NCBI GenBank assembly: GCA_964359735.1
Contig: CAYHTZ010000002.1
Location: 22,937-86,936 of the forward strand
Source: an uncultured Candidatus Saccharibacteria bacterium
GTDB lineage: Bacteria; Patescibacteriota; Andersenbacteria; UBA10190
Direction of reading: 5' to 3'
DNA length: 64,000 nucleotides
Part shown: positions 1-64,000 of the stretch, piece by piece
How the letters are laid out: every line of letters begins with the position of its first letter
How positions within the stretch are numbered: position 1 is the stretch's first letter
Notes under the pieces: model-generated
Database searches by the model: none
What the model was told of the DNA's origin: nothing
Seen by the model: only the letters and a program-made list of their open reading frames with translations
Translations under genes and position numbers: made by a program

Positions 1-2
1 GC

Positions 3-1121
3 ATTAACCTGCATAACAATAGCCTGGTTATTTTCGACCGTTTCACTTTAGAGAACGCTAATATGGTGATCTTTGCTAAATCCGGGGCAGGGAAAAGCTA
101 CGCGGTGAAGTTGGAGATTTTGCGCAGCATGATGTTTGGGACAGACGTGATTGTGATTGACCCGGAGCAAGAATACCGCTATTTGTCCGAGGCAGTGGGC
201 GGCGGGTACCTCAGAGTAGCCATTGCCAGCGAAAACCGAATCAACCCTTTTGACTTACCGGCGCTCGCCGAAGACGAGGATCCAGCGGCAGTGCTCCGGG
301 AAAACGTAGTTAGGCTCACGGGACTTGTTTCTCTCATGGTCCAAGGGTTGTCTCCCGAAGAGCAATCAATCGTAGACAAAGGGCTGTGGGAGGCTTACGC
401 ACTCAAAGACATTACGCCGGGGGCGCGCTGGGATAGGCCAGAAGTGCCCACTCTGCAAGACTTCTACACGATTATCCGCGACATGGCGGGGGGCGAGAGC
501 ATTGCCACGCGTCTCTCCCGGTTTGTGGAGGGTACCTACGCCGGCGTATTTAACCGGCCGACGAACGTGCAGCTCGATAAACAACTGATTGTGTTCAATG
601 TCCGTGATATGGAGGAGGAACTGCGACCGATTGCCATGTATGTGATCCTTGGTTTCATCTGGAACCGAGTGCGGAGCGAGCTCAAGCGGCGCCTGCTGGT
701 CGTAGACGAGGCTTGGTTCATGATGCAACACGAGGAATCGGCGCGGTTTATGTTCTCGATTGCCAAACGGGCGCGTAAATACTACTTAGGAGTAACTACG
801 ATTACGCAAGACATTACCGACTTCTTGGGTTCAAAGTTTGGTAAGCCGATTGTGACTAACTCGTCCATCCAGCTGCTATTGCGTCAGTCGCCGGCGGCCA
901 TAGACCAATTGGCGCAGGTATTCTACCTCACTGACCACGAAAAGTTTCGCCTCCTGGAAAGTGATGTGGGGGAAGGTATTTTCTTTGCCGGCTTAAAACA
1001 CGTGGCAATTAAAATTATAGCCAGTTATGCTGAAGACCAGGTCATCACCTCTGACCCGCAACAGATTTTACAAATAGAAGCGGCGCGGCGGGAGATGGCT
1101 AAACAGCAGGCGCAGGTATGA
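3..1121 (+). CDS. VirB4/TrbE/CagE-family type IV secretion ATPase, C-terminal portion. The reading frame is open from the window edge, so the gene is 5'-truncated here.
   Basis: Walker A motif FAKSGAGKS, a Walker B-like VVDEAW, and overall VirB4 C-domain layout (IDPEQEY, NPFDL, TQDITDF). The frame is open back to nt 3 with no upstream stop. Confidence 0.72.
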   Translation: MNLHNNSLVIFDRFTLENANMVIFAKSGAGKSYAVKLEILRSMMFGTDVIVIDPEQEYRYLSEAVGGGYLRVAIASENRINPFDLPALAEDEDPAAVLRENVVRLTGLVSLMVQGLSPEEQSIVDKGLWEAYALKDITPGARWDRPEVPTLQDFYTIIRDMAGGESIATRLSRFVEGTYAGVFNRPTNVQLDKQLIVFNVRDMEEELRPIAMYVILGFIWNRVRSELKRRLLVVDEAWFMMQHEESARFMFSIAKRARKYYLGVTTITQDITDFLGSKFGKPIVTNSSIQLLLRQSPAAIDQLAQVFYLTDHEKFRLLESDVGEGIFFAGLKHVAIKIIASYAEDQVITSDPQQILQIEAARREMAKQQAQV

Positions 1122-1552
1122 AACGATTCTGGTTACAATATGGAACTTTAGTGTTTTTTACCCTGCTGATTTTGTTTAGCCTGGCAGCGACAACTTCGCG
1201 CGCGGCGGCTCCGACTCCTACCCCAAATTCCTTTGAATCAGATATTTTTAGATTGGGAGGGAAAAGCATAGAAGACGTAGCGAGCAAACAGGGCCTGGTC
1301 GGCGTAATTCAGCTGATTATCAATGCGGTTACGGCGGTAGTAATTGCCCTCGGGCTGGTCATGATTGTGATTTCCGGCTTTGTGTATATGGCCGCAGAGG
1401 GCAATGAAAGCAAGATCGGCACGGCAAAGAGCATGTTAATTGCGGCAGCGTACGGAATCACCTTTGCCCTCTTGGCACAACTTTTGCTTAACACGATTAG
1501 TCCTCAGTTTGCCCAGGAGGCATTCAAACCATTCTTTGGGAAGCCGAAATAA
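1118..1552 (+). CDS. Small membrane protein with a cleavable signal peptide plus a two-helix hairpin; candidate VirB2/TrbC-like pilin subunit.
   Basis: ATGA start/stop overlap with the VirB4-like gene. Signal peptide followed by two hydrophobic helices (LVGVIQLIINAVTAVVIALGLVMIV and LIAAAYGITFALLAQLLL). Size and topology are typical of T4SS pilins. Confidence 0.4.
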   Translation: MKRFWLQYGTLVFFTLLILFSLAATTSRAAAPTPTPNSFESDIFRLGGKSIEDVASKQGLVGVIQLIINAVTAVVIALGLVMIVISGFVYMAAEGNESKIGTAKSMLIAAAYGITFALLAQLLLNTISPQFAQEAFKPFFGKPK

Positions 1553-2750
1553 GTAGGGCAATGAAAAGCCAATGGAGGGTAGCTAAGTCGTTCTTCCAGT
1601 AGATAGTGTCCGCGAGACCGAGGAGCAGTAGGGCCAATAGGGCTGTTGATACCCCTACGGCTGCCGCGGGCAGCCACTCCCCCTTCGTAAGGGGGAGAAA
1701 AGTTTTGAAAAAAATATACGCGTGAATTGTGACGAAGCTTGCAAGGCCGAGAAGGCCGGTGTTGAGCCAAAAGGAGAGGAGCCAGTTATGCGGATCACGA
1801 AAGACGAACTCAGGAAGCGGGGCGGATTCGTACTCAGTAAACCGCTCGTGCAACTTTGCCTGGTAAGCTGGCTCAAAAGTGCCCAAACCTACACCCAGGA
1901 GCGGGCGTTCGCGAATAAGATCCCAGGAGATGCTCCATAACTGCAGACGCACCTGCGCAGAACTTCCCGGTTGCTGCAGGTAATGGATTTTAGGGACGAG
2001 GAGAAAGGTTGCAACAACCCCTACCAGAATTAAAACCCCTCCCATCCTCCCCTTATCAAGGGAGGATGTCTGCTTTTCCCCCTGATAAGGGGGACTAAGG
2101 GGGTTTCTTTGGAGTATGAAGAGCCCAGCTCCGACTGCGATCAGCACTGACACGACGCCAGCCAGGGACTCCGTGAAGAGAAGAGCAAGAAACATCACGG
2201 CGGCGGCAAGGCGGCCGAATATGGAGTACGCCCGCCAAGCAAGAACAATAATGGGAGCCAGATACAATGCTAGGGAGTTTGGGACATCGTACGGACCCTG
2301 GACACGATCGAGCTGGCCGAGTTGAGAGAGACCGAGGAGTGCAACTACAAGGCCGGAAAGGACGAGGGCCGTGATGATCCAGTGCTTTAAAACCTCACCC
2401 TCCGTATGAGCGGAGACCTCTCCTTCGTAAGGAGAGGTGCTTCTCCTTGAGAAGGAGAAGCCGACTCGTGGCGAGGCGGATGAGGTGGTAAGAGCTGCAT
2501 ACACTAAAAATGCATACACGAGTGGAGTTACGATCCATCCTTTAAGAATCCCTAGACTCGTTTCCAAGTGAGGAGAGATTACTGTAGAGATTACAGCGGA
2601 GAGAAAAAACAACCCGACTAAAAAAAGAATTGGCTTAGGAATGGCCTTGGCAGTATTTATCCACGAACGGCGAATCTTTGCTTGAAAAAATCCGCTGAGC
2701 GCGACTGCCCAGACGGCCGCTTCAAGAAGCGTGGTCGGGATACCAGCCAC
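1524..2750 (-). CDS. O-antigen ligase / Wzy_C-family polytopic membrane protein.
   Basis: More than 10 predicted TM helices; GVGLGTF...RDPHNWLLSFWLNTGLLGL matches the Wzy_C core. Hairpin repeat elements lie in-frame inside the ORF (SPYEGE, PPYQGE and PLTKGEW peptides). Confidence 0.6.
   Translation of the reverse strand: MAGIPTTLLEAAVWAVALSGFFQAKIRRSWINTAKAIPKPILFLVGLFFLSAVISTVISPHLETSLGILKGWIVTPLVYAFLVYAALTTSSASPRVGFSFSRRSTSPYEGEVSAHTEGEVLKHWIITALVLSGLVVALLGLSQLGQLDRVQGPYDVPNSLALYLAPIIVLAWRAYSIFGRLAAAVMFLALLFTESLAGVVSVLIAVGAGLFILQRNPLSPPYQGEKQTSSLDKGRMGGVLILVGVVATFLLVPKIHYLQQPGSSAQVRLQLWSISWDLIRERPLLGVGLGTFEPAYQAKLHERFTEYESAPLPEFVFRDPHNWLLSFWLNTGLLGLASFVTIHAYIFFKTFLPLTKGEWLPAAAVGVSTALLALLLLGLADTIYWKNDLATLHWLFIALLISASQRMV
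1677..1697. repeat. CCTT-NNN-AAGG-core palindromic hairpin element. It lies in-frame inside the O-antigen-ligase-like gene and encodes PLTKGEW.
   Basis: CTCCCCCTT-cgt-AAGGGGGAG. A 28-nt stretch is identical to 3449-3476. Confidence 0.55.
2044..2093. repeat. Two adjacent hairpin elements of the same family, in-frame inside a coding sequence (they encode PPYQGE...LDKGR).
   Basis: ATCCTCCCCTT-atc-AAGGGAGGAT and CCCCCT-gata-AGGGGG. Confidence 0.5.
2399..2460. repeat. Three tandem hairpin elements of the same family, in-frame inside a coding sequence (they encode SPYEGEVSAHTEGE).
   Basis: CTCCG-tatgag-CGGAG, ACCTCTCCTT-cgt-AAGGAGAGGT and CTTCTCCTT-gag-AAGGAGAAG. Confidence 0.55.
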
Positions 2751-4191
2751 GGAAAAACGAACTAGGTAGGCGGGGAGAAGGAAGGCGATGAGGATGACCC
2801 CTTTTCGTAGAAAGACATAGGGTGGTAATCACTATCAGCGTAATCAACAGGTGGTTATAGAGAAAGCTGTTGACTACCTGGGAATGCAGAAAGAGCGCCA
2901 TGAGACTGCCGGCGGCCCCAAGGGCGAGAGTGTCCCCACGAAAAGCGCGGGAAAGGAAAAACGTTACAAGCCCCACCCACGGCAGGAAAAATAAGACCGC
3001 GCCGGGTACGCCCGTAGTTACGGCCAGCGTTAACCAACTGTTATCAGCGCCGGCTCGAGAGTGGATAGTGAAATCGCTCGAGAGTCCCTCCACGGCAGCG
3101 GCAAATTGATACGCGTTATAGCCTACGCCGAAGTAGGGGTGCTGCTCGCTCAGGAAAAGCGCCCCGGCCAGAGACTCCACTCGCAACGCAGCGGTTTCAT
3201 CTACGGTCAAAAGGCCGGCGAGGCGGCTCGGGGCAAGAGCTGTAACACACGCAATGAGCAGCACAGCGCTGGTAAGGGCGCTGACAGCGAGGCCAGCTCC
3301 CATCCGCCGGGGAAGACGCTGCAGCTGCCAGATGAATGCCGGAGCAAGTAAGAGAAAAGTAAGGCCGAGTGCCAGGAAGCTGCTGCGGGATTGGGTGAGA
3401 AGAAGAGCCAAGAGCGCCGCAAGCAAGACCCCTACGGCCGTGAAGCGCGGCCACTCCCCCTTCGTAAGGGGGAGAAAGCTATGAGCAAAAATCCACGGGA
3501 TCACGATGATTAATAATCCTCCAAACAAATTGGGATCGAGCCAGGTAGAAAAGAGACGGCCTTGATGCGGGTCCCATTTCGCTCCGGCCAAAGCTGGAGC
3601 TACGCGGGACAAGTCCCCTAAGTTCGGCAGCAGCACGAGTTGCAGGAAACCAATGACCACGAGTACGACGACGGCACCAACCAGAAAATGCTGAGTAGCA
3701 TTTCTGATACGAATATCACGAAAAAGAATGAGCAGTGCGGGGAAGAGCGCGAGGGTGGTGGTCAGACGAAGCCAGTAGAGGAAAGCGACCAGGAAGTTTT
3801 GGAGGCCTAAGTCGGGTACACGGGGAAGGAGGATGAAAAGGGACCAGAGGATAAAAGTAGACAGTAGGCAGTAAGCAGTAAGCAGAAGGGGTGATTTTTT
3901 GCTGCGCTGTATACTGTGTACTGCATACTGTTTTCTTGCTCCTTGGCTAAATAGCCTTTGGAGAAGCGCGGCGCCTAGTACGAGCACAGTCGCAACATCG
4001 CTCACCAACAACCCTCCTCCCTGGCCGGGAAGGGGAACCCGAAAGAGCTGCCCGGCTATGAGCGAGAGGATGAGAGTGCCAGTGGCAAGTTTAGGAAAGC
4101 GTAGCGCCCAGGCGCCTGTGCAGAGTACAGTCAGTGCACCTCCGGCGAGAAATACCGGTACAGGCGACGCAAGAAGCGCTGTAGCCCCCAT
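2722..4191 (-). CDS. O-antigen ligase / Wzy_C-family membrane protein, a paralog of the preceding gene. The true start is uncertain because the annotated start overlaps the upstream GT2 gene by 61 nt.
   Basis: Polytopic membrane protein with GVGYNAY...HSRAGADNSWLTLAVTTGVPG. Shares the FLPLTKGEW segment with its neighbour; the two loci share an identical 28-nt stretch. Confidence 0.55.
   Translation of the reverse strand: MGATALLASPVPVFLAGGALTVLCTGAWALRFPKLATGTLILSLIAGQLFRVPLPGQGGGLLVSDVATVLVLGAALLQRLFSQGARKQYAVHSIQRSKKSPLLLTAYCLLSTFILWSLFILLPRVPDLGLQNFLVAFLYWLRLTTTLALFPALLILFRDIRIRNATQHFLVGAVVVLVVIGFLQLVLLPNLGDLSRVAPALAGAKWDPHQGRLFSTWLDPNLFGGLLIIVIPWIFAHSFLPLTKGEWPRFTAVGVLLAALLALLLTQSRSSFLALGLTFLLLAPAFIWQLQRLPRRMGAGLAVSALTSAVLLIACVTALAPSRLAGLLTVDETAALRVESLAGALFLSEQHPYFGVGYNAYQFAAAVEGLSSDFTIHSRAGADNSWLTLAVTTGVPGAVLFFLPWVGLVTFFLSRAFRGDTLALGAAGSLMALFLHSQVVNSFLYNHLLITLIVITTLCLSTKRGHPHRLPSPRLPSSFFRGWYPDHAS
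3454..3474. repeat. Hairpin element of the same family, in-frame in the second ligase paralog.
   Basis: CTCCCCCTT-cgt-AAGGGGGAG. Confidence 0.55.
3856..3934. repeat. Heptamer-array palindromic element: four GTARRCA (CAGTARR) direct heptamers plus three inverted ACTGNNN heptamers, lying in-frame in the 5' part of the ligase paralog.
   Basis: gtagaca gtaggca gtaagca gtaagca ... actgtgt actgcat actgttt. Confidence 0.45.
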
Positions 4192-4892
4192 ATCATTGGA
4201 GAGTAGTGTTTGTGAAAGTATTTGTCAGCTGACTTGTCATATAACTGAGTTTTGCGGCGCGTATCAGAAAGACTCCTGCCCCGCTGATGGAAAACCTGAA
4301 TATAAGGAAAGTACATGACTTGGCCACCCTGCTGGCAGAGGCGCCGGCTTAAATCAATATCCTCCCAGTAGAGAAAGAACTCCGGATCGAAGCCGCCGAC
4401 TTTTTCAAACATTGCCCGGCGCACCAGCAGAGCTGCGCCGGACACCCACCCCACGGGGGTGGGTGTAGACGGAATTTCTGGACGGCGGCGCCGGTGCGTG
4501 AAAAGAGAAAAGAGCGTAACCGGCGGACCGAAACTTACCTCAGGCTTACCCGTAGGGTCTACCAATTGAAAGCCGAGCGCCGCTACATCCGGATGAGACT
4601 CAAGGTAGGTGAGTGCGGTCTCCAGTGAAGGCTCCTTGAGATACGCGTCTGGGTTCAGAAATAAAATGCAGGGGCTCTGGCCAAGCGTAGCTCCTTGGTT
4701 CGCCCCGGCAGCGAAGCCAAGGTTTTTACTTTGAGAGTGGGGCGCAACTCCTAGGGTAGCGAGGGTAGCCACAGTGTCATCTTGGGAGGCATTATCAACC
4801 ACAACAATACGGGCATCTTTCGGGAGGCTTTGTAGACACTGCGCAGCTGTGCCAGCGTTGTTATACGTCACCACTACAACATCAACTTTCAT
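4131..4892 (-). CDS. Family 2 glycosyltransferase.
   Basis: N-terminus MKVDVVVVTYNN...VVVDNASQDDT is the GT2 signature. The start was moved to the internal Met because the ATG overlaps the stop of the upstream GT2 gene (ATGA at 4889-4892). Confidence 0.75.
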   Translation of the reverse strand: MKVDVVVVTYNNAGTAAQCLQSLPKDARIVVVDNASQDDTVATLATLGVAPHSQSKNLGFAAGANQGATLGQSPCILFLNPDAYLKEPSLETALTYLESHPDVAALGFQLVDPTGKPEVSFGPPVTLFSLFTHRRRRPEIPSTPTPVGWVSGAALLVRRAMFEKVGGFDPEFFLYWEDIDLSRRLCQQGGQVMYFPYIQVFHQRGRSLSDTRRKTQLYDKSADKYFHKHYSPMIWGLQRFLRRLYRYFSPEVH

Positions 4893-5755
4893 GGCCGCTG
4901 GCCTGTGCGGTGAAGAACGGCATCGCGCAGCGCTTGTCGAATCGTGCGCACAGAGGGCGAGGCCGGCTGAAGGTTGTGGTAGATGAGGCGCAGCAAGTTG
5001 AGCAGGCGCCAAAGCCAGCGCCACGGGCGGGGAGAATTACTCTGCAGAAACATGGCTCCGTTGCGAACCAGGTAGTAGAGATGGTCGGAGTCGGACTGGC
5101 TGGGAGGCGCATCATCGTGTGTGACGGGAAGACCGGAAATAACTTTTAGGGGAATTCCCATTTGCCGGGCTCGTAGAGAAAATAGGACATCTTCCCAATA
5201 CATGAAAAAATGGTTGGGCAGCCCTTGGAGGGTAAGAAATGTGTTTAAGGGGGCGCTGAGAAATGACCCATGAAGATAGGTTAAGTGGAATCTGGAAGCT
5301 GCCCACCACTTCGGCGGGTCCGCCGTGCTGGCGGAGAGCTTGGAATCAATTGTTGTTCGCCCAGTTACGAGGTTCACTTGACCCAATTTTATCCCTGCGA
5401 TGGCGGGCGCGGGGTTAGTCTGCCACCAGGCAATAACCTTTTCTACTGTATCAGGCGAGACTTCACTGTCATTGTTGAGAAGGATTACGATATCGCTCCG
5501 GGATGTTCGTTGCCCCAAAAGAAACCCTAAGCCAAAGTTAACGCCGCCGGCGTAGCCAGCGTTTCGGGCGGGGCGGATGATGGCAACACGTTTATCCCCC
5601 CAGAAATCAGGCAAGGAAGCTGGCCCATGGTCAACTACGATGATGCGATCGGGGAGGCGCTGGGAGTGGAGCAGCTGTTCAACAAGTGTTTTCGTGGGCA
5701 GGCTCTCGCCATAGTGGACAGTCACAATATGATACTTTTTGGTTTGTGGAATCAT
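4889..5755 (-). CDS. Family 2 glycosyltransferase.
   Basis: HIVTVHYGE...RIIVVDHGP...ILLNNDSEV is a GT2 (rhamnosyltransferase-like) fold signature. Confidence 0.75.
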   Translation of the reverse strand: MIPQTKKYHIVTVHYGESLPTKTLVEQLLHSQRLPDRIIVVDHGPASLPDFWGDKRVAIIRPARNAGYAGGVNFGLGFLLGQRTSRSDIVILLNNDSEVSPDTVEKVIAWWQTNPAPAIAGIKLGQVNLVTGRTTIDSKLSASTADPPKWWAASRFHLTYLHGSFLSAPLNTFLTLQGLPNHFFMYWEDVLFSLRARQMGIPLKVISGLPVTHDDAPPSQSDSDHLYYLVRNGAMFLQSNSPRPWRWLWRLLNLLRLIYHNLQPASPSVRTIRQALRDAVLHRTGQRP

Positions 5756-5785
5756 TGTGGAAAAAACTGAGGATAATTACAGAGA

Positions 5786-6742
5786 TTATTTAAAAAATGC
5801 CACTTTTCTCCTCAAGAAAGCCAATAAACCCCCATGGCTTCTCCACACTCCTTGCCAGAAAGCGTTGCTTGTGAACACAAGAAATAGCCAAGGAAATGAG
5901 ACTTTCTGAAACAGGGCCAGGAAGACGCGGAGGGCGGCTTGGCCGCCTAAAAGTATAAACAATGCCCGGAAGAAATAGGCCGCCTGCGACGAAGGGCGGG
6001 GTAAAGAAACGTCTGGGTGTACGGCTTGGTAGGACTTCAGGGAGAGGCCTACCGCCTGCTGCCGCTCAGCAATAGCTGAGAGCGAGTAGAAGTGGCGGTG
6101 GAGCCCTACGGCAGCGTGGAGAATATGGAGTGTTATGCCTTGTCCTCCCAGAGTGCGGCCAAGACTTAGGTCTTCCCAGCCATATGAGTCGAGTTCTTCA
6201 GGAAAACGGGCGCGGGAAAGTATGTGCCTTTTGAGAGAGAGGTGAGAGGCGTAAAAAAAGTGAGCAGGGTCGGCCTGTGTTTCCCCTAAGAGGCTGTCAA
6301 AATCATTCTGCTGCCCGCCATGCATCATCCACTCCATCAGGGGTGTGGGAGGAAGACGCGGGTCCCATTTCACCATGCCAAGCGCTGCTTCATGAGCTCC
6401 TTGATGCTGCTCGTGAAAGGTAAGGTGGTGCGCCAGCGCTTCGGGCTGTAAGAGAATATCCGCTCCCAGGAAAAAGATGACGTCGGCGCGGGCTTGCGCA
6501 AGCGCCCGATTGCGAGAGGCGGCTGGGCCGGCATGTTCTCCTGAGATGATAGTGAGACTCCACGGACGGGGAAGCGAAAGCGCTTGGATAGCGGTCTCTA
6601 TGTCATCGGTAGAGCCATCATCACTAACAAGGATACGAAGCGTCCAGGACGGGCGCGGTAGGTGAGAGCGGGAAAGCGCCACCAGGGTTTCGCGCAGGGT
6701 GGAGGCCCGATTATACGCAGGGATAATGACATCACACTTCAT
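5786..6742 (-). CDS. Family 2 glycosyltransferase.
   Basis: MKCDVIIPAYNRASTLRETL...LVSDDGSTDD is a GT2 N-terminal signature. Confidence 0.7.
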   Translation of the reverse strand: MKCDVIIPAYNRASTLRETLVALSRSHLPRPSWTLRILVSDDGSTDDIETAIQALSLPRPWSLTIISGEHAGPAASRNRALAQARADVIFFLGADILLQPEALAHHLTFHEQHQGAHEAALGMVKWDPRLPPTPLMEWMMHGGQQNDFDSLLGETQADPAHFFYASHLSLKRHILSRARFPEELDSYGWEDLSLGRTLGGQGITLHILHAAVGLHRHFYSLSAIAERQQAVGLSLKSYQAVHPDVSLPRPSSQAAYFFRALFILLGGQAALRVFLALFQKVSFPWLFLVFTSNAFWQGVWRSHGGLLAFLRRKVAFFK

Positions 6743-8157
6743 GGCTTCGCGAGGAGGGTACGTATTTCCTTCGGGTCAAAAAGCTTGAGAGCAAAGCTCA
6801 TGCCACCGAAGATGCCAGCAGCGATGAAGGCTTGGGCGACAACGTGCCAGCTGTCGGGAAGAATCAAGGTGCCCCCGGTGGTGGCGAGCAGCACAATGAT
6901 TAGCTTTGCAAAAAATGTTGATGAGAACGTATAGGGGGCCAGGCGATACGCCAAGATGGCGGCAATCGCTGCCGCGAGTACTTCGGTGGCTACCGTGACG
7001 ACGGCAGCGGCGAGAGCGCCATACCGAGGAATGGTAAGCAGGTTGGCTATGACATTAAAAATCACGAGGCCTGCGTAGAGCCACATGAGGGAGCGCACCC
7101 GGCCGCGGGCGACCAAGGTAAACCCAAACAGGTTGCCGAGAAACATAACAAAGAGGGCTAGGGAGAGGATCGCTAAGAGAGGGGCGGTACCGGCGAAGGA
7201 ATCCCCTGATAAAAAATGGATGATGGGGGCGGCGAGTAAGGCAAGGAGGAGGGAGACGCCGCTGCCGATGAGAGTCACCATGTACAGGCTTTCACGAAAC
7301 AGCGCAGTGGGTAGAGAGGACCCCTCGCTTAAGCGAGGGAGGAGGAGCCCACCGAACGCCGCGGGTAAAAATAGCGCGCTTTCAATGATGCGGTACGCTA
7401 GGCCGTAGAGTCCCACTTCACTTTCTGGGCGGAAAAAAGACAAGATGAGAATATCAACGCGGAAGTAAACAGCATTTAAGGCGAGGAGCGCTGCCGCCGG
7501 CCAAGATTCGGCCAGAATTTCCCGCACCCGCGAGGAGTTTGGGGGGAGGTGCAGACGGAAGCGGAGCGGAAGGAAGTGGAGATGGGCCAGGGCAGCCGCC
7601 ACGGTGCCTGCGGTAAAGGCGAATACCATTAGGGCCACGTGGACGCGGGGGAAAAGGGAGACGGCCACGTACGGCGCCCCTAAAACTACGCCTAGTTGCA
7701 CGAAGCGTCCCACCAGGTCTCCAACGCTCGCGCGCCAGAGGCTGGCACGAGCTTGGAACACCCCCATCAAGAGTTGGCTCAGGGACTGCGCCGCAAAGCC
7801 AGCCGCGGCAATCCAGAAAACCCCCAGGGTATTCTTGAGAATAGGAAAGACAGGGAGAAAAAGACTGCCGAGAAAAAACGCCGCGAAGAGGCTCACTAAG
7901 CGTATCCACGTGATGTCGGAAAGAAGAGTCGAGGCGGACTTAGGTTCCTGCCCCACTCTACGGGTGAGGGTAAGGTACAGCCCCAGGTCGGCACCGATTA
8001 GGACTAACGATCCATAGGCAAGGACAGCAGCGTACTGCCCGAACGCTTCCTCTCCTAAGAAGCGTGTCAGCGCAGCTAGCACAGCAAACCCTAAGGCAAC
8101 TTGGACAACGCGCCCTACAATGGCGACCAGGGTGTTCGTGGCAATTGACTGCGGCAC
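6739..8157 (-). CDS. Polysaccharide/O-unit flippase of the Wzx (MOP superfamily) type.
   Basis: About 12 to 14 TM helices. The N-terminal NTLVAIVGRVVQVALGFAVLAALTRFLGEEAFGQY is typical of Wzx. Sits in an operon with the GT2 genes. Confidence 0.7.
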   Translation of the reverse strand: MPQSIATNTLVAIVGRVVQVALGFAVLAALTRFLGEEAFGQYAAVLAYGSLVLIGADLGLYLTLTRRVGQEPKSASTLLSDITWIRLVSLFAAFFLGSLFLPVFPILKNTLGVFWIAAAGFAAQSLSQLLMGVFQARASLWRASVGDLVGRFVQLGVVLGAPYVAVSLFPRVHVALMVFAFTAGTVAAALAHLHFLPLRFRLHLPPNSSRVREILAESWPAAALLALNAVYFRVDILILSFFRPESEVGLYGLAYRIIESALFLPAAFGGLLLPRLSEGSSLPTALFRESLYMVTLIGSGVSLLLALLAAPIIHFLSGDSFAGTAPLLAILSLALFVMFLGNLFGFTLVARGRVRSLMWLYAGLVIFNVIANLLTIPRYGALAAAVVTVATEVLAAAIAAILAYRLAPYTFSSTFFAKLIIVLLATTGGTLILPDSWHVVAQAFIAAGIFGGMSFALKLFDPKEIRTLLAKP

Positions 8158-8165
8158 ATTCTCCT

Positions 8166-8642
8166 TTACGAGCGGGGACGAATCACAACACGCCGGTGCG
8201 GGTCTTCCCCTAGGCTTTCGGTAACCACGCTGGCGTTGTCTCCCAAGGCGGTGTGGACAGCACGGCGGTCGGGAGCCGACATGGGCTCTAAGACAATGGC
8301 GCGTTTCAGGGTGAGGGCTTGTTCCGCTGCTTCCCGGGCGCGCTCAGCCAGAAGGCTCCCGCGCTCGCGGCGGTACTCATTCACATCCACTGTCACAGGA
8401 ATGCTCCAGGAGAATTTGTGCCGCAGGGCGCAGTGCAGTACGTGTTCAAGCGCTTGCAGGTGAGCACCTTGCGCCCCAATCAGAAGTCGTCCGTTTTCCG
8501 GGGCAGTAACAGCGAGCCGAATGCGACCAGAATCCTCTCGCTCGCTGGCGACCTGCGCATCCTCGCAATTCATCAAGTCCAGTAGACGGCGGAGCTCCTC
8601 CTCGGCGGCCACGACGGGAGACTCAGCAGAGCTTTCTTCCAT
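8166..8642 (-). CDS. jag: Jag/KhpB-like RNA-binding protein (KH plus R3H).
   Basis: Position directly downstream of yidC in the conserved rnpA-yidD-yidC-jag order; C-terminal R3H-like region. The start was placed at the internal Met (MEESSAE) to avoid overlap with yidC. Confidence 0.55.
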   Translation of the reverse strand: MEESSAESPVVAAEEELRRLLDLMNCEDAQVASEREDSGRIRLAVTAPENGRLLIGAQGAHLQALEHVLHCALRHKFSWSIPVTVDVNEYRRERGSLLAERAREAAEQALTLKRAIVLEPMSAPDRRAVHTALGDNASVVTESLGEDPHRRVVIRPRS

Positions 8643-8652
8643 ACACCTAACC

Positions 8653-9429
8653 CTAGACGGTTGGTGGGAGGCTCGCAAGATGAAGTGTTCGTTTAAATAA
8701 CCACTGCTGGAGCATGGCCAACGCGATGGAGACAATCCAGTACAGCGCCAGGGCCGAGGGCAGCTGCAGAGAAATAAATACAGTCATAGCTGGGAAGACG
8801 TAGGCCATATTCTTTTGCATAGAAGCCATCATCTTCGCACTACTGTCGTTCTCAGAAGCTAGGGCTGGAGTGGGAGTGGTGGGAGAAAAGAATCGCACTT
8901 GAATAAACTGAGCGGCTCCCGCCGCGATGGCTAGCACCAGGCTGGGTTGAGTGAGCCTTATACCGAGGAAAGACAAGTTGATAGTTTCAGGAAGGCTTAC
9001 AAATGAATACAAGTAGTGGGCAGAGGCTGGACCAATTTCAGTCAGGAAGACGCGGTAGAGAGCAATGAGAATAGGCAGTTGAATCAGTAAGAGCAAACAC
9101 CCTGAGGCTGGGTTAACTCCCGCCTTGCGGTATAGAGCCATGGTGGACTCGGCTTGTTTCTGTCGATTGCCTTGGTGTTCTTTCTGAATACGTTTGAGTT
9201 CGGCTTGGAGGCTAGCCATCTTGCCCTGGTTGCGCTGCGTTTGCAGAGCTTGCTTCAGTGAAAGAGGAAGTAAGATGAGCCGCACCACGAGTGTCACCAA
9301 AACAATGGCCACCCACATGTAGTGCCCAGGCGTAAAGCTGGTTAAGCCGACGAGTAAGTTAAAGAGCGGACGCCAGAGGACTTCGGTGTAGACAAGGGTG
9401 AGGGGGTTCATACCAAACTCAAAACGCAA
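8653..9429 (-). CDS. yidC: Membrane protein insertase YidC, short form.
   Basis: YidC/Oxa1 core helices and conserved context. The start could be the second Met at 9411. Confidence 0.8.
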   Translation of the reverse strand: MRFEFGMNPLTLVYTEVLWRPLFNLLVGLTSFTPGHYMWVAIVLVTLVVRLILLPLSLKQALQTQRNQGKMASLQAELKRIQKEHQGNRQKQAESTMALYRKAGVNPASGCLLLLIQLPILIALYRVFLTEIGPASAHYLYSFVSLPETINLSFLGIRLTQPSLVLAIAAGAAQFIQVRFFSPTTPTPALASENDSSAKMMASMQKNMAYVFPAMTVFISLQLPSALALYWIVSIALAMLQQWLFKRTLHLASLPPTV

Positions 9430-9445
9430 AAATCAAAAGTCAAAA

Positions 9446-9691
9446 CTATAACTCAAAGTTTTTATTTCTAGCGAACGGGTGACAGTGGAGAAGACGCTTT
9501 AGGCCAACCACGAGACCTTTCGCTCCACGTTGCTGCACCGCCCGGTACGTATACTCAGAGCACGTTTCCTCAAATCGACATACTCCCAGCGGAAAAAGTA
9601 TCTTGACTACTCCGTGATCGGGCGAAAGCGTAGCTTGGTAGATCCTAATGATTCTAAGTAGAGTTCGCTGAAACAGTTTCGGGTTTTGCAT
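9446..9691 (-). CDS. yidD: Membrane protein insertion efficiency factor YidD.
   Basis: YQATLSP...CRFEETCSEY...HCHPF match YidD conserved motifs. Confidence 0.8.
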   Translation of the reverse strand: MQNPKLFQRTLLRIIRIYQATLSPDHGVVKILFPLGVCRFEETCSEYTYRAVQQRGAKGLVVGLKRLLHCHPFARNKNFEL

Positions 9692-9705
9692 TGAAGTTTT
9701 TCGTT

Positions 9706-10035
9706 TTACGTTTTGAATTTTGAGTTAGGCACAAGTTTGTCTAGGTGAGGCTGAAGAATTTTTTGGAGCTCTGTAAGGTTTTTCACGCGAAGAATCTCGG
9801 GCTTGGCCACTACCACCATATCATAGTCCGGGTTGGCTTTAAGGAAGCGACGAGCCGCCTCGCGCAAGAGGCGTTGGTAGCGGTGGCGAGAGACGGCCTG
9901 CGAGTGTACCTTTCTGCCCACAATACAGGCAACTTCACCCACTGCCGCTTGGCGCGGGAAGTAGTGGAGGCTTGCGACAGGGCTTTTGAGAGCATGGCCG
10001 TGTCTTAGAATGTAGCGGACTTTCAGGCTGTTCAC
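9706..10035 (-). CDS. rnpA: RNase P protein component.
   Basis: RnpA-like basic protein (LKVRYILRHGHAL...IVGRKVHSQAVSRHRYQRLLRE). GTG start overlapping the rpmH stop (GTGA). Confidence 0.85.
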   Translation of the reverse strand: MNSLKVRYILRHGHALKSPVASLHYFPRQAAVGEVACIVGRKVHSQAVSRHRYQRLLREAARRFLKANPDYDMVVVAKPEILRVKNLTELQKILQPHLDKLVPNSKFKT

Positions 10036-10166
10036 GCGAGAGGGGTAAGTTTGCGCCGCCCTTTTCGTCGGCGGCGGGCGATAACCTTGCTTTTCCTCTT
10101 ACTGGCCAGGAACCCGTGCCGCCGGGCGCGCCGGCGCTTGCTTGGTTGGTACGTTCGTTTTGGCAT
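10032..10166 (-). CDS. rpmH: 50S ribosomal protein L34. It is not in the supplied ORF track because it is only 44 aa.
   Basis: Minus-strand translation MPKRTYQPSKRRRARRHGFLASKRKSKVIARRRRKGRRKLTPLA is canonical L34. It lies immediately upstream of rnpA. Confidence 0.85.
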   Translation of the reverse strand: MPKRTYQPSKRRRARRHGFLASKRKSKVIARRRRKGRRKLTPLA

Positions 10167-10206
10167 ATGTATATCCTGCTGAGTTTTTCAACACTTTGTC
10201 AACATT

Positions 10207-10251
10207 TTATCCACAAGATGTGTTCGATAGAGCATACACGCCTGTGGATAA
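10207..10251. promoter_or_regulatory. Pair of perfect DnaA boxes in inverted orientation in the rpmH-dnaA spacer; candidate oriC or dnaA autoregulatory element.
   Basis: TTATCCACA at 10207-10215 and TGTGGATAA at 10243-10251. Confidence 0.6.
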
Positions 10252-10270
10252 CCATGGTAGCATCCAAAAG

Positions 10271-11680
10271 ATGGGTATGACTAACGAGCAACTATGGAAA
10301 GCGGCCCTTGACCAGCTCGAGCTTAAAATTAGCCAGGGAAACTACTTGGCTTGGTTCCGCCAGGCGAGGATTTCGCAGCGTCTTCCGAACGAAGTCACGA
10401 TTGAGGCTGGTTCTCCTTTTGCATACGAGTGGTTATCCAAGAAGTACCGCAATGTGATTCTGGAAGCGCTTCAAAGCTTGGACCGGGCTATTACCTCTAT
10501 CCGGTTTGCCGTGAACTCGAAGTCAGGCGGCCAGCGCACGCTCGGAAGAAAAAGCTTGCACTTGGTAGTCCAAAAACATCGGCCGGCTAACGAGCTGGTG
10601 CCACCAGCCGCGCCCGCTCCGGCTCGTCTTGTGGTCGGATCTCCCAAAGGGGGAGTACCTACAACGCTTAACCCCAAATACACTTTCGCAACGTACGTGA
10701 TTGGCCCCAGCAACGAGATTGCCCACGCGGCGTGCCAGGCGGTGGCGACTAACCCCGGCACTTCCTATAACCCTCTCTTCATTTATGGAGGGGTGGGGCT
10801 GGGGAAAACCCATCTCTTGCAAGCGGTGGGAAACGCGGTGATTGAAAAGGATTCGCGCAAGCAGATACTCTATGTCTCCTCAGAGCGGTTTGTGAATGAG
10901 TTTGTCGAAGCCATTCGCGAACAGAAAACCCAACAATTCCGCAAGCACTACCGAGACGTGGACGTGCTGATCATTGACGACGTACAGTTTTTGGCGGGAA
11001 AAGGGAAAACCCAAGAAGAACTTTTCCATACCTTTAACGCACTGTATGGGCAAAACCGTCAGATTATCTTGAGTAGCGACCGCCCGCCGACGGCTATCCC
11101 CACCTTTCAAGAACGGCTTTCCTCACGGCTCACGGGGGGGATGATCGTGGACATTAAGAAACCAGACTACGAGACTCGTTTGGCAATCCTAGAGGAAAAG
11201 GCTCAGACTCGGGGCATACAGATCGACCCAGAGGCGCTGGAGTTCATCGCAAAAAATGTACAAAACAACGTACGCGAGCTCGAAGGGGCGCTGAACCGAG
11301 TCTTGGGCCACAGCGAGGTACACAACCAGCGGGCGACACTCGAGTATACCAAGAAAGTTTTGGCTGACCTTCTCACCAGAACCTCCCACCGTGCGGTGGA
11401 CGCTAAACAAATCATCGATACGGTAAGCGTGTACTACAACCTGCCCACGGACGATTTATGTGGAAAGTGCCGTAAGAAAGAAATTGTACGCCCGCGGCAG
11501 ATTGCCATGTACCTGCTGCGCAAGGAAAGCAGTTTGTCCTTCCCTTCGATTGGGGAGTACTTCGGCGGGCGCGATCACACCACAGCCATGCATGCCTGCG
11601 ATAAAATTGAGAAGCTTTTGGAACACGACGAGGAACTATCACAAGAGATCTCCTTTTTGCGGGAGCGGCTTTATGCCTAA
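10271..11680 (+). CDS. dnaA: Chromosomal replication initiator DnaA.
   Basis: N-terminal MTNEQLWKAALDQLELKIS, an AAA+ core GGVGLGKTHLLQAVGN, and a C-terminal DnaA-box-binding domain. The start was set to the internal Met because the longer ORF would overlap rpmH on the opposite strand. Confidence 0.9.
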   Translation: MGMTNEQLWKAALDQLELKISQGNYLAWFRQARISQRLPNEVTIEAGSPFAYEWLSKKYRNVILEALQSLDRAITSIRFAVNSKSGGQRTLGRKSLHLVVQKHRPANELVPPAAPAPARLVVGSPKGGVPTTLNPKYTFATYVIGPSNEIAHAACQAVATNPGTSYNPLFIYGGVGLGKTHLLQAVGNAVIEKDSRKQILYVSSERFVNEFVEAIREQKTQQFRKHYRDVDVLIIDDVQFLAGKGKTQEELFHTFNALYGQNRQIILSSDRPPTAIPTFQERLSSRLTGGMIVDIKKPDYETRLAILEEKAQTRGIQIDPEALEFIAKNVQNNVRELEGALNRVLGHSEVHNQRATLEYTKKVLADLLTRTSHRAVDAKQIIDTVSVYYNLPTDDLCGKCRKKEIVRPRQIAMYLLRKESSLSFPSIGEYFGGRDHTTAMHACDKIEKLLEHDEELSQEISFLRERLYA

Positions 11681-11920
11681 GCTGAGGAAAAGATGGGGAG
11701 AACAGGAGGAAAGATTGGGAGTAGTGCGTAGGCGCTATTTTTCTTCCTCACCTTTTCAACAGATACACGCTTCTTATCCTCATGGCTTAGCTCTCTTATC
11801 CTCACCATTACCCACAGGAGTGGGTCCTCTACAGAGCAGTATTTTCTTCTTTTCCCGGTTTTTTCTTTCCCTGACTAGGACTAGGTCTATTTCTTTATTT
11901 ATTTTTTCTTAGTAGAAGCT
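11681..11920. other. dnaA-dnaN intergenic region with degenerate DnaA boxes and an AT-rich tract; candidate oriC with a DNA unwinding element.
   Basis: TTATCCTCA at 11774-11782 and 11796-11804 (one mismatch to the consensus), followed by the T-rich run 11840-11910. Confidence 0.45.
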
Positions 11921-13021
11921 GTGGAGTTTACCTGTACACAAGAGAACTTATCACAGGGGCTGGCTCAAGTAGTGCCAGTGACAGGCAGGAATACACAACT
12001 GCCAATCTTGCAAAATATTCTGGTGGAAGTGCGTGAAGGGGTACTCCACCTGACCGGAACTGACCTAGAGGTGGGGGTGCATGCGATTGTGGGAGGTAAG
12101 GCGGTCAAGGGCGGCAGCTGTGTGATCCCGGGGCGGCAGTTATTCGAGTATGTCCAACACCTGCCGGGCGAGAACCCCATTGAGCTCAAGCAAACAGGGA
12201 AAACGGTACTCGTAAGAACGCGAGGCTTCCGCGCGACGTTTCGGATAGCTGAGGCAGAAGACTTTCCGCTGCTGCCGGCGGTGGGTAACGAGACGGGGGT
12301 GAGTATCGATGCCCGTCTCTTGTGCCAGGGAGTAGGAGACGTGGTGTTCGCGGCCGCGCGGGAAGAAGCTCGTCCCGAGATTCACAGTGTCTACATGGCC
12401 GCGGAGGCAGGGGAATTGCGCTTGGCCGCGACTGACAGTTTTCGCCTGGCTGAGCGAGTCGTGCCGGTGGGAGGAATGAGTGGGAAGTTCTCCCTCCTTT
12501 TGCCACTGCCCACGGCTCAAGAGGTGGTACGGCTTTTTGCCACCCAAGCTTCGGTGCAGTTTGTTCCCCAAGAAACACTCATTATGTTTCGAGGAGAAGG
12601 GGTGGAACTTTCTTCCCGCCTACTGGATGCTACCTACCCAGACTACCAGCAGATCATCCCCCAAAGCTCACAGACACGAGTGGCAGTTGACCGGGAGAAA
12701 CTCACCAGGGCGCTCAAGACATTGGTGGTGTTTTTGCCGCGCGACTCCCGCCGGCTCAAGCTGCACGTTCGGCCAGACCAAGGCCAGCTCAACTTAGGTG
12801 TGGTGGGGGGAGAGGCGGGAGAGGGAGAGGTTACGCTCGAGGCAGAGATCCAGGGAGAAGCGCAAGAGCTCTTGCTTAACGTGCAGTATCTGCTCGAAGG
12901 AGCCCAGCACGTCACGAGCGAGAAAGTGGAGATGGCCTGCAGCGGCCCGGAAGCGCCGGTGGTATTTCGCCTGCTGGGGGGCAGCGGGTATGTGTACGTG
13001 GTAATGCCGATTCAGGCGTAA
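11921..13021 (+). CDS. dnaN: DNA polymerase III beta sliding clamp.
   Basis: MEFTCTQENLSQGLAQVVPV...LPILQNILVEV is a canonical DnaN N-terminus, with a three-domain length. GTG start. Confidence 0.9.
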   Translation: MEFTCTQENLSQGLAQVVPVTGRNTQLPILQNILVEVREGVLHLTGTDLEVGVHAIVGGKAVKGGSCVIPGRQLFEYVQHLPGENPIELKQTGKTVLVRTRGFRATFRIAEAEDFPLLPAVGNETGVSIDARLLCQGVGDVVFAAAREEARPEIHSVYMAAEAGELRLAATDSFRLAERVVPVGGMSGKFSLLLPLPTAQEVVRLFATQASVQFVPQETLIMFRGEGVELSSRLLDATYPDYQQIIPQSSQTRVAVDREKLTRALKTLVVFLPRDSRRLKLHVRPDQGQLNLGVVGGEAGEGEVTLEAEIQGEAQELLLNVQYLLEGAQHVTSEKVEMACSGPEAPVVFRLLGGSGYVYVVMPIQA

Positions 13022-13036
13022 GGGACAGCAGGGGGT

Positions 13037-14167
13037 ATGAATATCAAAACACTTTCGCTCCGCAACTTTCGTAACTTTGAACATGTCGAAGAGCTCACAT
13101 TCCCAATAGCCAGCCTGTTGGTGGCGGCCGCACCGAACGCCACGGGGAAGACAAACTTCCTGGAAGGCTTGGTGGTGCTGCTGCGCGGCAAATCGTTCCG
13201 GGCGCAGCTTTCCGAGTGCGTGCGCTGGGGCGAGGGAGAGGCAGTGGTTCGGGGAAGAGTAGAAACGGCCAGAGGGGGAGTGTCTCTCGCAACCAGCTAC
13301 CAGGTGGAGAACCGCCGGCTCAGAGTAGAAGAAAATGGGGAGGTAGCCTCTCCGGTGGAGATGTACTCTCAGTACCCCCTAGTCTTGTTCTTACCCGACG
13401 ATACTTTCCTGTTCATGAGGGGCCCTTCAGCGCGGCGCAATTTTCTGAACCACGTCTTGATTAGCCAACCCCACTACCTTTCCGCGCTGGTTCAGTACCA
13501 CCGGGCTCTCAAGCAGCGTAACGCTGCGTTGAAGGGCTCGGCGCGATGGGAGGACATAGAGCCATGGACTCAGGCGGTGGTACAGCATGGGGAACGCGTT
13601 TGGAAGGAGCGGCAGAAGTTTAGTGAGTTTCTGGCGAGCCACACCGAGCGCATCTACCAAGAGATTATGGGAGAAAAGCTGCAACTCACCGTACGGTTTG
13701 TGCCAGGGGCGAAGAAACCAGATCAATTTCGAGAAGTTCTCGAGGCGACGTGGACAGACGAGCGACGGTACCACTATACCTTGGCGGGACCACATCGGGA
13801 CGACTTGGAAGTATTCTCTGATGGGCGACTGGTGCAGTCAGTATTATCGCGTGGGCAAATTCGGGGGCTCACGGCGGCGCTCAAGTTTGCCAGCTGGCAC
13901 TTCTTGCGGCAGGTGACAGGAGAGGCGCCACTGCTTTTGCTGGATGAGGTTTTAAGCGAACTGGATGAGGCGCGCCAAGAAAAATTGCTCTTGCACCTCC
14001 CCCCAGGGCAGGTACTTCTCACTTGCACCAAGGTCCCCAAGATTCTGCGCGACCTTTCCCAGGTGAAGTTCCTAGATCTGCGCGCGATTATTGCCGAGGG
14101 CCACGGGGAGTCTCCTCCCCGCCACGAAACAGAGGTAGTAAAAGAGCGGGCAGAAGTTAGAAGCTAG
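13037..14167 (+). CDS. recF: DNA replication and repair protein RecF.
   Basis: LSLRNFRNFE...APNATGKTNFLEGL Walker A and the RecF family layout. Confidence 0.9.
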   Translation: MNIKTLSLRNFRNFEHVEELTFPIASLLVAAAPNATGKTNFLEGLVVLLRGKSFRAQLSECVRWGEGEAVVRGRVETARGGVSLATSYQVENRRLRVEENGEVASPVEMYSQYPLVLFLPDDTFLFMRGPSARRNFLNHVLISQPHYLSALVQYHRALKQRNAALKGSARWEDIEPWTQAVVQHGERVWKERQKFSEFLASHTERIYQEIMGEKLQLTVRFVPGAKKPDQFREVLEATWTDERRYHYTLAGPHRDDLEVFSDGRLVQSVLSRGQIRGLTAALKFASWHFLRQVTGEAPLLLLDEVLSELDEARQEKLLLHLPPGQVLLTCTKVPKILRDLSQVKFLDLRAIIAEGHGESPPRHETEVVKERAEVRS

Positions 14168-14246
14168 AATTTGGAAGTTGGAATTTAGAGTTCATCTTCG
14201 CTATTCTTATTCTAGATTCCATATTCCACATTCAATATTCCAAGTC

Positions 14247-14516
14247 ATGCTTCAACCTCTTTCAAACTTCCTTCACGAGAAAAAAGGCCAAAGAGCGTGG
14301 GACGAATCAGACGCGCGCCATTTCATTCAGAAATGGCTCCGAGAGACGACGCACACTCAGCACGTCTACTGCGAGCGCTTTGGGCAGGGAGTAGCCACCG
14401 TGCGCGCTGCCTCGGCGGCCGTGAGGCAGGAAGTAGCACTGTCTGAGGCGGATCTTAAGAAGGCCTTTCGGAAAGCCGGGGGGCGCACTCTCGCGCGCCT
14501 CGTGGTTACTCAATAG
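14247..14516 (+). CDS. Small DUF721/DciA-like protein in the conserved position after recF.
   Basis: About 90 aa basic protein at the position downstream of recF; weak resemblance to the DUF721 pattern. The start was placed at the internal Met. Confidence 0.4.
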   Translation: MLQPLSNFLHEKKGQRAWDESDARHFIQKWLRETTHTQHVYCERFGQGVATVRAASAAVRQEVALSEADLKKAFRKAGGRTLARLVVTQ

Positions 14517-17379
14517 TCACCGTATGCCTGGCGGATTCGGTGAAGTTGCCCGTTTTGTCGTAGGCAACGGCGTAGATTTCGTAGGTGCCTTTCCCCGGGG
14601 CATCGTCCCAGGTAACTTCGTACCGGTTGGGGGCAGTCGGGGCGAGGGTGGTTGTTCGGCCCACGCGTCTGGTGCTGCTATCGCCTTCTTTGCGGTAGAG
14701 GAAGTCGACGACATCAATGCCGCTGGCATCGGTGGCCGTAGCCTTTAAGACGTAGGGGAAGTTGGAGTCTCTCAACGTGGTACCGTTTTGTGGCGTGTGG
14801 AGAATAACGCTGGGGGGTGCATCATCGGGATTAATAATGAAGGTGCGGTGAGCCAAGCCGATGAGATTATTTTCGGTGATAGCTTGGACGACGAGCGTCA
14901 TGCGTCCTGAGAAGCCATCGGGGTAGCTGAAGGCAGCCACAAAGTCATCGTCTTTGCCGCGGCGCGCAATCTCTTGGCCTTCCACTACGAATCGCACTTC
15001 ACGCAGCTCATGCTCAGACTCGACTTCAACTTCGATAGTGACCGGGCTTTCAGTGATGATGGTGGTGTCGGGCTCGACGATTTTTACTTGCGGTATTTCT
15101 CCCTCACTACTCACATTGCAGACGGCTTCGGGTAGAGAAGGAACATACAAAGGCTCTTCAGGCTTATCTTTGTTTTCGGCATTGTGCTTGTCCCGCCAGG
15201 CAGCCACCGCACCTTCCCATTGGTTGAATTGGGGATCAGCCTCGGCATGGGCGGGTGGTGGGCCGAGGGGGTTGGTGCGTCGGACGTAGTACAAAATACT
15301 ATGCAGTTCTTTGATGGTTCGTTCTTGTCCCAAGGCGACAGGGCATTCGAGACTATAGAGTGTGTTGGTCTCGCTCGCCCACTTGCCTTTGACTTCCGGA
15401 AGTTGGTTGCGCAGTGCCCCATGAGGAATGTCCCGCAGCGGGGCGGGAGAAGTAAATTGCTCAATGGGGCTCCCCTTTAAAGCTTCTCTCATGAACGCAT
15501 TCCAAATTGGTCCCGCTACTACCACCCCGTCAGAGCGGCTACCCATCGGCGAGTTATCGTTGTTGCCTACCCACACGCCGGCGACGAGGGAGGGGGTAAA
15601 GCCCATGGTCCAACCATCTCTAAACTCTTGGGCTGTACCGGTTTTGGCAGCTACCGGGCGGCTGCCTAGTTGCAGGGGGCTGCCTCCCCCAAAGATCATG
15701 GCGCGGGCGCCGTTATCGGAGAGAATGTTGGTAACCTGACGGGCAATTTGGGGGCTTAACACCTCTTCGGGAGTACGCTCTTCTTTTTCGGCATCAAACA
15801 GAACTTCGCCCGAAGTGCTCTCCACCTTGAGGACAGCGCGGTGGGGGAAACGAACGCCTTCATTGGCGAATACACCGTAGGCGGAAACTTCGTCGATGAG
15901 GCGCACCTCGCCGCCACCCAAGACAAGAGACAGCCCATAGCGATCAGGATCGTTCAAGGAGGCCATGCCCATTTTCTGAGCGAGATCGGTGGCGCGGCGC
16001 ACATCGGCGAGGTAGAGAGTTTGCACAGCGGGAATGTTAAGAGAGTTAGCCAAGGCTTGGCGCATGGTCACTGGGCCGTGTTCGCGTAAGTTGTAATTCT
16101 TGGGACGATAGCCTTTGCCGAAATCAGTTTCGGCATCCACCAGCACGGTGTCGGGAGTATAGCCGCGCTGGAAAGCGGCGGCGTACACGAATGGTTTGAT
16201 AGAGGAACCGGGAGAGCGGTGGCGGACAGCAACGTTGACGTTGCCGTCGATTTCTTCGTTGAAGTAATCGATGGAGCCCACCATGGAGAGGACGTCACCG
16301 CTTTTTGGGTCAAGCGCCACCATGGCTGCGTTCGAGGCGCCTAACTTCTTCAGCCGGTCTTGGTGAGTCTTCAGCGTTTCCTCAGCGATCGTTTGCAGGC
16401 GCATATCGAGCGTGGTGGTAACCTTTAATCCCCCTTGTTCAACCACCCGCTGTCCGTACTGGTTTTCGAGGAGTTCTTTGATATAGAAAACAAAGTGAGG
16501 GGCACGAATGGATTCCCGCGGGGGAGCAAACTCCAAGGGTTCATTCTTCGCTTTGTCAGCTTCGTCGCGCGAAATAAAGTTCAGCTCGACCATGCGGTTT
16601 AGGATGTGCTCTTGGCGGGCTTTTAAGTCTTCGAAGTGGGAACCGTGCGGCGAGTAGTAGCTGGGCGCTTTGGGGAGCGCGGCTAAGGTGGCGGCCTGGG
16701 AGAGATTGACATCGCGGGCGGATTTTCCAAAAAACTGTTGGCTGGCGGCCTCTACTCCGTAGGCTTGGCTGCCGTACGGAATATCGTTCAGATACATTTC
16801 CAGAATTTGATCTTTGTTGAAGCGCTGCTCCAGTTCAAGGGCCAACACGGCTTCCTTGACTTTACGCTGCAGGGTCCGCTCCGGAGTTAAGATCGAATTC
16901 TTGATAAGCTGTTGCGTGATGGTAGACCCCCCTTGCAGGCTGCCGCCCCGTATGTTGACCAGCACGGCGCGCAGAATGCCTTGGAAGTCGAGGCCGTGGT
17001 GTTCGTAGAACTGGTCGTCTTCAGCGGTAAGAGTCGATTTCACGAGATGAGGAGACACTTGGGACAGAGGGACGCGGGTGCGGTGAATGTCGCCAATCTC
17101 GTACAAGAGGTGGGAGCCAGTGGCATCAAAAATTTTCGTGGATTCGGAGATACGGCGGGCGTCGATCGTTTGGGGATCCGGTAAGTCCTTGCTCCACCAG
17201 AGTACCGTGGTAGCGCCAATGAGGAAGAATGCCCCGAGAGCTATAGCCCCGTAGCGCAGGAGTTTGCGGCGAGGCAGCCGGTAGAGCCTGCGCAAGCGCT
17301 CGTGGGGGCGGTTGAAGCGACGGAGAGGCATAGAGGAAGCTCGTGCTCTACTATGACGGTAAGCGTTTGCTTGGGTCAA
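14506..17379 (-). CDS. Class A penicillin-binding protein (GT51 transglycosylase plus transpeptidase) with a C-terminal Ig-like/beta-sandwich extension.
   Basis: EDDQFYEHHGLDFQGILRA...GGSTITQQLIKN is the GT51 signature; SxxK/SxN-type transpeptidase region. About 250 aa of extra C-terminal beta-rich sequence. Confidence 0.85.
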   Translation of the reverse strand: MTQANAYRHSRARASSMPLRRFNRPHERLRRLYRLPRRKLLRYGAIALGAFFLIGATTVLWWSKDLPDPQTIDARRISESTKIFDATGSHLLYEIGDIHRTRVPLSQVSPHLVKSTLTAEDDQFYEHHGLDFQGILRAVLVNIRGGSLQGGSTITQQLIKNSILTPERTLQRKVKEAVLALELEQRFNKDQILEMYLNDIPYGSQAYGVEAASQQFFGKSARDVNLSQAATLAALPKAPSYYSPHGSHFEDLKARQEHILNRMVELNFISRDEADKAKNEPLEFAPPRESIRAPHFVFYIKELLENQYGQRVVEQGGLKVTTTLDMRLQTIAEETLKTHQDRLKKLGASNAAMVALDPKSGDVLSMVGSIDYFNEEIDGNVNVAVRHRSPGSSIKPFVYAAAFQRGYTPDTVLVDAETDFGKGYRPKNYNLREHGPVTMRQALANSLNIPAVQTLYLADVRRATDLAQKMGMASLNDPDRYGLSLVLGGGEVRLIDEVSAYGVFANEGVRFPHRAVLKVESTSGEVLFDAEKEERTPEEVLSPQIARQVTNILSDNGARAMIFGGGSPLQLGSRPVAAKTGTAQEFRDGWTMGFTPSLVAGVWVGNNDNSPMGSRSDGVVVAGPIWNAFMREALKGSPIEQFTSPAPLRDIPHGALRNQLPEVKGKWASETNTLYSLECPVALGQERTIKELHSILYYVRRTNPLGPPPAHAEADPQFNQWEGAVAAWRDKHNAENKDKPEEPLYVPSLPEAVCNVSSEGEIPQVKIVEPDTTIITESPVTIEVEVESEHELREVRFVVEGQEIARRGKDDDFVAAFSYPDGFSGRMTLVVQAITENNLIGLAHRTFIINPDDAPPSVILHTPQNGTTLRDSNFPYVLKATATDASGIDVVDFLYRKEGDSSTRRVGRTTTLAPTAPNRYEVTWDDAPGKGTYEIYAVAYDKTGNFTESARHTVTIE

Positions 17380-18655
17380 CTAGAAATCCGCGGATATCGC
17401 GGCGTCCAATAATCATGTCATAGCGCATAGTAGAACGGTCTGAGAGAAACACCTGGGTACGTACGGGGTGGCCATGGAGTTCAAAGGCGAGGTTGACGAC
17501 GGGGCGTGTTTCGGCTCCCAGGGAGGCGCGAACTGGTTTGTAGTCTACGATGGGCCGGTCCAAGCTAAATTTTTGGGCTAGTTCCCGGTCGAGCGCAGTA
17601 CGGTAGGCCCCAGTGTCGATTTTTGCCTTCAGAATATGGGGAGCACCTTCGCTGTCATAGATCGTGACTGCCTCTTCAATGCCGACGACGCTGCGGCCGG
17701 TGGTATCTTCAATTTCCTCGGTGTCGAGGCCAAAGAGACTTTTAGCCAGCCGTACGCCCTTCTCAGGCGTTTTGACGCTGAGTCCTTCTATCCGACGCAG
17801 GCGCGACTGGAGCGGAGCAAAGTTGGCAAATTGAATTTCGAGTCCGGGCCGGGCATTGATTTCTAACACCATCGGGCCATCGTCTCGGTCGAGGGCGACG
17901 TCAACGCCGGCATACTTGAGTCCGCACGCGTCCGCCGCAGCGACGGCAATTTGCAGGGTCTTGTCCCACTCTGGCAGGTGAATGCCTGAGAGCCGCAAGC
18001 GGCTGCCGGGGAGAGTGTCGAGAGCGCGGCTACGCTGGATGGCGGTGGTGGTAAGACCGAGTGGAATATCGATGCCTACCCCAATGCCGCCGGCGTGCAG
18101 ATTGGCGCGGCCGCGAGAGGCAGCCGTTGCCAAGCGCAACATAGCCATCACGGGAATGGAGTTATACACGAGTACTCGCACGTCAGGGATACCTTGTATG
18201 CTGTAGGGCTTGAGTGCCGCATGTACCTTCACGCGCTGTTCGAAGAAGGCAATATCAGGCACGTTCCCCTTCGAGAAGCGTCCATCCAGAATGTCGAGGG
18301 CGTGGTCTCTGAGCTCTGGGATAAACACTTCAGTTTTGTCCGCCTTGACCCAGTTGCCTTTCTTGTTGCGTCCGAAGACGACCAAGATGCCGCCTCCTCC
18401 TGAGGAGGCATTGGGTTTTAACACAAAGGAGGCGGGCAGCTTCGTCCAACGGAAGCGGGAAAGCTCACGCCGCGAACGAATGGTGGCGTAGAGCCGAGGA
18501 GTCGGAATGCCGGCGCGCTGCAGAGCGCGCTTGGTAGCTAGTTTGCGGTTAGCCAGGCGGATGGCGCTGGGAGTATTAGATTTTTTTACGTACAGAAGAG
18601 CGCGGGCGTTCATTCCTAAGACATCTCCCCAGCGTTTCGAAATGAGCGGCGCCAT
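17351..18655 (-). CDS. RimK-like ATP-grasp ligase fused to a C-terminal retropepsin-like domain (COG4067/DUF785, putative ATP-dependent zinc protease).
   Basis: ATP-grasp motifs (FVLKPNASSGGGGILVV, ANLHAGGIGVGID, MVLEINARPGLE). The C-terminal AKIDTGAYRTALD...YDMIIGRRDI is retropepsin-like. Confidence 0.6.
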   Translation of the reverse strand: MAPLISKRWGDVLGMNARALLYVKKSNTPSAIRLANRKLATKRALQRAGIPTPRLYATIRSRRELSRFRWTKLPASFVLKPNASSGGGGILVVFGRNKKGNWVKADKTEVFIPELRDHALDILDGRFSKGNVPDIAFFEQRVKVHAALKPYSIQGIPDVRVLVYNSIPVMAMLRLATAASRGRANLHAGGIGVGIDIPLGLTTTAIQRSRALDTLPGSRLRLSGIHLPEWDKTLQIAVAAADACGLKYAGVDVALDRDDGPMVLEINARPGLEIQFANFAPLQSRLRRIEGLSVKTPEKGVRLAKSLFGLDTEEIEDTTGRSVVGIEEAVTIYDSEGAPHILKAKIDTGAYRTALDRELAQKFSLDRPIVDYKPVRASLGAETRPVVNLAFELHGHPVRTQVFLSDRSTMRYDMIIGRRDIRGFLVDPSKRLPS

Positions 18656-18661
18656 AGAGCG

Positions 18662-20188
18662 TTACGGGGCAGTGCGGAGCAGCTTGCGGAAGCGCAGATA
18701 TTCAGTCAGGCGTAACCCTGTAAACCGCCCGATAGCGATATTCAGCGGAATGGCGAGCAGCGTGAGCTCGGGGTAGGAAAGAATAAGTGTGCGCAGGAGC
18801 TCTGAGCTCACAATGAAGTAACAGGCAATAGCTAAGAGCAGCGTAGTGGCTGTAATGGTAAGCGCGCGTTTGGCACCGGAGGTAAATTGCACCGCGATAA
18901 ACTCTTCGGCGAGGAGCATGAGAATTAAGATGGGGAAGATTGAGAAAGAAAGCACGTTGGTATTATCGCTGGCCACCCCCACGCCCAGCAGCAGCAGGAT
19001 CGCAATACTGACACTGCTTAAGACCAAGGCCATGCGGGGGAGGTAGAGGAGGTGAAGCTTGCGCACAACGAGGCGAGTGATTGTGCCGGCGGCTAGCACC
19101 GCGGCGAAGACTAAGAGTCCGTACTTGAGACCCAATACCAGAAATGAGAGCGCCGTCATGGCCGGGGTGATGAGCCCGAACGCTTTAATGCCGATCACCT
19201 GTCGAGTGAAAGCCAGAATGGTGGCAATGACAGGCAACATCAGAATCAGAATTAGGCTGTTAATGGGCACACCTCGATTTACCAGGTAGTTCACGCCGAA
19301 AGAAAGAAAGTTGGTTGGGCCAATGTCGCGGACGGTGCGTGCGCTAAAGCTTCCCAAGAGACGGTGCTCAAGGGGTGAGGCGAAGACGGCCGCTTGAGCC
19401 TGCTCGGCCGACAGGGGTTTGGTTAAAAGCTCAAGCGCAGGGGGGCGGGTGAGGAGAATGTAGGCTGGCTGTAGCTGATCGAATGCCGACTGAGCTGTAG
19501 GGGCGAGGACGGCGAACGGTGTTTCGGATAGCATCACCACTCCGGTTTGGGCCAGGGTGGGGGTTAAATCGGCTAGCCGCTCAGTCTGACGGATATGTTG
19601 AGAGAATCTCGAGAGAACGTTAGCACCGACTCCTCCCGAGCTCCAAGTGATGATGAGCCGGGCATGCGGCAAGGTATCTTGGATACCAACGAGAGCGCGG
19701 GTGAGCTCTTCTTCGATAAGCACCTCGGGCCCGCCGCCCTTGGCGTGCAACGTAATCAGGAATAAATCATTCCCAGCGGCTTGTCGGATGTGAAGCTTAA
19801 GTTGCTCCTCAGGGACAGAGGTATCAGCAATGAGAATGGCGGCGTGTTCGAAGACACGGACTTCGGTTGTATCTTCTGCGCTGTCGGTCTCAGTGACGAG
19901 GCTCGCACTAACTTTGTATACGCCTGGCTTGGCATAGGCGTGATTCACCCTCTCGCCAGTGGTGCGCACACCGTCGCCAAAATTCCAAACTACCTCGGTC
20001 AGGGGAGAGTCGGGAGGAAGGATGGAGCGGCTGATGTCGAACGAAACAGGGCGACGTACGAGGGTAGCGCGCGCCTCGCCGATATCTGCCTCTAAGGAAA
20101 CTGTGGGGGTACTCTCCTGAGCGAGCGCGCTGGCAGGAAGACACAGCAACGTGAACAGGCCGGCCGCTGTCAGCAGCGTGTTTTTCAT
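18662..20188 (-). CDS. Signal-peptide protein with a roughly 300 aa ectodomain and a C-terminal 7-TM bundle; candidate 7TM partner of the RimK-like system.
   Basis: N-terminal MKNTLLTAAGLFTLLCLPASALA signal, followed by seven hydrophobic helices in the last ~210 aa. Adjacent to and co-directional with the ATP-grasp/retropepsin gene. Confidence 0.45.
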   Translation of the reverse strand: MKNTLLTAAGLFTLLCLPASALAQESTPTVSLEADIGEARATLVRRPVSFDISRSILPPDSPLTEVVWNFGDGVRTTGERVNHAYAKPGVYKVSASLVTETDSAEDTTEVRVFEHAAILIADTSVPEEQLKLHIRQAAGNDLFLITLHAKGGGPEVLIEEELTRALVGIQDTLPHARLIITWSSGGVGANVLSRFSQHIRQTERLADLTPTLAQTGVVMLSETPFAVLAPTAQSAFDQLQPAYILLTRPPALELLTKPLSAEQAQAAVFASPLEHRLLGSFSARTVRDIGPTNFLSFGVNYLVNRGVPINSLILILMLPVIATILAFTRQVIGIKAFGLITPAMTALSFLVLGLKYGLLVFAAVLAAGTITRLVVRKLHLLYLPRMALVLSSVSIAILLLLGVGVASDNTNVLSFSIFPILILMLLAEEFIAVQFTSGAKRALTITATTLLLAIACYFIVSSELLRTLILSYPELTLLAIPLNIAIGRFTGLRLTEYLRFRKLLRTAP

Positions 20189-20661
20189 AGGGTGGGATGG
20201 GCAGGAACGGTAGTGGAGAGGGCGGCCGCCAGCGCATCGGCGGCGTCGTCCGGTTCTGGGACAGACGTAAGGTGAAGCCGCTGGGCTATTAGGCGTTGGA
20301 CTTGGTGTTTGTCGGCGCTCCCGTAGCCGGTGAGGCGCGACTTCACTTGCGAAGGAGTGATATGTTCTACGGGAATGAGGTGGCGGCGCAAGATATAGAG
20401 GAGGACGCCGCGGGCGTGGGCGGTGATGCCGGCGGTCTTAGCATTTTTGCCAAAGTACACTTCTTCCACCACGGCCTGGGCTGGCTGTGTTTCTTGAATG
20501 AGAACAGTAAGGTCTTGTCCGAGCATAGCAAGGCGGTCGGCCAGGTCTAGGGTAGGGGGTGTAGTTAAGACGCCGCAGCGAATGTACCGGGCTTCGCGAC
20601 TTACGTCAACTACTCCATACCCCGTGCGCGCGAGACCCGGGTCTAGACCAAGGACAATCAT
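20185..20661 (-). CDS. ruvC: Holliday junction resolvase RuvC.
   Basis: MIVLGLDPGLARTGYGVV...YGSADKHQVQ is the RuvC signature. The start was set to the internal Met. Confidence 0.85.
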   Translation of the reverse strand: MIVLGLDPGLARTGYGVVDVSREARYIRCGVLTTPPTLDLADRLAMLGQDLTVLIQETQPAQAVVEEVYFGKNAKTAGITAHARGVLLYILRRHLIPVEHITPSQVKSRLTGYGSADKHQVQRLIAQRLHLTSVPEPDDAADALAAALSTTVPAHPTL

Positions 20662-20665
20662 ACGG

Positions 20666-21199
20666 CTATTGTACTGTTTCGGTAAAAATACGCTCAACGT
20701 CGGGCGTGGCCGCAAGCTCTGCCAAAAGTTCCCCCAGCGCGCTCGCGGCGCTGTCGCCTACTGTTTGGGGATACTTAGCGTGGTACTGACCGGTGGCGGA
20801 GTCAAAAGTGAACTTCCACATGACTGAGTGGGGAGCCCCTAAGCTGCCACCGTGGTTTTTTAAAGTGGTGCGCAAGGTGGCGACGGTGCGGTTAGGGTTG
20901 TCGGTACGAGCCACGATGATAAGCCCGGTACCGGTTGGACCGAAGCCTTCGTATGTCACCGCCTGCGTACTCACGGCAGATTGTTTGCCCAGGAGACGAT
21001 CAATGTTGGCTTGGGGAAACCCAGCCTTGCGGGCGCGGTCGACTACATCGCGCAAGGTGGCGTTGCTGGCTGGATCAGCGCCGGCCGCGCGAGCGGCGCT
21101 GGCGATTTCAGCACTGAACTTCGTAAAGGCAGCGCCCTTCTTGGCATCGGTAGTTTCTTTGCGCCGTTTGATGTTATGCCACTTAGAATGTCCGGACAT
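20666..21199 (-). CDS. YebC/PmpR-family DNA-binding regulator, short form.
   Basis: MSGHSKWHNIKRRKETTDAKKG is the YebC N-terminal signature. At about 177 aa it is shorter than typical family members. Confidence 0.7.
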   Translation of the reverse strand: MSGHSKWHNIKRRKETTDAKKGAAFTKFSAEIASAARAAGADPASNATLRDVVDRARKAGFPQANIDRLLGKQSAVSTQAVTYEGFGPTGTGLIIVARTDNPNRTVATLRTTLKNHGGSLGAPHSVMWKFTFDSATGQYHAKYPQTVGDSAASALGELLAELAATPDVERIFTETVQ

Positions 21200-21803
21200 A
21201 GCTTTCGTGTACGGCTTCAATGCGAGTATTGGTTACAGTGCAGCCGGGGGATTCGCTAAAGATACCCACGACAGCTCTTTTCACTTCACTGTCCGTGACG
21301 GTTGCTTGGCTGCCGCCACGGCAACTCAGGGCAGGGGAGGCGTCGGTGAAATGAGCTGAGTGAATGTCAGCCGTAGCGTTTCGCTGCAGGATAATCCCGT
21401 TCCAGACTTGGTTTTGGGGGTGGCGCTCGTTACTGCTGAGAGTCACGGGGGAGACGGGTGTGCCCTTAAGCTCAATATTGCCGGAGACATCTAACTCAGC
21501 GAACTCGTGAGCGAATACAGTCACCCCTTCCGTAAGGGTGAGCGTGAAACCAGCAGGAACTTCCGTGCGGCCGGCCAGGATGACGGGGTTGTCTTGTGTC
21601 GTCAAGGTGGTGGATTTAGAGAGATGGGGAGGTAGGAATGTGCCCTCCGCATGCAGGGGTGTGTGGCGGCTGAGCTCCTCGGTATAGGTAGGGACACTCA
21701 AGCGTTCGCTCCACGTTTTTGATTCAGCGCGCTCAAAGAGAGTAGCACCCGCGATGCTAAGGAGCGCGAGTATGAGCAGCACAGCTGGCATTACTTTTTC
21801 CAT
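21183..21803 (-). CDS. Hypothetical secreted protein.
   Basis: Signal-peptide-like N-terminus MEKVMPAVLLILALLSIAGA; no recognisable domain. Confidence 0.35.
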   Translation of the reverse strand: MEKVMPAVLLILALLSIAGATLFERAESKTWSERLSVPTYTEELSRHTPLHAEGTFLPPHLSKSTTLTTQDNPVILAGRTEVPAGFTLTLTEGVTVFAHEFAELDVSGNIELKGTPVSPVTLSSNERHPQNQVWNGIILQRNATADIHSAHFTDASPALSCRGGSQATVTDSEVKRAVVGIFSESPGCTVTNTRIEAVHESYVRTF

Positions 21804-22004
21804 ATACAGCAAGGGTACGGTGTTCTTTCCTCTGAGGGTAGCTGTAGGCACGAGAAGATACGAGTCGAGGACAAGCATCGTCCCCCGCCGAAGCGGAAAA
21901 CCACGCAGATCCAGTCTGGAGCCCGCATCCCACAAAAGCGATGCCTACAGGTACTCGCAGAGGAACTCGCTACTATAGGTTTTTTGCGGTAGAATGTCTA
22001 GGCT

Positions 22005-23036
22005 ATGGCTATTGAGGAGGCAAAGACAACCGTCGTTGCCGCAGCGGCTGAAGAAGACGAGGCATCGTTTGATCAGGCGCTGCGCCCCCAGCGGCTGATC
22101 GACTTCATTGGCCAGAGACAAGTGAAGGACAGCCTCAAGATATTTTTGGCGGCCACGCGTGAGAGAAGCGAACCTTTGGAGCACGTGCTCCTTTCGGGCC
22201 CCCCAGGACTAGGGAAGACCAGTCTCGCGCACATTATTGCGCGAGAACTCTCGGCCAATATTCGGGTCACCACCGGGCCGGCCCTTTCTAAAGTGGCGGA
22301 CGTGGCGGCTATCCTGACGAATTTAGAAGAAGGGGATGTACTGTTTGTGGATGAGATCCACCGGCTACAGCGCACTGTGGAAGAGGTACTGTACCCGGCC
22401 ATGGAAGACTTTGCGCTGGACTTAGTGGTGGGCCAGGGGCCAGGGGCCAAGACGCTGCGCCTCGATTTGCCTCGCTTTACCTTGGTAGGGGCGACGACAC
22501 GGGTAGGCCTCTTAGGTTCTCCGTTGCGCGATCGCTTTGGTATGACGTACCGGCTCTCTTTTTATGAAGAGGCTGACATGGCGAGAATTTTACGGCGCAC
22601 TGCCACGCTGCTCAGGGTGGAAGCCACCCCCGAAGCTTTGCAGATCGTAGCGGAGAGGAGCCGGCAGACACCGCGGGTGGGGAATAGGTTGCTCAAACGC
22701 ATACGAGATTTTGCGCAGGTTCACCATAAGCGGGCAGTGACTCCCGATGTGGTCGAAGAAGCCTTGGGGTTACTCGATATCGACAAGCGAGGCCTCGACA
22801 CCATTGACCGGCATGTCTTGCGGGTTATGGTTGACCAGTTTGAAGGCGGGCCAGTTGGCCTCTCGACACTCTCTGCGGTTTTATCTGAAGAGCAACGCAC
22901 GCTGGAGGAAGTGGTGGAGCCATTCTTGATCCAGGTAGGAATGCTGCGCCGTACTCCGCGAGGGCGGGTTGTAACGCAGCGCGCCTACGAACACTTGGGC
23001 ATAGATGAGCCCGCCGAGCAGACCGCACTGTTGTGA
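22005..23036 (+). CDS. ruvB: Holliday junction branch migration ATPase RuvB.
   Basis: LRPQRLIDFIGQ...LLSGPPGLGKTSLA, a sensor region, and the C-terminal winged helix. Confidence 0.9.
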   Translation: MAIEEAKTTVVAAAAEEDEASFDQALRPQRLIDFIGQRQVKDSLKIFLAATRERSEPLEHVLLSGPPGLGKTSLAHIIARELSANIRVTTGPALSKVADVAAILTNLEEGDVLFVDEIHRLQRTVEEVLYPAMEDFALDLVVGQGPGAKTLRLDLPRFTLVGATTRVGLLGSPLRDRFGMTYRLSFYEEADMARILRRTATLLRVEATPEALQIVAERSRQTPRVGNRLLKRIRDFAQVHHKRAVTPDVVEEALGLLDIDKRGLDTIDRHVLRVMVDQFEGGPVGLSTLSAVLSEEQRTLEEVVEPFLIQVGMLRRTPRGRVVTQRAYEHLGIDEPAEQTALL

Positions 23037-23515
23037 TTATCACGTTCGCTAACGCGATCACAGCGTTTCGCTTAGGGCTATTCGCTTGGTTCATTGTTTT
23101 GGTAGACGAGGAGCGCCTACCCCTGGCGGCCGGGATTTTTTTTATAACGTGGGCGCTCGATGCCGTAGACGGATGGTTAGCACGCCACTTCCACCAAGCC
23201 AGCGAGCTTGGCTCTCTCTTTGATAAGGTATCCGACCGGGTCATGATGCTCGGAACTATCTTTACGCTGCTCGCCTATGGGGTAGGGGGAGCCGCGACGG
23301 CGCTGCTGTTAGCGAAGGATGCAGGAGTATTGGTGGCCTTGGCGGCGCAGCCGCCCGAGAGGCGCCAGATTGATTTGGGGGTATTGGGCAAGATGGCTAC
23401 CTTCCTGCAAGGGGCGGCGCTGCTGTGGGTTATGCTCTCGTGGCCGTATGAGTTGGCGGTAATTCTTATCGCGGCAGGGTTTGGAGCAGGGGTGGCACTG
23501 CGAAAACTTTGGTAG
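23033..23515 (+). CDS. CDP-alcohol phosphatidyltransferase family protein.
   Basis: DAVDGWLARHFHQASELGSLFDKVSDRV matches the D(x)2DG(x)2AR...G(x)3D(x)3D motif. ATGA start/stop overlap with ruvB. Confidence 0.7.
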   Translation: MIITFANAITAFRLGLFAWFIVLVDEERLPLAAGIFFITWALDAVDGWLARHFHQASELGSLFDKVSDRVMMLGTIFTLLAYGVGGAATALLLAKDAGVLVALAAQPPERRQIDLGVLGKMATFLQGAALLWVMLSWPYELAVILIAAGFGAGVALRKLW

Positions 23516-23533
23516 CCTGGTCTTAACCCCTTC

Positions 23534-23574
23534 CCGCCCTGCTACAGGGCGGCTCTCCCCTTCGTAAGGGGGAG
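23534..23574. terminator. Tandem GC-rich hairpins (candidate terminator). The second hairpin belongs to the CCTT-NNN-AAGG repeat family.
   Basis: CCGCCCTG-cta-CAGGGCGG and CTCCCCTT-cgt-AAGGGGGAG. Confidence 0.4.
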
Positions 23575-23595
23575 CAAATTTGATACATTGTTACT

Positions 23596-23958
23596 GTGAC
23601 TCAGGTTTTTAACCGTTTCTCCGAGCGACAAAAGAGACAAGAATTACGTGAAGTGATGCCAAAAGCAGAAGTGGTTTTGTGGTCGCAACTTCAGCGTAGG
23701 CAGTTTGATGGCCACAAGTTTCGTCGCCAGTGCAGCATTGGGCGATACGTTGTGGACTTCTACTGTCCGCGGTCCAGGCTGGTGATTGAGCTTGATGGTG
23801 ATTCGCATTTCAATGATGTGGCAGAAAAGTATGATCGGGTTCGTAACCAGTATATGGAGTCACTTGGCTTAAGGGTTGTGAGGTTTACGAATGAAGATGT
23901 GAGGAAGAACTTGTCCAGGGTGTTACAGAGAATACGTGGAGCATTGGTCTCCTTTTGA
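23596..23958 (+). CDS. DUF559 (Vsr-like endonuclease fold) domain protein.
   Basis: VLWSQLQRRQFDGHKFRRQCSIGRYVVDFYCPRSRLVIELDGDSH...DRVRNQYMESLGLRVVRF is typical of DUF559. Confidence 0.65.
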   Translation: MTQVFNRFSERQKRQELREVMPKAEVVLWSQLQRRQFDGHKFRRQCSIGRYVVDFYCPRSRLVIELDGDSHFNDVAEKYDRVRNQYMESLGLRVVRFTNEDVRKNLSRVLQRIRGALVSF

Positions 23959-23966
23959 CTTATTTG

Positions 23967-23987
23967 CCCCTCCTTACGAAGGAGGGG
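23967..23987. repeat. Intergenic hairpin element of the same family, downstream of the DUF559 gene.
   Basis: CCCCTCCTT-acg-AAGGAGGGG. Confidence 0.5.
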
Positions 23988-24104
23988 AGAAACCGAGCAG
24001 AGCGAGGAGGGGTGGTTTTCGGAGCAAAAGCCTGTGGATAAGTCATTGTTTAGATGAGTGCTATGCTTATTAGAGCCAAATAGGTCTGAGTAAAACAAAC
24101 ATAA

Positions 24105-26162
24105 ATGTCGGTACAACTTGGAGCAGTCTTCATGTGGGGATTAATCAGCGCGCTGGCGCTGTTTTTTGTTTTCTCTAACCAGGTATGGGCAGCACCTACG
24201 GTTATCATCTCTGAGCTCATGTGGGATGGCACTGAGTACATAGAGCTCTTCAATACGACGAGCAGCGATGTATCTCTCTCAGGTTGGCAGCTCACCCGCC
24301 AGCAGGCCGGCAGCAGTGAAAAGACCATCGTCACCTTTGACGACGCCGATGTCATAGGCGCGGGAGAATACTTTTTAGTTGAAAAGAAAGAGGAGGCGAC
24401 GACAGTTGCGGCAGACGAGATTGCCTCAGGGCTGACACTCGTAAATACCGGAGAGGCGGTGAGACTTAAAGATTCAGCGGGGAACACAGTGGATAGTGTT
24501 AACCAGTTGAGAGCCTGGTTTGCGGGGAAGGATACCGGTGTGGGAGAGGCGATGGAGCGGTCGGACGCGACGGCGGATGGCGAGCTGGCAGAGAGCTGGC
24601 ACACGTCGACGGGGAGTGTCGGAGAGCGGGTAGGTACGCCCGGGCAGGCGAACACCGTGAAGCCCCTGAACGCAGCGCCGCAAGCAGTGGTGAGTGCGCT
24701 CAGTGATGAAGCAGCGGTGAACGAGCTCCTCACGTTTTCCGCGGAGGATTCCAGTGACCCAAACGGAGATGTGCTCACCTACCAGTGGGATTTTGGCGAC
24801 GGTACGAGCCCGCCAGCTGGCGGGGGGAGTGTGGTCACTCATGCATATACCAGTGGCGGCACGAAGGCCGTGACCGTAACAGTGAGCGACGGGGCGCTTT
24901 CCGCCGCCGCATCCTTACAGGTGACGGTTTCAACACCAGTGTACTCGAATGAAGTTATTATCAACGAGTTTTTACCGGACCCGGTAGGGAGCGATACGGA
25001 CAATGAATTTATTGAGCTCTTGAATAGCGGAGGAAGCTCAGTTGACCTCTCTGGTTGGAAACTCGATGATGCTGACGGCGGCAGCTCTCCCTTTTCAATT
25101 GCGAGTGGAACCGTTGTATCTGCCGGCGGCTACGCCAGCTTTACGAGAACAGTCACCAAGCTGGCTCTCAATAACGACGGCGACAGCGTGCGGCTGCTCT
25201 CGCCAGACGGTGGTGTTAAAGCCTCAACGAGTTACGATGATTCTTCAGAAGGACTTTCGTGGAATCGCACGGACTCCGGAGGATATCAGGAGAGCACGAC
25301 ACTGACGGCAGGAGCCAAGAATGTGGTTACGGCACCGGTAGTAGCCACTGAGGCCAAAGAAGGAGAGACGACGCCGACCCCGAAGGTATCTACATCGGAG
25401 CAAGCAGCTGCCAAAGGGAAAGTAGCCGGAACGAGCGTGAAGACAGTTGCTTTACAAGCAATTCGCAATGAAGAGGAAGGTACGATTGTCACAGTTGAAG
25501 GAGTAGTCAGTGCCCCGCCGGGAGTGTTGGGTAAAGGTATTTTGTACCTGGCAGGGTCAGGAATACAGGTATATTTTTCGGAAGATGAGTATCCCGAACT
25601 GGCGGTGGGCGATAAGGTAAAACTCACCGGAGAACTCGCCTCGTATTTAGGAGAAACACGGATCAAGTTGGCGGCTCTTACCGACATGGCAACGTCCGGG
25701 AAGGCGGAGGAGCCGCTACCCCACCAGGTAAAGACGGGAGAGGTAGGAGAAGAGGTCGAGGGCTTCCTCATCGTGATCGTGGGCAAGGTTACGGAGACGT
25801 CAGGAGACACCTTTTATGTGGATGATGGGAGCGGGCCGGTGAAAGTGTTTATTAAGGAGAGCACCGGCATTGAGAAGCCAAAGATGAAGAAAGGGAGTGT
25901 AGTCACCATTACCGGGGTAGTGTCGCAGACGAACAGCGGCTACCGAATACTACCGCGCTTTCAAGAAGACGTGCGACTCGGAGCAGTGGCGGGCCTCAAA
26001 ACTTTTCCGGGAACTGGAGTACGGGGCGGCTTCGCCCGGCAGAGCGGCCTCTTAGATGCTAGCGACATCTTGCTGTTTACAGTTGTCGTGCTCTGGTTGT
26101 CAGTAGCAATCGGGCGTGATAGCGTCAAGTTCTATGAACATCGTGGTGCTGGGCGGAGGTAA
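24105..26162 (+). CDS. Large surface protein with two lamin-tail domains, a PKD domain, an OB/beta region and a C-terminal TM anchor.
   Basis: Lamin-tail signatures ISELMWDGTEYIELFN...LSGWQL and INEFLPDPVGSDTDNEFIELLNSGG...LSGWKL. PKD-like LTYQWDFGDGT...HAYTSGGTKAVTVTVSDGA. A hydrophobic C-terminus. Confidence 0.7.
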   Translation: MSVQLGAVFMWGLISALALFFVFSNQVWAAPTVIISELMWDGTEYIELFNTTSSDVSLSGWQLTRQQAGSSEKTIVTFDDADVIGAGEYFLVEKKEEATTVAADEIASGLTLVNTGEAVRLKDSAGNTVDSVNQLRAWFAGKDTGVGEAMERSDATADGELAESWHTSTGSVGERVGTPGQANTVKPLNAAPQAVVSALSDEAAVNELLTFSAEDSSDPNGDVLTYQWDFGDGTSPPAGGGSVVTHAYTSGGTKAVTVTVSDGALSAAASLQVTVSTPVYSNEVIINEFLPDPVGSDTDNEFIELLNSGGSSVDLSGWKLDDADGGSSPFSIASGTVVSAGGYASFTRTVTKLALNNDGDSVRLLSPDGGVKASTSYDDSSEGLSWNRTDSGGYQESTTLTAGAKNVVTAPVVATEAKEGETTPTPKVSTSEQAAAKGKVAGTSVKTVALQAIRNEEEGTIVTVEGVVSAPPGVLGKGILYLAGSGIQVYFSEDEYPELAVGDKVKLTGELASYLGETRIKLAALTDMATSGKAEEPLPHQVKTGEVGEEVEGFLIVIVGKVTETSGDTFYVDDGSGPVKVFIKESTGIEKPKMKKGSVVTITGVVSQTNSGYRILPRFQEDVRLGAVAGLKTFPGTGVRGGFARQSGLLDASDILLFTVVVLWLSVAIGRDSVKFYEHRGAGRR

Positions 26163-27147
26163 CGGCACCTCTCGGCTGCTGGCGGCGCTCTTACCGCTGC
26201 TGTTGGATGAAACGGTTACCTCCTTGCATGCCTTGGTGAGCACAGCAGATGATGGGGGGTCAACAGGAATGCTGCGGGCTCAGTATGGCGTGGGTTCAAT
26301 GGGCGATCTCACCAAGAGTCTGATGGCGCTGTCTCCTCTGCGAGGCGATATCCGGGGAGACGAGCTTTTGCGGGCGCTGAACTACCGTTTCCACGAAGGA
26401 GATTTTGCGGGGCACACCTTACGTAATATTCTGCTCGCCGTCTTTGAGCTTACGAGGGGCGACATTGATAGTGCGATTGCGATTTTTGCCCGCCTTCTCC
26501 AGATTCGACAGCCAAGTGGTGTGGTTCCAACTACTTTGAAGCCATTGCGACAGTTAGTGGAAGTAGAAGTTGGTGGACAGCGCAGCATCTTAGGCGAAGG
26601 CCAGCACTTCATTTCTCATAAGGTAAATTTGCAGATTGACCCGGCGTGGAAACCGGGAACAGTCCGTGTGACGTTTGAGGAAGACTTACCGCTGAACCCG
26701 CGGGCAGAGCAGATTTTGAAAGAAGCAACCCATATTATTGTGGCGCCTGGCCACACGTATGGAACAATTCTACCTTCACTTGCTTTACCAGCACTAAAAG
26801 AGGTGATTAAAAAAAGTGCCGCCAAGTTATGGGTAGTCATGACTTTACTTTCAACACCACGCCAGACCGCAGGCTGGAGCGGTGAGGACTTCGTGCGCGT
26901 GTACGAGTCCTACCTCGGGCGGAAAGTGGATAAGGTGATTGCTAATACCAGACATCTGAAGGTACTTCTTGCTCCTCAACAGACCTGGGTAGAGTTTACG
27001 GAGCACGAGCATCCGTACGAATTAGTAAAAGGAGATTTGGCAGCAGTTGAGGATCAGACTTACGGGCCTGGTGATGTAGTGCCGCGGGCGATTGTCATTC
27101 ACGATAAAGAGAAGCTGGAACAGGTGTTTCGCGATATACTGGTCTAG
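26134..27147 (+). CDS. YvcK/CofD-family protein (UPF0052, gluconeogenesis-factor-like).
   Basis: MNIVVLGGGNGTSRLL N-terminal signature and family length. The start was set to the internal Met. Confidence 0.72.
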   Translation: MNIVVLGGGNGTSRLLAALLPLLLDETVTSLHALVSTADDGGSTGMLRAQYGVGSMGDLTKSLMALSPLRGDIRGDELLRALNYRFHEGDFAGHTLRNILLAVFELTRGDIDSAIAIFARLLQIRQPSGVVPTTLKPLRQLVEVEVGGQRSILGEGQHFISHKVNLQIDPAWKPGTVRVTFEEDLPLNPRAEQILKEATHIIVAPGHTYGTILPSLALPALKEVIKKSAAKLWVVMTLLSTPRQTAGWSGEDFVRVYESYLGRKVDKVIANTRHLKVLLAPQQTWVEFTEHEHPYELVKGDLAAVEDQTYGPGDVVPRAIVIHDKEKLEQVFRDILV

Positions 27148-27151
27148 GTTT

Positions 27152-28303
27152 ATGGCCAGCAGTATGCATATGCCCTCAAATCCCTCACTTCTAGAGGAAA
27201 TTCCCGCTACGGTTAGTGCTGAAAACTACGAGCCTGTGTGGACAGTTGGTGGAATAACGTACCTATTTGAATCTCTTTATTTAAAAAATACTTTTGAGAA
27301 GAGAGACTTTCTCCTGACTAATTGCAATCGTGAGCATACGGTGTATATATCCAAGAGCGAAAAAAAGAGACTTTCTGAGGAAGGTTTTAAGCTTATTTAT
27401 CAGGATTTAGATAGCTATGAGCGAAAAGTGGAATCCCGTCTTGAAGAGAATGGCAAAGCTCTTGACACAATACTTCAGCAAAACCTGTCCCCCTTAACCA
27501 ATGCTGAGCTAGCAGAAAACTTTCGACAGGCAGGGGTATTATTTACCCAGATGTGGAATGATTACTTTTGGACTGAGCATTTCCACACAGATAAAGTGGC
27601 GGACATTCTGGAAAGACGAGATGCATTTGTGGATCTTAAGCGGCTGCAAAGCAACGTTGACAGGATGGGAAGGCTGAAGTGGCTTCAGCGAGAGAGAAAC
27701 CTCAATCGGACGTTTATGCCCGGCGGCCTTTTGGATAAGTACATGGGAGAAATAAGCAAGCGGCTTGATCTGAGGCAGCCAGTCGACCGCTATCATTACA
27801 AAGAACTTATTGACTTGCTCTATGGCAAGCCTGTTGAAATCCCAAATCGGGAAGTATATGCCAAAGGTAAGTTTTCTGGGTGGAAAGATGTCGTGGGCGA
27901 TGCTGCCAGAGCGATTATTGAGAAACTATCTTATCTTGAGCCTGGGATTTCTCAGCTAGAAGGGCGAGTAGGAAATAGAGGCAAGTATCGGGGCAGAGTA
28001 CGGAAAATCAATTTCAGTGCTGAGACTGACTACGACCAAGAAATAGAGGCAATGCGAGTCGGTGAAGTACTTGTGTCGGGGTCCACTGGACCTGAGCTCA
28101 TTCTGGCTTGTAAGAAGGCCGGTGCGATTATAACTGACGAAGGTGGAGTCACTTCCCATGCTGCCATAGTCTCAAGAGAACTTAACATACCCTGCGTGAT
28201 CGGAACTAAGGTTGCCACGAAAGTTTTAGAGAATGGTGACGAGGTAGAAGTCAATGCTGATGTGGGTGTTGTAAGAATTCTCTCTAAGGCAGTAAAGCAC
28301 TAA
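27152..28303 (+). CDS. Protein with a C-terminal PEP-utilizing-enzyme mobile (phosphohistidine swivel) domain and an uncharacterised roughly 280 aa N-terminal region. It lies in a low-GC island.
   Basis: ITDEGGVTSHAAIVSRELNIPCVIG is the PEP-utilizer phosphohistidine signature. The gene's GC is visibly about 40-45% against about 57% in its surroundings. Confidence 0.6.
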   Translation: MASSMHMPSNPSLLEEIPATVSAENYEPVWTVGGITYLFESLYLKNTFEKRDFLLTNCNREHTVYISKSEKKRLSEEGFKLIYQDLDSYERKVESRLEENGKALDTILQQNLSPLTNAELAENFRQAGVLFTQMWNDYFWTEHFHTDKVADILERRDAFVDLKRLQSNVDRMGRLKWLQRERNLNRTFMPGGLLDKYMGEISKRLDLRQPVDRYHYKELIDLLYGKPVEIPNREVYAKGKFSGWKDVVGDAARAIIEKLSYLEPGISQLEGRVGNRGKYRGRVRKINFSAETDYDQEIEAMRVGEVLVSGSTGPELILACKKAGAIITDEGGVTSHAAIVSRELNIPCVIGTKVATKVLENGDEVEVNADVGVVRILSKAVKH

Positions 28304-28330
28304 GGGGTAAGAGTTTGGTATACTCTTTGT

Positions 28331-30016
28331 ATGCCACTGGTGCATGATTCTTCGGACGAGAAGGAGTTAAAAAAGGAGCTCACGACGAAGCTCTCAGTGC
28401 TCTCCCGAGAGCAGGAAGAGCGTCTGGCGCAGCAGCGGGCGGAGAGGTTGGGCTTGCCGTACGTGAGCTTAGTCACCTTCCCGATTGACGCTGATATTTT
28501 GGAAGCTGTGCCGAAAGCGGACGCGGCTAAGGCTGGGGCAGTGCTCTTCTATCGTCATGGGAAAGATATGCGGTTAGGCGTCATTAACCCAACTCTGCCG
28601 GCGACAAAGGAATTGGTACAGGAGCTGACTAAACGGTATGGAGCGCGGCCGCAACTCTACGTCATTTCTACCAGGAGTCTTGCGGCCTCGCTGGCTCGCT
28701 ATCGGCGGGCGCGGGAGGCGGAAGTGCTGCCTGAGCAAGAGCTACGTGTGGCTGACGAGATGCTCTCCGAGTACCGCCAAACTATTAAGCGCCTGTCTGA
28801 GCTGGGACAGCGGATCACCAGTCTTCCTCCCACCGAAGTCCTGAACGCGATTGTAACAGGGGCGGTAGAGATGGACGCCTCAGACATTCACGTGGAGCCG
28901 AAAGAAAAGGAAGCGCGGCTGCGCTACCGCATCGATGGCGTGCTGCAAGATATTACCTCGTTTGCCCGGGATGGCTGGGCGCTCTTGCTTTCGCGCGTTA
29001 AGGTACTATCGAAGCTCAAACTGAACGTTCACGAAGTACCTCAGGATGGCAGTTTTGTGTTGCGCCTGGGTGGGGAAACGTATGACATCCGCGTCTCCAT
29101 CCTGCCTGGGGATTGGGGAGAAAATATTGTGATGCGTATTCTATCGCGCAAAGCGGAGCTCGTGAAAGTCACGGAGCTCGGTATGAAGCAGCGCGATTAC
29201 GAAGTTATGCAGCGGGAGCTCAAGCGGCCGAACGGTATGATCTTAGTGACCGGGCCGACGGGGAGCGGAAAAACAACTACGCTTGCCTCCTTTCTTCAAG
29301 AAATTAATACCCCTGACCTTAAAATTATTACGCTGGAAGACCCTATTGAATACCGAATCCCCGGAGTGGAACAAACCGAGGTGGACGCGGTTGCCGGGTA
29401 CACGTTTGCGAAAGGGTTGCGTTCGATTCTACGCCAAGACCCCGATATTATTTTAGTGGGAGAAATGCGGGATATTGAAACAGCTGAGACGGCGGTGAAT
29501 GCTGCGCTGACCGGGCACTTGGTGTTCTCTACGTTACACACGAACAACGCCCCCGGCGCTATTCCTCGGCTCATCTCCATGGGAGTAAAACCCTTTGTGT
29601 TAGCGCCGGCGCTGAACGTGGTCATTGCCCAGAGGTTGGTGCGGAAAGTGTGTCGGGAGTGTGCGGAGGAGTATACACCGGACCAACCACTCATCGATCG
29701 TATTTTGAGCGTAATGCAGGGGGTGAAGAAAGAAGTGTTCGACCCGGCCACGCTCAAAAAGCCCAAACTCAAGTTTGTACGGGCGAAGGGGTGTGTCGCC
29801 TGCGGGGAAACGGGGTACAAAGGCAGAATAGGAGTATTTGAAATTTTCGTAGTGGAAGGCCGTATGGAGCAGCTGGTATTGGCGGGAGCCGATGGCCAGC
29901 AAATTCGGGAAGAAGCGTTGAAGCAAGGTATGACCACGATCGGCCAGGATGGCTACCTCAAGGTTATTGATAAGGTAACAGCTGTCGAGGAAGTGGAAAG
30001 GATCTCAGAAGAATAA
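28331..30016 (+). CDS. pilB: Type IV pilus / type II secretion assembly ATPase (PilB/GspE family).
   Basis: Walker A LVTGPTGSGKTTT, Asp box, Walker B ILVGEMRD, His box, and a tetracysteine CRECAEEY...CVACGETGYKGR. Confidence 0.85.
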   Translation: MPLVHDSSDEKELKKELTTKLSVLSREQEERLAQQRAERLGLPYVSLVTFPIDADILEAVPKADAAKAGAVLFYRHGKDMRLGVINPTLPATKELVQELTKRYGARPQLYVISTRSLAASLARYRRAREAEVLPEQELRVADEMLSEYRQTIKRLSELGQRITSLPPTEVLNAIVTGAVEMDASDIHVEPKEKEARLRYRIDGVLQDITSFARDGWALLLSRVKVLSKLKLNVHEVPQDGSFVLRLGGETYDIRVSILPGDWGENIVMRILSRKAELVKVTELGMKQRDYEVMQRELKRPNGMILVTGPTGSGKTTTLASFLQEINTPDLKIITLEDPIEYRIPGVEQTEVDAVAGYTFAKGLRSILRQDPDIILVGEMRDIETAETAVNAALTGHLVFSTLHTNNAPGAIPRLISMGVKPFVLAPALNVVIAQRLVRKVCRECAEEYTPDQPLIDRILSVMQGVKKEVFDPATLKKPKLKFVRAKGCVACGETGYKGRIGVFEIFVVEGRMEQLVLAGADGQQIREEALKQGMTTIGQDGYLKVIDKVTAVEEVERISEE

Positions 30017-30019
30017 ATT

Positions 30020-30095
30020 CAGTACACAGTATGCAGTAAACAGTGCGCAGTGCTCGGTTTCTGACTGTATTCTGTGTCCTGTCTACTGTTTACTT
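30020..30095. terminator. Long imperfect inverted repeat built from five CAGTRNN heptamers and their five inverted copies, lying between the convergent pilB and DHH genes. Likely a bidirectional terminator and a copy of the heptamer-array element.
   Basis: cagtaca cagtatg cagtaaa cagtgcg cagtgct, then gactgt attctgt gtcctgt ctactgt ttacttg. Confidence 0.45.
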
Positions 30096-30097
30096 GC

Positions 30098-31267
30098 TTA
30101 CGGTAGGATTCCTCGAATTTTCTCCAGGGCCTGGTGGGTGGCAGCCTCGAGCGAAGGGGCGGAGAGACGCAGTACCAGAGCGCTATTCTGTTTTTCAGCG
30201 GAGAGTTCGCTTTGAATTTCTTCACGGCGGTTGAGCAGACCCTTTCCTAGGAGTAGGTGGACTTGATAGGCGCCGAGCCTCTGCTCGTACAAAATGAAAG
30301 CCGCGTTGAAGCCGGCGATATTGTTGGTGAGTTCGCGCATGACGTCGGGAATAATGTCGGGAGCGGCGTTACTCTCCTCGAAATCGATGGGGCGGAGAAT
30401 ACTCCAGTAGAGCCCCCCGCCTTCTTCATGCTGGAGGCGGGCAAACGAGCGGCCCAGGAGTTTCAAGAGCGAGAGCGGCTTGGTTTTGACGATGTGTTGA
30501 ATAACGGATTCCTTATCGGCTTCTCTCTCGAGAAGGTCGGCGGCGAGCTGGAAGGCCTGCGGGGTAGTGGAAGGCTTTTGGAATGAGTCGGTAGCCGAGA
30601 CAATGCCCGCGTAGAGACAGGTGGCCAGGTCTGGGGTGGGCGCCGCATCCGGGAGAGTATTTATAAGGTGGTAGGTGACCTCGGCCACCGAGCTGGCCGT
30701 GATATCTACGATATTAACCGTGCCGAAGTGTTCATTTTTGGCGCGATGATCAATGTTGATGATCGGCGTGCTGTAAAAAAAATCTGTGTGCTGAGTGAAA
30801 ATGTTGCCGAGCTCTTCCAAATCAGCGGCGCCGAGGATGATGGCGAGATCGTACGGCAAGGGGCGGACCACGGTTTCAATTTGATCTTTCGTAAGGCTGA
30901 CGCCCGGGGGGAACACCACGTGAATACGGACCCCGCCGGAGAGAGGTTCTTCGCGCAGGGCCACTGTTTGAGCCGGGCCGGCGATATCTACCACTACGTC
31001 TGATTGCTCTCGCGGTTGCATTTTCACTTGCGAAGAGCCGGGGAGAAACTGCAAGGCGGCGGGAACGTGAGAAGGGCTGACCGCGTCAACTTCCTCCGCC
31101 CCCTTTCCCATTAAGAGAGCCAGGTAGAGGGCGGTCATGGAGGCGAAGGCGTCGTACGAAGGCTTTTCCGGAACGAGGAGGAGAGTATGCGAGGCACGCT
31201 CCGTAAGTGAGATAGCTTGTTGCAGCTCGGGTAACGCCATAAATCTGCCTATGGTACCGTTCCTCAT
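30098..31267 (-). CDS. DHH/DHHA1-family phosphoesterase-like protein (NrnA-like) with degenerate catalytic motifs.
   Basis: Overall DHH then DHHA1 layout, but the motifs are divergent (IDHR instead of DHH, GGGL instead of GGGH). The start was set to an internal Met. Confidence 0.5.
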   Translation of the reverse strand: MRNGTIGRFMALPELQQAISLTERASHTLLLVPEKPSYDAFASMTALYLALLMGKGAEEVDAVSPSHVPAALQFLPGSSQVKMQPREQSDVVVDIAGPAQTVALREEPLSGGVRIHVVFPPGVSLTKDQIETVVRPLPYDLAIILGAADLEELGNIFTQHTDFFYSTPIINIDHRAKNEHFGTVNIVDITASSVAEVTYHLINTLPDAAPTPDLATCLYAGIVSATDSFQKPSTTPQAFQLAADLLEREADKESVIQHIVKTKPLSLLKLLGRSFARLQHEEGGGLYWSILRPIDFEESNAAPDIIPDVMRELTNNIAGFNAAFILYEQRLGAYQVHLLLGKGLLNRREEIQSELSAEKQNSALVLRLSAPSLEAATHQALEKIRGILP

Positions 31268-31327
31268 CTGGTATGGGAATGGCAGGGTTTGTGGAAAAGG
31301 TGGGTAAAGGCGGTTACGATTACACAC

Positions 31328-32113
31328 ATGTTCCTCTCTGAAATAGTGATTCTTGGGCTGGTTCAGGGCTTAACAGAGTTTTTACCAATTAGTTCCAGCG
31401 GCCACTTAGTCCTGGCTCGAATGTTGTTCGGTATTTCAGATGCAAACGGCACCGCCTTTGATGCTTTTTTACATTTGGGCACGTTGCTCGCTGTCGGCGT
31501 GTACTTTCGGCAAGTGTGGTGGGGAATTTTGCGAGGTCTCTTTACCAATGACAGCGAGGGGCGCGATAAGCGCGAGCTCGCGGCCAAACTGGCGCTCGCC
31601 ACCGTGCCGGCGGCTATAGCCGGGTACGCTTTTCAAGCAATGGGAGAGGAAACGGGGCGTTCCCCAGGCCTTTTGGCAGCGGGGTTTCTCATTACGGCGG
31701 CTTTGCTGGCCGCTACTGACCTTGTGTCCCAGCGGCGAGTGACCACTTCCCGGGCAGGCTTCCGAGATGCGTTTCTCATTGGGCTGGCGCAAATAGCGGC
31801 GCTGTTCCCGAGTATTTCGCGCTCGGGCGTAACCATTGCAGCCGGCCGCTTCTTGAGCATGTCGCGCAAGCAAGCCACCACCTTTTCCTTCCTGATGTCG
31901 GCGCCAATCATCGCAGGAGCAGGACTCTCCAGCCTCGGAGCCTTGGTAGGTGCAAATGATTTTTCGGCTGGGCAGCTTTTGTTTGGATTCCTCGTGTCTT
32001 TTCTCGCCGGCGTGGCGGCGATTGCGTTCGTTTTGAAAATTGTGGAAAAGGTATCGTTTTGGCCCTTTGTCATCTACCTTGTGGGGGTGGCGGCGTGGCT
32101 CCTTTGGTCGTAA
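31328..32113 (+). CDS. uppP: Undecaprenyl-diphosphatase (BacA/UppP).
   Basis: ILGLVQGLTEFLPISSSGHL...SRSGVTI are the UppP conserved motifs; about 8 TM helices. Confidence 0.8.
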   Translation: MFLSEIVILGLVQGLTEFLPISSSGHLVLARMLFGISDANGTAFDAFLHLGTLLAVGVYFRQVWWGILRGLFTNDSEGRDKRELAAKLALATVPAAIAGYAFQAMGEETGRSPGLLAAGFLITAALLAATDLVSQRRVTTSRAGFRDAFLIGLAQIAALFPSISRSGVTIAAGRFLSMSRKQATTFSFLMSAPIIAGAGLSSLGALVGANDFSAGQLLFGFLVSFLAGVAAIAFVLKIVEKVSFWPFVIYLVGVAAWLLWS

Positions 32114-32123
32114 GGTAAAGTGT

Positions 32124-32867
32124 ATGGATATCTCTGTCATTATTCCCGCTCACAACGAGGTAGGTACGATCGAGCGCCTCTTGCAATCGCTCCAGCGGCA
32201 AGAATTTGAGCGGCAGGCTTTCGAAATTATCGTGGTGGCGGACCGATGCACAGACCAAACGGTGGCGGCGGCGCAAAGGTTTCAAGTTGACCAGGTGGTA
32301 GAGGGTGTATTCAACAGTCCGGCCGCGGCGCGTAACGCGGGAGCAGGAAAAGCCAGGGGAAGAATCCTCCTTTTTCTCGATGCTGATGTCATTTTACCAA
32401 CCCCTACTTTTCTCACCGCGGTTTTGAATCAGGCGCGGGAGGGAGTGGTGGGCACATGTCTCGCTACGCCGCAGCAGCCAGGCTTTCGGGCGCGGTTATT
32501 TTGGGTGGTGCGCAACGGTTTCAAGAAGCTCAAATGGGCGCGAGACTCCAATTCCATGTTATTTGTTGACCGGCGTACATTTCGGTCAGTGGGTGGGTAT
32601 AAGGCCTCCGCGTGGCCGTTCGAGTATTACGATTTCATCCAAGCAGCGCGGAAGCAAGGAACCCCGTACGTATTCTTATCTGAGCCCGCGGTGGCAGTTT
32701 CCATGCGCCGATATGAGGGGGGAGGGTACGCGCGCACCATACTGTGGTGGCTTGGGCAAATCGCCCGGTATAACTTGGGAATGAAAGTGCAACGGCCAAA
32801 GCCGGTAGAGGTGTGGGAGCGGGAGCGCTGGACCCGTACCCTGATAGGGCTGTTTGGTTGGGAGTAA
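32124..32867 (+). CDS. Family 2 glycosyltransferase.
   Basis: MDISVIIPAHNE...LFLDADV is a GT2 signature. The start was set to the internal Met after the uppP stop. Confidence 0.7.
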   Translation: MDISVIIPAHNEVGTIERLLQSLQRQEFERQAFEIIVVADRCTDQTVAAAQRFQVDQVVEGVFNSPAAARNAGAGKARGRILLFLDADVILPTPTFLTAVLNQAREGVVGTCLATPQQPGFRARLFWVVRNGFKKLKWARDSNSMLFVDRRTFRSVGGYKASAWPFEYYDFIQAARKQGTPYVFLSEPAVAVSMRRYEGGGYARTILWWLGQIARYNLGMKVQRPKPVEVWERERWTRTLIGLFGWE

Positions 32868-32888
32868 TGAGCATACACTAGCTTTTAC

Positions 32889-33605
32889 ATGACGGCGCTC
32901 CGTACCCGCGTTTTGCGGTTCATTTGGCAGTTGTACCCGGATCGCATCCGAGGATACCGGTTTTGGCGCCAGCTTAAGAGGATCGCCCAGGCGAGGCCGA
33001 GGTTATTTTTTATTCAGATTGGCGCGAACGACGGGGTGGTGGCGGACCCTCTCCGTCAGTTCATCTTGAAGTACCGCTGGCGGGGCATCTTGGTGGAACC
33101 GCTGCCGGCCGCTTTCCAGGCGCTTAAACGGAATTATCACGGAGTGGAAGGCTTGCAGTTTGAGAATTCAGCGATTGGGAAGGAGGCAGGAGAGGCGACG
33201 CTCTACTATCTCAAGAACAGCGAGCAGCTCGTGCGATGGTGCGGCAGCATAGCATCATTCTCGAAGGAACATGTGCTCAAGCACCGTTGGGCTGTCCCAG
33301 GGATGGAACATTTAATAGAAGAAGTGCGAGTGCCCACCCTGTCGTTTCCTCAACTTCTCGAGAAGTATCACGTGCGCCAGCTTGATCTCGTGTGCATTGA
33401 CGTGGAAGGGTTTGACTGGGAGGTTATGCAACAGATTCCCTTTGATCGCTGGCGGCCGGCCGCCATTATGTACGAGCACGTCCATCTGAAAGATGTGGAG
33501 AAAGCAGCCTGTGAGCGTTTGCTCGAGGGCCACGGTTACACTCTGGCGCGCACTTCGCGCGATACGCTTGCTGTAAGGTATGAAGCGAACACTACACAAC
33601 CTTAA
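32889..33605 (+). CDS. FkbM-family methyltransferase.
   Basis: FFIQIGANDGVVADP...VCIDVEGFDWEV matches the FkbM family pattern. Confidence 0.7.
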   Translation: MTALRTRVLRFIWQLYPDRIRGYRFWRQLKRIAQARPRLFFIQIGANDGVVADPLRQFILKYRWRGILVEPLPAAFQALKRNYHGVEGLQFENSAIGKEAGEATLYYLKNSEQLVRWCGSIASFSKEHVLKHRWAVPGMEHLIEEVRVPTLSFPQLLEKYHVRQLDLVCIDVEGFDWEVMQQIPFDRWRPAAIMYEHVHLKDVEKAACERLLEGHGYTLARTSRDTLAVRYEANTTQP

Positions 33606-34011
33606 CGAAGTACAAGCGCTCGCCCAGGAGTTAGCAGCGCGCCTCCGCGGCGGAGAAGTGTGGCTGCTGTCGGGCCCGCTGGGTGCGGGCAAGACCACAT
33701 TCGTACAAGCGCTCGCGCGGGAATTAGGCGTTCAAGATATCGTTAACTCTCCTACGTATACGATTGCTGCTGAGTATGCTGTTCCTGATCACAACTTCAT
33801 CAAAACGCTGGTGCACGTGGATTTATACCGTCTCTCCGAACATGCCGGCGGTGATCCCGCCGTGCGAGATGTACTGGAGCGAGCGGGAAAGGAGCGTCTC
33901 ACGGTGATTGAGTGGGCGGAGCGGTTGGGGGAAAGTGTGCCAGCCGGAACATGGATTCGGTTTGACTACGGGGATGAAGCAGGCGAGAGAGTGGTTATGC
34001 TTGATGATTAA
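33580..34011 (+). CDS. tsaE: tRNA threonylcarbamoyladenosine biosynthesis protein TsaE.
   Basis: LSGPLGAGKTTFVQALAREL...NSPTYTIAAEY...HVDLYRL are TsaE/YjeE motifs. Confidence 0.8.
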   Translation: MKRTLHNLNEVQALAQELAARLRGGEVWLLSGPLGAGKTTFVQALARELGVQDIVNSPTYTIAAEYAVPDHNFIKTLVHVDLYRLSEHAGGDPAVRDVLERAGKERLTVIEWAERLGESVPAGTWIRFDYGDEAGERVVMLDD

Positions 34012-36110
34012 GGATAGCGCAGGACACGAAAGAGATTGCTATACGCATCGGTCCAATCAACTTTCTTGGTATGTGAGGTAAGCGAAGCGGCGTGGGGAGC
34101 TTGGAAGAGATCGGTTAGGGTAGAGGGTTCACGTGCGAGCAGTACCCATACCGAAGGGGTGCCGTGATGGCTCTCGGAGGCTTCGTCGCTCACCACGACG
34201 CCAACCAGATTTTTTGCCTCGGCATGGCCGGCCAGTACGGGGTGCAAGTTTACATGGCGGTTAGAAATATTAAACGCCAGCATGCCGCCGGGGGCGAGGT
34301 GATCTAGGTAGAGGGCAACGGCTTCGCGGGTCAGCAAGTGTATGGGAATGGCATCGTCGGTAAAGGCATCTACTACAATGAAGTCAAACTGGCCGGCCTG
34401 GCCTGCGCGCCGCTCGCGTTCTAAAGAGAGGCGGGCGTCGCCTACAGCAGTTTCCACTTTACCGGGGCAGTGTTGCAAGTACGTGAAGTACTGGCTGGCG
34501 AGATCAAGCACCGCGGGGTTAATCTCGTAGAAGCGGAACTCGTCCTCCGGGTGAGTACAAAAGGCAGCCATAGTACCGGCGCCCAGGCCGAGAGTGGCTA
34601 CGTTCAGGGGTTCGCGGCTGCGGCGCCTTGGGTGAGAAGCGATGGCCCGGGCAATGCCGCTGCTCTCGGTGTAATAGGTGGTAGGCAGAAACTCGGCCTC
34701 GCTGCTCGTGACTTGGCTGCCGTGCAAAATATGGCCATTGACCATGTAGCGTTCATTCACCCCATCGGCGATACTTTGTTCTTGAACTTTTACTACTCCG
34801 TAGAAGTTTCTGGAGCGGGTGAGAGTGGAGCGAGCCTCAAGCCAGGTGCCGAGCGCAAAGGTAATTATCAGAACTACAGGTAACACGGTAGAGAAAATTC
34901 GGTGTTGTTTTGGTCCCAAGAGGCGTGCCAGAGTGGGGTTCACCGTGACGAGGGCCACCGCGACGGCCGCGATGATAAGGAGGGGGAACTCCCAGTGGTC
35001 AGGGAAGAGGAATGGGACGACCAGCGAAACGAGGATAGCGCCGACCGCGCTGCCGGCAGCCACCACTAAGTAAAACCAAGGTAAGTGCCGTACGGACGGG
35101 CGCTGCCGGTAGAGGTATTCGTGGCAGACGGCGCAGCCTAAGAAGATTGCGAGGCCAAAGAGAACTACTTGAGAGATAATGTCGAGCGGCAGGCCGCGCA
35201 GGTAGGCACCCATCGCGAACGGAGCCGCGGTTAAGAAGAGAACGCCGAAGGCGTTAGGGTAGTAGCGCAGGCCGCTGAATACGAATATGAAGGAGAGAAG
35301 GTAAAGCGCGAGCGGGAGCAGCCACAGAAAAGGCGCCGCTGCGATTTCTTGAGTTATTTGGGTTGTACCCGCGATTAGGAGCGCGGAGGTGAGGGCGGGT
35401 AGACCCAACCAGGCAGTGTAGAGACGGAGCCGGCCGGGCGGGAGAGCCTCTTCTTCGATGTCGCGGGCTATATCTTTGGATTTTTGGTAGTAGAACATAG
35501 CCACTCCAGCCGTCAGGATAGTGGTGACAAAGAAACTTGCCGTCCACACCACTGCCTGCGTGGGGAGGGAAAAGAGAGGTTCGAATACGAAAGGGTAGGA
35601 GAGCAGAGCTATAAGGGAGGCGGCATTTGAGAGCGCGTAGAGCTTATAGGGAGAAGTGGGCTTGAGGGCCCCCCACCAGCGCTGCAGAAGAGGGCTGGTG
35701 GTGGAGAGCACCCCATACGGGAGTCCCACGGCGACAGTTAAAAGGAGCAGAATGTGCCAGGCGGGAGACTCATCCTGGGTGGGCTGCCAATCAATGCTTG
35801 GCAGAAGGGGAACCGGCCAATCCTGGGTGGTGATGAAGAGGACCAACCAGGAGACGCCAATAAGGCCGAGGTGGATCGCTGCTTGCTGCCGGGGAGGTAC
35901 GTAGGCGGTAAGGAAGTGGACATATGCGTACCCCAAGAGGAGTACGACAATGAAAAACATCATGCTGGTGGTCCAGACAGCGGCGCTACCGCCGAACCAC
36001 GGCGTGAGATACTTCGCTACGAGCGGCTGAATTAGAAAAAGCAGGAAGGCGCTGGCAAAGACAGTGAGAGGGTACAGCCACTTCATATCAGGTTGTTTAC
36101 TGTATAGCAC
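34008..36110 (-). CDS. Fused polytopic membrane domain plus spermidine-synthase-like (aminopropyltransferase fold) protein.
   Basis: About 12 N-terminal TM helices. C-terminal VATLGLGAGTMAAF...DFIVVDAFTDDAIPIHLLTREA is a spermidine-synthase-like Rossmann fold. Confidence 0.7.
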   Translation of the reverse strand: MLYSKQPDMKWLYPLTVFASAFLLFLIQPLVAKYLTPWFGGSAAVWTTSMMFFIVVLLLGYAYVHFLTAYVPPRQQAAIHLGLIGVSWLVLFITTQDWPVPLLPSIDWQPTQDESPAWHILLLLTVAVGLPYGVLSTTSPLLQRWWGALKPTSPYKLYALSNAASLIALLSYPFVFEPLFSLPTQAVVWTASFFVTTILTAGVAMFYYQKSKDIARDIEEEALPPGRLRLYTAWLGLPALTSALLIAGTTQITQEIAAAPFLWLLPLALYLLSFIFVFSGLRYYPNAFGVLFLTAAPFAMGAYLRGLPLDIISQVVLFGLAIFLGCAVCHEYLYRQRPSVRHLPWFYLVVAAGSAVGAILVSLVVPFLFPDHWEFPLLIIAAVAVALVTVNPTLARLLGPKQHRIFSTVLPVVLIITFALGTWLEARSTLTRSRNFYGVVKVQEQSIADGVNERYMVNGHILHGSQVTSSEAEFLPTTYYTESSGIARAIASHPRRRSREPLNVATLGLGAGTMAAFCTHPEDEFRFYEINPAVLDLASQYFTYLQHCPGKVETAVGDARLSLERERRAGQAGQFDFIVVDAFTDDAIPIHLLTREAVALYLDHLAPGGMLAFNISNRHVNLHPVLAGHAEAKNLVGVVVSDEASESHHGTPSVWVLLAREPSTLTDLFQAPHAASLTSHTKKVDWTDAYSNLFRVLRYP

Positions 36111-36128
36111 AGTCGGTAGAATCTAAAG

Positions 36129-36215
36129 GATGGCCAAAACCCCCAAACTCGCCTTGATCGACCCCACTTCGCTAAAGCTTCGCGGGGCAGGCGCCCATGC
36201 TATTTATGGCTCGTA
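36129..36215 (+). other. 28-codon upstream mini-ORF. Its first 12 codons duplicate the PolA N-terminus at the amino-acid level, and it is preceded by an AAAGGA Shine-Dalgarno-like sequence.
   Basis: MAKTPKLALIDP against PolA MARNPKLALIDA. 7 of 10 codon differences are synonymous. The mini-ORF ends with TAA overlapping the polA start, in a different frame. Confidence 0.35.
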
Positions 36216-38932
36216 ACCCTAAACTTGCTCTGATTGATGCTCATGCGCTCATCCATCGCGCCTATCATGCTCTGCCGCCCATGAGTACACGGGAGGGGCT
36301 GCCCACCAATGCAGTCTTTGGGTTTACAACTATGCTGCTTAAGATGTTTTCCACGCTGAAGCCGACACACGTGGTCGCCGCTTTTGATGTGAAAGGGAAA
36401 ACATTTCGGGCCAAGGAGTATGCCGAGTACAAAGCGCACCGCAAAGAAATCGATGCAGAACTCGCGGCGCAGTTTGAACCGGTGAAAGATGTACTGAGAG
36501 CATTTAGCATCCCGGTCATTTTTAAGAAAGGTTTTGAAGCTGACGATGTGATTGGCACAATTGTCGAGCGCTTGAACGGTAAGATGCGTACGGTGATCGT
36601 GACAGGCGACATGGACACGCTGCAGCTGGTGGACGGCGACACGAGCGTCTTTACGTTGAAGCGCGGGGTCACGGACACGATTCTCTACACGCCGGAGCTC
36701 GTGCGCGAGAAGTACGGATTTGGGCCCGAGCACATTGTTGATTACAAAGGACTCGCGGGGGATCCCTCGGATAATATCCCCGGAGTGGCGGGGGTGGGGC
36801 AAAAGACGGCCCAGGAACTCATTACCCAGTTTGGGTCGGTGGAAGAAATTTTTGCGGGCGTAGGAAAAATTCCTGAGAAGCTGCGCAAGAAGCTGGCAGG
36901 CAAAAAGAAAGAGGCGTTTCTCTCGAAGAAGTTGGCGACGATTAAGCGGGACGTGCCCATCGCGTTTGTGATTTCCGAGGCGGAGCTCGCCGGCTACGAC
37001 ACCGAAAAAGTGCGCGACGTGTTTGAGAAGTTTGAGTTCAGAAGCCTCTTGGCCAAACTACCGGCGGGAGGAACGGGCATACAGCCGACACTGTTTGCGG
37101 CTGCCCAGAAGACAGTAGACAGTAAACAGGATACAGAGCTGCCGGAGAATTATCATTTAGTAGAAACAAAGAAAGATGCGGAAGTGTTCAAGAAAGAGCT
37201 CCAAGGGGCCAAGATGGTGGCATTTGATACAGAAAACGATTCGCTAGGCGTGCAGTACCCCATTGTGGGTATGAGTTTTGCTGTGAAGAAGGGGAAGAAG
37301 ATTGAGGCCTACTATGTCCCGGTGAATCCCGAGAGTGTGAAGGCGTGGAAAGGCGTATTGGAGGATCAAGATATTCCGAAGACGGGCCACAACTTAAAGT
37401 ACGACATGAAAATATTGGCCCAATCGGGTATTGAGCTTAGGGGAGTTGTATTTGATTCCATGCTGGCAAGCTACTTGCTGCACCCGGGGGCGCGAGCACA
37501 TGGGCTGGACACGCTGTCGGTGCAGGAGCTTGGTCACCACCCGATCCCGCTGACCAGTTTGATAGGATCAGGCAAAGACCAGAAAAGAGTTTCGCAGGTG
37601 CCGGTAATCGAGTTAGCCCGGTACGCGGCGGAGGATGCGGAGCTGGCGCTGCGTTTGTACGAAGCGCTGAGCGGGCAGCTTAAAAAAGAAAAACTGACGC
37701 GCGTGTTGGAAGAGTTGGAAATGCCGCTTCTGCCGGTGTTAGTAGACATGGAACTCACGGGCGTGGCGGTGGATGCGGGGCAGCTCACGAAGTTGCAGAA
37801 GACGGTGGCCAAGCGGATTGAGAGCTTGCAGCGCCGGATATGGAAGGAAGCGGGAGAAGAGTTCAATATTAATTCTACGCAACAGTTGCGCGAGATATTG
37901 TTCAACAAACTCAAGCTTTCAACAGTGGCGATTGCTCGCAAGCAGTCTGGGTTTTCGACAGCGGCCAGTGAGCTGGACAAACTGATGGGCCAGCACCCGA
38001 TTATTGGACTTTTGGCGCAGTACCGGGAGCTCACCAAATTACAGAATACCTATATAGAAGTGTTGCCGGAGTTGGTGGCTAATAAGACAGGCAGGATTTA
38101 TGGCGAGTTTAACCAGGTGGTGGCGGCCACGGGCAGGATTTCGAGCCAGAACCCGAACTTGCAGAATATTCCCGCGCGGACAGAGCTGGGGCAGGAAATT
38201 CGGGCCGCATTTGTAGCACCGAAAGGGAAAGTGTTGGTGAAAGCCGATTACTCTCAAATTGAACTCCGGCTAGCCGCACATTTATCACAAGATGAAAACA
38301 TGACTGCCGCCTTTCGAGCCGGGGAGGACATTCATGCGGCCACCGCCGCCCGGGTGTATGGCGTGGACGTGAAGGATGTGCAACCGAAGCAGCGTCGAGC
38401 CGCGAAAACGCTCAACTTCGGCGTACTGTATGGCATGGGGCCGCAAAGTTTTGCGCGGGCGGCTAAGGTGAGCGTGGAAGAAGCGCGTTCATTTATTGGG
38501 CGGTATCGGGAACAGTACAGTGGCCTGACCAAATTCATCGAGGCTACCTTAGAAGAAGCACGGGCGACCCAGACAGTTACGACCATGTTTGGCAGAAAGC
38601 GCCACATGCCGGAAATTAACTCTCGTGCGCCCATGATACGCGCGCAAGCAGAGCGGGTAGCATTTAATTTCCCCTTGCAAGGCAGCGCGGCGGACATTTT
38701 AAAGAAAGCGATGATTCAGCTTCACGAGCATTTAAAGAAAAAGTATCCCAAGGCAAAACTGGTGCTGACCGTGCATGACGAACTGGTTGCAGAAGTGCCC
38801 GAAAAAGACGCCAAGAAGGTAGCGGCCGACATGAAGAAAATCATGGAAAGCGTAGCCACGCTGGACGTGCCCCTGGTGGTAGATGCCTCCGTCGGCAAAA
38901 ACTGGCGGGATATGACCCCTACCCCCGCCTAA
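36197..38932 (+). CDS. polA: DNA polymerase I (5'-3' exonuclease, 3'-5' exo-like domain, polymerase).
   Basis: LALIDAHALIHRAYHALPP 5' nuclease signature; pol-A motifs (DYSQIELR, RRAAKTLNFGVLYG, VHDELV). Confidence 0.9.
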   Translation: MLFMARNPKLALIDAHALIHRAYHALPPMSTREGLPTNAVFGFTTMLLKMFSTLKPTHVVAAFDVKGKTFRAKEYAEYKAHRKEIDAELAAQFEPVKDVLRAFSIPVIFKKGFEADDVIGTIVERLNGKMRTVIVTGDMDTLQLVDGDTSVFTLKRGVTDTILYTPELVREKYGFGPEHIVDYKGLAGDPSDNIPGVAGVGQKTAQELITQFGSVEEIFAGVGKIPEKLRKKLAGKKKEAFLSKKLATIKRDVPIAFVISEAELAGYDTEKVRDVFEKFEFRSLLAKLPAGGTGIQPTLFAAAQKTVDSKQDTELPENYHLVETKKDAEVFKKELQGAKMVAFDTENDSLGVQYPIVGMSFAVKKGKKIEAYYVPVNPESVKAWKGVLEDQDIPKTGHNLKYDMKILAQSGIELRGVVFDSMLASYLLHPGARAHGLDTLSVQELGHHPIPLTSLIGSGKDQKRVSQVPVIELARYAAEDAELALRLYEALSGQLKKEKLTRVLEELEMPLLPVLVDMELTGVAVDAGQLTKLQKTVAKRIESLQRRIWKEAGEEFNINSTQQLREILFNKLKLSTVAIARKQSGFSTAASELDKLMGQHPIIGLLAQYRELTKLQNTYIEVLPELVANKTGRIYGEFNQVVAATGRISSQNPNLQNIPARTELGQEIRAAFVAPKGKVLVKADYSQIELRLAAHLSQDENMTAAFRAGEDIHAATAARVYGVDVKDVQPKQRRAAKTLNFGVLYGMGPQSFARAAKVSVEEARSFIGRYREQYSGLTKFIEATLEEARATQTVTTMFGRKRHMPEINSRAPMIRAQAERVAFNFPLQGSAADILKKAMIQLHEHLKKKYPKAKLVLTVHDELVAEVPEKDAKKVAADMKKIMESVATLDVPLVVDASVGKNWRDMTPTPA

Positions 38933-38942
38933 CGGCCGGTAC

Positions 38943-39029
38943 TCCCCCTTCGTAAGGGGGAGAAAGGTTTTGTAGGTCAGTTTTCCCCTCCTTACGAAGG
39001 AGGGGATGGTCGACCCGCCGGCTGGCGGG
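38943..39029. terminator. Three consecutive GC-rich hairpins after polA; two of them belong to the CCTT-NNN-AAGG repeat family.
   Basis: CTCCCCCTT-cgt-AAGGGGGAG, CCCCTCCTT-acg-AAGGAGGGG and CCCGCC-ggct-GGCGGG. Confidence 0.45.
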
Positions 39030-39108
39030 GAGACGGGGAGGTGTATACTCTTGCTCTTTTTTGCAGTCTGTTGTACAGAGGTTAGCTAAGTCTTAATTAA
39101 GAAATCTT

Positions 39109-39363
39109 ATGAGTTTTGAATCCATTTCCCGCAGTGCGATTTTCTTTGTAGTGATGGTTGCTATGGCGCTGAGCCTTTCTCCTACGCGCCAGCCCTTCCC
39201 AGCACCTTCTCCAAGCCCTACTCTGGAACCTCTGCCGTCACCGTATGTTGAGAAGGAATCGCCTGAAGTTGATCTGGATTTTGATCTTGATAGTGAAGGT
39301 GGTTTGTTTCCGAAGCCATATAACGGATCGCAGCCTGAGTCGGATCAAGGTATTCCTGAATGA
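39109..39363 (+). CDS. Small secreted Pro-rich protein, with a paralogous leader to the gene at 39881.
   Basis: Signal peptide MSFESISRSAIFFVVMVAMALS and a Pro-rich mature part. About 110 nt of the 5' UTR plus signal-peptide sequence is duplicated at 39821-39940. Confidence 0.4.
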   Translation: MSFESISRSAIFFVVMVAMALSLSPTRQPFPAPSPSPTLEPLPSPYVEKESPEVDLDFDLDSEGGLFPKPYNGSQPESDQGIPE

Positions 39364-39405
39364 ATAAGAGGAGAACGGGATTCCTGAAAATGGTTTGGTG
39401 TAAAC

Positions 39406-39430
39406 AGCTGCGTAACGCAGGTTTTTGGTT
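39406..39430 (+). terminator. Small stem-loop followed by a T-run after the 39109 gene.
   Basis: CTGCG-taa-CGCAG followed by gtttttgg. Confidence 0.35.
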
Positions 39431-39491
39431 ATTGAATAGTCACTTCCTAGCTTGAAAAATTTGGGTGGAAGGTCTAGCACTAATAGTAAGT

Positions 39492-39827
39492 ATGAAAGGG
39501 GTAGTTGGATTACTTGTAAATGTTTTCCTGGTGGGTGTTTTGATGGTCCCGTTTGTAGAGGCTACATCTACGCCGTTTCCTGAGCCCTCCTTTATCAAAT
39601 ACAGAGTTGCGTGGATGGACTTGGCTACTGGCGTTATTACTCGTGGGGCACCAATATACGACAGCCCTAACGCGGCGCAATGGTGGGCGGACACATGGAA
39701 TTGGCTCTTTCGCGGCAGCAGGTTTTACTGGGTAGAAGCGGTGGACATGCTCACGATGAAAATGGTGCCGCTCCCGGCTGCTCCCGCGCCAGCCGCTCCA
39801 GCTCCCATGCCAGTAGTGCCACTTTGA
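39492..39827 (+). CDS. Small secreted protein (hypothetical).
   Basis: MKGVVGLLVNVFLVGVLMVPFVEA signal-like N-terminus; Trp-rich mature region and a C-terminal PAAPAPAAPAP tail. Confidence 0.35.
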   Translation: MKGVVGLLVNVFLVGVLMVPFVEATSTPFPEPSFIKYRVAWMDLATGVITRGAPIYDSPNAAQWWADTWNWLFRGSRFYWVEAVDMLTMKMVPLPAAPAPAAPAPMPVVPL

Positions 39828-39880
39828 GCCCTTGCATTTTTTGGGGGTCTGTTGTACAAAACCTGGTTACATCTAACTGT

Positions 39881-40501
39881 ATGTTTATGAATTTTGAGAA
39901 TGTTGCCCGCAGTACGATTGTGTTCGTAGTCATGCTTGCTATGTCGGTGAGCACAGTGAGCGTGGCGTCGGCTGAGGTTCTCACGCCTCGCGAGCCGATT
40001 CCCGCTCCAGCGCCAGGTGCGGGAACCGTAGAGCTTCTTCCACCTCCGAAGGTGCAGACGCCAGAGCTTTTACCCCCGCCGAAGGAAGTTCCACGCGGTC
40101 CTGTCAAGGTTAAAGCGGATGACCCAAGGGTGCGAGAGATTCTCACTAGACAATTCAAGGATCTCGAGGAGAAAATTCCTTCTATAAAAGATCCTCGCTT
40201 GCAACAGCTGGCCTGGGAAGGATTCTTGGCCCGTTTGCAGCGGTGGTACAGTGTGAACTGTGATGCAAAAACAGGCGAAGCAAAGAATAGGAATCCAGTG
40301 ACCACGGCGAATTGTGCTGCGGTGAAAGAGCTCATTCGACAGGTGCAAGGGAAAATCTCGTGGCTCCAAGGAGTAATTGATAAGAGGGTTGCCATGGTGA
40401 CCCCGCTGCCGGTGCCGACAACTGTGGTTTCAACTTCAAGTAATACTTCAGATGCTCAAGTCCTCGCGAGTATCATGAGTGAAATCGATCTCGTGCTGTA
40501 A
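39881..40501 (+). CDS. Secreted Pro-rich protein, paralog of the 39109 gene.
   Basis: Signal peptide MFMNFENVARSTIVFVVMLAMSVS, PAPAPG...LLPPPK repeats, and a conserved upstream GTCTGTTGTACA motif. Confidence 0.45.
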   Translation: MFMNFENVARSTIVFVVMLAMSVSTVSVASAEVLTPREPIPAPAPGAGTVELLPPPKVQTPELLPPPKEVPRGPVKVKADDPRVREILTRQFKDLEEKIPSIKDPRLQQLAWEGFLARLQRWYSVNCDAKTGEAKNRNPVTTANCAAVKELIRQVQGKISWLQGVIDKRVAMVTPLPVPTTVVSTSSNTSDAQVLASIMSEIDLVL

Positions 40502-40524
40502 GATAAGAGCTTACGTTTATGCTA

Positions 40525-40552
40525 AAGCGCCCACGCACCGTGGGCGCTTTTT
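40525..40552. terminator. Bidirectional rho-independent terminator between convergent genes.
   Basis: AAA-GCGCCCAC-gcacc-GTGGGCGC-TTTTT: an 8-bp GC stem flanked by A-runs and T-runs. Confidence 0.65.
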
Positions 40553-41597
40553 ACGATCCGAATCTGGCGACGCAGAGATTGTACTGGTCAATTTGGGCGT
40601 TGAGTTGGTTGGCTAGATCAATCAGCTCATTGTTAATAGCGTTGAGCTGGTCAATGAAGCTGTTGTAGGCTGAGCGGCGCTCTTCAATTTTTGGTTCCAA
40701 CTCGCGGGCTTGGTTGTGCAGAGCTTCGCCTTCCGCCCACAGCCGCTCGGCTTCTTCTTGGTCACCCCGGCGCGCGGCGGCGTTACCCTCTTCAATTTTT
40801 TGGTTACCTTCACGCACTAAGCGATCGTGCTCGGCAATCAAGCGTTCCAGCTCAGCTTGGGTGCGGTCGAGTTCTACTTCAATTTGCTCAGTGAGGGCTT
40901 TCTTTTGATCAAACTGTTGGCGCAGCGTGGGCGAAGGGCCGGGGCAAGCGGAGGAAGGAGTGCCGAAGGTTTGCACGGCCAGCCAGGTTTGCTCACCTTG
41001 GAAAGTGCCTTGAGCTGTCGCGACACCTATTTCCGCAAAATGTTGGTTCAGAATATTAGCGCGGTGGCCGGGGGAAGACATCCAGGCGTTCACCAAAGCA
41101 GCATCTCCGGCGAAATTCCCCAGCGCTAAGTTTTCGCCGACGGCGATGTAGGCGTAGTTGGTATCCTCCACCCAATCGGCGGGCCCGCGTCCGTCGGGGC
41201 CAATGTGGTCGAAGTACTGTTTTTGGAACATGTCGTTCACCTTGGCCTGCGCGGCTGCTGCCAGCTTGGCGTTGAGAGGGAGAGCGGGTAAGCCCGCCTC
41301 AGCGCGGTGGCGGTTCGTTTCCGCAATGGTGCCAGAGGCGGTAAGCGTTTGTGCCGGCGCATCAGTGCGGCCGCGCAGCGGACCGGGAGTGGTAATTTCA
41401 GTGACGGGTTGCTGAAGTACAGGGAGAGATGGTAGGGAGATACCTTGCGGCAAACTTACATTGGGCAAGTTGTTGGTAAGTTCACTCAGCTTGCTATTCA
41501 GTAAACTGTTGGGGTCTTGCCACTGCTGCACGCCTACACCCACACCACCGAGAATTACGGCGAGTAACACTAGTAAAACGATGACGCGCCCGAACAT
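40551..41597 (-). CDS. CAP/SCP/PR-1 superfamily secreted protein with a C-terminal coiled-coil.
   Basis: N-terminal TM/signal segment; CAP motifs (HRAEAGLPAL, GENLA, SSPGHRANIL, FAEIGVA); a Glu/Arg/Leu-rich heptad tail. Confidence 0.7.
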   Translation of the reverse strand: MFGRVIVLLVLLAVILGGVGVGVQQWQDPNSLLNSKLSELTNNLPNVSLPQGISLPSLPVLQQPVTEITTPGPLRGRTDAPAQTLTASGTIAETNRHRAEAGLPALPLNAKLAAAAQAKVNDMFQKQYFDHIGPDGRGPADWVEDTNYAYIAVGENLALGNFAGDAALVNAWMSSPGHRANILNQHFAEIGVATAQGTFQGEQTWLAVQTFGTPSSACPGPSPTLRQQFDQKKALTEQIEVELDRTQAELERLIAEHDRLVREGNQKIEEGNAAARRGDQEEAERLWAEGEALHNQARELEPKIEERRSAYNSFIDQLNAINNELIDLANQLNAQIDQYNLCVARFGS

Positions 41598-41635
41598 ATG
41601 GTGTAGTTATACCTCAGAGTTTGGTGCTTGACTAA

Positions 41636-43558
41636 TTGTCAAAAAGTGATAATTTAGCAGGCTTACATATGGTAATGATAGGTACCACTCTTGGTCACTT
41701 TCTGACGGTCAACTTCTTGTATTTTGCCCTGTCTTTTGCCTGGGCAGTCGCCTTGCTCTCGGTGCGTAACCTCGTGCATGTATCGTGGACTGATCGGAAA
41801 GAGCTCGTTCTTCTTTCTGTCTCACATCTGGGCATTCTGGGGCTTAGTTACCTTTTTCACGAATTTAGCCCTCTCCTTTTCTTTTCTACTTTTATTAGTT
41901 TGCTTTTTCTGGGAATGAGCTCACGGTTTCTGTCTGGCTACACGTGGGCGGGAAAGTATTTCTTCACTTCAAACTTCTTACTGTTCTTATTCGGTCTCCT
42001 GTGGAGCTTCTGGTTCATTCTCACTATCCCCGTCAGTCCGCTGACCCGCGGTCTTATGCTCGTAGTGGCACCACTCCTGCTCTTAACTCTGCCGAGCAGT
42101 GTCGTGCAGTTCTTGGAACAGTTTGAAGTCCTCTGTCGCAAACGTTGGGTGCGGCCCCGGTTTTCTTTACCGAGCGAGCCTCGGATGAATTATCCAAAAA
42201 TTTCCTTACATGTTCCGATCTACGCTGAGCCGCCTGAGCTGGTAACGGAAACACTGAATGTCCTATCGCGCATAGATTACCCCAACTTTGAAGTCTTGGT
42301 GGTGGATAATAATACAAAGGACGTGGACTTATGGAAACCGGTTGAGCGGCATTGCCGCACCCTTGGGGAGAGGTTTAAGTTCTTTCATGTTGACCCTCTG
42401 GCAGGTGCCAAGGCCGGGGCTTTGAATTTTGCACTCACCAAAACTGCGCCCGATGCCGAAATTGTCGGAGTGATAGACGCCGACTACCAGGCTCAACCAG
42501 ATTTCTTGAAAGCACTGGTGGGATACTTTGACGATCCCAAAATGGGCTTTGTCCAGACGCCGCATGACTACCGGGCTTGGGAGAATAACGCTTACCTGCG
42601 TATGTGCTACTTTGAGTATAAAATTTTCTTTCACACCACTATGGTTAGTATCAATGAGCGCGATGCGGCTCTGACGGTGGGTACTATGTGCTTGATTCGG
42701 AAAAGTGCGCTGGAGCAGGCTGGTGGGTGGGCGGAGTGGTGTGTAACTGAAGATTCGGAATTGGCCATTCGTATCCATGCCATTGGGTACTCATCGGTTT
42801 ACTTAACCCAATCGTTCGGGAAGGGCCTGATTCCTGAGACATTCGCCGGGTATAAAAAGCAGCGCTACCGCTGGACGGCGGGCCCCGTTCAGGAGTTCAA
42901 GCATCACTTTAACCTTCTGATGCTTTGGCCTTGGCGTACGCCTTCGCTGCTGACTGTGGCTCAGCGGATCCATCATTTCAACCATGGGCTGGATCGGTTC
43001 ATTGTGGGCTTGGGACTCCTTCTCACACCCTTGGGGCTCGCGGTAATTGGCTCAATGGTGTTTCACCACGAAGTTGTTCATGTGCCTTTCGAATTGTGGT
43101 TAGGAGCCACCGTGTTGTTAGTATCGAGCATCTTCTTACACTGGATGTTGTACAAGGTAACGCTGGGAGCTTCGTTAAAGAATACGGTGGGAGCCCTGCT
43201 GGCTAGCAAAGCGCTCAGCCATGTGATTTCGATTGCGAGTTTCAAAACGATTTTGAGAACCCAAACGCCGTGGCATCGAACAAATAAGTTTACCGTGGCT
43301 TCGACGTTCGGGAGAGCATTATCGGCGGCAAAAGTGGAGCTCCTGTTGGGTGTCGCAATCCTGGCGCTGGTGGTGGTTGCTTTTATGCAGCTGCCTCTAC
43401 CGGGGCTCTTGCTAATGTTTCTGATTGGGATGAGCTATAGGGGGTTAGCGTACCTGGCTGCACCGTTGCTGGCGCTCATGGCAGAGATGAACATCAAGAA
43501 ACTGGCGACAGCTGTGGATAATTCCTCTCGCACAAGTGGTGTCGTATTCGCAGAGTAG
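41636..43558 (+). CDS. Processive family-2 glycosyltransferase (cellulose/chitin-synthase-like) with N-terminal and C-terminal TM domains.
   Basis: YPNFEVLVVDNN...VIDADY...Q(KQ)RYRWTAG carries the D, D, D, QxxRW signature. The start could be the internal Met at 41669. Confidence 0.7.
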   Translation: MSKSDNLAGLHMVMIGTTLGHFLTVNFLYFALSFAWAVALLSVRNLVHVSWTDRKELVLLSVSHLGILGLSYLFHEFSPLLFFSTFISLLFLGMSSRFLSGYTWAGKYFFTSNFLLFLFGLLWSFWFILTIPVSPLTRGLMLVVAPLLLLTLPSSVVQFLEQFEVLCRKRWVRPRFSLPSEPRMNYPKISLHVPIYAEPPELVTETLNVLSRIDYPNFEVLVVDNNTKDVDLWKPVERHCRTLGERFKFFHVDPLAGAKAGALNFALTKTAPDAEIVGVIDADYQAQPDFLKALVGYFDDPKMGFVQTPHDYRAWENNAYLRMCYFEYKIFFHTTMVSINERDAALTVGTMCLIRKSALEQAGGWAEWCVTEDSELAIRIHAIGYSSVYLTQSFGKGLIPETFAGYKKQRYRWTAGPVQEFKHHFNLLMLWPWRTPSLLTVAQRIHHFNHGLDRFIVGLGLLLTPLGLAVIGSMVFHHEVVHVPFELWLGATVLLVSSIFLHWMLYKVTLGASLKNTVGALLASKALSHVISIASFKTILRTQTPWHRTNKFTVASTFGRALSAAKVELLLGVAILALVVVAFMQLPLPGLLLMFLIGMSYRGLAYLAAPLLALMAEMNIKKLATAVDNSSRTSGVVFAE

Positions 43559-43848
43559 AAGAGCAACACAAACACATATGACTGGGAGGGAAAGGCCGAA
43601 CCACTTTTGCGGCTTTTTCTTCCTGTGGTATAGTGGAGGGCTAGCATAAAAATAAACACTTGGTCAGGGGGATCGATTTTTTTGTGTATCCCTCGCCAAG
43701 ATGTTTTCTCCTTCAGTAACTGAATGTATGACAGGCCAGCGGCAAGCTGGCTTTGTTTTGTTTAGCCCAGCTGTCGCTCACTGCGTGAGCTATGGCGGGC
43801 AAGGACTTTTGAAAAAACATTATGGTGTCTTGAAGGGAGGTGAGCGAT

Positions 43849-44454
43849 ATGAATAAGCGAATTGTGCTTTCTAGCATGTCCATCTTCGCCTCGCTCGCCT
43901 TGGTCACCGGTGCCACCTTTGCATTCTTTAGTGATGTAGGGACGAGCAATGACAACGTGTTTGCAGCGGGAGATCTTACTCTACAACTTGATGACGACAA
44001 TGAGCCGACATTCGCAACTAACGATGACACTGTGACAGCTTCATTTGGTGCTAGCGACATGGCACCAGGTGACTCAGTAACAGATTTTGTGTCTCTTCAC
44101 AATGGTGGCTCTATCGACATTGCTGAGATCGAACTTGGCGCGAATAAGACTGCTGGTGATGATGCTTTGGCTGATGAATTGCATCTGACTGTCTTAACGG
44201 GCGCTGACTCAGCTTGTACAGGTGGAACTGATCATACTTCTGCCATCAACACACAAATTGGAGGTGGTGTAGGTCCTCTGACCCTAGCTGAGCTGATTGC
44301 TGCTGACTATGATGCCCTACCCGGGCTCGCTGTGGGGGCTGACTCCTTTATGTGCTTAACCACTGAATTCGATGCGACCGCTGGTGATGCACTGCAGGGA
44401 ACTTCAATAACAGTTGATGTGGTATTCACTGCTCATCAGGACGCAAGTCAGTAA
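43849..44454 (+). CDS. TasA/CalY/camelysin-like secreted protein with a SipW-cognate-type signal peptide.
   Basis: MNKRIVLSSMSIFASLALVTGATFAFFSD is a SipW-cognate signal. NVFAAGDLTLQLDD resembles the start of mature TasA. Good GGGAGGTGA Shine-Dalgarno sequence. Confidence 0.6.
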   Translation: MNKRIVLSSMSIFASLALVTGATFAFFSDVGTSNDNVFAAGDLTLQLDDDNEPTFATNDDTVTASFGASDMAPGDSVTDFVSLHNGGSIDIAEIELGANKTAGDDALADELHLTVLTGADSACTGGTDHTSAINTQIGGGVGPLTLAELIAADYDALPGLAVGADSFMCLTTEFDATAGDALQGTSITVDVVFTAHQDASQ

Positions 44455-44533
44455 TCTTCTTAGTTAAAGCCGGTGGCTCGTTGTAATTGGGCGGGCACCG
44501 GCTTACGGACGGGGAAATTCTTAAGGATAGAAA

Positions 44534-45934
44534 TTGCTTAAACAAGCCACAAATTTTGGAGTGTGGGTAGTGAGCGGTGCGCTGCTCTTCGGTGCACTGG
44601 GCATTGTGCTGTTCGCCACGCCGCTTTTAGGGAATCGCGCGTTAATTGTCCGCTCGGGTTCGATGGAGCCGGCAATTAGCGTAGGAGATGTGGTAGTCGT
44701 GCGGCCAGGGGAATACCAGGCGGGAGATGCCATTGCCTACAACGTTCCCGGTAAGGAGAACATGGTGGTCACCCATCGCGTTCAAGAAGTGCGGGAGGGC
44801 GCAACAGGGTTTGAGTATGTTACCAAGGGGGATGCGAACCCGGAGGCAGACAGCTGGGTGGTTACTGGTGGAGATATTATTGGTGAAGAGCTCTTCACGG
44901 TGCCGTGGGTGGGGACACTGCTCGCCTTTGCCAAATCAAGAATTGGCTTCGTGAGTTTGGTAGTGATACCAGCGCTGGTGGTGGTGTTAAGCGAGATACG
45001 TGTGATTTGGCGAGAGATGAGGAAGAAGGTACCCACCTTCGCCACCCTTCGACCCCGAGCTCAGGGCCGAGGGGAGGCCACGGTGGGCAGGCCGGTGTTG
45101 GAGAGAGGAAATCCACCCTTAGTCTCTCCTTTATCAAGGAGGGAAACAGTGGACTCCTCCCTTGATAAGGGGAGACAGGGAGGGATTTCTTTGCCCAAGC
45201 CAGTGTATATGTCGACGCTCTCCTTTGTCGGCAATTCTCCTCCACAGAGACGCACGTTTGTAGATGGTGTGGTGAGAAGGAGCATGAGCTTTGCCTTAAT
45301 TGTGGTGGCGGCTTCGGTCATGACCCCAGCCACATTTGCGCTGTACGCAGACAGCGGCACAAGTTCGAATAACGTATTTACGGCGAGCGACGATTTTGGG
45401 GTTGGGCCAGGTGATGTGGTGATCAATGAAATTATGTGGATGGGTACAGACGAGGGTCCACATGACGAATGGATTGAATTGCGTAACATGACGAGTGATC
45501 CTATTGACCTGACTGGTTGGACGCTCCTGAATGCAGGAGGTGGCGGCAGTTCGTCTGATGACATTACTTTATCGGGGACGATTTTGGGTGATGGTTACTG
45601 GCTATTGGGTAACAATAATTCCGCGAGTTCAGCGATTGTTAATACTACAACTGTTGATCAGGTCACAACAAATGTTGAGCTAAGTAATGGAGGAGAACAG
45701 CTCACACTGAAGGATCCTGGTGGATTCACTATTGATGCTAGCCCTGTGACCAGTGGTTCTTGGCCGCTCGGAGATAATAGTTCTGGGCAACAATCGATGT
45801 CGCGTAACCTTACTCCGGGTGATGGGATTGTTGTGAGTAATTGGCACACATGTACCGATGCGGCGTGTAACGACACGACATATTGGGATGCAGAAGGGGA
45901 CGATTACGGTACTCCTAAGGCGGCGAATCTATGA
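44534..45934 (+). CDS. sipW: SipW-type (S26B, archaeal/eukaryal-like) signal peptidase I, continuous in-frame with a second module: a TasA-like N-terminal region plus a lamin-tail domain that carries its own SipW-cognate-like signal starting at 45284.
   Basis: SGSMEP catalytic Ser box and a C-terminal TM (residues 1 to about 165). A linker then contains the in-frame hairpin repeat (45124-45174). MSFALIVVAASVMTPATFALYADSG...NVFTA follows, then VINEIMW...DEWIELRN...LTGWTL, a lamin-tail domain. Confidence 0.65.
   Translation: MLKQATNFGVWVVSGALLFGALGIVLFATPLLGNRALIVRSGSMEPAISVGDVVVVRPGEYQAGDAIAYNVPGKENMVVTHRVQEVREGATGFEYVTKGDANPEADSWVVTGGDIIGEELFTVPWVGTLLAFAKSRIGFVSLVVIPALVVVLSEIRVIWREMRKKVPTFATLRPRAQGRGEATVGRPVLERGNPPLVSPLSRRETVDSSLDKGRQGGISLPKPVYMSTLSFVGNSPPQRRTFVDGVVRRSMSFALIVVAASVMTPATFALYADSGTSSNNVFTASDDFGVGPGDVVINEIMWMGTDEGPHDEWIELRNMTSDPIDLTGWTLLNAGGGGSSSDDITLSGTILGDGYWLLGNNNSASSAIVNTTTVDQVTTNVELSNGGEQLTLKDPGGFTIDASPVTSGSWPLGDNSSGQQSMSRNLTPGDGIVVSNWHTCTDAACNDTTYWDAEGDDYGTPKAANL
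45124..45174. repeat. Two hairpin elements of the same family lying in the SipW / TasA-like-LTD junction; read in-frame they encode SPLSRRE...LDKGRQGG.
   Basis: CTCTCCTT-tatc-AAGGAGGG and CTCC(T)CCCTT-gat-AAGGGGAG. Confidence 0.5.
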
Positions 45935-46977
45935 GGAAAGTACTGACAAGAATTCTGGGATTAGCTGTAGTGCTGGGAACCATTTGGTTCGGGGTGACAC
46001 ATGGGAATTTCTTGGCGCCGGTGGGTACGGCGTTTGCGGTCGGAGACCTCCTGATTGATTGGAACGTGCCGGCGGGGGATCCAATTTTTGTGGTGAATGA
46101 TTTCGCGCCGGGGGAAATGGAAAGCAGGAATGTCGAAGTGACTAACAGCGGGACCATCCCGCGCGAAGTAGGCGTGCGCGGAGTGCAAACGGGAGGCCTG
46201 GGAGCGCTGGAGGGTGTACTTGAGATCACGATTTCTGAAGGAGTAACGGATTTGTATGGCGGCACGAGCAGTACTGGCACGCGCACTTTGAGCCAGTTCT
46301 TTACGGATAGTACTAACCCGAATGGCATTACCTTGCTGACCGTTGACCCAAGTGAAACGGTAGTCCTCACCTTTAAGGTCAAGTTTGCGGAGTCTGCTGG
46401 GAATGAATTCCAAAACGCGAACGTGGTATTTGATATTACTCTTGGCATTACGGGGGAAGTGGCTGGGATACCAGCAGAGTGCGCGCAGATTGATTTCGCG
46501 GGCGACCCGATCTTTGGAACAGACTCGGGTGACCTGCTGCGCGGTACGGCTGGGAATGATCTGATCTTTGGATTAGAAGGCGGGGATGCAATTTACGGCA
46601 ACGGAGGCGATGACTGTATCGTTGGCGGACCGGGCCCAGATTACATTAACGGGCGATCAGGTAACGACGTGCTGCTTGGAAATGAAGGTCCGGATGCGTT
46701 GCTTGGTGAAGGAGGCAACGATGCCATGTTTGGGGGTACAGAAAACGATAGTCTCGAGGGCGGGTCTGGCAATGACACCGGCCGAGGAGGCGAGGGCAGC
46801 GATAGTTTCAGAGGTGGAGATGGGACTGATGTAGGGTTTGGGGAGGCAGGCAATGACGGTTTGCGCGGTGGGGTGGGTAACGATCAGCTCTTTGGCGTCG
46901 CGGGTCAAGACGCCGCCCAGGGCGATAGCGGAGTGGATACGTGCGAGGCGGAGGCGAAGACAGCCTGCGAGCTGTAA
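45931..46977 (+). CDS. Secreted protein with a TasA-like N-terminal region and C-terminal RTX-type calcium-binding nonapeptide repeats.
   Basis: Signal/TM then TAFAVGDLLIDWN. Tandem GGxGxDxUx repeats (GTAGNDLIFG, GGDAIYGNGGDDCIVGG, GNDVLLGNEGPDALLGEGGNDAMFGG). Confidence 0.6.
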   Translation: MRKVLTRILGLAVVLGTIWFGVTHGNFLAPVGTAFAVGDLLIDWNVPAGDPIFVVNDFAPGEMESRNVEVTNSGTIPREVGVRGVQTGGLGALEGVLEITISEGVTDLYGGTSSTGTRTLSQFFTDSTNPNGITLLTVDPSETVVLTFKVKFAESAGNEFQNANVVFDITLGITGEVAGIPAECAQIDFAGDPIFGTDSGDLLRGTAGNDLIFGLEGGDAIYGNGGDDCIVGGPGPDYINGRSGNDVLLGNEGPDALLGEGGNDAMFGGTENDSLEGGSGNDTGRGGEGSDSFRGGDGTDVGFGEAGNDGLRGGVGNDQLFGVAGQDAAQGDSGVDTCEAEAKTACEL

Positions 46978-47001
46978 GTGAGGGGTGTACACTCGGGGGA
47001 T

Positions 47002-48030
47002 ATGTGGCTCAGGCAGTTATCAGTTTTTCTTTTCCTGGCAGTAGGTGTCTGGGCTGGTTTGCGCATGGTGCGGACAGCCCTCTCGTCCACGTGCGTATCT
47101 CGGACCGTGTATGTGGCTCAGAAAGGAAGAGATCAAGAAGGGTACGGCTCAAGTAAAAAGCCGTACCAGACGATCGGGTATGCGCTCGCGCGGGCCACGC
47201 CGGGTACCACCATTGTGGTGAAGTCGGGAGTATACCCTGAACATCTTGTCACCACGCAGAACGGGGCACCTGGCTGCTCCATTACGCTGACTGGCTCGGC
47301 GAAGCTCACGGGAGGTGCAGAGAGCGGGCGCATCTTTGAGCTGATGCATGACTACTACGTTATTCGCGGCCTTGAGTTCACCGGCAAAGATGTCCTGTTG
47401 TGGATGCAGGAAGCTGACTACAACACCATCGAAAAAAATTTCTTTCACCATGCACAGGGGGAATGTGTACGGGCGAAGTACCACTCGAGCCACAATACGT
47501 TTGTAAGCAACAGAGTTGAGAATTGCGGAATAGCGGATTTTGTTCAAGGCGGCGGAGGGAAAAACGGTGAAGGTATTTACCTGGGCACCGCGCCTGAGCA
47601 GCTGAATAAAAATCCTACGCCAGAAACTGATCAAACCAGCTTTAACGTAGTCCGCTCGAACACGTTTGTAACGAACGGGAATGAGTGTGTGGATATTAAA
47701 GAGGGTTCAGCCAGTAATGCGGTGGAGTACAACGACTGCACGGGACAGCGTGATCCCGAAAGCGGCGGGTTTGATTCCCGGGGGAACGATAACGTTTTTC
47801 GCTACAACAAAAGTTATGGCAATGGGGGAGCGGGTATTCGCTTAGGGGGGGATGCCGGTACAGATGGCATTCGCAACGCGGTGTATGGCAATACGCTTGG
47901 TGATAATGGTGGCTACGCCTTGAAAGTTATGCGTCTGCCGCAAGGGTTGATTTGTGGGAATGCGGCTTCGGGTAATGCGCTTGGTTTCACGAACGAGCCC
48001 TCGGTCACGAATCCACCGTGCGCTTTTTAG
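47002..48030 (+). CDS. Right-handed parallel beta-helix repeat protein (pectate-lyase/NosD-like fold), secreted.
   Basis: Signal/TM N-terminus and periodic NxxFxxN/G-rich beta-helix-like repeats. The start was set to an internal Met. Confidence 0.45.
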   Translation: MWLRQLSVFLFLAVGVWAGLRMVRTALSSTCVSRTVYVAQKGRDQEGYGSSKKPYQTIGYALARATPGTTIVVKSGVYPEHLVTTQNGAPGCSITLTGSAKLTGGAESGRIFELMHDYYVIRGLEFTGKDVLLWMQEADYNTIEKNFFHHAQGECVRAKYHSSHNTFVSNRVENCGIADFVQGGGGKNGEGIYLGTAPEQLNKNPTPETDQTSFNVVRSNTFVTNGNECVDIKEGSASNAVEYNDCTGQRDPESGGFDSRGNDNVFRYNKSYGNGGAGIRLGGDAGTDGIRNAVYGNTLGDNGGYALKVMRLPQGLICGNAASGNALGFTNEPSVTNPPCAF

Positions 48031-49958
48031 CTGCGTAGCGCCTCGATTGGCTCCAGCTTGGCAGCGCGCAGGGCAGGGTACGTGCCGGAGACGAGACCAA
48101 TGACACCGCCGACGAGGGGAGCAAGCAAGGGTACGGCCGGGTCGAGCACGGGGGCCCAGGTTTGGTAGGCAGAGACTGCCACCACGGTGAGGAGGCCGAG
48201 GCTGGCGCCGGCAGTTCCGCCGAGAAGGCCAAGGGCAGTGCTCTCGAGTAAGAACTGCAGGGCGATGTGTTGTTTGGTGGCGCCCAGCGCGCGGCGCAGC
48301 CCTATTTCCCCGACGCGTTCCATCACTGACACCAAGGTGATATTTGAGATCCCAAGAGCACCCACAATTAAGGAGAGGCCACCGAGCAAGAGTAGGAGGA
48401 TGTTGAGATTGCTCTGGATAGCTTCGCGCACACGCTTCGGTTCCGGGGGAAACGTAACGGCGACGGCCTTGGGGTCGTCTGGTTTGAGCGCGAGCGGGGC
48501 TTGGCGGGCGATCAAGGTGGCCGCGCCGATTTGGGTTTCAACAATGACGGAGGAGGGGCTCGTTAGCCCAAAATCGCGGCGAGCGGTGCCTTCAGGAATT
48601 ATAACGGAGCCGAGTAAGTCAGGCTGCCGACCAACGTTTCCCAGTATGCCTATGACCAGATACATCTGGTCGCCGATAGTGATGGCGGGTAAGTGCGACG
48701 TGCCCCGAACGTTTAAGCGTTCAGCGGCGGTAGGCCCAAGTACGGCCACGCGATCGGCACGGGCCGAGTGGCCGTCGTCGGGCAAGCGCCCCGTTTTAAG
48801 ATTGGCGCGGGCAGCGGCGAACGCTCTCGGGGAAGCGGCCTGGACGGCTAACTTGAAGGCTGTCTGCTGCTGTGGGTCTTGCACGGGGGAGGCAGAGACC
48901 AGAGCGTCTTTCGTATTCACAGGGCTCAAGGTTCCCGCGGCTACGACGCCGTTTAAGCGGGCCAAGCGAGCCGGCGCATCCCAGGGAATGACTTGATTAT
49001 GGGAAGTGGCGAGGGCGGCGCGTGGCTTAACTACAATCTCCGTGGCGGCTAGTTCATTAAACGTGCCGATGATGCGGTTGCCGGCGGTGCGGGAGATGCC
49101 AACGGTGGCTACGAGCGCGGTGATGCCGATCACAACACCAAGGGTGGTTAAAGCTGTGCGCGCGGGTTTGGCAAAAAGGCCGGCGACAGTTTCCTCAACT
49201 AGGTCTCGAGCTGTGATCCCTGACGGGGCTGCCTCTCTCGCGGGGCCGGTGGGTGAGGAGGCGCGCCGAGGTGCTGGGGAGCCAGAAGTATGCTCAGTGA
49301 GCCGCCCGTCGATGATCTCAACCCTGCGGCTGGCGCGCGCGGCCACCTTTTCGTCGTGGGTCACAATCACGATTGTGAGCCCGCGGCGGTTTAGACCTTG
49401 GAGAAGATCAAGCAGGCGCGCGGCCGAGGCAGAGTCTAGGTTACCGGTGGGCTCATCGCAGAGGAGAAGGTTGGGGGAGACGGCCAGGGCCCGGGCGATA
49501 GCGACGCGTTGGCGCTCTCCCCCTGACAATTTGGTCGGAGAAAAGTCGGCGCGGGCCTCGAGCCCGACTTCGCGCAACGCAGACAAAGCGCGGTCCCCAC
49601 GACCGTCTCGGGGATGACGGCGGTATACTTCGGCGAGCATGACATTCTCGCGGACAGAGCGGTAGGGCAGTAGATGAAACGATTGAAAGACAAAACCAAG
49701 ATGACGGCCACGCAGGCCGGCGCGCTGCTCGTCAGTGAGCGTGGCGGTATCGCGGCCGTGCAGCAGATACTGGCCAGAGGAAGGTCGATCGAGCAGGCCG
49801 ATAATATTCAGAAGGGTTGACTTGCCAGCCCCAGAGGGCCCGGTAATGGCCAGCCACTCTCCCGATTCAAGGCGCAGATTGATGTGCGTGAGCGCTTGAA
49901 CAGGTGGATCGCTGCCGAAGGTACGACCGATGTTTTTCAGTTCGAGTAAGGGTGTCAT
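48027..49958 (-). CDS. MacB-like fused ABC transporter (N-terminal ATPase plus FtsX-like permease with a large extracytoplasmic domain).
   Basis: ITGPSGAGKSTLLN Walker A, LSGGERQRVAIARAL signature, LLCDEPTGNLD Walker B, and a C-terminal four-helix FtsX domain. Confidence 0.8.
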   Translation of the reverse strand: MTPLLELKNIGRTFGSDPPVQALTHINLRLESGEWLAITGPSGAGKSTLLNIIGLLDRPSSGQYLLHGRDTATLTDEQRAGLRGRHLGFVFQSFHLLPYRSVRENVMLAEVYRRHPRDGRGDRALSALREVGLEARADFSPTKLSGGERQRVAIARALAVSPNLLLCDEPTGNLDSASAARLLDLLQGLNRRGLTIVIVTHDEKVAARASRRVEIIDGRLTEHTSGSPAPRRASSPTGPAREAAPSGITARDLVEETVAGLFAKPARTALTTLGVVIGITALVATVGISRTAGNRIIGTFNELAATEIVVKPRAALATSHNQVIPWDAPARLARLNGVVAAGTLSPVNTKDALVSASPVQDPQQQTAFKLAVQAASPRAFAAARANLKTGRLPDDGHSARADRVAVLGPTAAERLNVRGTSHLPAITIGDQMYLVIGILGNVGRQPDLLGSVIIPEGTARRDFGLTSPSSVIVETQIGAATLIARQAPLALKPDDPKAVAVTFPPEPKRVREAIQSNLNILLLLLGGLSLIVGALGISNITLVSVMERVGEIGLRRALGATKQHIALQFLLESTALGLLGGTAGASLGLLTVVAVSAYQTWAPVLDPAVPLLAPLVGGVIGLVSGTYPALRAAKLEPIEALRS

Positions 49959-51505
49959 TCGAATCCGACCACGACGAGCTGGCCGGCTCCTAGGGCTCCT
50001 TGTATGGGAGTGACCTCCACAAAACCTTGGGCAGACAAGCCAGTTTTCACCGTAACGTATTCTAGCGACCCATTCCTTTGTACCTGCACGCGCGAACTTC
50101 CATCGGCAGCGAGTGAGACGGCGCTCACGGGCACGGCCAACACTTCATGGTTGGTGGATTTGATGGGGATCGTGAGTCGAAGAGATGTGCCGGCAAGCTT
50201 CGTCGGTGTTTCATTCACGGTTACTTCCATATAGACGTGGAAGGCGTCAACGCCGTTTGTGCCGGGTGCTTCGGCAACGCGCGTGACAACGCCGGCGGCT
50301 TTGATCCCGAGATCAGCTTCGTCGATCTTTACCTCCATCTCTGGGTTCACGAGGGAGGCCTCGGCGAGTTGTAAGGAGGAGTCAATGACGATTTGGTTAC
50401 TGGCGACAGTGAGGGCTGGTCCCTTGGCTGCGGCACCAACAGTCGCGTCAGTCTTTTCGAGGCGGGCCGGCAAGGAGCTCACGAATATAACTTCGTCGGC
50501 AGGGACGGTGATACCCGTCTTACTTTGGACGCGGTGAAGGTCAGCAGTCAGGCGCTCGGCGAGAGCTTGGGCTACAGCGGCTTCGCGCCGAGCAATTTTT
50601 TGCGCATTTTGTGCGTTCAGTACGGTGAGCGCGCCTTCCCGCCGTGTGGTTTTGACGGTGCTTTGGGCGGCTTTCAGTTCCGCTTCCGCTTTGGCTCTAG
50701 CTTCACTGCTTGAGTTCACATCCTCGGCGATGGTTTGGTAGGCGATCGTTTTTGCGTCCACATCGACGGCCGCAGCGTTGTTCGTGGCAACGGCTTTGGC
50801 GCGGGTGGCTTCTAAGAGCTGGGAGGACCCGGCTACGTTGGCTGCCAGGTGATCTTTTTCGGCTACGGCTAGTTGTTCTGTTAATGTGGAGATCTCGGAC
50901 AGTTGCTGTGGCGTGGGCTCAAACGCTTCCCAACCTGATTTTCGGTACCAGGCCGCCACCGCGGCGGCGGTTTGGTAATCGTATCTGCCATCGGTCGCGC
51001 CTGGGTAAAACCCTAGTCGCTTTAATGCACCCTCGAGTTGGCGCACATCCTTGCCCGAGGTGCCGGGTGCCATGTCGCGGAAAGCAGGGGTGTCGCCCTC
51101 TAACACGAAAACGGGGCGCCCGGAAATAGTGAAGGCCACGTCGCCTTCACGGAATTCGGCGTTCGGCAATGGCAGGCTGGTGATGAAGGTTTCCAAAAGC
51201 TTGGCGGCCGAAGGGGGAATAGAAATAATTTGGGGCAGAGCGAAACGGGCGGTGCCGCGCGTGACGATGTCTGAGGTTAAGACACGCTTATCGATGGGAA
51301 CAAGAATGGGAGAGGCCGGTGGAGGTGAGGATTCGGCGGCAATTTGGGCGGGGGATTTAATGCGTGCACCAGCCAGATAGCTCAAGGCCGCTACGGCGAC
51401 GGTGGCCGCAATGAGAGCAACGAGGGTAGCGAGGCGTGGATTTTGGGTAGCCCAGGTTCTGGCGGTTGAAGGGATGAGGCGGGTCAGGGCGCGTTTCACA
51501 TGCAT
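49955..51505 (-). CDS. HlyD/MacA-like periplasmic adaptor with an inserted peptidoglycan-binding domain.
   Basis: N-terminal TM, coiled-coil and beta-barrel adaptor layout. LEGALKRLGFYPGATDGRYDYQTAAAVAAWYRKSGW is a PG_binding_1-like motif. ATGA overlap with the MacB-like gene. Confidence 0.65.
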   Translation of the reverse strand: MHVKRALTRLIPSTARTWATQNPRLATLVALIAATVAVAALSYLAGARIKSPAQIAAESSPPPASPILVPIDKRVLTSDIVTRGTARFALPQIISIPPSAAKLLETFITSLPLPNAEFREGDVAFTISGRPVFVLEGDTPAFRDMAPGTSGKDVRQLEGALKRLGFYPGATDGRYDYQTAAAVAAWYRKSGWEAFEPTPQQLSEISTLTEQLAVAEKDHLAANVAGSSQLLEATRAKAVATNNAAAVDVDAKTIAYQTIAEDVNSSSEARAKAEAELKAAQSTVKTTRREGALTVLNAQNAQKIARREAAVAQALAERLTADLHRVQSKTGITVPADEVIFVSSLPARLEKTDATVGAAAKGPALTVASNQIVIDSSLQLAEASLVNPEMEVKIDEADLGIKAAGVVTRVAEAPGTNGVDAFHVYMEVTVNETPTKLAGTSLRLTIPIKSTNHEVLAVPVSAVSLAADGSSRVQVQRNGSLEYVTVKTGLSAQGFVEVTPIQGALGAGQLVVVGFE

Positions 51506-51535
51506 AGCTCCGATGGTATTTCCACCTACTGCCTT

Positions 51536-52420
51536 TCAGTTTTGCGGCGCGCCGTAGAGTTCCGTCTCAACTTGTTTTACGGCTGGCTCAATAAATTCCT
51601 CCTCGCAGGCGAGATCGGCCACGGCAATAGCGCGCTCTTCTCCTTGCAGCTGCCGCAAGGCTTCGGCGTCAGCGCCAGTTGCCTTGAGGCGGTCGCGAAG
51701 CGCGGGTTCGATTTCTTCCGGGTTGTTGTAATTAAAACCGGCTTCGCGCATGCAGCTGGACCACTCCTCAGTGGCGGCAATCACACGCCGGTCCTGGGCG
51801 ATTAAGGCATCGCCTGGGTTAGCATAGGCGGGACGTAAGTCTTCGGGCCTAAATACCTGCTCGACGGCCGTGCGTGTGCAGCCACCGGTGGGCGAGAAGT
51901 CCTCAGCTTCAAGCGAGACGGCGAATGTGGATGCGGTATTTTCTCCGAAGAGCGCCCGGTTGTAGGCAGCCTGATCGGCGGCTGACAAGGTGGCGAAGAA
52001 ATCGACGTTCTGTTTACTAAGACCAATAGTAGCAGCGTGGTCAGCGCCGGATAGCTGTGGGGGAGTGTTGGGGGCAAGAGAGCGAGTGGAGATGCCATAG
52101 CCAAACTGCTCGCGAAATTCTTCATCGGTGAGTCCCGCAGCTTTTTTGTCGGCGTCCATAGATTTGCGCACGGTCAAGTAATCGACTGGAACGTACTGGA
52201 AGCCGGCCTGCTGCATGCAGCTCGCGATGACTGCTTCAGTAGCCTCGATCTTCTGCACCAGTTCGGCTTTCGTTAAGCCAAATTCTTCCGAGCCAGGCAA
52301 GCTCTCTGGGCTGGGTGAGGCGGAGGGAGTAGACTCGCGGCCGGGGCGGGTGGCAGCGAAATACAGGACCGCGGCGACGGCGATGACGAGAGCGGCCACT
52401 AGAAAAATCTTTGGCTGCAT
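51536..52420 (-). CDS. Hypothetical membrane-anchored or secreted protein.
   Basis: N-terminal hydrophobic helix, then an S/P-rich linker; no recognisable domain. Confidence 0.35.
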   Translation of the reverse strand: MQPKIFLVAALVIAVAAVLYFAATRPGRESTPSASPSPESLPGSEEFGLTKAELVQKIEATEAVIASCMQQAGFQYVPVDYLTVRKSMDADKKAAGLTDEEFREQFGYGISTRSLAPNTPPQLSGADHAATIGLSKQNVDFFATLSAADQAAYNRALFGENTASTFAVSLEAEDFSPTGGCTRTAVEQVFRPEDLRPAYANPGDALIAQDRRVIAATEEWSSCMREAGFNYNNPEEIEPALRDRLKATGADAEALRQLQGEERAIAVADLACEEEFIEPAVKQVETELYGAPQN

Positions 52421-52524
52421 AACTGTGTATAACTAGCATAAGTCACTTGGGTAGTCAACGATTACAGCCTGTGCTACTTTGTGCTCAGTCAGGAGGGGAC
52501 TACTTGTATTGAAAGTCACATCGT

Positions 52525-52980
52525 ATGAAAAGTAGCTCCACCTATCTTGTCATTATTATTCTGGTAGCGCTCGGGCTGGCGGGATTTTTTTTGTTTGATG
52601 GGGAGCAAGCACCTCCCTCGCCGGATAGTCGTAAGATTCATAGTGATGGTAAAGCGGCCCAGGTTACGCCAATTCCGGGTACCGATAGGAAGGCTATTCT
52701 GCTGACGGAGCGGGCGGTGCAGCGGCTTGACATTACCACAGTGCCAGTGACGAGCGGACACAGTTTGGTTGTACCCTACGCCGCCGTGATGTATGACACC
52801 GATGGCAGCACCTGGGTCTACACAAACCCGGAGCCTTTGCGGTATGTCCGCCACCACATTGAAGTAGACCGCATCGAGGGAGACCAAGCCATTCTGTCGG
52901 ATGGTCCTCCTATTGGCACGGCCGTGGTGACGAGGGGGGCGGCCGAGCTGTTCGGAGTTGAATTTGGTGTAGGTAAATGA
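52525..52980 (+). CDS. Small membrane-anchored protein resembling the C-terminal beta-barrel domain of RND membrane-fusion adaptors (mini-adaptor candidate).
   Basis: N-terminal TM plus a roughly 110 aa domain ending HHIEVDRIEGDQAILSDGPPIGTAVVTRGAAEL. Translationally coupled (ATGA) to the downstream RND gene. Confidence 0.35.
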   Translation: MKSSSTYLVIIILVALGLAGFFLFDGEQAPPSPDSRKIHSDGKAAQVTPIPGTDRKAILLTERAVQRLDITTVPVTSGHSLVVPYAAVMYDTDGSTWVYTNPEPLRYVRHHIEVDRIEGDQAILSDGPPIGTAVVTRGAAELFGVEFGVGK

Positions 52981-55900
52981 TGCGGGCAATTGTCGCGGTC
53001 AGCTTGAGGTGGCGCTGGCTCGTGGTGGCGGTCGCGGCGGTGGTGATGTTGTACAGCCTGGACACCGTTGCCGACATGCCTATCGATGTCTTTCCCGAAG
53101 TCGGCCCGCCCTTGGTGGAAGTTCAGACTGAGGCTTTGGGGCTCTCCGCCACCGAGGTGGAATCTTTGATTACTGTCCCCATGGAGGCGGATTTGCTCAA
53201 CGGCGTGGCGTGGCTTGACCGGATCTACTCTGAGTCGGTGAGCGGTCTCTCGTCGATTCACCTCATTTTTGAAGAGGGGACTGACCCAATTGCGGCCCGG
53301 CAGATGGTGGCGGAGCGCTTGACCCAGGCCTTCGCCTTGCCCAATGTGTCCAAACCGCCGACCATGCTTCAGCCTCTGTCCAGCAGCAATCGGGTCATGA
53401 TGATCGGGCTTTCTTCGCAGGAAGCGTCGTTGATAGACATGTCGGTGCTGGCTCGGTGGAATATCAGGCCGCGGCTCATGGGTGTGCCGGGGGTGGCCAA
53501 CGTGGCTATTTGGGGGGAGCGGCAGCGGCAATTGCAGGTGCAGGTTGACCCAGTGCAACTCTCGTCTGCCGGCGTGACACTGGCACAAGTTATCGAAACG
53601 GCCGGGAATGCCTTGTGGGTATCGCCTTTAAATTTTTTGAATGCTTCCACACCTGGTACAGCGGGGTGGATTGACACGCCGAATCAGCGGCTTGGACTCC
53701 ACCACATCTTGCCTATCAGAGGGCCGGATGAATTGGCTCGTGTGTCAGTGGCCGGCAGCCAGGGGTTGCTGCTCAAGGACGTGGCTCGCGTGGTGGAAGA
53801 CCACCAACCGCTGATTGGAGATGCCGCCGTGCGTGACGGCGCCGGTCTTTTGCTCGTCTTAGAAAAGTTTCCCGGGGCCAATACGGTGGAAGTGACGGAG
53901 GGTGTGGAAGAAGCGATGGCGGTGCTACGGTCAGGGATGGCCGGTATTGAGATGGAGACTGTCTTCCGACCGGCTAACTACATTGAGCTGGCGACTGACA
54001 AACTCGTGCAAGCGGCCCTCTTGGGCGCGGTGTTTATGGCCTTGGTGTTGTTTGCTTTTTTGGAAGGCTGGCGTCCAGTTGTCATTAGTCTCGTAGTGAT
54101 TCCCCTGTCTTTGGCGGTGGCGGGGCTGGTGCTGTACGCCTTCGGACTCACTATGAATGTCTTAACTGCCGCTGGGCTCACGGTGGCCATCGGTGCGGTA
54201 GCTTACGATGCCGTCTTCGACGTGGAAAACGTCGTGCGGCGGCTGCGACAGCGTCAGCAGACGGGCAGCGGGCAGACGTCTGTCTCCACCATTGCCGCGG
54301 CCGCGCTAGAGATGCGCCGGCCGGCGGTTCTGGCAACCCTGATCATGCTGCTGGCGGTGCTGCCGGCTTTCTTTTGGCGGGGTGAGGCGGCTGCCTTCAT
54401 TTGGCCTCTGGGCATGGCCTATGTGCTGGCGCTCTTAGCCTCGGCGGCGGTGGCATTCTTTGTCACGCCAGCACTCTCTCTTATACTCTGGCGTCAAGGA
54501 GTGTGGCTGCCCAGGGTGTCTCCACTCATTCATTGGCTTAGGCAGCGTTACCGAAGTGGGCTCTCCCGCCTCATTGGGATTCGGTGCCAAGTATCGGGCG
54601 CGGCGGTCGCCGTGGGGATAGCTGGTCTCGCGATGCTGCCATTACTCCATTGGTCGCTTCTGCCCTCGCTTCAGCAGACGGACCTGGTAGTTACCTGGCA
54701 AGCAGCGCCGGGCACGTCGCGTACAGAAATGAACCGGGTTTTAACGGCCGCCAGCGGTGAGCTCTCATCCGTTCCTGGGGTTGCGCGTGCTTCCTTCCAT
54801 GTGGGGCGAGCCATAACCGGGGATCAAGTTGTTGGGACTAACTCAGGCGTGCTTTGGCTTAGCCTTGATGGCAAGGCGGACTTTGATGCGACGGTGGAAA
54901 AGGTTCGAGAGGTTATTTCCGGCTACCCCGGCTTTACGAGTGAGGTGCAGACGTACCAACCTAAAAGAGATGGCGAGAGGTTGAGCGTGGGCGATCGTGA
55001 CCTGGTGGCGCGCGTGTACGGCCACGACTGGGATGTTCTCCAGGTAGTGGCTAAGGATGTGCAGCAGCGGCTGGCACACGTTAACGGTATCACGGCGGCA
55101 TACGTGGAGGTCGGTGACAACGAGCCACAGGTGGAAATCGAGGTGGATTTAGCTCAGGCTCTGCGCTACCAAGTAAAGCCTGGCGATGTCCGGCGGCAAG
55201 CGGCGGCGCTCCTGTCTGGCCTGCAAGTCGGCAACCTTTTTGAAGAACAAAAAGTGTTTGAGGTGGTGGTTTGGGGTGTACCGGAAATTCGCGATAATGT
55301 GACTAAGGTCCAAGACCTCTTGATTGACACGCCCGCGGGTTCAGTACGTTTGGGAGATCTGGCGAAGGTGAGGATTGGGTCGTCTCCGGTGACGATTGCC
55401 CGCGATGCGGTCTCGCGTTATGTAGACGTGGTTGCCCAGGTGGATGGCCGGGATGCAGCCGTGGTCAGACGCGAGGGGAGGCGCGCTCTTACTGGTCTTG
55501 AATTTCCTCTGGAATACCGCGCGGAACTATTAGGCGAAGGCGCCGGGCAGACGGCGGCGGTGCAGCGCGTACTGTTGGTGGGCCTGGCGGCTGGAGTTGG
55601 AATTTTTCTGCTGCTGCAGTCAGCCTTCGGGAGCGCCCGAGTGGCGGCTATCTTTGTCTTGAGCTTGCCCTTGGCGCTGTTGGGCGCCGTAGCGGTGGCG
55701 GTGGCTACGGAGGGTAGCGCTGTCTCACTTGGTTCACTGTTGGGGTTGTTGGCAGTGTTGGGGGTGGCGGTGAGAGGTGGAATGGTAATGATTGCCCATT
55801 GGCAGCATCTTGAGCGGGAGGCTGGCCAGGCAGCTGACGGCGCCCTGATTATGCAGGGAGGCCAAGAAAGGGTGATACCTATTTTGATGGGTGCCTTCAC

Positions 55901-56066
55901 GCTGGGACTGGCATTCTTGGCCCCGGCACTTTCCGGCGTTGTCCCCGGCTACGAAGTTCTCCATCCAATGGGCCTGGTGGTAGTAGGAGGGTTGGCGACC
56001 GCGACGCTCATGACTCTGTTTGGTCTGCCCGTGCTCTACCTGCAGTTTGCCGGCCAGAAGCCATGA
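52977..56066 (+). CDS. RND-superfamily efflux permease (CzcA/CusA-like).
   Basis: 12-TM RND topology with two large loops; N-terminal MPIDVFPEVGPPLVEVQTEALGLSATEVESLITVPME matches the HME-RND pattern. Confidence 0.8.
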   Translation: MMRAIVAVSLRWRWLVVAVAAVVMLYSLDTVADMPIDVFPEVGPPLVEVQTEALGLSATEVESLITVPMEADLLNGVAWLDRIYSESVSGLSSIHLIFEEGTDPIAARQMVAERLTQAFALPNVSKPPTMLQPLSSSNRVMMIGLSSQEASLIDMSVLARWNIRPRLMGVPGVANVAIWGERQRQLQVQVDPVQLSSAGVTLAQVIETAGNALWVSPLNFLNASTPGTAGWIDTPNQRLGLHHILPIRGPDELARVSVAGSQGLLLKDVARVVEDHQPLIGDAAVRDGAGLLLVLEKFPGANTVEVTEGVEEAMAVLRSGMAGIEMETVFRPANYIELATDKLVQAALLGAVFMALVLFAFLEGWRPVVISLVVIPLSLAVAGLVLYAFGLTMNVLTAAGLTVAIGAVAYDAVFDVENVVRRLRQRQQTGSGQTSVSTIAAAALEMRRPAVLATLIMLLAVLPAFFWRGEAAAFIWPLGMAYVLALLASAAVAFFVTPALSLILWRQGVWLPRVSPLIHWLRQRYRSGLSRLIGIRCQVSGAAVAVGIAGLAMLPLLHWSLLPSLQQTDLVVTWQAAPGTSRTEMNRVLTAASGELSSVPGVARASFHVGRAITGDQVVGTNSGVLWLSLDGKADFDATVEKVREVISGYPGFTSEVQTYQPKRDGERLSVGDRDLVARVYGHDWDVLQVVAKDVQQRLAHVNGITAAYVEVGDNEPQVEIEVDLAQALRYQVKPGDVRRQAAALLSGLQVGNLFEEQKVFEVVVWGVPEIRDNVTKVQDLLIDTPAGSVRLGDLAKVRIGSSPVTIARDAVSRYVDVVAQVDGRDAAVVRREGRRALTGLEFPLEYRAELLGEGAGQTAAVQRVLLVGLAAGVGIFLLLQSAFGSARVAAIFVLSLPLALLGAVAVAVATEGSAVSLGSLLGLLAVLGVAVRGGMVMIAHWQHLEREAGQAADGALIMQGGQERVIPILMGAFTLGLAFLAPALSGVVPGYEVLHPMGLVVVGGLATATLMTLFGLPVLYLQFAGQKP

Positions 56067-59000
56067 AGCCGAAGGTGCTCTCTTGGATCATTGAAAAGAG
56101 TCTCCACTACCGCTACCTGGTGATTTTTTTTACGGTGGTGTTGGTGGTCTTCGGCATCGGGAGGGTGCGGGCGATGCCGGTGGACGTTTTCCCTGAATTC
56201 GCGCCGCCGCGGGTGGAGATTCAGACCCCGAGCCTGGGACTTTCTTCCGCGGAAGTGGAGGCTCTGGTTACGACGCCATTAGAAGAAGTGATGAGCGGAA
56301 TGCCGGGGCTCGACATCATGCGCTCTAAATCAGTGGAGCAGTTGTCGTCGATTGTGCTGATTTTTAAGGCGGGGACTGATCTCATGGAAGCGCGGCAGCT
56401 GGTGGCCGAGAGAGTGGCGCAAGTCACGCCGACCTTGCCGACGTGGGCCGCCCCGCCGATGATGATGCCGCCTCTTTCGTCCACGGCCCGGACCATGAAG
56501 ATCGGGATTTCCTCGAAAAAACACTCTGTGATGGATCTGTCTATGATCACCTATTGGACGATCCGCGAACGCTTGCTACGTGTGCCAGGCGTGGCGAATG
56601 TGGCCATCTGGGGGGAGCAGATCAAAATGATGCAGGTGCAAGCGGATCCAGCGCGCTTGTCGGCGCAAGGGGTGACGATGGACGAAGTCTTGCAGGTCAC
56701 GTCGGACACCTTGGATTCAGGTTTGGTGCAGCATGCCAACGGTTCGACTGTCGGGAAAGGAGGGTTTCTCGAGACTCCTAATCAACAGCTTGGTATCCGG
56801 CACGTGTTACCCGTGGTGGCACCGGCTGATTTAGCCCGGGTACCTGTGAATGATCGGTTGAGGCGCGACGGCGCGCCGCTGCGCCTAGGGGATGTGGCGC
56901 AGGTGGTAGATGGTACCTGGCCGATGATTGGCGATGCAGTTATTAATGACGGCCCTGGACTTTTGTTGGTGGTGGAAAAGTTTCCGTGGGGCAACACGCT
57001 GGACGTAACGAGGGGAGTAGAAGCAGCCATCGACGAGATGCGGCCCGGGCTGCCCGATATCGACATTGACACCACTATTTTTCGGCCGGCGACGTTCGTG
57101 CAAGTGGCGCTGGATAATCTCATGACTTCGCTGCTCGTTGGAGCGGGACTGGTGGTACTGGTGTTGCTGCTGTTTCTCTGGGATTGGCGGATTGCACTCA
57201 TTTCCGCCACGATCATTCCGGTGACAGCGGTGGTCACCCTGCTTGTGCTCTCGCTGGTGGGGACAACGCTGAATGTAATGGTATTGGCTGGTCTCGTCAT
57301 CGCGCTGGGGGCGGTGGTTGACGATGCGATTGTGGATGTGGAAAACATCGTGCGGCGGCTGCGTCAGGCGCGCCGGCAAGGGAGTACCAAGGGAGCGGCG
57401 GCTATCATTCTCGATGCTTCCGTGGAAGTGCGTAGCGCTATTATCAGCGCGTCGTTGATCGAGATGACGGCGCTCCTGCCGGTTTTCTTTATGCAGGGGC
57501 TGTCCGGAGCATTTTTCCGGCCGCTGGCCCTGGCCTACGTGGTGGCCACACTGGTCTCTCCGCTCATCGCGCTCACTGTCACGCCGGCGCTGATCTTAGT
57601 TCTTCTGTCTCGGGCGTCGGTCGTTGATCGCTTGTCCCCCATCATCCCACGGCTCCACCGCATATATAATGGACTGCTGTCGTGGACGATTAGAACACCG
57701 CGTCTGGCATATGTCGTCACCAGCATTCTCCTGGTCGCCGGTATCGTGATATGGCCGCTCTTGGGACAGGAACTGCTGCCCTCGTTTAAGGAACGGGATT
57801 TCCTCATGCACTGGGTAGCCAAGCCCGGCACATCTCATCCGGAAATGGTGCGTATGACAACGGCGGCTTGTCGAGAGCTGCGCAGCATTCCGGGGGTGCG
57901 CAACTGCGGCTCCCATATTGGGCAGGCGCTCCTGATGGATGAAGTGTACGGCATCTATTTTGCCGAGAATTGGATCAGTGTGGATCCGGCGGTAGACTAT
58001 GACGCGACCCTGGCCAACATTCAGGAGACCGTCGACGGCTATCCCGGGCTGGTGCGCGATGTGCAAACGTATCTCAAGGAGCGCATCCGCGAGGTACTCA
58101 CTGGGTCGAGCCATCCTATCGTCATCAAGATCTACGGGCAGGATCTGGCCGTGCTGCGAGAGCTGGCGGGGCAGGTGCGGGACAAACTGGCGGAGATTGC
58201 CGGCATCACGGATGAAAAAGTGGAGCTTTTGGTTGATATCCCGCAGGTAGAGGTCGAGGTGGACTTGGCGGCCGCGCAGAGATTCGGCTTAAAACCGGGT
58301 GACGTCCGTCGGCAGGCCGCCTACGTGGTAGCGGGTGAGGAAGCCGGTGATATTCACACAGCCAACAGGACATTCGATGTCCAAGTATGGAGCACGCCGG
58401 AGGCGCGGAGTAACCTCACGAGTATTCAGGGTATGCTCGTCAGCACGCCCAGCGGGAAGACGGTGCGTTTAGCTGATGTGGCTGACGTGCGCATCGCGCC
58501 GGTGCCGAATGCCGTCAATCATGAAAATCTCTCGCGCCGCATAACCGTTGAAGCTGAAGTTGAGGGGCGTGACCTCGGCGCGGTGGTGGATGATGTTGAA
58601 GACGCTCTGGAGAACATTGCGTTCCCGCGGGGATATCACCCGGAGGTGTCCGGCGAGTACGCGGAACGGCAGGCGGCGCAGACGCGTATCTTAATGGCGG
58701 GGGTGGCCGCAGCGCTCGTGATTTTCTTACTGCTGTGGGCGTCGCTTCAGAGTTGGAGGTTGGCCGCGATGTCCTTCTTGAGTTTGCCGATGGCCTTGGT
58801 AGGTGGCGCGCTGGCGGCGTATTTTGCCAGCGACGGCGTTTTGTCGCTCGGTTCACTCGTCGGGATGCTCACGATCTTAGGGGTGGCGGCGCGCAACGGT
58901 ATTATGCTGATCAGTCACTTTCAGCACCTCGAGCATGAGGAAGGCCAATCTTTTGGCCCGGCGCTGGTTTTGCAGGGAGCACGGGAACGCCTGGTGCCGA

Positions 59001-59188
59001 TCGTAATGACGGCGCTCACGGCTGGGCTCGCCTTAGTACCGCTGGTGGTGGCCGGCAACATTCCCGGGCATGAGATTGAGCACCCAATGGCGATTGTCAT
59101 TCTCGGAGGGCTTATCACCTCAACTCTGGTCAACTTGTTCGTTGTGCCGTCGCTCTACTTGCGGTTTGGAAAGGCCGTAGTATCGTGA
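56063..59188 (+). CDS. RND-superfamily efflux permease, tandem paralog of the preceding gene.
   Basis: Same architecture; MPVDVFPEFAPPRVEIQTPSLGLSSAEVEALVTTPLEE. ATGA overlap with the upstream paralog. Confidence 0.8.
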   Translation: MKPKVLSWIIEKSLHYRYLVIFFTVVLVVFGIGRVRAMPVDVFPEFAPPRVEIQTPSLGLSSAEVEALVTTPLEEVMSGMPGLDIMRSKSVEQLSSIVLIFKAGTDLMEARQLVAERVAQVTPTLPTWAAPPMMMPPLSSTARTMKIGISSKKHSVMDLSMITYWTIRERLLRVPGVANVAIWGEQIKMMQVQADPARLSAQGVTMDEVLQVTSDTLDSGLVQHANGSTVGKGGFLETPNQQLGIRHVLPVVAPADLARVPVNDRLRRDGAPLRLGDVAQVVDGTWPMIGDAVINDGPGLLLVVEKFPWGNTLDVTRGVEAAIDEMRPGLPDIDIDTTIFRPATFVQVALDNLMTSLLVGAGLVVLVLLLFLWDWRIALISATIIPVTAVVTLLVLSLVGTTLNVMVLAGLVIALGAVVDDAIVDVENIVRRLRQARRQGSTKGAAAIILDASVEVRSAIISASLIEMTALLPVFFMQGLSGAFFRPLALAYVVATLVSPLIALTVTPALILVLLSRASVVDRLSPIIPRLHRIYNGLLSWTIRTPRLAYVVTSILLVAGIVIWPLLGQELLPSFKERDFLMHWVAKPGTSHPEMVRMTTAACRELRSIPGVRNCGSHIGQALLMDEVYGIYFAENWISVDPAVDYDATLANIQETVDGYPGLVRDVQTYLKERIREVLTGSSHPIVIKIYGQDLAVLRELAGQVRDKLAEIAGITDEKVELLVDIPQVEVEVDLAAAQRFGLKPGDVRRQAAYVVAGEEAGDIHTANRTFDVQVWSTPEARSNLTSIQGMLVSTPSGKTVRLADVADVRIAPVPNAVNHENLSRRITVEAEVEGRDLGAVVDDVEDALENIAFPRGYHPEVSGEYAERQAAQTRILMAGVAAALVIFLLLWASLQSWRLAAMSFLSLPMALVGGALAAYFASDGVLSLGSLVGMLTILGVAARNGIMLISHFQHLEHEEGQSFGPALVLQGARERLVPIVMTALTAGLALVPLVVAGNIPGHEIEHPMAIVILGGLITSTLVNLFVVPSLYLRFGKAVVS

Positions 59189-59189
59189 C

Positions 59190-60089
59190 ATGATGTTTAC
59201 GCGTCTGCAGCTTGTCTTGGGGCTAGTGGTAGTGGTCTTGCTGGCGGTGGGAATAGTCCGTCGGTACCTGCCGGTGGCGGCGACGCTACCGCAAGAATCG
59301 GCGGTGGCCGAGAGCAGCGAGCGCGAAGGCGAGCAAGATTTTCTTGAACTCGACCCGAGCGATTTTGATGACGCGACGTCGGCCTCTATTACCAATGAAT
59401 GGTGGCCGCTCAAACCTGGCACGCGCTGGATACACGAGGGATTTTCTGTCGAGGATGGCGAGAGAACCCGTCACATGGTAGTGGAAACAGTCACAGATCT
59501 CACCAAAGAAATTAACGGGGTGAAGGCGGCCGTGAACTTGGAGGAGGACTACAGTGATGGCAAATTGATCGAACGAGAAATTGCCTTTCACGCGCAGGAT
59601 AATGATGGAAATGTGTGGCATTTGGGGCAGTTACGCGAAACATACGATGAGGCAGAATTTGTCGGGGGCCGCGTCTGGTTTGTTGGTCAGCCTTCCGGCG
59701 CTAAGGCTGGTATTCGGATGTGGGCGGATCCGCGCCTGGGAGACAGTGCTTCACAAGGGTACGCACCTGCTCCTTTCAATTGGACAGACAGTGGACGGGT
59801 GTCTCAGGTGGGTCAACATACCACGGTGGTGGCGGGCGAATACGACGATGTGATCGTGGTGGAAGAGTGGGACGCAGAAACGCCGCCAGGTGTTTTCCAG
59901 ACTAAATACTACGCCCGTGGTGTGGGGATCGTGCGGATTGGTTTTACAGGTGAAGATCCTGAACAAGAGGAAATGGAGCTGGTCAAGCTGGAGCAGCTCG
60001 CCGGCCCGGCTCTCACGGAGGCGCGAGAGGCGGCGCTAGCAATTGAGGAGCGAGCCTACGTGTACGGCCTGACCAAACCGGCGGAGTAA
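59190..60089 (+). CDS. Hypothetical membrane-anchored or secreted protein.
   Basis: N-terminal TM helix; no recognisable domain. Confidence 0.35.
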   Translation: MMFTRLQLVLGLVVVVLLAVGIVRRYLPVAATLPQESAVAESSEREGEQDFLELDPSDFDDATSASITNEWWPLKPGTRWIHEGFSVEDGERTRHMVVETVTDLTKEINGVKAAVNLEEDYSDGKLIEREIAFHAQDNDGNVWHLGQLRETYDEAEFVGGRVWFVGQPSGAKAGIRMWADPRLGDSASQGYAPAPFNWTDSGRVSQVGQHTTVVAGEYDDVIVVEEWDAETPPGVFQTKYYARGVGIVRIGFTGEDPEQEEMELVKLEQLAGPALTEAREAALAIEERAYVYGLTKPAE

Positions 60090-60150
60090 GGCTTGCACAG
60101 CGAGAAGGCTTCTTCTAGACTTAACAGGATATGAAAGGGGGTGACGACCT

Positions 60151-60723
60151 ATGTCGTTAAAGACATTAGCTAGTGGAGGGCTGGCTTTCGTATTACTCCT
60201 AGGGGTAGTAGCAGTCGTCGCTCCAGTGGCCAGTGCGTCGCACCTTTCTGACCCGACTCGGTGTACGTGTTCGGCGGGCCTTTCGTACGATAGGCCTAGT
60301 TTGCAGTGGGGCAGCGAAGGATTAGTGTTTGTCCCCCGGATAAACTATTCAATTCGTGCCCGCGGCGGGAACGAGGCGCCACCTTTGAACGTGTCTGTCA
60401 ATTATGAGGGTGGCAGCTCCTACGAATCAGAAGATGTAGCCGTGCCGGCAGAGACCAGCTTTAGTGGACAGAAGCAGCTGCTTACAAATGCTACCTGCCG
60501 CGGCAGTCAGCGGTATAGCTTTAGCGGTTTTGCCTTGGAACCTGTGACGCTGGCGGGGCTGGTGCAATCGCTGATCGGGGAGGATCAACAGTTAAAAGGA
60601 ACCATTCAGATGAGGGCGTCAATTGAGGGCTGTGGATTCGAAGAGGAGAATCGACAGTTCTCCTTCAGGGTACGTGATCAGTTTGGTGAGTTACGCTGGC
60701 TTGGCTGGCGCAGCGCTCGTTAG
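60151..60723 (+). CDS. Hypothetical secreted protein.
   Basis: Signal peptide MSLKTLASGGLAFVLLLGVVAVVAPVASA. Confidence 0.35.
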   Translation: MSLKTLASGGLAFVLLLGVVAVVAPVASASHLSDPTRCTCSAGLSYDRPSLQWGSEGLVFVPRINYSIRARGGNEAPPLNVSVNYEGGSSYESEDVAVPAETSFSGQKQLLTNATCRGSQRYSFSGFALEPVTLAGLVQSLIGEDQQLKGTIQMRASIEGCGFEEENRQFSFRVRDQFGELRWLGWRSAR

Positions 60724-60732
60724 TCGCACAGG

Positions 60733-60756
60733 TTATCCACATCAGGGTGTGGATAA
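60733..60756. promoter_or_regulatory. Inverted pair of perfect DnaA boxes about 50 kb from dnaA.
   Basis: gTTATCCACA-tcagggtg-TGTGGATAAc: 10-bp inverted arms. Confidence 0.45.
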
Positions 60757-60990
60757 CATGCCTTGCGGCTGGAGGAGTGTTTGGGCTACCAAGATATGAG
60801 GCCAAAAAACCGTGTTTTTAGGGGGCCTGCCTGATGGCAGACAGGAAGGGACTAAATAACACGACTCGTGTAGTGGGCCTCTTGGTTCAGGGAGGGGAAC
60901 TGAAATCAGGAGAGACATAACGAAGCGTGTTTTTTTGTTGACTCAAAACACAATGATGAAAACTCAATTCAGGAGAGGAGGTGAGTACAG

Positions 60991-62118
60991 ATGAAGACAA
61001 AACTTAGCTTATTGCTGGGTATCTCTGCACTCGCCTTCTTGTTTTCTGTCACCCCAGTGCTGGCATCAGAGGTGAACTTTGATCAGAGCATTGAGAACAG
61101 CGGTCCTTCTTCGAGCACCAACAACGATGGTGATGCTAAGGAGGATGTTGATATTGATAAGGAGGTCAAGGCTGATATTGATAACAAAGGCGATGTTGAT
61201 TGCAAGACCGGCGAATTCGACGTGAAGAACAACACCAACGCTGAAGTTGATGACAGCGGAGCCTGCAACGTTGAAGCTGACTGGCAAACAGCTGTCAACG
61301 GAGGAACCTCTCTGTGGGAGTCAGCTGATGGCGGTCTCGATGTTAACGTGGATCAGAGTATTGAGGACAGCGGTCCTAACTCGAGCACCAACAACGACGC
61401 TGACGTCAAGAAAGACGTGAACGTGGACCTGGATCTCATTGCTGACATCCTGAACAAGCTGGACGCAGACCTTGCGACCGGCGACTTCGACGTGAGGGAC
61501 AACACCAACGCTGAAATCGGCGGATCTGGTGATGCTTCACTCGCGGTCATGTTCGAAACATGGGCCAACAACGATGCGGGCTGGTCCGGTGCTGCCCACG
61601 GGGGCGTATCGGTCACGGCTGACCAGAGCATCAAGGACAGCGGTCCTAACTCGAGCACCAACAACGACCTCGACGTCAAGTCTGAGGTTGATTGGGATGT
61701 TGAGTGGAAAGCCGACGTTGACAACAAGGTTGACGTGAATGCCAAGACCGGCGAATTCGACGTGAAGAACAACACCAACGCTGAAGTTGGCGGGTCAGGC
61801 GACGTAGACGTTGCGGTTGAGCTCTTCACTTCCGTCAATAATGGCGGCGGTGCAAGTGCAGCCAATGGCAGTGGTCTCGACGTTAACGTGGATCAGAGTA
61901 TTGAGGACAGCGGTCCTAACTCGAGCACGAACAACGACGTTGACGTCAAGCAAGACGTGGACGTGAAAGAGGAGAGAAAGGCTGACGTTGACAACAACGT
62001 TGAGGTGGATGCCAACACGGGCGTATTCGACGTGAAGGACAACACCAACGCTGAAGTTGGCGGGTCAGGCGACGTGAACATTCAGTTGAACATTTCAACT
62101 GAGGCCAACAACGGCTAG
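60991..62118 (+). CDS. Secreted Asp/Asn-rich protein built from four tandem roughly 90 aa repeats.
   Basis: Signal peptide; repeated DQSIEDSGPNSSTNND...DV(D/N)...TGEFDVKNNTNAEVGGSGD units. Confidence 0.5.
   Translation: MKTKLSLLLGISALAFLFSVTPVLASEVNFDQSIENSGPSSSTNNDGDAKEDVDIDKEVKADIDNKGDVDCKTGEFDVKNNTNAEVDDSGACNVEADWQTAVNGGTSLWESADGGLDVNVDQSIEDSGPNSSTNNDADVKKDVNVDLDLIADILNKLDADLATGDFDVRDNTNAEIGGSGDASLAVMFETWANNDAGWSGAAHGGVSVTADQSIKDSGPNSSTNNDLDVKSEVDWDVEWKADVDNKVDVNAKTGEFDVKNNTNAEVGGSGDVDVAVELFTSVNNGGGASAANGSGLDVNVDQSIEDSGPNSSTNNDVDVKQDVDVKEERKADVDNNVEVDANTGVFDVKDNTNAEVGGSGDVNIQLNISTEANNG
61066..62118 (+). repeat. About 270-bp tandem DNA repeat times four, with a 540-bp super-period in which alternate units are near-identical.
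   Basis: Near-identical 70 to 80-mers at 61336 and 61876; an identical 43-mer at 61207 and 61747; related units at 61066, 61477, 61606 and 62017. Confidence 0.6.
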
Positions 62119-62255
62119 TTCATAGTTGACCCTCGATGAGGGAAAGGTAAGGCGCCCTTCGAGAAGACTCAGGGTAAACTTGCCTTTCTCCATGGGGGGA
62201 TTAATAGTAGCCAGTTGCGCATATGAGTATTTTTGTTCGGGTACGTCAGCACTAC

Positions 62256-64000
62256 ATGAAGAAAGGGGCGGTTTTGCTTTTGGTGAGCTGGATGAGTTTG
62301 CTCGCCCCTGCGGTTGCACTTGCCCAAGACGCTGTCGATGCAGAGGGCAATCCCACGGGGCCAACGGAGCCTACGGGGGCCACAGGGCCAACAGGGCCGA
62401 CCGAGCCTACCGGGCCAACAGGGCCCACGGGCCCAAGTTGTGTGGGAACGGCATGTCCAGTAGAGGCCGCCAGTGAGTCCGAGGTTAGTGCCGAGAACAG
62501 CAACACCGGTCCGGATTCAACGAACACTTCTGAGACTCAGGTAGACAGTTCAACCTCCACGAGCAAGTCGAACACGGTGGATGACACAACGAATGCAACG
62601 GCGACAGGGACGACGGGAGGAAGCACTGCTAGCGATAATACGGCTACGAATGGGATTACCACGGGGAATGTCGGAGTTGGGGCAACGGTGGTTACGCAGG
62701 ACAATACCGCCTTGGTGAATGGGACAGCTGGGTTAGAAGTGGATGGCTATAAGGGTGATTATACGGGTGACTACACAGTCGGCTTCGGGGCGGGAACGGC
62801 TGACCTGTCCGACGGTGGCTCGTACAGCGCGATTAACGGTACGACGGGACAGAACTCAACGAATACGGCCGACTTAGAAGCTATCGTGAGAAGGTTCATT
62901 GAGGTGGAGAACGACGGCACAATTGAGAAGAACCTGAAATTCGTGGGGAATTCTGGTGATAATACGGCTACTAATAACACCAGCGATGCGCCCATTACGA
63001 CGGGAAATGTAGACTTAGCTGCGACCGTGGTCAACTTGCTCAACACCAATGTCATTAATGGAACGTTGATGATATCGGTCGCTGATTTCTTCGGTAACCT
63101 CATAGGTAATATTGTGCTTCCTGATTTGGCGGCCTTGGCGGCGGCATATCTGCCAGCAACTTCACCGGTCATTGAGCTTGGCAATGAGAACACCGGCCCG
63201 AACTCAACGAATACGGCCACGGTGGATTGGAAGGAGAAAGAGAAGACGAGTGTGGAGAATGATGCTCTTGTCACCACCAACGCCACCGCAGATTTAAATA
63301 CCGGTGAGAACAAAGCCGACTTGAATACGGGCGGTGGATTTGTGGACTCAGGAGATGCCAGTGCCTCACTAACGAATGTTTCTGTGGTCAACACAACAGT
63401 GGAAGGGGGCGTTTATTTCCTCGGACTCATTAATGCGTTTAATGGATTCTTTGGTGTCCTCTTCGGCCAAAATGGGGATGTGCGACTGCTCTCTCAAGAT
63501 GAGACGCTCGACATGCTGGCGAAGAATGTAAACACAGGCGAGGGTTCGGACAATAAAGCCTACGTCTCCTATGAAGAAGAAACGACTACCACCGTGGAGA
63601 ACGATGCTAAGATTACGAATAATTTGTACTTCGACGGAAACTCAGGGGGAAACACAGCCAGTAGTAATACGGGTGCAGGTACAGTCAACACAGGGAATGT
63701 CCGAGCCCAGGGCACGACCGTCAATTTTGCGAATACCACGGTGAAGGATGCCGCGCTCTTTGTGTCGGTGATCAACATCTTCGGTGATTGGTTCGGTGAC
63801 CTCTTGTATGGTGGAACGTCGCTCTTGGCCTCGGCTCGCCCGGCTAGCTCAGGGCAAGCGGTGAATGCGGAGGCAACGAATCAGAATACTGGACCGGAAT
63901 CTGAGAATATCGCGGAAGTAAATGTGGATCGCACTCAGAAAACCACTGTTGATAACGATGCTCGCCTCCGGGCGAACCTCACGGGGAATCTAAACACGGG
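62256..64000 (+). CDS. Large secreted repetitive protein: an N-terminal collagen-like GxT triplet tract, then repeated Thr/Asn/Gly-rich modules. It is 3'-truncated by the window end and absent from the ORF track because there is no stop within the window.
   Basis: Signal peptide MKKGAVLLLVSWMSLLAPAVALA. GPTEPTGATGPTGPTEPTGPTGPTGP. Recurring NTGP(D/N)STNT...TTGNV...ATVVN modules. Manual translation shows no in-frame stop to nt 64000. Confidence 0.55.
   Translation, partial: MKKGAVLLLVSWMSLLAPAVALAQDAVDAEGNPTGPTEPTGATGPTGPTEPTGPTGPTGPSCVGTACPVEAASESEVSAENSNTGPDSTNTSETQVDSSTSTSKSNTVDDTTNATATGTTGGSTASDNTATNGITTGNVGVGATVVTQDNTALVNGTAGLEVDGYKGDYTGDYTVGFGAGTADLSDGGSYSAINGTTGQNSTNTADLEAIVRRFIEVENDGTIEKNLKFVGNSGDNTATNNTSDAPITTGNVDLAATVVNLLNTNVINGTLMISVADFFGNLIGNIVLPDLAALAAAYLPATSPVIELGNENTGPNSTNTATVDWKEKEKTSVENDALVTTNATADLNTGENKADLNTGGGFVDSGDASASLTNVSVVNTTVEGGVYFLGLINAFNGFFGVLFGQNGDVRLLSQDETLDMLAKNVNTGEGSDNKAYVSYEEETTTTVENDAKITNNLYFDGNSGGNTASSNTGAGTVNTGNVRAQGTTVNFANTTVKDAALFVSVINIFGDWFGDLLYGGTSLLASARPASSGQAVNAEATNQNTGPESENIAEVNVDRTQKTTVDNDARLRANLTGNLNT
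62352..62441 (+). repeat. 9-bp tandem repeat encoding the collagen-like (G-P/E/A-T)n tract.
   Basis: ggg cca acg / gag cct acg / ggg gcc aca... about 10 units. Confidence 0.6.

What the first reader, a model, noticed from the sequence alone, without database searches (positions are those of the whole stretch)
1677..45174. Dispersed family of short GC-rich hairpin elements (CCTT-NNN-AAGG core) that occur both as intergenic terminator-like structures and as in-frame insertions inside protein-coding genes
At least 14 copies at 8 loci in 64 kb share an invariant core: a pyrimidine-rich arm ending in CCTT, a 3 to 4 nt loop (CGT, ACG, ATC, GAT, GAG), then AAGG and a purine-rich arm. The loci are 1677, 2044-2093, 2399-2460, 3454, 23555, 23967, 38943/38985 and 45124-45174. 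Four loci are intergenic and sit just 3' of genes (after the CDP-alcohol transferase gene, after DUF559, after polA). The other four are read through in-frame: three in the two O-antigen-ligase-like paralogs and one in the SipW fusion junction. The in-frame copies add short hydrophilic peptides (SPYEGE, PPYQGEK, PLTKGEW, LDKGRQGG) inside otherwise hydrophobic membrane proteins. This is the behaviour described for Rickettsia palindromic elements, which insert in-frame into ORFs, and I do not know of it being described for this kind of genome. The 28-nt identity between copies 1674-1701 and 3449-3476 also shows recent homogenisation.
Basis: seen in the sequence. Interest (0 to 1): 0.68.

Follow-up and report, generated by a model that had tools for sequence, protein, structure and literature searches.

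The report
Hairpin repeat modules tied to DUF559 nuclease
The short GC-rich hairpins are real. They are the core of a small three-part DNA repeat found in many bacterial phyla, which sits between genes, inserts in-frame into protein loops, and characteristically brackets a small Vsr-like (DUF559) nuclease gene, a link I could not find described.

Summary
Observation confirmed. There are 12 CCTT-N3-4-AAGG sites against 2.6 expected, giving 13 pyrimidine-arm/purine-arm hairpins at the 8 named loci.

Each hairpin is part of a larger module. A third segment mirrors the adjacent stem arm (for example AACCTCCCC). It is joined to the hairpin by a 3-nt linker or a GC-rich stem-loop. Modules occur singly (1651-1697, 3428-3474) and as inverted doublets (2034-2105, 2391-2487, 38915-39044, 45109-45188). 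One inverted pair brackets a 120-aa DUF559 nuclease gene (23525-24017).

The exact 21-mer occurs in more than 119 loci from about 50 genomes of about 10 phyla.

The DUF559 link is the main result:
- Of 80 metagenomic DUF559 genes chosen by protein similarity alone, 61 have such a hairpin within 150 nt upstream and 59 downstream.
- Hairpin density is 5.0 per kb in the gene flanks and 0.26 per kb elsewhere.
- All 19 DUF559 loci on viral contigs show the same arrangement.

In-frame insertion is supported. One Wzy insert is absent from all 29 aligned homologs, and a homolog carries a module in a different loop.

The hairpins are not canonical terminators. The SipW-LTD protein is not a fusion.

Best reading: a selfish repeat family with gene-less derivatives, probably served by the DUF559 nuclease. 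Mobility itself is inferred, not shown.

The parts
1651..1697 (+). Single module A. Third segment ACCCCTAC (1651-1658), GC-rich linker stem-loop GGCTGCC-gcg-GGCAGCC (1659-1675), hairpin CTCCCCCTT-CGT-AAGGGGGAG (1677-1697). Read in-frame on the minus strand in Wzy ORF 1524-2750 as FLPLTKGEWLPAAAVGV.
2034..2105 (+). Inverted doublet B. AACCCCTCC, then hairpin 2043-2068 (loop ATC, one bulge), a short spacer, hairpin 2077-2094 (loop GATA), CTAA, then GGGGGTT. In-frame in Wzy ORF 1524-2750 (NPLSPPYQGEKQTSSLDKGRMGGV), in a length-variable loop inside the Wzy_C domain.
2391..2487 (+). Inverted doublet C with GC-rich linker stem-loops. AACCTCACC, stem-loop 2400-2415, hairpins 2416-2438 (loop CGT) and 2439-2461 (loop GAG), stem-loop 2462-2480, third segment GATGAGGTG. 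In-frame in Wzy ORF 1524-2750. It encodes about 28 aa absent from all 29 aligned homologs.
   Evidence: (z = -7.7)
3428..3474 (+). Single module D. ACCCCTAC, linker stem-loop GGCCGTG-aag-CGCGGCC (3436-3452), hairpin 3454-3474 (identical 21-mer). In-frame in the second Wzy ORF 2722-4191 (FLPLTKGEWPRFTAVGV). Present at the same loop in some orthologs and absent from others.
23525..23574 (+). Left end of the DUF559 unit. AACCCCTTC, linker stem-loop CCGCCCTG-cta-CAGGGCGG (23534-23552), hairpin CTCCCCTT-CGT-AAGGGGGAG (one bulge).
23596..23958 (+). DUF559 gene, 120 aa. A Vsr-like PD-(D/E)XK nuclease domain only (Pfam PF04480, E = 2.8e-33). The closest solved structure is 3hrl 'endonuclease-like protein' (E = 5.6e-19).
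23967..24017 (+). Right end of the DUF559 unit. Hairpin CCCCTCCTT-ACG-AAGGAGGGG (23967-23987), a 21-nt linker, third segment GGGGTGGTT (24009-24017), which matches the mirror of the purine arm at 9 of 9 positions.
38915..39044 (+). Gene-less inverted doublet G. It has the same architecture as the DUF559 unit, with a 21-nt spacer in place of the gene. Hairpins at 38942-38962 (loop CGT) and 38984-39006 (loop ACG), linker stem-loop CCCGCC-ggct-GGCGGG, third segment GGGGAGGTG. Its left end supplies the last five codons and the stop codon of polA (ORF 36197-38932).
   Evidence: (z = -5.0)
45109..45188 (+). Inverted doublet H, a degenerate copy. AAATCCACCCT, hairpins 45123-45144 (loop TATC) and 45154-45174 (loop GAT), then AGGGAGGGATTT. 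In-frame in the variable linker of the signal-peptidase/LTD protein (ORF 44534-45934).

Best explanation
The hairpins are the core of a structured repeat module of about 33-50 nt. A third segment repeats the adjacent stem arm in mirror order. It is joined to a 7-10 bp pyrimidine/purine hairpin by a 3-nt linker or a self-contained GC-rich stem-loop.

Modules occur in three forms: singly, as inverted doublets of 70-130 nt that resemble MITEs (miniature inverted-repeat transposable elements), and as an inverted pair bracketing a small gene for a DUF559 (Vsr-like PD-(D/E)XK) nuclease.

I read this as a selfish repeat family. The DUF559-carrying unit is the autonomous form, and the gene-less singles and doublets are its far more numerous derivatives.

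Shown: the architecture, the copy excess, the cross-phylum spread, the tight DUF559 association, the local mirror rule, and presence/absence among orthologs including in-frame copies.

Inferred:
- The nuclease recognises and nicks the folded module (hairpin plus third strand, most simply an intramolecular triple helix on single-stranded DNA) and so starts copying or homing.
- Only copies that keep the frame open and fall in tolerant loops survive inside genes.
- The G-rich third segment often doubles as the ribosome-binding site of the nuclease gene.
For: Copy excess.

Compound architecture in the window.

These include the cultured isolates Aquisphaera insulae and Leptothoe spongobia. The conserved upstream AACCCCCTC-NNN is present across phyla. 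My own estimate of the chance expectation is about 0.3 hits in 596 Gb.

DUF559 association: loci were selected by protein similarity only.
- 61 of 80 have a hairpin upstream and 59 of 80 downstream, with loops that are reverse complements in many loci.
- 31 of 80 have the full arrangement module - gene - inverted module.
- Hairpin density is 5.0 per kb in the ±200 nt flanks and 0.26 per kb elsewhere.
- 19 of 19 loci on viral contigs, at 33-42% protein identity, show the same arrangement.
- Many of the 32 DUF559 cluster representatives I read carry N- or C-terminal extensions such as PPLTKGRLGGV, which are translated modules.

Gene-less forms greatly outnumber gene-carrying ones: 2 of 119 hairpin-selected loci have the gene.

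Mirror rule:
- 76% of 451 hairpins have a mirror partner on exactly one side, against 24% with permuted arms.
- At stem A positions the partner has A 57, T 38, C 1, G 1, and the linker is 3 nt in 48 of 71.
- Where the two ends of a unit differ, each third segment fits its own hairpin better than the other end's in 32 of 36 comparisons and never worse.

Insertion polymorphism and DNA-level conservation.

Ribosome-binding site: the third segment ends 1-13 nt before the start codon in 15 of 27 units.

Related enzymes: the Vsr/DUF559 clade includes a proven homing endonuclease, I-Bth0305I (PMC3239194, PMC3424549).
Against: - No filled-versus-empty allele pair for the DUF559 unit was found among the loci held, so movement of the gene or the modules has not been seen directly.
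- No target-site duplication is evident.
- DUF559 is not a known transposase, and this 120-aa protein has no separate DNA-binding domain.
- In one planctomycete genome the module is embedded in a different MITE of about 135 nt with its own terminal repeats, so modules can be carried by other vehicles.
- Some orthologs share the insert at the same site. Copies can therefore be old and vertically inherited rather than recently mobile.
- The triplex is a sequence inference only. Runs of C+·G-C triplets are unfavourable at neutral pH, and G-quadruplex or alternative Watson-Crick pairing is also possible.
Confidence: 0.55

Rival explanations
1. The modules are an independent REP-like (repetitive extragenic palindrome) repeat family, spread by some other means or maintained by the host. 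The DUF559 gene is then a free-standing homing-endonuclease-type parasite that targets module doublets and lodges between the two halves. On this reading the nuclease does not move the modules.
For: - The gene sits exactly where gene-less doublets have a 7-50 nt spacer.
- Both doublet polarities exist, and the gene occurs in both (31 against 4 of 80).
- Relatives of this nuclease fold are proven homing endonucleases (PMC3239194).
- Modules also ride in an unrelated MITE.
Against: - The gene's ribosome-binding site is frequently the third segment itself, and gene and ends co-vary across very divergent lineages. This argues for a long-standing integrated unit.
- No other candidate mobilising gene recurs beside the modules.
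Confidence: 0.25
2. The modules are host-beneficial structural or regulatory elements, such as mRNA 3' or 5' stabilisers, translation controllers, or protein or topoisomerase binding sites. The DUF559 gene is simply a gene regulated by them, or a housekeeping nuclease that processes such structures.
For: - The hairpin sequence is conserved at nucleotide level while the linker stem-loops change with compensations.
- The mirror rule is maintained locally.
- Most copies are intergenic: 22% are deep inside long ORFs against 74% for random positions.
- The third segment resembles a Shine-Dalgarno site.
Against: - Copies occur in-frame inside coding regions at non-homologous positions of paralogs and orthologs.
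- The exact sequence is shared across phyla.
- Presence/absence varies among orthologs.
- The hairpins at the intergenic loci have no terminator T-run.
- The association is specific to one small nuclease gene rather than to gene ends in general.
Confidence: 0.12
3. There is no element. The hairpins are chance low-complexity matches or the DNA image of a conserved peptide motif (PLTKGE and similar).
For: - Pyrimidine/purine arms have low complexity, so identical stems can arise convergently.
- Some orthologs share LPLTKGE at the same loop.
Against: - Strong excess over shuffles.
- The same DNA is read in different frames and strands, and lies in intergenic DNA.
- The peptide sits at non-homologous positions.
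- The 21-nt DNA is 100% conserved where the proteins are about 50% identical.
- Flanking third segments and linkers are conserved.
Confidence: 0.02

Closest known systems
REP/REPIN elements with their RAYT (REP-associated tyrosine transposase, IS200/IS605-like) genes
   Same: Short imperfect palindromes dispersed mainly between genes. They are often inverted doublets, and a single-copy gene is flanked by the same repeats. Recognition is presumed to depend on DNA structure in single-stranded DNA.
   Different: - The flanked gene is a Vsr-like PD-(D/E)XK nuclease (DUF559), not a Y1 transposase.
- There is no 5' GTAG or CGTC head (PMC3733652 defines these).
- The stems are strictly pyrimidine/purine.
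- There is an extra mirror-repeat third segment.
- Near-identical sequences occur across phyla.
Rickettsia palindromic elements (RPE; Ogata et al. 2000, as cited in PMC3184786)
   Same: Palindromic repeats that insert in-frame into protein-coding genes and add short peptide segments. Other copies are intergenic or extend the 3' ends of genes.
   Different: - The host range is different and far wider.
- The units are shorter (47-130 nt against about 105-146).
- A cognate nuclease gene is present.
- I did not compare sequences with RPEs.
MITEs (miniature inverted-repeat transposable elements)
   Same: Gene-less derivatives that share their ends with a rarer gene-carrying unit. They have terminal inverted repeats, many copies, and fold into a long hairpin or cloverleaf.
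   Different: No target-site duplication was seen, the cargo is not a recognised transposase, and single half-elements are common.
EDxHD / Vsr-like homing endonucleases (I-Bth0305I, PDB 3r3p)
   Same: The same nuclease superfamily clade (Vsr, DUF559, DUF2726; PMC3424549), and a selfish-gene lifestyle.
   Different: I-Bth0305I is intron-encoded and has N-terminal NUMOD DNA-binding modules (nuclease-associated modular DNA-binding domains). It recognises an ordinary duplex target. The proteins here are the bare 110-120 aa nuclease domain, flanked by structured repeats.
E. coli YcjD (DUF559) and the neighbouring dispersed repeat, which I recall as 'Box C' (from memory, not verified with the tools)
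   Same: ycjD is followed by CCCTCT-GGGG-AGAGGG-TTA-GGGTGAGGGG. That is a hairpin, a 3-nt linker and a mirror third segment. This 68-nt stretch has a median of 17 places per genome in 5426 E. coli genomes.
   Different: The E. coli copy looks decayed: there is no upstream module and the 3' end of the gene is partly duplicated. I examined only this one E. coli copy in detail.
H-DNA / intramolecular triplex-forming mirror repeats
   Same: Homopurine-homopyrimidine mirror repeat with a 3-nt turn. The third strand carries G opposite G and A or T opposite A, as in purine-motif (reverse-Hoogsteen) triplets.
   Different: The tracts are very short (7-10 nt) and fused to a hairpin, so the structure would form from one strand. 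No experimental evidence exists.

Membership tests
REP/REPIN-RAYT | Short (20-40 nt) imperfect palindromes, dispersed and mostly extragenic | tested here: met
   22% of copies lie deep in long ORFs against 74% of random positions.
REP/REPIN-RAYT | Conserved GTAG or CGTC tetranucleotide at the 5' end of the palindrome (PMC3733652) | tested here: not met
   The sequences show AACCYCCCC / GGGGRGGTT third segments instead. The GTAG in the Andersenbacteria variant GTAGGGGT lies 3' of the linker stem-loop, which is the wrong side.
REP/REPIN-RAYT | Cognate Y1 (IS200/IS605-like) transposase gene flanked by the repeats | tested here: not met
   The flanked gene is DUF559. No recurrent other gene lies beside the hairpins. 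Whole genomes were not searched for RAYTs.
Rickettsia palindromic elements | In-frame insertion into protein-coding genes, adding peptide segments absent from orthologs | tested here: met
Rickettsia palindromic elements | Sequence membership in an RPE family, with Rickettsiales as host | not tested
   No RPE sequences were compared. The host here is Candidatus Andersenbacteria.
MITE | Terminal inverted repeats shared with a gene-carrying autonomous element | tested here: met
   The doublet at 38915-39044 and the DUF559 unit at 23525-24017 have the same ends.
MITE | Target-site duplication flanking the insertion | tested here: inconclusive
   No obvious duplication in the flanks read. No empty site was available to define exact ends.
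MITE | The autonomous partner encodes a transposase | not testable with these tools
   DUF559 is a nuclease fold with no demonstrated transposase activity.
Vsr-like / EDxHD homing endonuclease genes | Vsr-like PD-(D/E)XK catalytic domain | tested here: met
   Pfam DUF559 E = 2.8e-33. PDB 3hrl E = 5.6e-19. The residues D54, E65, D67 and H71 are invariant in alignment A2.
Vsr-like / EDxHD homing endonuclease genes | Separate sequence-specific DNA-binding module (NUMOD/HTH) and residence in an intron or intein | tested here: not met
   The protein is 120 aa and consists of the nuclease domain only. It is a free-standing gene.
Vsr-like / EDxHD homing endonuclease genes | Cleaves the gene-less allele and is copied into it | not testable with these tools
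   No empty/filled allele pair was found.
Intrinsic terminators | GC-rich hairpin followed immediately by a T/U run | tested here: not met
   None of the hairpins at 23555, 23967, 38942 or 38984 is called in the scan of 23000-41000. Their tails are CAAATTTG, AGAAACCG, AAAGGTTTTG and TGGTCGAC. The in-ORF loci were not scanned.
H-DNA / intramolecular triplex motif | Homopurine-homopyrimidine mirror repeat with a short turn | tested here: met
H-DNA / intramolecular triplex motif | Physical formation of a triple helix | not testable with these tools
   The folding tools model Watson-Crick pairs only.

The most novel reading that the evidence does not exclude
A previously unrecognised, pan-bacterial class of selfish element. 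A bare Vsr-like (DUF559) nuclease gene is bracketed by ends that fold into hairpin-plus-third-strand (intramolecular triplex) structures. It has thousands of gene-less single and double modules seeded through genomes from Patescibacteria to Planctomycetes, Chloroflexi, Cyanobacteria and Proteobacteria. These include in-frame copies in protein loops and, probably, the long-unexplained E. coli repeat next to ycjD. The nuclease would recognise DNA shape rather than sequence.
Probability: 0.35. Interest if true: 0.85.

Novelty: new variant of a known kind. Interest (0 to 1): 0.76.

Why it matters
DUF559 is a very large family: 10,848 clusters at 50% identity with E ≤ 1e-10. It has a solved structure (3hrl) and an E. 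coli member (YcjD) but no known function. Small palindromic repeats other than REP/RAYT mostly lack a known cognate enzyme.

A specific and repeatable link between the two gives both a testable function. The nuclease can be assayed on a 35-50 nt oligonucleotide, and the mirror rule predicts which mutations should matter.

It also explains a class of odd peptides (PLTKGE, PPYEGG, PPLxKGGxGGV and similar) that litter predicted proteins from metagenomes. In addition it shows that Candidate Phyla Radiation (CPR) bacteria with small genomes tolerate repeat insertions inside membrane-protein genes.

If the triplex reading holds, it would be a natural, widespread use of a three-stranded DNA fold as a recognition device.

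Tried and rejected
- Rfam gathering scan of the window: no RNA family hit. No tRNAs were found.
- Literature searches by sequence, by DUF559, by YcjD/COG2852, and by combinations of CPR, palindromic and in-frame terms found nothing that links DUF559 to flanking hairpin repeats. Searches for 'Box C' gave nothing usable, so that name rests on memory.
- I looked for any other gene recurrently next to the hairpins in 119 hairpin-selected loci. There was none beyond DUF559. ORFs lying between spaced module pairs are ordinary host genes, apart from one further DUF559.
- I looked for filled/empty allele pairs among all loci held and found none.
- I considered that the third segment exists only to pair with its partner at the other end of the element. 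I rejected this as the primary constraint, because each third segment follows its own hairpin when the two ends differ. That pairing does exist in doublets.
- I considered a direct-repeat origin for the third segment. It fits only 20% of hairpins, against 76% for the mirror model.
- I considered canonical terminators and rejected them.
- Site 21526 (TCACCCCTT-CCGT-AAGGGTGA) was not accepted as a member. The 4442 hairpin was left undecided.


Full report
**1. Observation**

The pattern CCTT-N3-4-AAGG occurs 12 times in the window, against 2.6 expected from dinucleotide-preserving shuffles (maximum 7). Reading the sites shows pyrimidine-only 5' arms and purine-only 3' arms of 7-10 bp around 3-4 nt loops. 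Such hairpins dominate all perfect stems of at least 8 bp in the window. With one mismatch allowed there are 18 against 2.9 in shuffles.

I count 13 hairpins at the eight named loci. Site 21526 looks like chance. Three copies are the identical 21-mer CTCCCCCTTCGTAAGGGGGAG. Folded as single-stranded DNA, the elements have z-scores of -2.7 to -7.7.

The window comes from Candidatus Andersenbacteria (Patescibacteria), judging by the names carried by homologs of its Wzy proteins.

**2. Anatomy**

The hairpins are not the whole element. Each has, on one side only, a third segment. An example is ACCCCTAC / AACCCCTCC upstream, or GGGGTGGTT / GGGGAGGTG downstream. It is joined to the hairpin by about 3 nt or by a GC-rich stem-loop of 17-19 nt.

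I call 'third segment - linker - hairpin' a module. The window holds:
- two single modules (1651-1697 and 3428-3474);
- four inverted doublets (2034-2105, 2391-2487, 38915-39044, 45109-45188);
- one inverted pair at 23525-24017 that encloses a 120-aa DUF559 gene (Pfam E = 2.8e-33; closest structure 3hrl).

The doublet after polA has the same architecture as the DUF559 unit, with a 21-nt spacer where the gene would be. Its left end provides the last five codons and the stop codon of polA.

**3. Distribution**

By record title these include Planctomycetota, Patescibacteria, Chloroflexota, Gamma- and Alphaproteobacteria, Cyanobacteria, Clostridia, Poribacteria, Ignavibacteriales, Spirochaetes and Elusimicrobia. 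Two are cultured isolates. My own estimate of the chance expectation for a 21-mer in 596 Gb is about 0.3.

Aligning the flanks shows a conserved AACCCCCTC-NNN directly upstream across phyla. Often a second, inverted hairpin (CCCCTCCTT-ACG-AAGGAGGGG) follows 8-25 nt downstream, as in the window.

Across these loci, 22% of copies lie deep inside a long open frame, against 74% of random positions. The family is therefore mainly intergenic, with a real in-ORF minority.

**4. Link to DUF559**

Only 2 of the 119 hairpin-selected loci carry a DUF559 gene, and both lie directly beside the hairpin. No other gene recurs there.

The converse test is decisive. Eighty metagenomic loci were chosen only by similarity to an alignment of three DUF559 proteins.
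- Sixty-one have a pyrimidine/purine hairpin within 150 nt upstream and 59 within 150 nt downstream.
- In many loci the upstream and downstream loops are reverse complements of each other: ATGA/TCAT, GCCGG/CCGGC, GCAC/GTGC, TCT/AGA.
- Hairpin density is 5.0 per kb in the ±200 nt flanks and 0.26 per kb in the rest of the same loci.
- The commonest arrangement is hairpin - third segment - gene - third segment - hairpin (31 of 80). The window's polarity, with the third segments outside, occurs in 4 of 80.

All 19 DUF559 loci found on viral contigs, at only 33-42% protein identity, show the same bracketing.

The family is large: 10,848 clusters at E ≤ 1e-10. Many of the 32 representatives I read carry terminal extensions such as PPLTKGRLGGV or SPPYQGGAGEV, which are translated modules.

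In 15 of 27 units the G-rich third segment ends 1-13 nt before the start codon, so it probably serves as the ribosome-binding site.

Independently, a published screen lists 'DUF559 domain-containing protein' among the gene families enriched in predicted inversion targets (table in PMC9881135). This fits genes bracketed by inverted repeats.

**5. Mirror rule**

The third segment is the adjacent stem arm written backwards.
- Of 451 hairpins with stems of at least 7 bp, 76% have such a partner within 0-7 nt on exactly one side (2% on both). This compares with 24% when arms are permuted among hairpins, and 20% for a direct-repeat model.
- It co-varies with the stem. AAGGAGGGG pairs with GGGGAGGTT, AAGGGGGAG with GAGGGGGTC, AAGGAGAGG with GGTGAGGTT, and AGGGAGAGGG with GGGTGAGGGT.
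- When the alignment is chosen on G positions only, the positions opposite stem A carry A 57, T 38, C 1, G 1. The linker is 3 nt in 48 of 71. Shared ancestry may inflate these counts.
- In 18 DUF559 units whose two hairpins differ, each third segment fits its own hairpin (0.99) better than the other end's (0.83). This holds in 32 of 36 comparisons and is never reversed. The relation is therefore local to the module and is not a by-product of pairing between the two ends.
- A linker that is either 3 nt or a closed stem-loop is what one expects if the third segment must fold back on the hairpin.

The simplest physical reading is an intramolecular triple helix, with G·G-C and A/T·A-T triplets on the purine-rich strand. 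This is inference. The tools model Watson-Crick pairs only, and G-quadruplex or alternative pairings are not excluded.

**6. In-frame copies**

*First Wzy protein.* The 2391-2487 doublet encodes about 28 aa that all 29 aligned homologs lack. The other two elements lie in length-variable loops. Homologs P0004 and P0005 carry SPPLLLPLTKGETQEGV in a different loop. At DNA level that is a hairpin with third segments on both sides.

*Second Wzy protein.* LPLTKGE is present at the same loop in some orthologs and absent from others. In the three orthologs read, the hairpin DNA is conserved and the third segment GTAGGGGT is kept, although the proteins are about 43-53% identical. Two carry the identical 21-mer and the third a shortened variant (ACC loop) without a linker stem-loop. 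In those two the linker stem-loop has a different sequence, a clean stem in one (L203), as in both window copies.

*Signal-peptidase/LTD protein.* It has the same domain architecture in its homologs, so it is not a fusion. The element lies in its variable linker. The closest homolog has a doublet with different stems and loops at the same place, and others have nothing.

**7. What it is not**

None of the intergenic hairpins is followed by a T-run or called terminator-like. No Rfam family matches. There is no GTAG or CGTC head and no Y1 transposase, so it is not a REP/RAYT system in the defined sense (PMC3733652).

**8. Mechanism and rivals**

I favour a selfish repeat family whose autonomous form is the DUF559 unit. 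The nuclease would recognise the folded module and nick it to start copying (confidence 0.55).

The main rival is that modules spread or persist independently and the nuclease gene merely homes into doublets (0.25). A host regulatory role is less likely given the in-frame copies and the cross-phylum identity (0.12).

No movement has been observed. I found no empty/filled allele pair and no target duplication. In one planctomycete the module rides inside a different MITE of about 135 nt.

**9. Known relatives**

The Vsr/DUF559 clade includes the intron-encoded homing endonuclease I-Bth0305I (PMC3239194, PMC3424549). In-frame palindromic repeats are known from Rickettsia and other bacteria (PMC3184786).

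E. coli ycjD (DUF559) is followed by a hairpin - TTA - mirror segment. It belongs to a repeat with a median of 17 places per E. coli genome. I recall this repeat as 'Box C', but could not verify the name.

I found no paper connecting DUF559 to flanking structured repeats. The library searched is incomplete, so this is absence of evidence only.

Noticed in passing
Alignment A1 of Wzy homologs, e.g. P0003, P0009, P0043: Other Andersenbacteria Wzy homologs carry peptides such as ITNYKLQITNY, RITNYEL and NYKLQITN in the same variable loops. This looks like a second, unrelated in-frame repeat family.
   Followed up: no
window 4442-4466: A perfect 11-bp hairpin, ACACCCACCCC-ACG-GGGGTGGGTGT, lies inside ORF 4131-5024 (minus strand). 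It has the family's ACG loop and a C-rich arm, but the arm contains A's and no third segment is evident. It may be a diverged relative.
   Followed up: partly
window 40524-40550: A perfect 12-bp hairpin, AAAGCGCCCACG-CAC-CGTGGGCGCTTT, sits exactly between convergent ORFs 39680-40501 (+) and 40551-41597 (-). It resembles a bidirectional terminator and is unrelated to the pyrimidine/purine family.
   Followed up: no
L003-L113 (Planctomycetaceae NORP218 loci): In this genome the module is embedded in a repeat of about 135 nt with its own 11-nt terminal inverted repeats (GGGAACCTCTA ... TAGAGGTTCCC). At least 26 copies are present in the loci held. The module is being carried by a different MITE.
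   Followed up: partly
L205 2195-2420 (E. coli K-12, downstream of ycjD): The last ~40 nt of ycjD are duplicated about 60 nt downstream (GGAGACGGTGCTGGAGAATATTC...GAACCG), followed by degenerate module remnants. This suggests a decayed second DUF559 3' end.
   Followed up: no
L124, L143, L149, L157, L159, L163, L182: In many DUF559 units the upstream stem is CCTCCCC and the downstream stem is CCCCTCC, which are mirror images of each other. Each third segment could therefore also form Watson-Crick pairs with the hairpin arm at the opposite end. This would be an alternative long-range pairing state, and I cannot say what it means.
   Followed up: partly
L132 144-735 and 1023-1361: Two DUF559 genes lie within 1.3 kb, each flanked by modules. 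This is a tandem or nested arrangement.
   Followed up: no
window 1-64000: GC skew is positive in every 2-kb bin across the whole window, although genes lie on both strands. The window therefore lies within one replichore (one replication arm of the chromosome).
   Followed up: no
window 63-1552: A TraG/VirB4-like P-loop ATPase and a type IV secretion pilin lie directly upstream of the two Wzy genes.
   Followed up: no
L202: The linker of this ortholog's module contains GCGAAGC. I recall this as an exceptionally stable DNA mini-hairpin sequence (from memory).
   Followed up: no

Follow-up and report, generated by a model that had tools for sequence, protein, structure and literature searches.

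Fibres of TasA serve as the model for donor-strand-exchange filaments that assemble without a chaperone or an usher, and there is continuing debate over how a TasA fibre begins and ends. The terminal subunit of a donor-strand-exchange fibre has an acceptor pilin-like fold that lacks the N-terminal extension, and carries an extra domain. In Bacillus subtilis, TasA residues 28-38, directly after the SipW site, are the donor strand, and TapA gives the first strand (PMC9674648; PMC10151520). TapA residues 44-57 suffice, as does tapA1-57, the globular part being dispensable; TapA is found at the membrane, in amounts as low as those of SipW (PMC10151520). An aromatic residue at P2' of the TasA/SipW cleavage site is described in PMC10269814, and AbpX-type genes have signal-peptidase genes in their neighbourhood (bioRxiv 10.64898/2026.01.04.697558). 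Our literature search found no paper on SipW together with a lamin-tail domain (LTD), or on TasA together with a signal peptidase in the Candidate Phyla Radiation (CPR), and in a wider search (LTD or signal peptidase in CPR taxa; camelysin/TasA in Patescibacteria) the fusion dealt with below was undescribed; one remark mentions that PF12389 is present in Patescibacteria.

The locus considered here (43849-48030) comes from Patescibacteria, and lies within what we call the window, that is, the whole 64,000-nt stretch of DNA that was analysed. All the coordinates and motifs of the initial annotation were found in the sequence, and its picture of a TasA-type fibre locus, centred on SipW and provided with modular partners, is borne out (Table 1). 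As in the B. subtilis tapA-sipW-tasA operon, an archaeal/ER-type signal peptidase gene stands beside a TasA/camelysin-fold subunit and an apparently donor-mimicking accessory, the peptidase and accessory genes are coupled by stop/start overlap, and the cleavage motif is T-x-A, followed by an aromatic residue at P2'. The differences lie in the gene order (tasA-like, sipW, accessory), in the fusion of the accessory to the peptidase C-terminus via an extra loop and transmembrane helix, in the accessory globular domain (an LTD whose sequence shows no recognisable relation to that of TapA), in a third partner (TasA fold plus RTX) without a Bacillus counterpart, and in the host. The cassette layout, with a TasA-like gene upstream and P3N downstream, is kept in 22 loci. 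We think it probable that this three-gene cassette is a Patescibacteria variant of the tapA-sipW-tasA fibre system and, as part of the same reading, that a self-processing peptidase-initiator fusion primes a polar TasA-type fibre.

Table 1. Features of the fibre locus, its neighbours and the palindromic element (window coordinates)
Feature	Position	Strand	Extent	Remarks
Second palindromic element copy	2026-2119	-		Inside ORF 1524-2750, same element frame
CAP-domain secreted protein	40551-41597	-		Pfam; upstream neighbour
Polytopic GT2 glycosyltransferase	41636-43558	+		Pfam; upstream neighbour
tasA-like major subunit	43849-44454	+	201 aa from ATG	Alternative GTG at 43840
Fusion ORF	44534-45934	+	466 aa	Single uninterrupted frame
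SipW-like archaeal-type signal peptidase I module	44534-45028	+	Fusion aa 1-165	
TM2-TM3 loop	45029-45283	+	Fusion aa 166-250	
Double-hairpin palindromic element copy	45105-45190	+	~85 nt	In frame in loop; encodes ...NPPLVSPLSRRETVDSSLDKGRQGGI...
Internal signal peptide/TM3	45284-45340	+	Fusion aa 251-269	MSFALIVVAASVMTPATFA
Donor-strand-like segment of LTD module	45341-45385	+	Fusion aa 270-284	LYADSGTSSNNVFTA
Linker and LTD cargo	45386-45934	+	Pfam match aa 292-402	Protein end aa 466
Acceptor-only TasA-fold protein with RTX beta-roll	45931-46977	+	348 aa	
Beta-helix protein	46978-48030	+		PF13229 (Beta_helix) 38.9 bits; N-terminal hydrophobic segment; right-handed

The limits of the cassette are narrower than first drawn. 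The beta-helix gene, originally included, has no homologue by tblastn across 80 related loci and lacks a SipW-type signal, and we regard it as a neighbour only. Upstream, homologues of the CAP gene were found in 12 of 75 SipW loci (four near full length), so that this gene recurs near the cassette, and the GT2 gene showed no such recurrence; these two neighbours are possible matrix partners. A promoter and terminator scan of 43400-48300 yielded no more than shuffled sequences did.

The product of the first gene is a complete TasA/camelysin subunit. It matches PF12389 (Peptidase_M73; TasA/camelysin) at 51.6 bits (cutoff 22.5) and the SipW-cognate signal TIGR04088 at 27.2 bits (cutoff 19), and the family profile, A3, matches B. 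subtilis TasA (5of1/8aur) over its full length with E ~1e-9. GATFA closes its signal peptide (aa 1-25), and SipW is predicted to cut between Ala25 and Phe26; the donor-strand equivalent then occupies aa 26-37 (FFSDVGTSNDNV) and is followed by F38-A-A-G-D-L-T-L, FFSDVGTSNDNV-F aligning with TasA 28-39 in the A3 alignment.

The peptidase encoded next matches TIGR02228 (archaeal-type signal peptidase I, S26B) over aa 10-156, at 100.6 bits (cutoff 51.85), and falls below the threshold of the Bacillus SipW equivalog NF046067 (87.5 bits against 190); judged by these profile scores, its role and class are those of a SipW-like enzyme, and it is not the Bacillus orthologue. It has the SGSMEP box, with Ser43 at 44660-44662 and His81 at 44774-44776, and all of 24 fused homologues carry Ser43, His81, Asp100 and Asp106 unchanged, so we predict an active enzyme. 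AF2 models aa 1-165 with pLDDT 85-95 and places TM1 at about aa 2-28 and TM2 at about aa 136-164 (helix pLDDT 74-96).

From this module the frame continues through a loop and an internal signal peptide, which bears a cleavage motif, into the LTD, giving a protein with three membrane helices and the SipW catalytic domain between TM1 and TM2. The repeat elements in the loop, which can confuse assemblers, and the many relatives with separate genes might suggest that assembly or sequencing had introduced a frameshift, or that a decaying locus had recently lost its sipW stop. A separate public assembly (GCA_038063215.1, JBBTVM010000105.1) matches window positions 40420-45860 with 99.96% identity, two mismatches and no gaps, so that the present-day frameshift or assembly read-through once envisaged is contradicted at the junction itself. 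Moreover, the same architecture occurs in at least 34 protein clusters (31-64% identity, query coverage 92-100%), with invariant catalytic residues down to 31% identity, and the pattern is clade-wide. An artefact or decay is effectively refuted already, and we give it a negligible chance. These clusters and 21 genome loci, with their invariant Ser, His and Asp residues and kept cleavage motif, establish instead the genuine enzyme-substrate fusion that was the other possibility raised at the outset. The long reading frame is a real gene, not a sequencing error, and annotators should leave the 466-aa ORF as a single gene.

Its origin can be read from the relatives. Among 66 related loci, the orthologues divide into 45 with a separate sipW stop, adjacent but split, and 21 that are fused; the LTD-carrying members of the window's clade are mostly fused, with about four state changes on the SipW tree. 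In seven of 10 split cases sipW and the gene downstream share an ATGA, in which stop and start overlap; in the window, the stop of the fusion ORF overlaps the start of the RTX gene in the same way (ATGA). The fusion is old and conserved, and descends from two translationally coupled genes. The idea that formerly separate genes had become joined by read-through was therefore right about two adjacent genes, but not about the hairpins near the junction, which it took for a relic terminator.

The inverted repeats at 45128-45171 are real, and RNA folding of 45020-45290 gives -119 kcal/mol (z = -3.9), but a relic intergenic terminator is rejected: the split relatives overlap, leaving no intergenic space, and the hairpins are one copy of a dispersed palindromic element, which a different gene of the window also contains in frame. 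Rfam gave nothing near any gathering score on 44950-45350, so they are not a known RNA. A 19-nt core of the element was found in at least 119 metagenome stretches, leading to 68 distinct full elements; 17 of the 68 copies sit in open frames 150 aa long or longer, most copies being apparently intergenic. Rickettsia palindromic elements are in-frame selfish palindromes, and resemble this element as short dispersed palindromic DNA tolerated in frame inside protein-coding genes (here, two in the window), differing from it in sequence and lineage (groundwater Patescibacteria-type contigs here). The host loop is hypervariable, net positive and predicted to be disordered (pLDDT below 50 for residues 169-244 in AF2). 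Its length across the 24 fused proteins ranges over 20-89 aa (median 41.5) and its net charge averages +5.5, the window's loop, 89 aa on this homologue-wide measure, being the longest among the homologues examined; in 21 loci the reading frame passes through it unbroken, without stops. We infer that the loop is cytoplasmic, so that TM3 exports the C-terminal module.

TM3 resembles a SipW-type signal. The internal Met codon at 45284 leads to PATFA followed by LYADSGTSSNNVFTAS, and SipW-type cleavage is predicted after Ala269 (T-F-A before L-Y). An HMM made only from the N-termini of free-standing TasA1-family proteins scores 28 bits at aa 251-284 (maximum of 480 shuffles, 4.3), and its best match lies at one internal position in all 24 fused proteins. 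TIGR04088 gives no match to this segment at E <=1; the residues of the motif (T-x-A, then [FYL][FY]xD...S..N.F) are kept. P3 is T, A or S in 24 of 24, P1 is Ala in 23 of 24 and P2' is aromatic in 17 of 24, in agreement with the TasA/SipW site.

The same region bears on whether one protein is made or two. An internal start at the ATG, besides or instead of the fusion, would give a signal-LTD protein of exactly the kind made by the split relatives, and AAGGAG does precede it. The initial annotation took this for a Shine-Dalgarno-like sequence, but it stops a single nucleotide short of the ATG, closer than such sites usually lie, and the Arg codons of the n-region account for it; moreover, Met251 is present in only two of 24 fused homologues, the stable upstream palindromes would disfavour initiation, and the frame is kept through the hypervariable loop in 21 loci. 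We consider internal initiation quite improbable. What is conserved is the internal cleavage motif and a 15-residue donor-strand equivalent, and not the internal Met.

In that segment, Asp273, Ser277 and Asn280 are kept across the fused homologues. It maps onto TasA residues 28-39 (PMC9674648), Phe282 aligning with TasA F39, and, of three hydrophobic donor positions, retains two as Tyr271 and Phe282, Ser274 standing in place of TasA Ile32. It covaries with the donor segment of the neighbouring TasA-like gene (identity 0.579 against 0.461; 0 of 10,000 permutations, uncorrected for phylogeny), which could equally reflect shared peptidase specificity or a shared acceptor groove. The TasA1 profile covers only fusion aa 252-285, and the C-terminal module beyond this lacks a TasA jelly-roll domain and consists of the LTD (PF00932, 50.4 bits against a cutoff of 34.3). 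Of the three TasA-like substrates originally proposed, therefore, the first is a complete subunit and the third has a TasA fold, but the LTD protein has only the signal and a short donor segment. In this it is like TapA, which likewise has a SipW-type signal, a short donor-like segment and a complete Ig-like beta-sandwich unable to accept a strand. TapA differs in being a free protein, and no TapA family was found among the Pfam and NCBIfam matches of the fusion, so the resemblance is best regarded as an analogy of design. What follows the donor segment varies among loci (LTD, fn3 plus LTD, undefined domains, or a Pro/Thr tail alone) while the signal and donor segment stay constant; this parallels the sufficiency of TapA residues 44-57, and a globular part that is variable or absent matches the dispensability of that of TapA (PMC10151520).

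Does the predicted cut take place? If TM3 were instead a permanent signal-anchor, the LTD would remain covalently joined to SipW at the cell surface, as an adhesin or as a tether of the fibre base to the membrane. The fusion would then hold enzyme and LTD 1:1 at the membrane, which suits the membrane co-localisation and SipW-like scarcity of TapA (PMC10151520); AF2 makes residues 242-272 one continuous helix, and it is on motifs that the predicted cleavage rests. On the other hand, the small-residue rule at P3 and P1 and the motif after the cut show the same degree of conservation in fused proteins and in the free substrates of split loci, and a plain anchor has no need of them. Variants without cargo, in which the donor segment is followed by a Pro/Thr tail (loci L042, L054 and L040), would make poor anchors, and a donor strand that begins at the surface of the membrane could enter a subunit only with steric difficulty. 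We therefore think an uncleaved anchor unlikely. Beyond residue 165 the AF2 model is poor (mean pLDDT 61, with linker and LTD poorly predicted) and so says nothing of docking in cis.

The third gene has a TasA fold without the donor strand, plus an RTX beta-roll. Its signal peptide (aa 1-36) ends in TAFA before VGDL, where the conserved TAxA motif suggests cleavage after Ala36; a TasA-like jelly-roll (about aa 37-180, with homology to TasA-like proteins) is followed by RTX repeats (about aa 194-340; PF00353, 75.5 bits, with a beta-roll fold) and a conserved Cys-rich C-terminus. The signal-plus-donor HMM matched none of 25 members of the family, which has more than 1,500 matches annotated only as 'calcium-binding protein'. 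An acceptor fold lacking an N-terminal extension and joined to an extra functional domain recalls the FimH-type tip adhesin (PMC9245690; PMC9674648), from which it differs in that the TasA jelly-roll is an unrelated fold, there is no chaperone or usher, and the extra domain is a C-terminal RTX; the terminal position is our inference. AbpX and other calcium-responsive TasA-superfamily matrix proteins also tie this fold to calcium (A3 matches AbpX weakly, E 0.001), but AbpX has its calcium sites inside the jelly-roll subunit, whereas here an RTX beta-roll is fused to a donor-less one.

Under the self-processing reading, the cut after Ala269 would be made by the peptidase domain, either in the molecule itself or in one beside it, and would release an LTD protein of about 21 kDa whose new N-terminus is a TasA-type donor strand. 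As with TapA, the module would donate its strand to the first TasA-like subunit and accept none, and so start the fibre or cap it at one end; the RTX protein, an acceptor without a donor, would occupy the opposite end, which would make the fibre polar, with a different module at either end. It is possible, though we hold this fuller version only tentatively and with some doubt, that each round of pro-protein self-processing in the Patescibacteria cassette yields one donor-strand-only LTD primer at the secretion site, that donor/acceptor TasA-like subunits polymerise on it, that the RTX protein ends the chain, and that the fibre bridges to a host: with an Ig-like LTD at one end and a calcium-binding beta-roll at the other, it could link an episymbiont to host cells.

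The donor-less TasA-fold family supplies a candidate terminator or tip subunit, and a widespread natural fusion of peptidase and TapA-like initiator would be an independent genetic argument for a coupling of processing to nucleation. Patescibacteria mostly live attached to other microbes; few of their surface structures have been characterised, and the cassette gives a concrete candidate for a fibre.

The locus at 43849-48030 comprises four ORFs in the same orientation (see table), and what the initial annotation had read there (gene coordinates, the SGSMEP box, a Met codon at 45284, inverted repeats at 45128-45171) was all recovered in the sequence. The second gene joins an archaeal-type signal peptidase I (aa 10-156; TIGR02228, 100.6 bits, cutoff 51.85) to a lamin tail domain (LTD; aa 292-402; PF00932, 50.4 bits, cutoff 34.3), in a conserved architecture that originated from coupled genes.

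Features of the locus, its neighbours and the palindromic element
Feature	Position	Strand	Remarks
408-aa polytopic membrane protein	1524-2750	-	Host of second element copy; O-antigen-ligase-like by appearance
Second element copy	2026-2119	-	Within the 408-aa membrane-protein ORF
CAP-domain secreted protein	40551-41597	-	Long coiled-coil tail
GT2 glycosyltransferase	41636-43558	+	640 aa, many membrane helices; directly upstream of tasA-like gene
Gene 1, TasA/camelysin family	43849-44454	+	PF12389, 51.6 bits (cutoff 22.5)
Gene 2, fusion	44534-45934	+	Uninterrupted 466-aa ORF, TTG start
Nested palindrome	45105-45190	+	About 85 nt; includes junction repeats
Gene 3, RTX repeats	45931-46977	+	ATG overlaps gene 2 stop (ATGA)
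Gene 4, right-handed beta-helix protein	46978-48030	+	

This is a genuine and ancient fusion. Positions 40420-45860 recur in another public record (GCA_038063215.1, contig JBBTVM010000105.1) at 99.96% identity (two mismatches, no gaps), so the frame through 45029-45283 is reproduced and the assembly break that might have been suspected there was not found. Among 5.8 billion proteins searched, at least 34 clusters span 92-100% of the fusion in a single alignment at 31-64% identity; where a name is given, it reads 'signal peptidase I [Patescibacteria group bacterium]'. Given the gap-free match and an architecture kept down to 31% identity, it is exceedingly improbable that the long ORF is an artefact. 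In an alignment of 24 fused proteins, Ser43, His81, Asp100 and Asp106 are invariant, and an internal hydrophobic segment and a motif around A269, D273, S277 and N280 are conserved; the connecting loop is hypervariable.

A locus scan of a single genome from each species yielded 80 related loci. Those with a named lineage belong mostly to Patescibacteria (Levy-, Roizman-, Gottesman-, Woese- and Curtissbacteria, WWE3, Saccharibacteria and Parcubacteria); a large number of records from automated binning bear other labels such as 'Gammaproteobacteria'. Peptidase and LTD form a single ORF in 21 loci and adjacent ORFs in 45; the split relatives do have the separate sipW stop for which orthologues were to be compared, and it overlaps the downstream start as ATGA in seven of the ten examined, so that a one-base change would suffice to fuse them. 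The tapA and sipW genes of B. subtilis are likewise coupled (PMC10151520). In a neighbour-joining tree of the peptidase domain, which is approximate, the LTD-carrying members of the window's clade are mostly fused, the sister clade has split genes with short signal-donor-LTD proteins, and about four changes between the fused and split states are required overall. In many split loci (L010 and L016 among them), the protein encoded directly after sipW combines a signal, a donor strand, a TasA-like N-domain and an LTD (PF12389 plus PF00932); this is a polymerizable LTD-bearing subunit, in contrast to the window's donor-only module.

Between peptidase and LTD lies a second signal. An HMM derived solely from N-terminal segments of TasA-like proteins that stand alone gives aa 251-284 of the fusion 28 bits (best of 480 shuffles, 4.3 bits), and in each of the 24 fused proteins its best match falls at the same internal position. 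The predicted site has T, A or S at P3 in 24/24, Ala at P1 in 23/24 and an aromatic P2' in 17/24, the P3/P1/P2' pattern of the TasA site (T-W-A↓A-F), in which, according to PMC10269814, the aromatic P2' sets SipW substrates apart. By its sequence pattern, then, the internal segment is a predicted substrate-type signal plus donor strand, and cleavage after Ala269 would leave a new N-terminus beginning LYADSGTSSNNVFTASDDF. AlphaFold2 places helices at 2-28, 136-164 and 242-272, with the loop disordered. This loop (20-89 residues, mean net charge +5.5 in the 24 proteins) would, by the positive-inside rule, be cytoplasmic, and the third helix (TM3) would export the downstream part as a signal peptide does. 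That TM3 might instead remain as an uncleaved anchor seems rather unlikely. An internal start at 45284, also proposed initially, fares worse: the apparent Shine-Dalgarno sequence, which ends 1 nt upstream of the ATG, just encodes Arg, and Met251 occurs in only two of 24 homologues, making internal initiation quite improbable.

The hairpins of the junction, at first taken for a relic terminator, prove to be one copy of a dispersed palindromic element of about 75-85 nt with the consensus AACCCCCT..TCCCCCTTGTCAGGGGGA..CCTCCCTTGATAAGGGGAGG..GGAGGGGTT, which matches no Rfam family. Its 19-nt core was found in at least 119 metagenome stretches (L081-L199), many from groundwater; these yielded 68 distinct full-length elements, and in 17 cases an open frame of 150 aa or more (600-900 aa for some) runs across the element. 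The window's two copies lie in frame within unrelated membrane-protein genes, and translation uses one and the same frame of the element in both (NPPLVSPLSRRETVDSSLDKGRQGGI vs NPLSPPYQGEKQTSSLDKGRMGGV). At the junction the element has inserted into a tolerant loop, predicted to be cytoplasmic, which accounts for this loop being the longest in the family. The element is reminiscent of the palindromic elements of Rickettsia. The same loop carries a second palindrome (45032-45087; perfect centre, 28-nt arms, 79% complementary, no spacer), coinciding with a window-specific 19-aa insert, PTFATLRPRAQGRGEATVG, and having no other copy within the window. Possible weaker relatives of the element lie at 2419-2460, with a weak match at 1677-1700, in the 1524-2750 ORF.

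Three TasA-like substrates had been proposed, and only gene 1 is one in full. It has a SipW-cognate signal (TIGR04088, 27.2 bits, cutoff 19), a donor segment (FFSDVGTSNDNV-F, aligned with TasA 28-39) and an acceptor fold, and its family profile matches the solved B. subtilis TasA (5of1, 8aur) over its full length (E about 1e-9). The family alignment shows a conserved C-terminal motif, (N/H)QD(A/S)SQ, directly before the stop; the C-terminus of TasA is an inter-subunit interface. The LTD module has a donor segment (LYADSGTSSNNVF) and no TasA fold, the gene-1 family profile matching the fusion only at aa 252-285. Gene 3 has the fold and no donor: its N-domain family matches the gene-1 family (profile-profile probability 98.9%, E 1e-17, 144 columns; reciprocal HMM matches 3.9e-9 and 3.1e-10), its signal ends TAxA with the first core strand (VGDL...) immediately after, and the signal-plus-donor HMM finds no match in any of 25 family members. 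This family (more than 1,500 matches) is annotated solely as 'calcium-binding protein'. It shows invariant C184, C229, C338 and C346 and an invariant C-terminal C-E-L, a pattern that suggests disulfides capping the beta-roll.

In TasA fibres, the 11 residues past the SipW site (28-38) form a donor strand completing the next subunit, and the first strand comes from TapA, whose N-terminus is similar and whose Ig fold is complete (PMC9674648, PMC10151520). The best-supported model, whose topology, cleavage, strand donation and polarity we infer, is that peptidase and initiator are made as one self-processing pro-protein: a cut after Ala269 would free the donor-strand-only LTD module, which would prime or cap a fibre of gene-1 subunits, with gene 3 as the donor-less opposite end. 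TasA-like, SipW-linked module and TasA-fold/RTX genes occur together in 22 loci. Members of the fused clade share a constant signal and donor segment but differ in cargo (LTD, fn3 plus LTD, beta-rich domains without an assignment, or nothing beyond a Pro/Thr-rich tail), echoing the dispensable remainder of TapA, of which residues 44-57 are enough for biofilm formation (PMC10151520). In a comparison of 39 loci, the SipW-linked module has a donor segment that resembles that of its own neighbouring TasA-like protein (identity 0.579) more than those of other loci (0.461; variable columns, 0.437 vs 0.288), with 0/10,000 permutations as high in either comparison, although these ignore shared ancestry and shared peptidase specificity would equally produce the similarity.

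Among the neighbours, the beta-helix gene, initially counted in the fibre locus, has no homologue in any of the 80 related loci. The CAP-domain gene lies near the cassette in 12 of 75 SipW loci (including L008, L016, L017 and L019), four being near full length at 39-45% identity; in Roizmanbacteria a secreted cysteine-rich protein adjoins an LTD protein (PMC6509639). The GT2 protein could be a processive matrix-polysaccharide synthase; its gene is not conserved beside the cassette, with weak matches in two loci only. Efflux-type genes follow downstream (MacB-like ABC transporter, 48027-49958; RND pump, 52977-56066). All 2-kb bins of the 64-kb window show positive GC skew, and the GC content of 49-62% is high for Patescibacteria.

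Neither the component families nor the tapA-sipW-tasA logic is new. In the literature we found no description of a peptidase-substrate fusion, of an LTD as TapA analogue, of a TasA fold within an RTX protein family or of the palindromic element. The fusion system is widespread and directly testable.

Follow-up and report, generated by a model that had tools for sequence, protein, structure and literature searches.

Genes A and B encode paralogous, secreted repeat proteins at the core of a predicted cell-surface gene cluster of Patescibacteria

Genes A and B are adjacent loci in the window (the whole 64,000 nucleotide stretch of DNA analyzed here) and encode secreted repeat proteins which, on comparison of their sequences, are paralogues. 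As judged from sequence, the two genes make up the conserved core of an unnamed cell-surface gene cluster that is widespread in the ultra-small Patescibacteria (CPR), and are therefore candidate parts of an envelope-building or host-attachment structure. The A and B proteins probably act jointly, as surface-anchored beta-solenoid proteins of a multi-subunit assembly. This is considered the most likely interpretation because of the constant adjacency of A and B, together with the presence of an LPxTG paralogue and a sortase in the Microgenomates loci.

Much of bacterial diversity is accounted for by Patescibacteria, of which the cultivated ones live attached to other microbes. Their envelope and host-attachment proteins are mostly unknown. 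The papers searched point to type IV pili, a few lectin-like proteins and a type IV secretion system, and one of them reports that no PrgB-type adhesins were found in Patescibacteria.

Genes A and B in the window

The coordinates of the two genes and their parts are in Table 1. A protein identical to that encoded by gene A is present in the databases (P0095). The ORF, its signal peptide and the exact 270-nt spacing of four 90-aa units agree with the earlier note, which had described a secreted product of four 270-bp units. The motif SGP(S/N)SSTN is present in every unit, at residues 37, 127, 217 and 307. Asp makes up 16% and Asn 12.6% of the mature protein, which has 78 acidic vs 21 basic residues, in keeping with the Asp/Asn-rich units that had been described. 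Contrary to what had also been claimed, the units are not near-identical. Pairwise identities are 58–73% for DNA and 47–61% for protein, and Tandem Repeats Finder detects no 270-nt array. The longest exact repeat within the gene is 47 nt and is common to units 1 and 3 (at 61203 and 61743); units 2 and 4 have a common 60-nt tract that is 97% identical. A proposed A-B-A'-B' pattern of units is not cleanly present, the closest pairs at the DNA level being 3/4 (0.73) and 2/4 (0.71).

Table 1. Features of the A-B region; coordinates are positions in the window
Feature	Coordinates	Strand	Description
p190	60151-60723	+	secreted 190-aa protein upstream of A; conserved member of the Andersenbacteria-type cluster
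Shine-Dalgarno-like AGGAGAGGAGGTGA	60971-60984	+	7 nt 5′ of gene A start; read from sequence
Gene A	60991-62118	+	375-aa ORF; secreted, very acidic, no membrane anchor
A signal peptide, residues 1-25	60991-61065	+	Sec-type, MKTKLSLLLGISALAFLFSVTPVLA/SE (cleavage at slash), by inspection
A unit 1, residues 31-120	61081-61350	+	repeat register
A unit 2, residues 121-210	61351-61620	+	repeat register
A unit 3, residues 211-300	61621-61890	+	repeat register
A unit 4, residues 301-375	61891-62115	+	C-terminally shortened; repeat register
Gene B, 5′ 60%	62256-64000	+	581 codons in window; stop-free translation from ATG
B signal peptide	62256-62324	+	MKKGAVLLLVSWMSLLAPAVALA/QD (cleavage at slash), by inspection
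B spacer, residues 31-61	62346-62438	+	low-complexity Gly/Pro/Thr; 9-nt periodicity at 62352-62436 (Tandem Repeats Finder, period 9)
B Cys-x-G-x-x-Cys motif	62439-62456	+	CVGTAC, conserved, directly after spacer; orthologue consensus CxGAGC
B module 1, residues 78-190	62487-62825	+	core repeat + extension
B module 2, residues 191-306	62826-63173	+	core repeat + hydrophobic extension (NGTLMISVADFFGNLIGNIVLP)
B module 3, residues 307-420	63174-63515	+	module register
B module 4, residues 421-538	63516-63869	+	module register
B module 5	63870-64000	+	cut by window end; module register

Gene B is absent from the list of ORFs only because that list leaves out any ORF still open at the window end. 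Its frame is open from the ATG at 62256 to the end of the window; an alternative start is at 62223 and an in-frame stop codon lies upstream at 62208. The translation and the Tandem Repeats Finder output are in accord with the suggestion that B starts with a signal peptide and a 9-bp-periodic tract and continues past 64000. The end of the window corresponds to residue 580 of the 972 residues of the B orthologue P0001. About 380 residues of B are thus expected beyond the window, and these should include a C-terminal linker, a membrane helix and a basic tail.

The modules of B are approximately 115 aa long and are marked by TG-x-x-S-x-N at residues 84, 197, 313, 427 and 545. The at least five Thr/Asn/Gly-rich modules that had been noted are therefore present, the fifth being cut by the window end, and the composition of the in-window part (Thr 15%, Gly 12%, Asn 11.5%) is in keeping with this. 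The description of near-perfect DNA repeats does not apply to B, as the modules have a protein identity of just 28–40% and DNA repeats are at most 27 nt. Of the B homologues found (n = 94), the best has 56% identity over 100% of the query; proteins of the family are ~950–1,020 aa in length and the orthologues align module by module.

Promoter and terminator scans between A and B show no signal on the + strand. N-x-S/T sequons are not enriched and therefore give no pointer to N-glycosylation. An Rfam search of 59000–64000 gives one sub-threshold match inside the coding region, which is taken as chance.

The repeat common to A and B

The earlier note had pointed to a motif present in both genes, and profile comparisons show that this reflects true homology. 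Alignment of an A unit with a B module by hhalign gives 69 columns in register (E = 1e-5). Profile matches are reciprocal, with the A profile matching B at E = 1e-38 and the B profile matching A at E = 2e-18. The A units and B modules have a common core repeat of ~70 aa with conserved Asn, Gly and Thr positions, its consensus being [ST]G-x-x-S-x-N ... N-x-A-x-V-x-N ... TG-x-N ... NT-x-x-G ... TG-D/N.

Neither Pfam nor NCBIfam has a model for this core. Pfam searches of A and B yield nothing but a sub-threshold RibLong match (21.5 bits vs a cut-off of 27), NCBIfam searches just a meaningless ClfB match (E = 0.34), and PADLOC and PHROGs searches no match. A description of this repeat family was not found in literature searches. 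The family is previously unnamed and unannotated.

Predicted fold

A beta-solenoid of stacked repeats is the predicted fold. The AlphaFold model of A, which is based on a shallow alignment of 12 sequences, is all-beta with a pLDDT of 80.6. The model of the B orthologue P0001, from a similarly shallow alignment of 43 sequences, has module cores with a pLDDT of 85–96, disordered linkers at residues 29–80 and 853–939, and a terminal helix at 942–971. The structural matches of models from the A/B family are to generic beta-helices and solenoids only, with weak scores. These models and matches fit an earlier guess of beta-solenoid modules. Foldseek shows no significant match in the PDB, and searches of PDB sequences with the A and B profiles are empty. 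Beta_helix and related Pfam models (the pectin-lyase-like right-handed beta-helix superfamily) do not match A or B. The likeness to the SufB/SufD right-handed beta-helix (PDB 5awf, 1vh4, 9h78) is one of fold type only; SufB and SufD function in iron-sulfur assembly in the cytoplasm, the identity is 4–10% and only part of each model aligns.

Anchoring signals and sortase

Most of the full-length B-family members listed have a C-terminal hydrophobic helix that is followed by basic residues. The sequence RFPVAG is conserved just upstream of this helix in most of the closest B orthologues. In Andersenbacteria-type loci it is ~15 residues before the helix and is unlike the canonical LPXTG signal. 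Because the C-terminus of B itself is outside of the window, its anchor is predicted from the orthologues.

In Microgenomates a third paralogue has at its C-terminus LPATG, LPQTG or LPVTG, followed by a membrane helix and RLRSGRSP. This paralogue displays all three features of a sortase substrate, i.e. an LPXTG-like motif, a hydrophobic segment and a basic tail. The B orthologues display the hydrophobic segment and basic tail, with RFPVAG in place of LPXTG, and A has no cell-wall sorting signal. A sortase gene adjoins the A-B cluster in 14 of 26 genome loci. None is found within 8 kb in the Andersenbacteria-type loci, nor in the 64-kb window.

Gene neighborhood and distribution

Gene B is directly 3′ of gene A in all 23 informative genome loci, i.e. 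those with enough downstream sequence, and all of these are from Patescibacteria. Two gene orders are found. The Andersenbacteria type (L001, L010-L017 and the window) has p190, A, B and the 300-aa gene p300 in this order, with an S8 peptidase gene often coming next. The Microgenomates type (12 loci) has A, B, the LPxTG third paralogue and the sortase. The p190 protein is 43% identical to that encoded at the same position in L001, and its profile matches the gene that immediately precedes A in L001, L010-L012 and L014-L017; Pfam, NCBIfam, PADLOC and PHROGs give no match for it.

With the A profile, 3,197 cluster representatives are recovered at E <= 1e-3, and 615 at the stricter E <= 1e-30. 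Among the best 150 of the 3,197, most have a length of ~395–440 aa and align with the four-unit profile over its whole length. All named members of the family are from Patescibacteria.

Other genes are found near the operon. Genes for a TasA-like Peptidase_M73 protein and for a SipW-like peptidase are nearby in several lineages and in this window; in L001 the SipW-like peptidase carries a copy of the repeat. Elsewhere in the window, positions 45931–46977 encode a true RTX protein (HemolysinCabind, E = 2.9e-21) and the gene at 46978–48030 matches a Beta_helix-type Pfam model. A functional link of A and B to the upstream RND efflux genes was considered and dropped, since the adjacency of these genes to A is not conserved, RND genes being absent from the orthologous loci. 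Membership of a type IV secretion locus was also dropped; a VirD4-like ATPase gene is present 5–9 kb downstream but is confined to the Andersenbacteria-type loci, and orphan VirD4-like coupling proteins have been reported as common in Patescibacteria.

Alternative interpretations

The earlier note had likened the tract in B to the collagen-like filaments of BclA in the exosporium, in which case the GPT tract would trimerize into a triple helix carrying the distal modules. As in BclA and Scl1/Scl2, the signal peptide of B is followed by a short tract of Gly/Pro/Thr triplets. The 9-nt periodicity, a few database matches with a Pfam Collagen domain that align to the tract (over only 5–9% of the query) and the eight uninterrupted Gly-X-Y triplets of orthologue P0008 are in favor of a filament. 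However the tract reads NPT GPT EPT GAT GPT GPT EPT GPT GPT GPS, and because Glu twice occupies the Gly position the longest Gly-X-Y run is just 3 triplets, where proteins of the BclA/Scl type typically have tens of uninterrupted triplets. Pfam Collagen (PF01391) has no match in B even at E <= 1. The tract is also not conserved, as the orthologue runs vary from 1 to 8 triplets and in more distant orthologues it gives way to TGAP or QGxxQG repeats, and in the P0001 model the corresponding region is predicted to be disordered (pLDDT ~33). The rest of B has no BclA-like C-terminal domain, and the source organism is a Patescibacterium, a group in which spore formation is not known. A collagen-like filament is thus largely refuted and is extremely improbable. 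Only slightly less so is the proposal that A and B act as contingency loci, with surface (antigenic or phage-receptor) variation arising as inter-repeat recombination alters the number of units. Each A unit of the window resembles its sister units (0.53–0.69) more than it does the corresponding unit in the nearest homologue (0.41–0.49), and DNA identity between the units is patchy, reaching the 97% and 47-nt exact matches given above. Together these suggest past gene conversion, which likely took place between A units with no change of unit number. The unit number is fixed, close A orthologues all being 371–378 aa with four units, as are also found in most of the best 150 matches. Across A orthologues, similarity is higher between units that occupy the same position (0.573) than between those that do not (0.465), and the divergence of the B modules and the shortness of their DNA repeats argue against recombinational variation in that gene. 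Metagenome contigs do break inside A, but at a coverage of ~2.9x. A units 1–3 are not an assembly artifact, three independent assemblies agreeing exactly over them; the two besides the window are from the same groundwater well and reproduce 58835–61803 and 59938–61388 with 100% identity.

There is a small chance that the S-layer lattice of this bacterium consists of A and B. One study has predicted S-layer proteins in Patescibacteria that are Ig-like, with three to six domains, and form a hexagonal lattice, and reports that their homologues are numerous and highly expressed across the phylum (bioRxiv 10.1101/2024.05.28.596244). As described, these are of a different fold and family, whereas the A/B models match beta-helical and solenoid structures only. 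It is equally improbable that A serves chiefly in the binding of cations or minerals, with Asp-rich solenoid faces that chelate Ca2+ or other metals or bind mineral or ice, as in RTX proteins and antifreeze solenoids, and with a functional significance of the RND adjacency. Binding of divalent cations by the acidic A protein is plausible in view of its composition. However the GGxGxD nonapeptide (HemolysinCabind) has no match in A or B, the orthologous clusters adjoin other secreted-protein genes rather than RND genes, and cation binding leaves the obligatory pairing with B unexplained. It is nevertheless compatible with a joint surface assembly of A and B and does not exclude it.

A model of the proposed surface assembly

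In the favored interpretation, that of a multi-subunit surface assembly, both A and B would be exported via their Sec signal peptides. B would be the large subunit, with a flexible Gly/Pro/Thr spacer and then some seven or eight modules that each combine a core repeat with a hydrophobic extension. By analogy with the orthologues its C-terminal part would be a disordered linker leading to a membrane helix and a basic tail that hold it on the cell. A would be the small, free and strongly acidic subunit of four units. The anchored B, and the third paralogue where present, may hold or template the secreted A by contacts between like repeats. From gene adjacency alone, we infer a physical interaction of A with B. 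The assembly may have the role of an adhesin, a fibril or an envelope scaffold.

Sortase-anchored beta-helical adhesins such as PfbA of Streptococcus pneumoniae (PDB 3zpp) and the binding region of the Lactobacillus reuteri serine-rich repeat protein (PDB 5nxk) have a comparable layout of signal peptide, beta-helical extracellular region and C-terminal sorting/anchoring signal. The Microgenomates-type operon, with its adjacent sortase and the canonical LPxTG on the third paralogue, is also similar to Gram-positive sortase-anchored adhesins. There is no sequence relationship however, the predicted A/B solenoid being built from a distinct ~70-aa repeat. In addition the cluster encodes two or three paralogues together, and in the lineage of the window B would have a membrane helix with RFPVAG and no LPXTG, while A is anchorless.

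The functional amyloids (curli CsgA/CsgB, Pseudomonas FapC/FapB, and Bacillus TasA/TapA with the signal peptidase SipW) likewise have a small, secreted subunit of imperfect repeats that is predicted to form a beta-solenoid and whose gene adjoins that of a related paralogue bound to the cell. The nearby TasA-like Peptidase_M73 and SipW-like peptidase genes are a further likeness to the TasA/TapA-SipW system. A and B differ from these in having no Curlin, Fap or TasA signature, and the structural scores are weak and generic. In monoderm bacteria such as these, partners for secretion across an outer membrane would not be expected. By analogy with CsgB/CsgA or TapA/TasA, it is conceivable, although doubtful, that A, B and the LPxTG paralogue (where present) form a Patescibacteria-specific surface fiber of beta-solenoids stacked end to end, an envelope or host-attachment organelle in which the anchored subunits nucleate polymerization of the secreted A. 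Such a fiber may be functionally tied to the neighboring TasA-like and SipW-like genes. If it exists, it would represent a new class of sortase-linked, amyloid-like appendage of episymbiotic bacteria.

Significance

A family of ~3,200 cluster representatives with a fixed architecture and a conserved, sortase-linked operon provides concrete candidates for a phylum-wide surface structure. The candidate genes can be tested in genetically tractable Saccharibacteria and by cryo-tomography. New family models are justified, and these would give names to thousands of 'hypothetical proteins'.

Gene A and gene B

The A protein is preceded by a strong Shine-Dalgarno-like sequence at the nucleotide level and displays, by inspection, a Sec-type signal peptide at the N-terminus. 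Its four units, each with the motif SGP(S/N)SSTN, had been described in the earlier note as near-identical and arranged in an A-B-A'-B' pattern. The number of copies and their exact spacing stand, but over the full 270 nt the units show only 58–73% DNA identity and 47–61% protein identity. The most similar pairs are units 3/4 and 2/4, thus there is no clean A-B-A'-B' pattern. Nor are the DNA repeats near-perfect, as the longest exact repeat is 47 nt in A and at most 27 nt in B, and Tandem Repeats Finder does not detect a 270-nt array in A. The A protein is very acidic (78 Asp+Glu vs 21 Lys+Arg) with alternating D-V-D-V strands, and an RTX motif was not found in it. The cation binding proposed for these units may occur and does not conflict with the model given below.

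Features of the A-B locus and its surroundings in the window
Feature	Position (nt)	Strand	Remarks
CAP family protein	40551–41597	-	
GT2 glycosyltransferase	41636–43558		
TasA/camelysin-like gene and SipW-like gene	43840–45934		Peptidase_M73, E 1.4e-13; SipW-like signal peptidase directly follows, fused to a lamin-tail domain
RTX calcium-binding repeat protein	45931–46977		
Beta_helix protein	46978–48030		
Transporter block	48027–59188		MacB-type ABC transporter (-), peptidoglycan-binding-domain protein, two tandem AcrB/CzcA-type RND transporters (1,029 and 1,041 aa)
p190 (190-aa secreted protein)	60151–60723	+	
Hairpin	60731–60757		GGUUAUCCACA...UGUGGAUAAC; no T-run
Gene A	60991–62118	+	clean ORF, 375 aa
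Gene A unit starts	61081, 61351, 61621, 61891	+	repeat search, spacing exactly 270 nt
Gene B	62256 to past 64000	+	open from ATG through the window end; alternative start 62223, in-frame stop upstream at 62208
Gene B 9-nt-periodic tract	62352–62436	+	

From its N-terminal end, B consists of a signal peptide, the 9-nt-periodic tract, a CVGTAC motif and five modules of about 115 aa with the marker TG-x-x-S-x-N, the fifth of which is truncated at the window end; a signal peptide and at least five modules had been noted earlier. The modules are mutually 28–40% identical. The window ends at the equivalent of residue 580 in P0001, the closest full-length homologue (972 aa, 56% identical to B), and about 380 residues of B probably lie beyond it, their content being taken from orthologues.

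Kinship of A and B

Alignment of the four A units with four B modules by hhalign places 69 columns in register (probability 82%, E 1e-5), and profiles built from orthologues cross-match, with E 1e-38 for the A profile on B and E 2e-18 for the B profile on A. The motif reported as common to both proteins is thereby borne out, and A and B are by these comparisons paralogues built on one core repeat of about 70 residues. The B modules carry about 45 extra residues rich in hydrophobic and aromatic amino acids, e.g. NGTLMISVADFFGNLIGNIVLP.

No curated family in Pfam, NCBIfam, PADLOC or PHROGs covers either protein. Pfam gives a sub-threshold RibLong match alone, NCBIfam a meaningless ClfB match alone, and PADLOC and PHROGs give nothing. 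PDB sequence searches with the A and B profiles were empty, and the family is not mentioned in the accessible papers on Patescibacterial envelopes and type IV secretion.

Predicted structure

The AlphaFold2 model of A (12 homologues) is all-beta, with a mean pLDDT of 80.6 and a pTM of 0.68. P0001, modelled with 43 sequences, displays module cores of pLDDT 85–96, a disordered N-terminal spacer at positions 29–80 (pLDDT about 33), a disordered C-terminal linker at 853–939 and a terminal helix at 942–971. The models resemble generic beta-helices and solenoids only, among them TBCC/CAP, curli CsgA, RTX blocks, a Ca2+-dependent antifreeze protein, "putative adhesin" beta-helices and the S-layer protein RsaA. 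Foldseek gives no significant match; the best is the FapC amyloid (E 0.054), and TM-scores are 0.07 or lower. The predicted fold class is thus a beta-solenoid, no solved structure being closely related, and the predicted all-beta models agree with the beta-solenoid modules proposed earlier.

Relatives and operon layouts

A collection of 5.8 billion proteins contains 94 B homologues. The closest 40 or so are mostly 940–1,015 aa, the named ones being from Candidatus Andersenbacteria or Parcubacteria, and distant ones of about 600–850 aa are found in Gottesmanbacteria, Saccharimonadia and Berkelbacteria. Close A orthologues are 375–377 aa. The A profile matches 3,197 of 1.84 billion cluster representatives at E <= 1e-3 (1,994 at E <= 1e-10 and 615 at E <= 1e-30); the best 150 of the 3,197 are mostly 395–440 aa and align over the whole of the four-unit profile in a single stretch. 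The few matches with a name are Parcubacterial and annotated as "hypothetical protein".

A scan of one genome per species yielded 26 loci, which were compared by ORF calling and by search with the profiles built here. Most carry Patescibacterial names (Andersen-, Levy-, Roizman-, Davies-, Curtiss- and Woykebacteria), and among the automated assemblies several bear the label "uncultured Gammaproteobacteria" (one "Pseudomonadales") or "Saccharibacteria" and show the same operon. The proteobacterial labels (L019, L023, L025, L026, L028, L030, L036, and L029, the "Pseudomonadales" assembly, which ends after A) are probably wrong, because the same operon, of the typical Microgenomates type, is present in those assemblies, some on contigs of 330–760 kb.

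A B-type gene lies directly 3′ of the A-type gene on the same strand in all 23 loci with enough downstream sequence. The Andersenbacteria type (the window, L001 and L010–L017) has the order p190, A (371–378 aa), B (954–1,021 aa), a 300-aa membrane-anchored protein and often an S8 peptidase, followed further downstream by a 160-aa protein, a VirD4/TraG-like ATPase and a DUF3048 protein; there is no sortase within 8 kb. The Microgenomates type (12 loci) has the order A (397–458 aa), B (710–779 aa), a third paralogue (343–412 aa) and a sortase (164–209 aa). The third paralogue ends in LPATG, LPQTG or LPVTG, then a hydrophobic helix and RLRSGRSP, which by its sequence is a canonical sortase sorting signal. 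B of this type ends in an INLAWLLL-type helix with basic residues, and A has no helix at its end, its tail being acidic, hydrophobic and FDFDFSFDLSDLLDWL-like. In L008 and L034, the loci of the Berkelbacteria type, there are two A-like genes, of which one has FFPAG and a helix at its end, followed by B, with two flanking sortases and a downstream S8 peptidase.

Among the matches listed, most full-length B-family proteins have a hydrophobic helix at the C-terminus with a basic tail after it. In most of the closest B orthologues of the Andersenbacteria type, a conserved RFPVAG also precedes the helix by about 15 residues; this could be a sorting motif in variant form, as it is similar to the FFPAG of the Berkelbacteria protein whose gene is flanked by sortases.

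In the Levybacteria locus L020 the B-type gene (9364–11516) is split into ORFs of 342 and 354 aa, which reflects either a frameshift or pseudogene, or an assembly error in a repetitive gene. The VirD4/TraG-like coupling-protein ATPase (L001, 14586–16151; L003, 8383–10878; L010, 19413–21899) lies 5–9 kb downstream of B in Andersenbacteria-type loci, always after the 160-aa protein, which is membrane-anchored, and before the DUF3048 protein; long forms have DUF8128. A 2025 survey places most Patescibacterial VirD4 homologues far from virB4 (PMC12102498).

Wider neighbourhood

Genes for secreted proteins form an island at positions 40551–48030 of the window. Their equivalents in L010 directly adjoin p190-A-B; in the window the two halves of the island are kept apart by other genes over about 12 kb, among them the transporter block, which is absent from orthologous loci. 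For a bacterium presumed to have a single membrane, RND pumps seem out of place.

In the Andersenbacteria loci L001, L010 and L011 and the Levybacteria loci L024, L027 and L032 the TasA-like and SipW-like pair lies no more than a few kb from the A-B operon, and this recurrence suggests that the pair and the operon are a linked extracellular-fibre or matrix gene set. In L001 a SipW-like signal peptidase (5177–6259, - strand) itself carries a C-terminal A/B core repeat at about residues 280–356 (A profile E 1e-16).

The hairpin is strong and lies just 3′ of the p190 stop codon, and the whole p190-A intergenic region (267 nt) folds a little more stably than shuffled sequences (z = -2.07). The independent contig L005 (1626–1627), from the same well as the assemblies described below, lacks 36 nt of the region 5′ of A (window 60829–60864), with 6 mismatches in the 235 nt after the gap. 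This looks like strain-level variation in a putative regulatory region.

Stability of the repeats and the GPT tract

Positions 58835–61803 and 59938–61388 recur at 100% identity in independent assemblies of the same groundwater well (Hainich H51), therefore the repeat layout of A is not an assembly artefact. Recombinational length variation had been expected. Across deep divergence A keeps its four units and B the order of its modules, therefore the number of units is constrained and not variable. The A units of the window are closer to their sister units (0.53–0.69) than to the orthologous unit of the nearest homologue (0.41–0.49), eight A orthologues give 0.573 for same-position vs 0.465 for different-position units, and inter-unit DNA identity is patchy, up to 97% over 60 nt. 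There is a signal of concerted evolution among the units, and occasional gene conversion without a change in copy number best explains the pattern.

A collagen-like filament of the BclA type had been proposed from the tract of B. The tract reads NPT GPT EPT GAT GPT GPT EPT GPT GPT GPS, so the longest Gly-X-Y run is three triplets. Such runs vary from 1 to 8 triplets in orthologues, distant orthologues have other low-complexity repeats, Pfam Collagen does not match B, and the region is predicted to be disordered in the orthologue model. The filament was rejected on these grounds, and the tract is read as a flexible spacer.

Possible function

A and B are two exported paralogues with one repeat, a fixed architecture and obligatory adjacency across the phylum. 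Anchoring signals are present in B orthologues and the third paralogue, with sortase linkage in many lineages. In the proposed mechanism stacked repeats would make up rigid solenoid rods, a flexible linker would hold B (and, in loci that have it, the third paralogue) at the membrane or wall, and A, which has no anchor, would join them through like-with-like repeat contacts to give a surface assembly.

An adhesin, a fibril and an envelope layer are candidates for this assembly. PrgB-type adhesins were not detected in the phylum in one paper on Patescibacterial envelopes and type IV secretion. The reading of A and B as an S-layer is weakened, since the Patescibacterial S-layer proteins predicted in one preprint, reported as highly expressed, are Ig-like with three to six domains (bioRxiv 10.1101/2024.05.28.596244).

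The genes, units, motif and modules of the earlier note are thus retained without the near-perfect repeats, and its secreted beta-solenoid repeat proteins remain the predicted form without the collagen filament or length variation. The A-B pair would belong, on the predicted fold, with known anchored beta-solenoid surface proteins, and it forms the core of a surface-protein operon that is widespread in Patescibacteria and unannotated.
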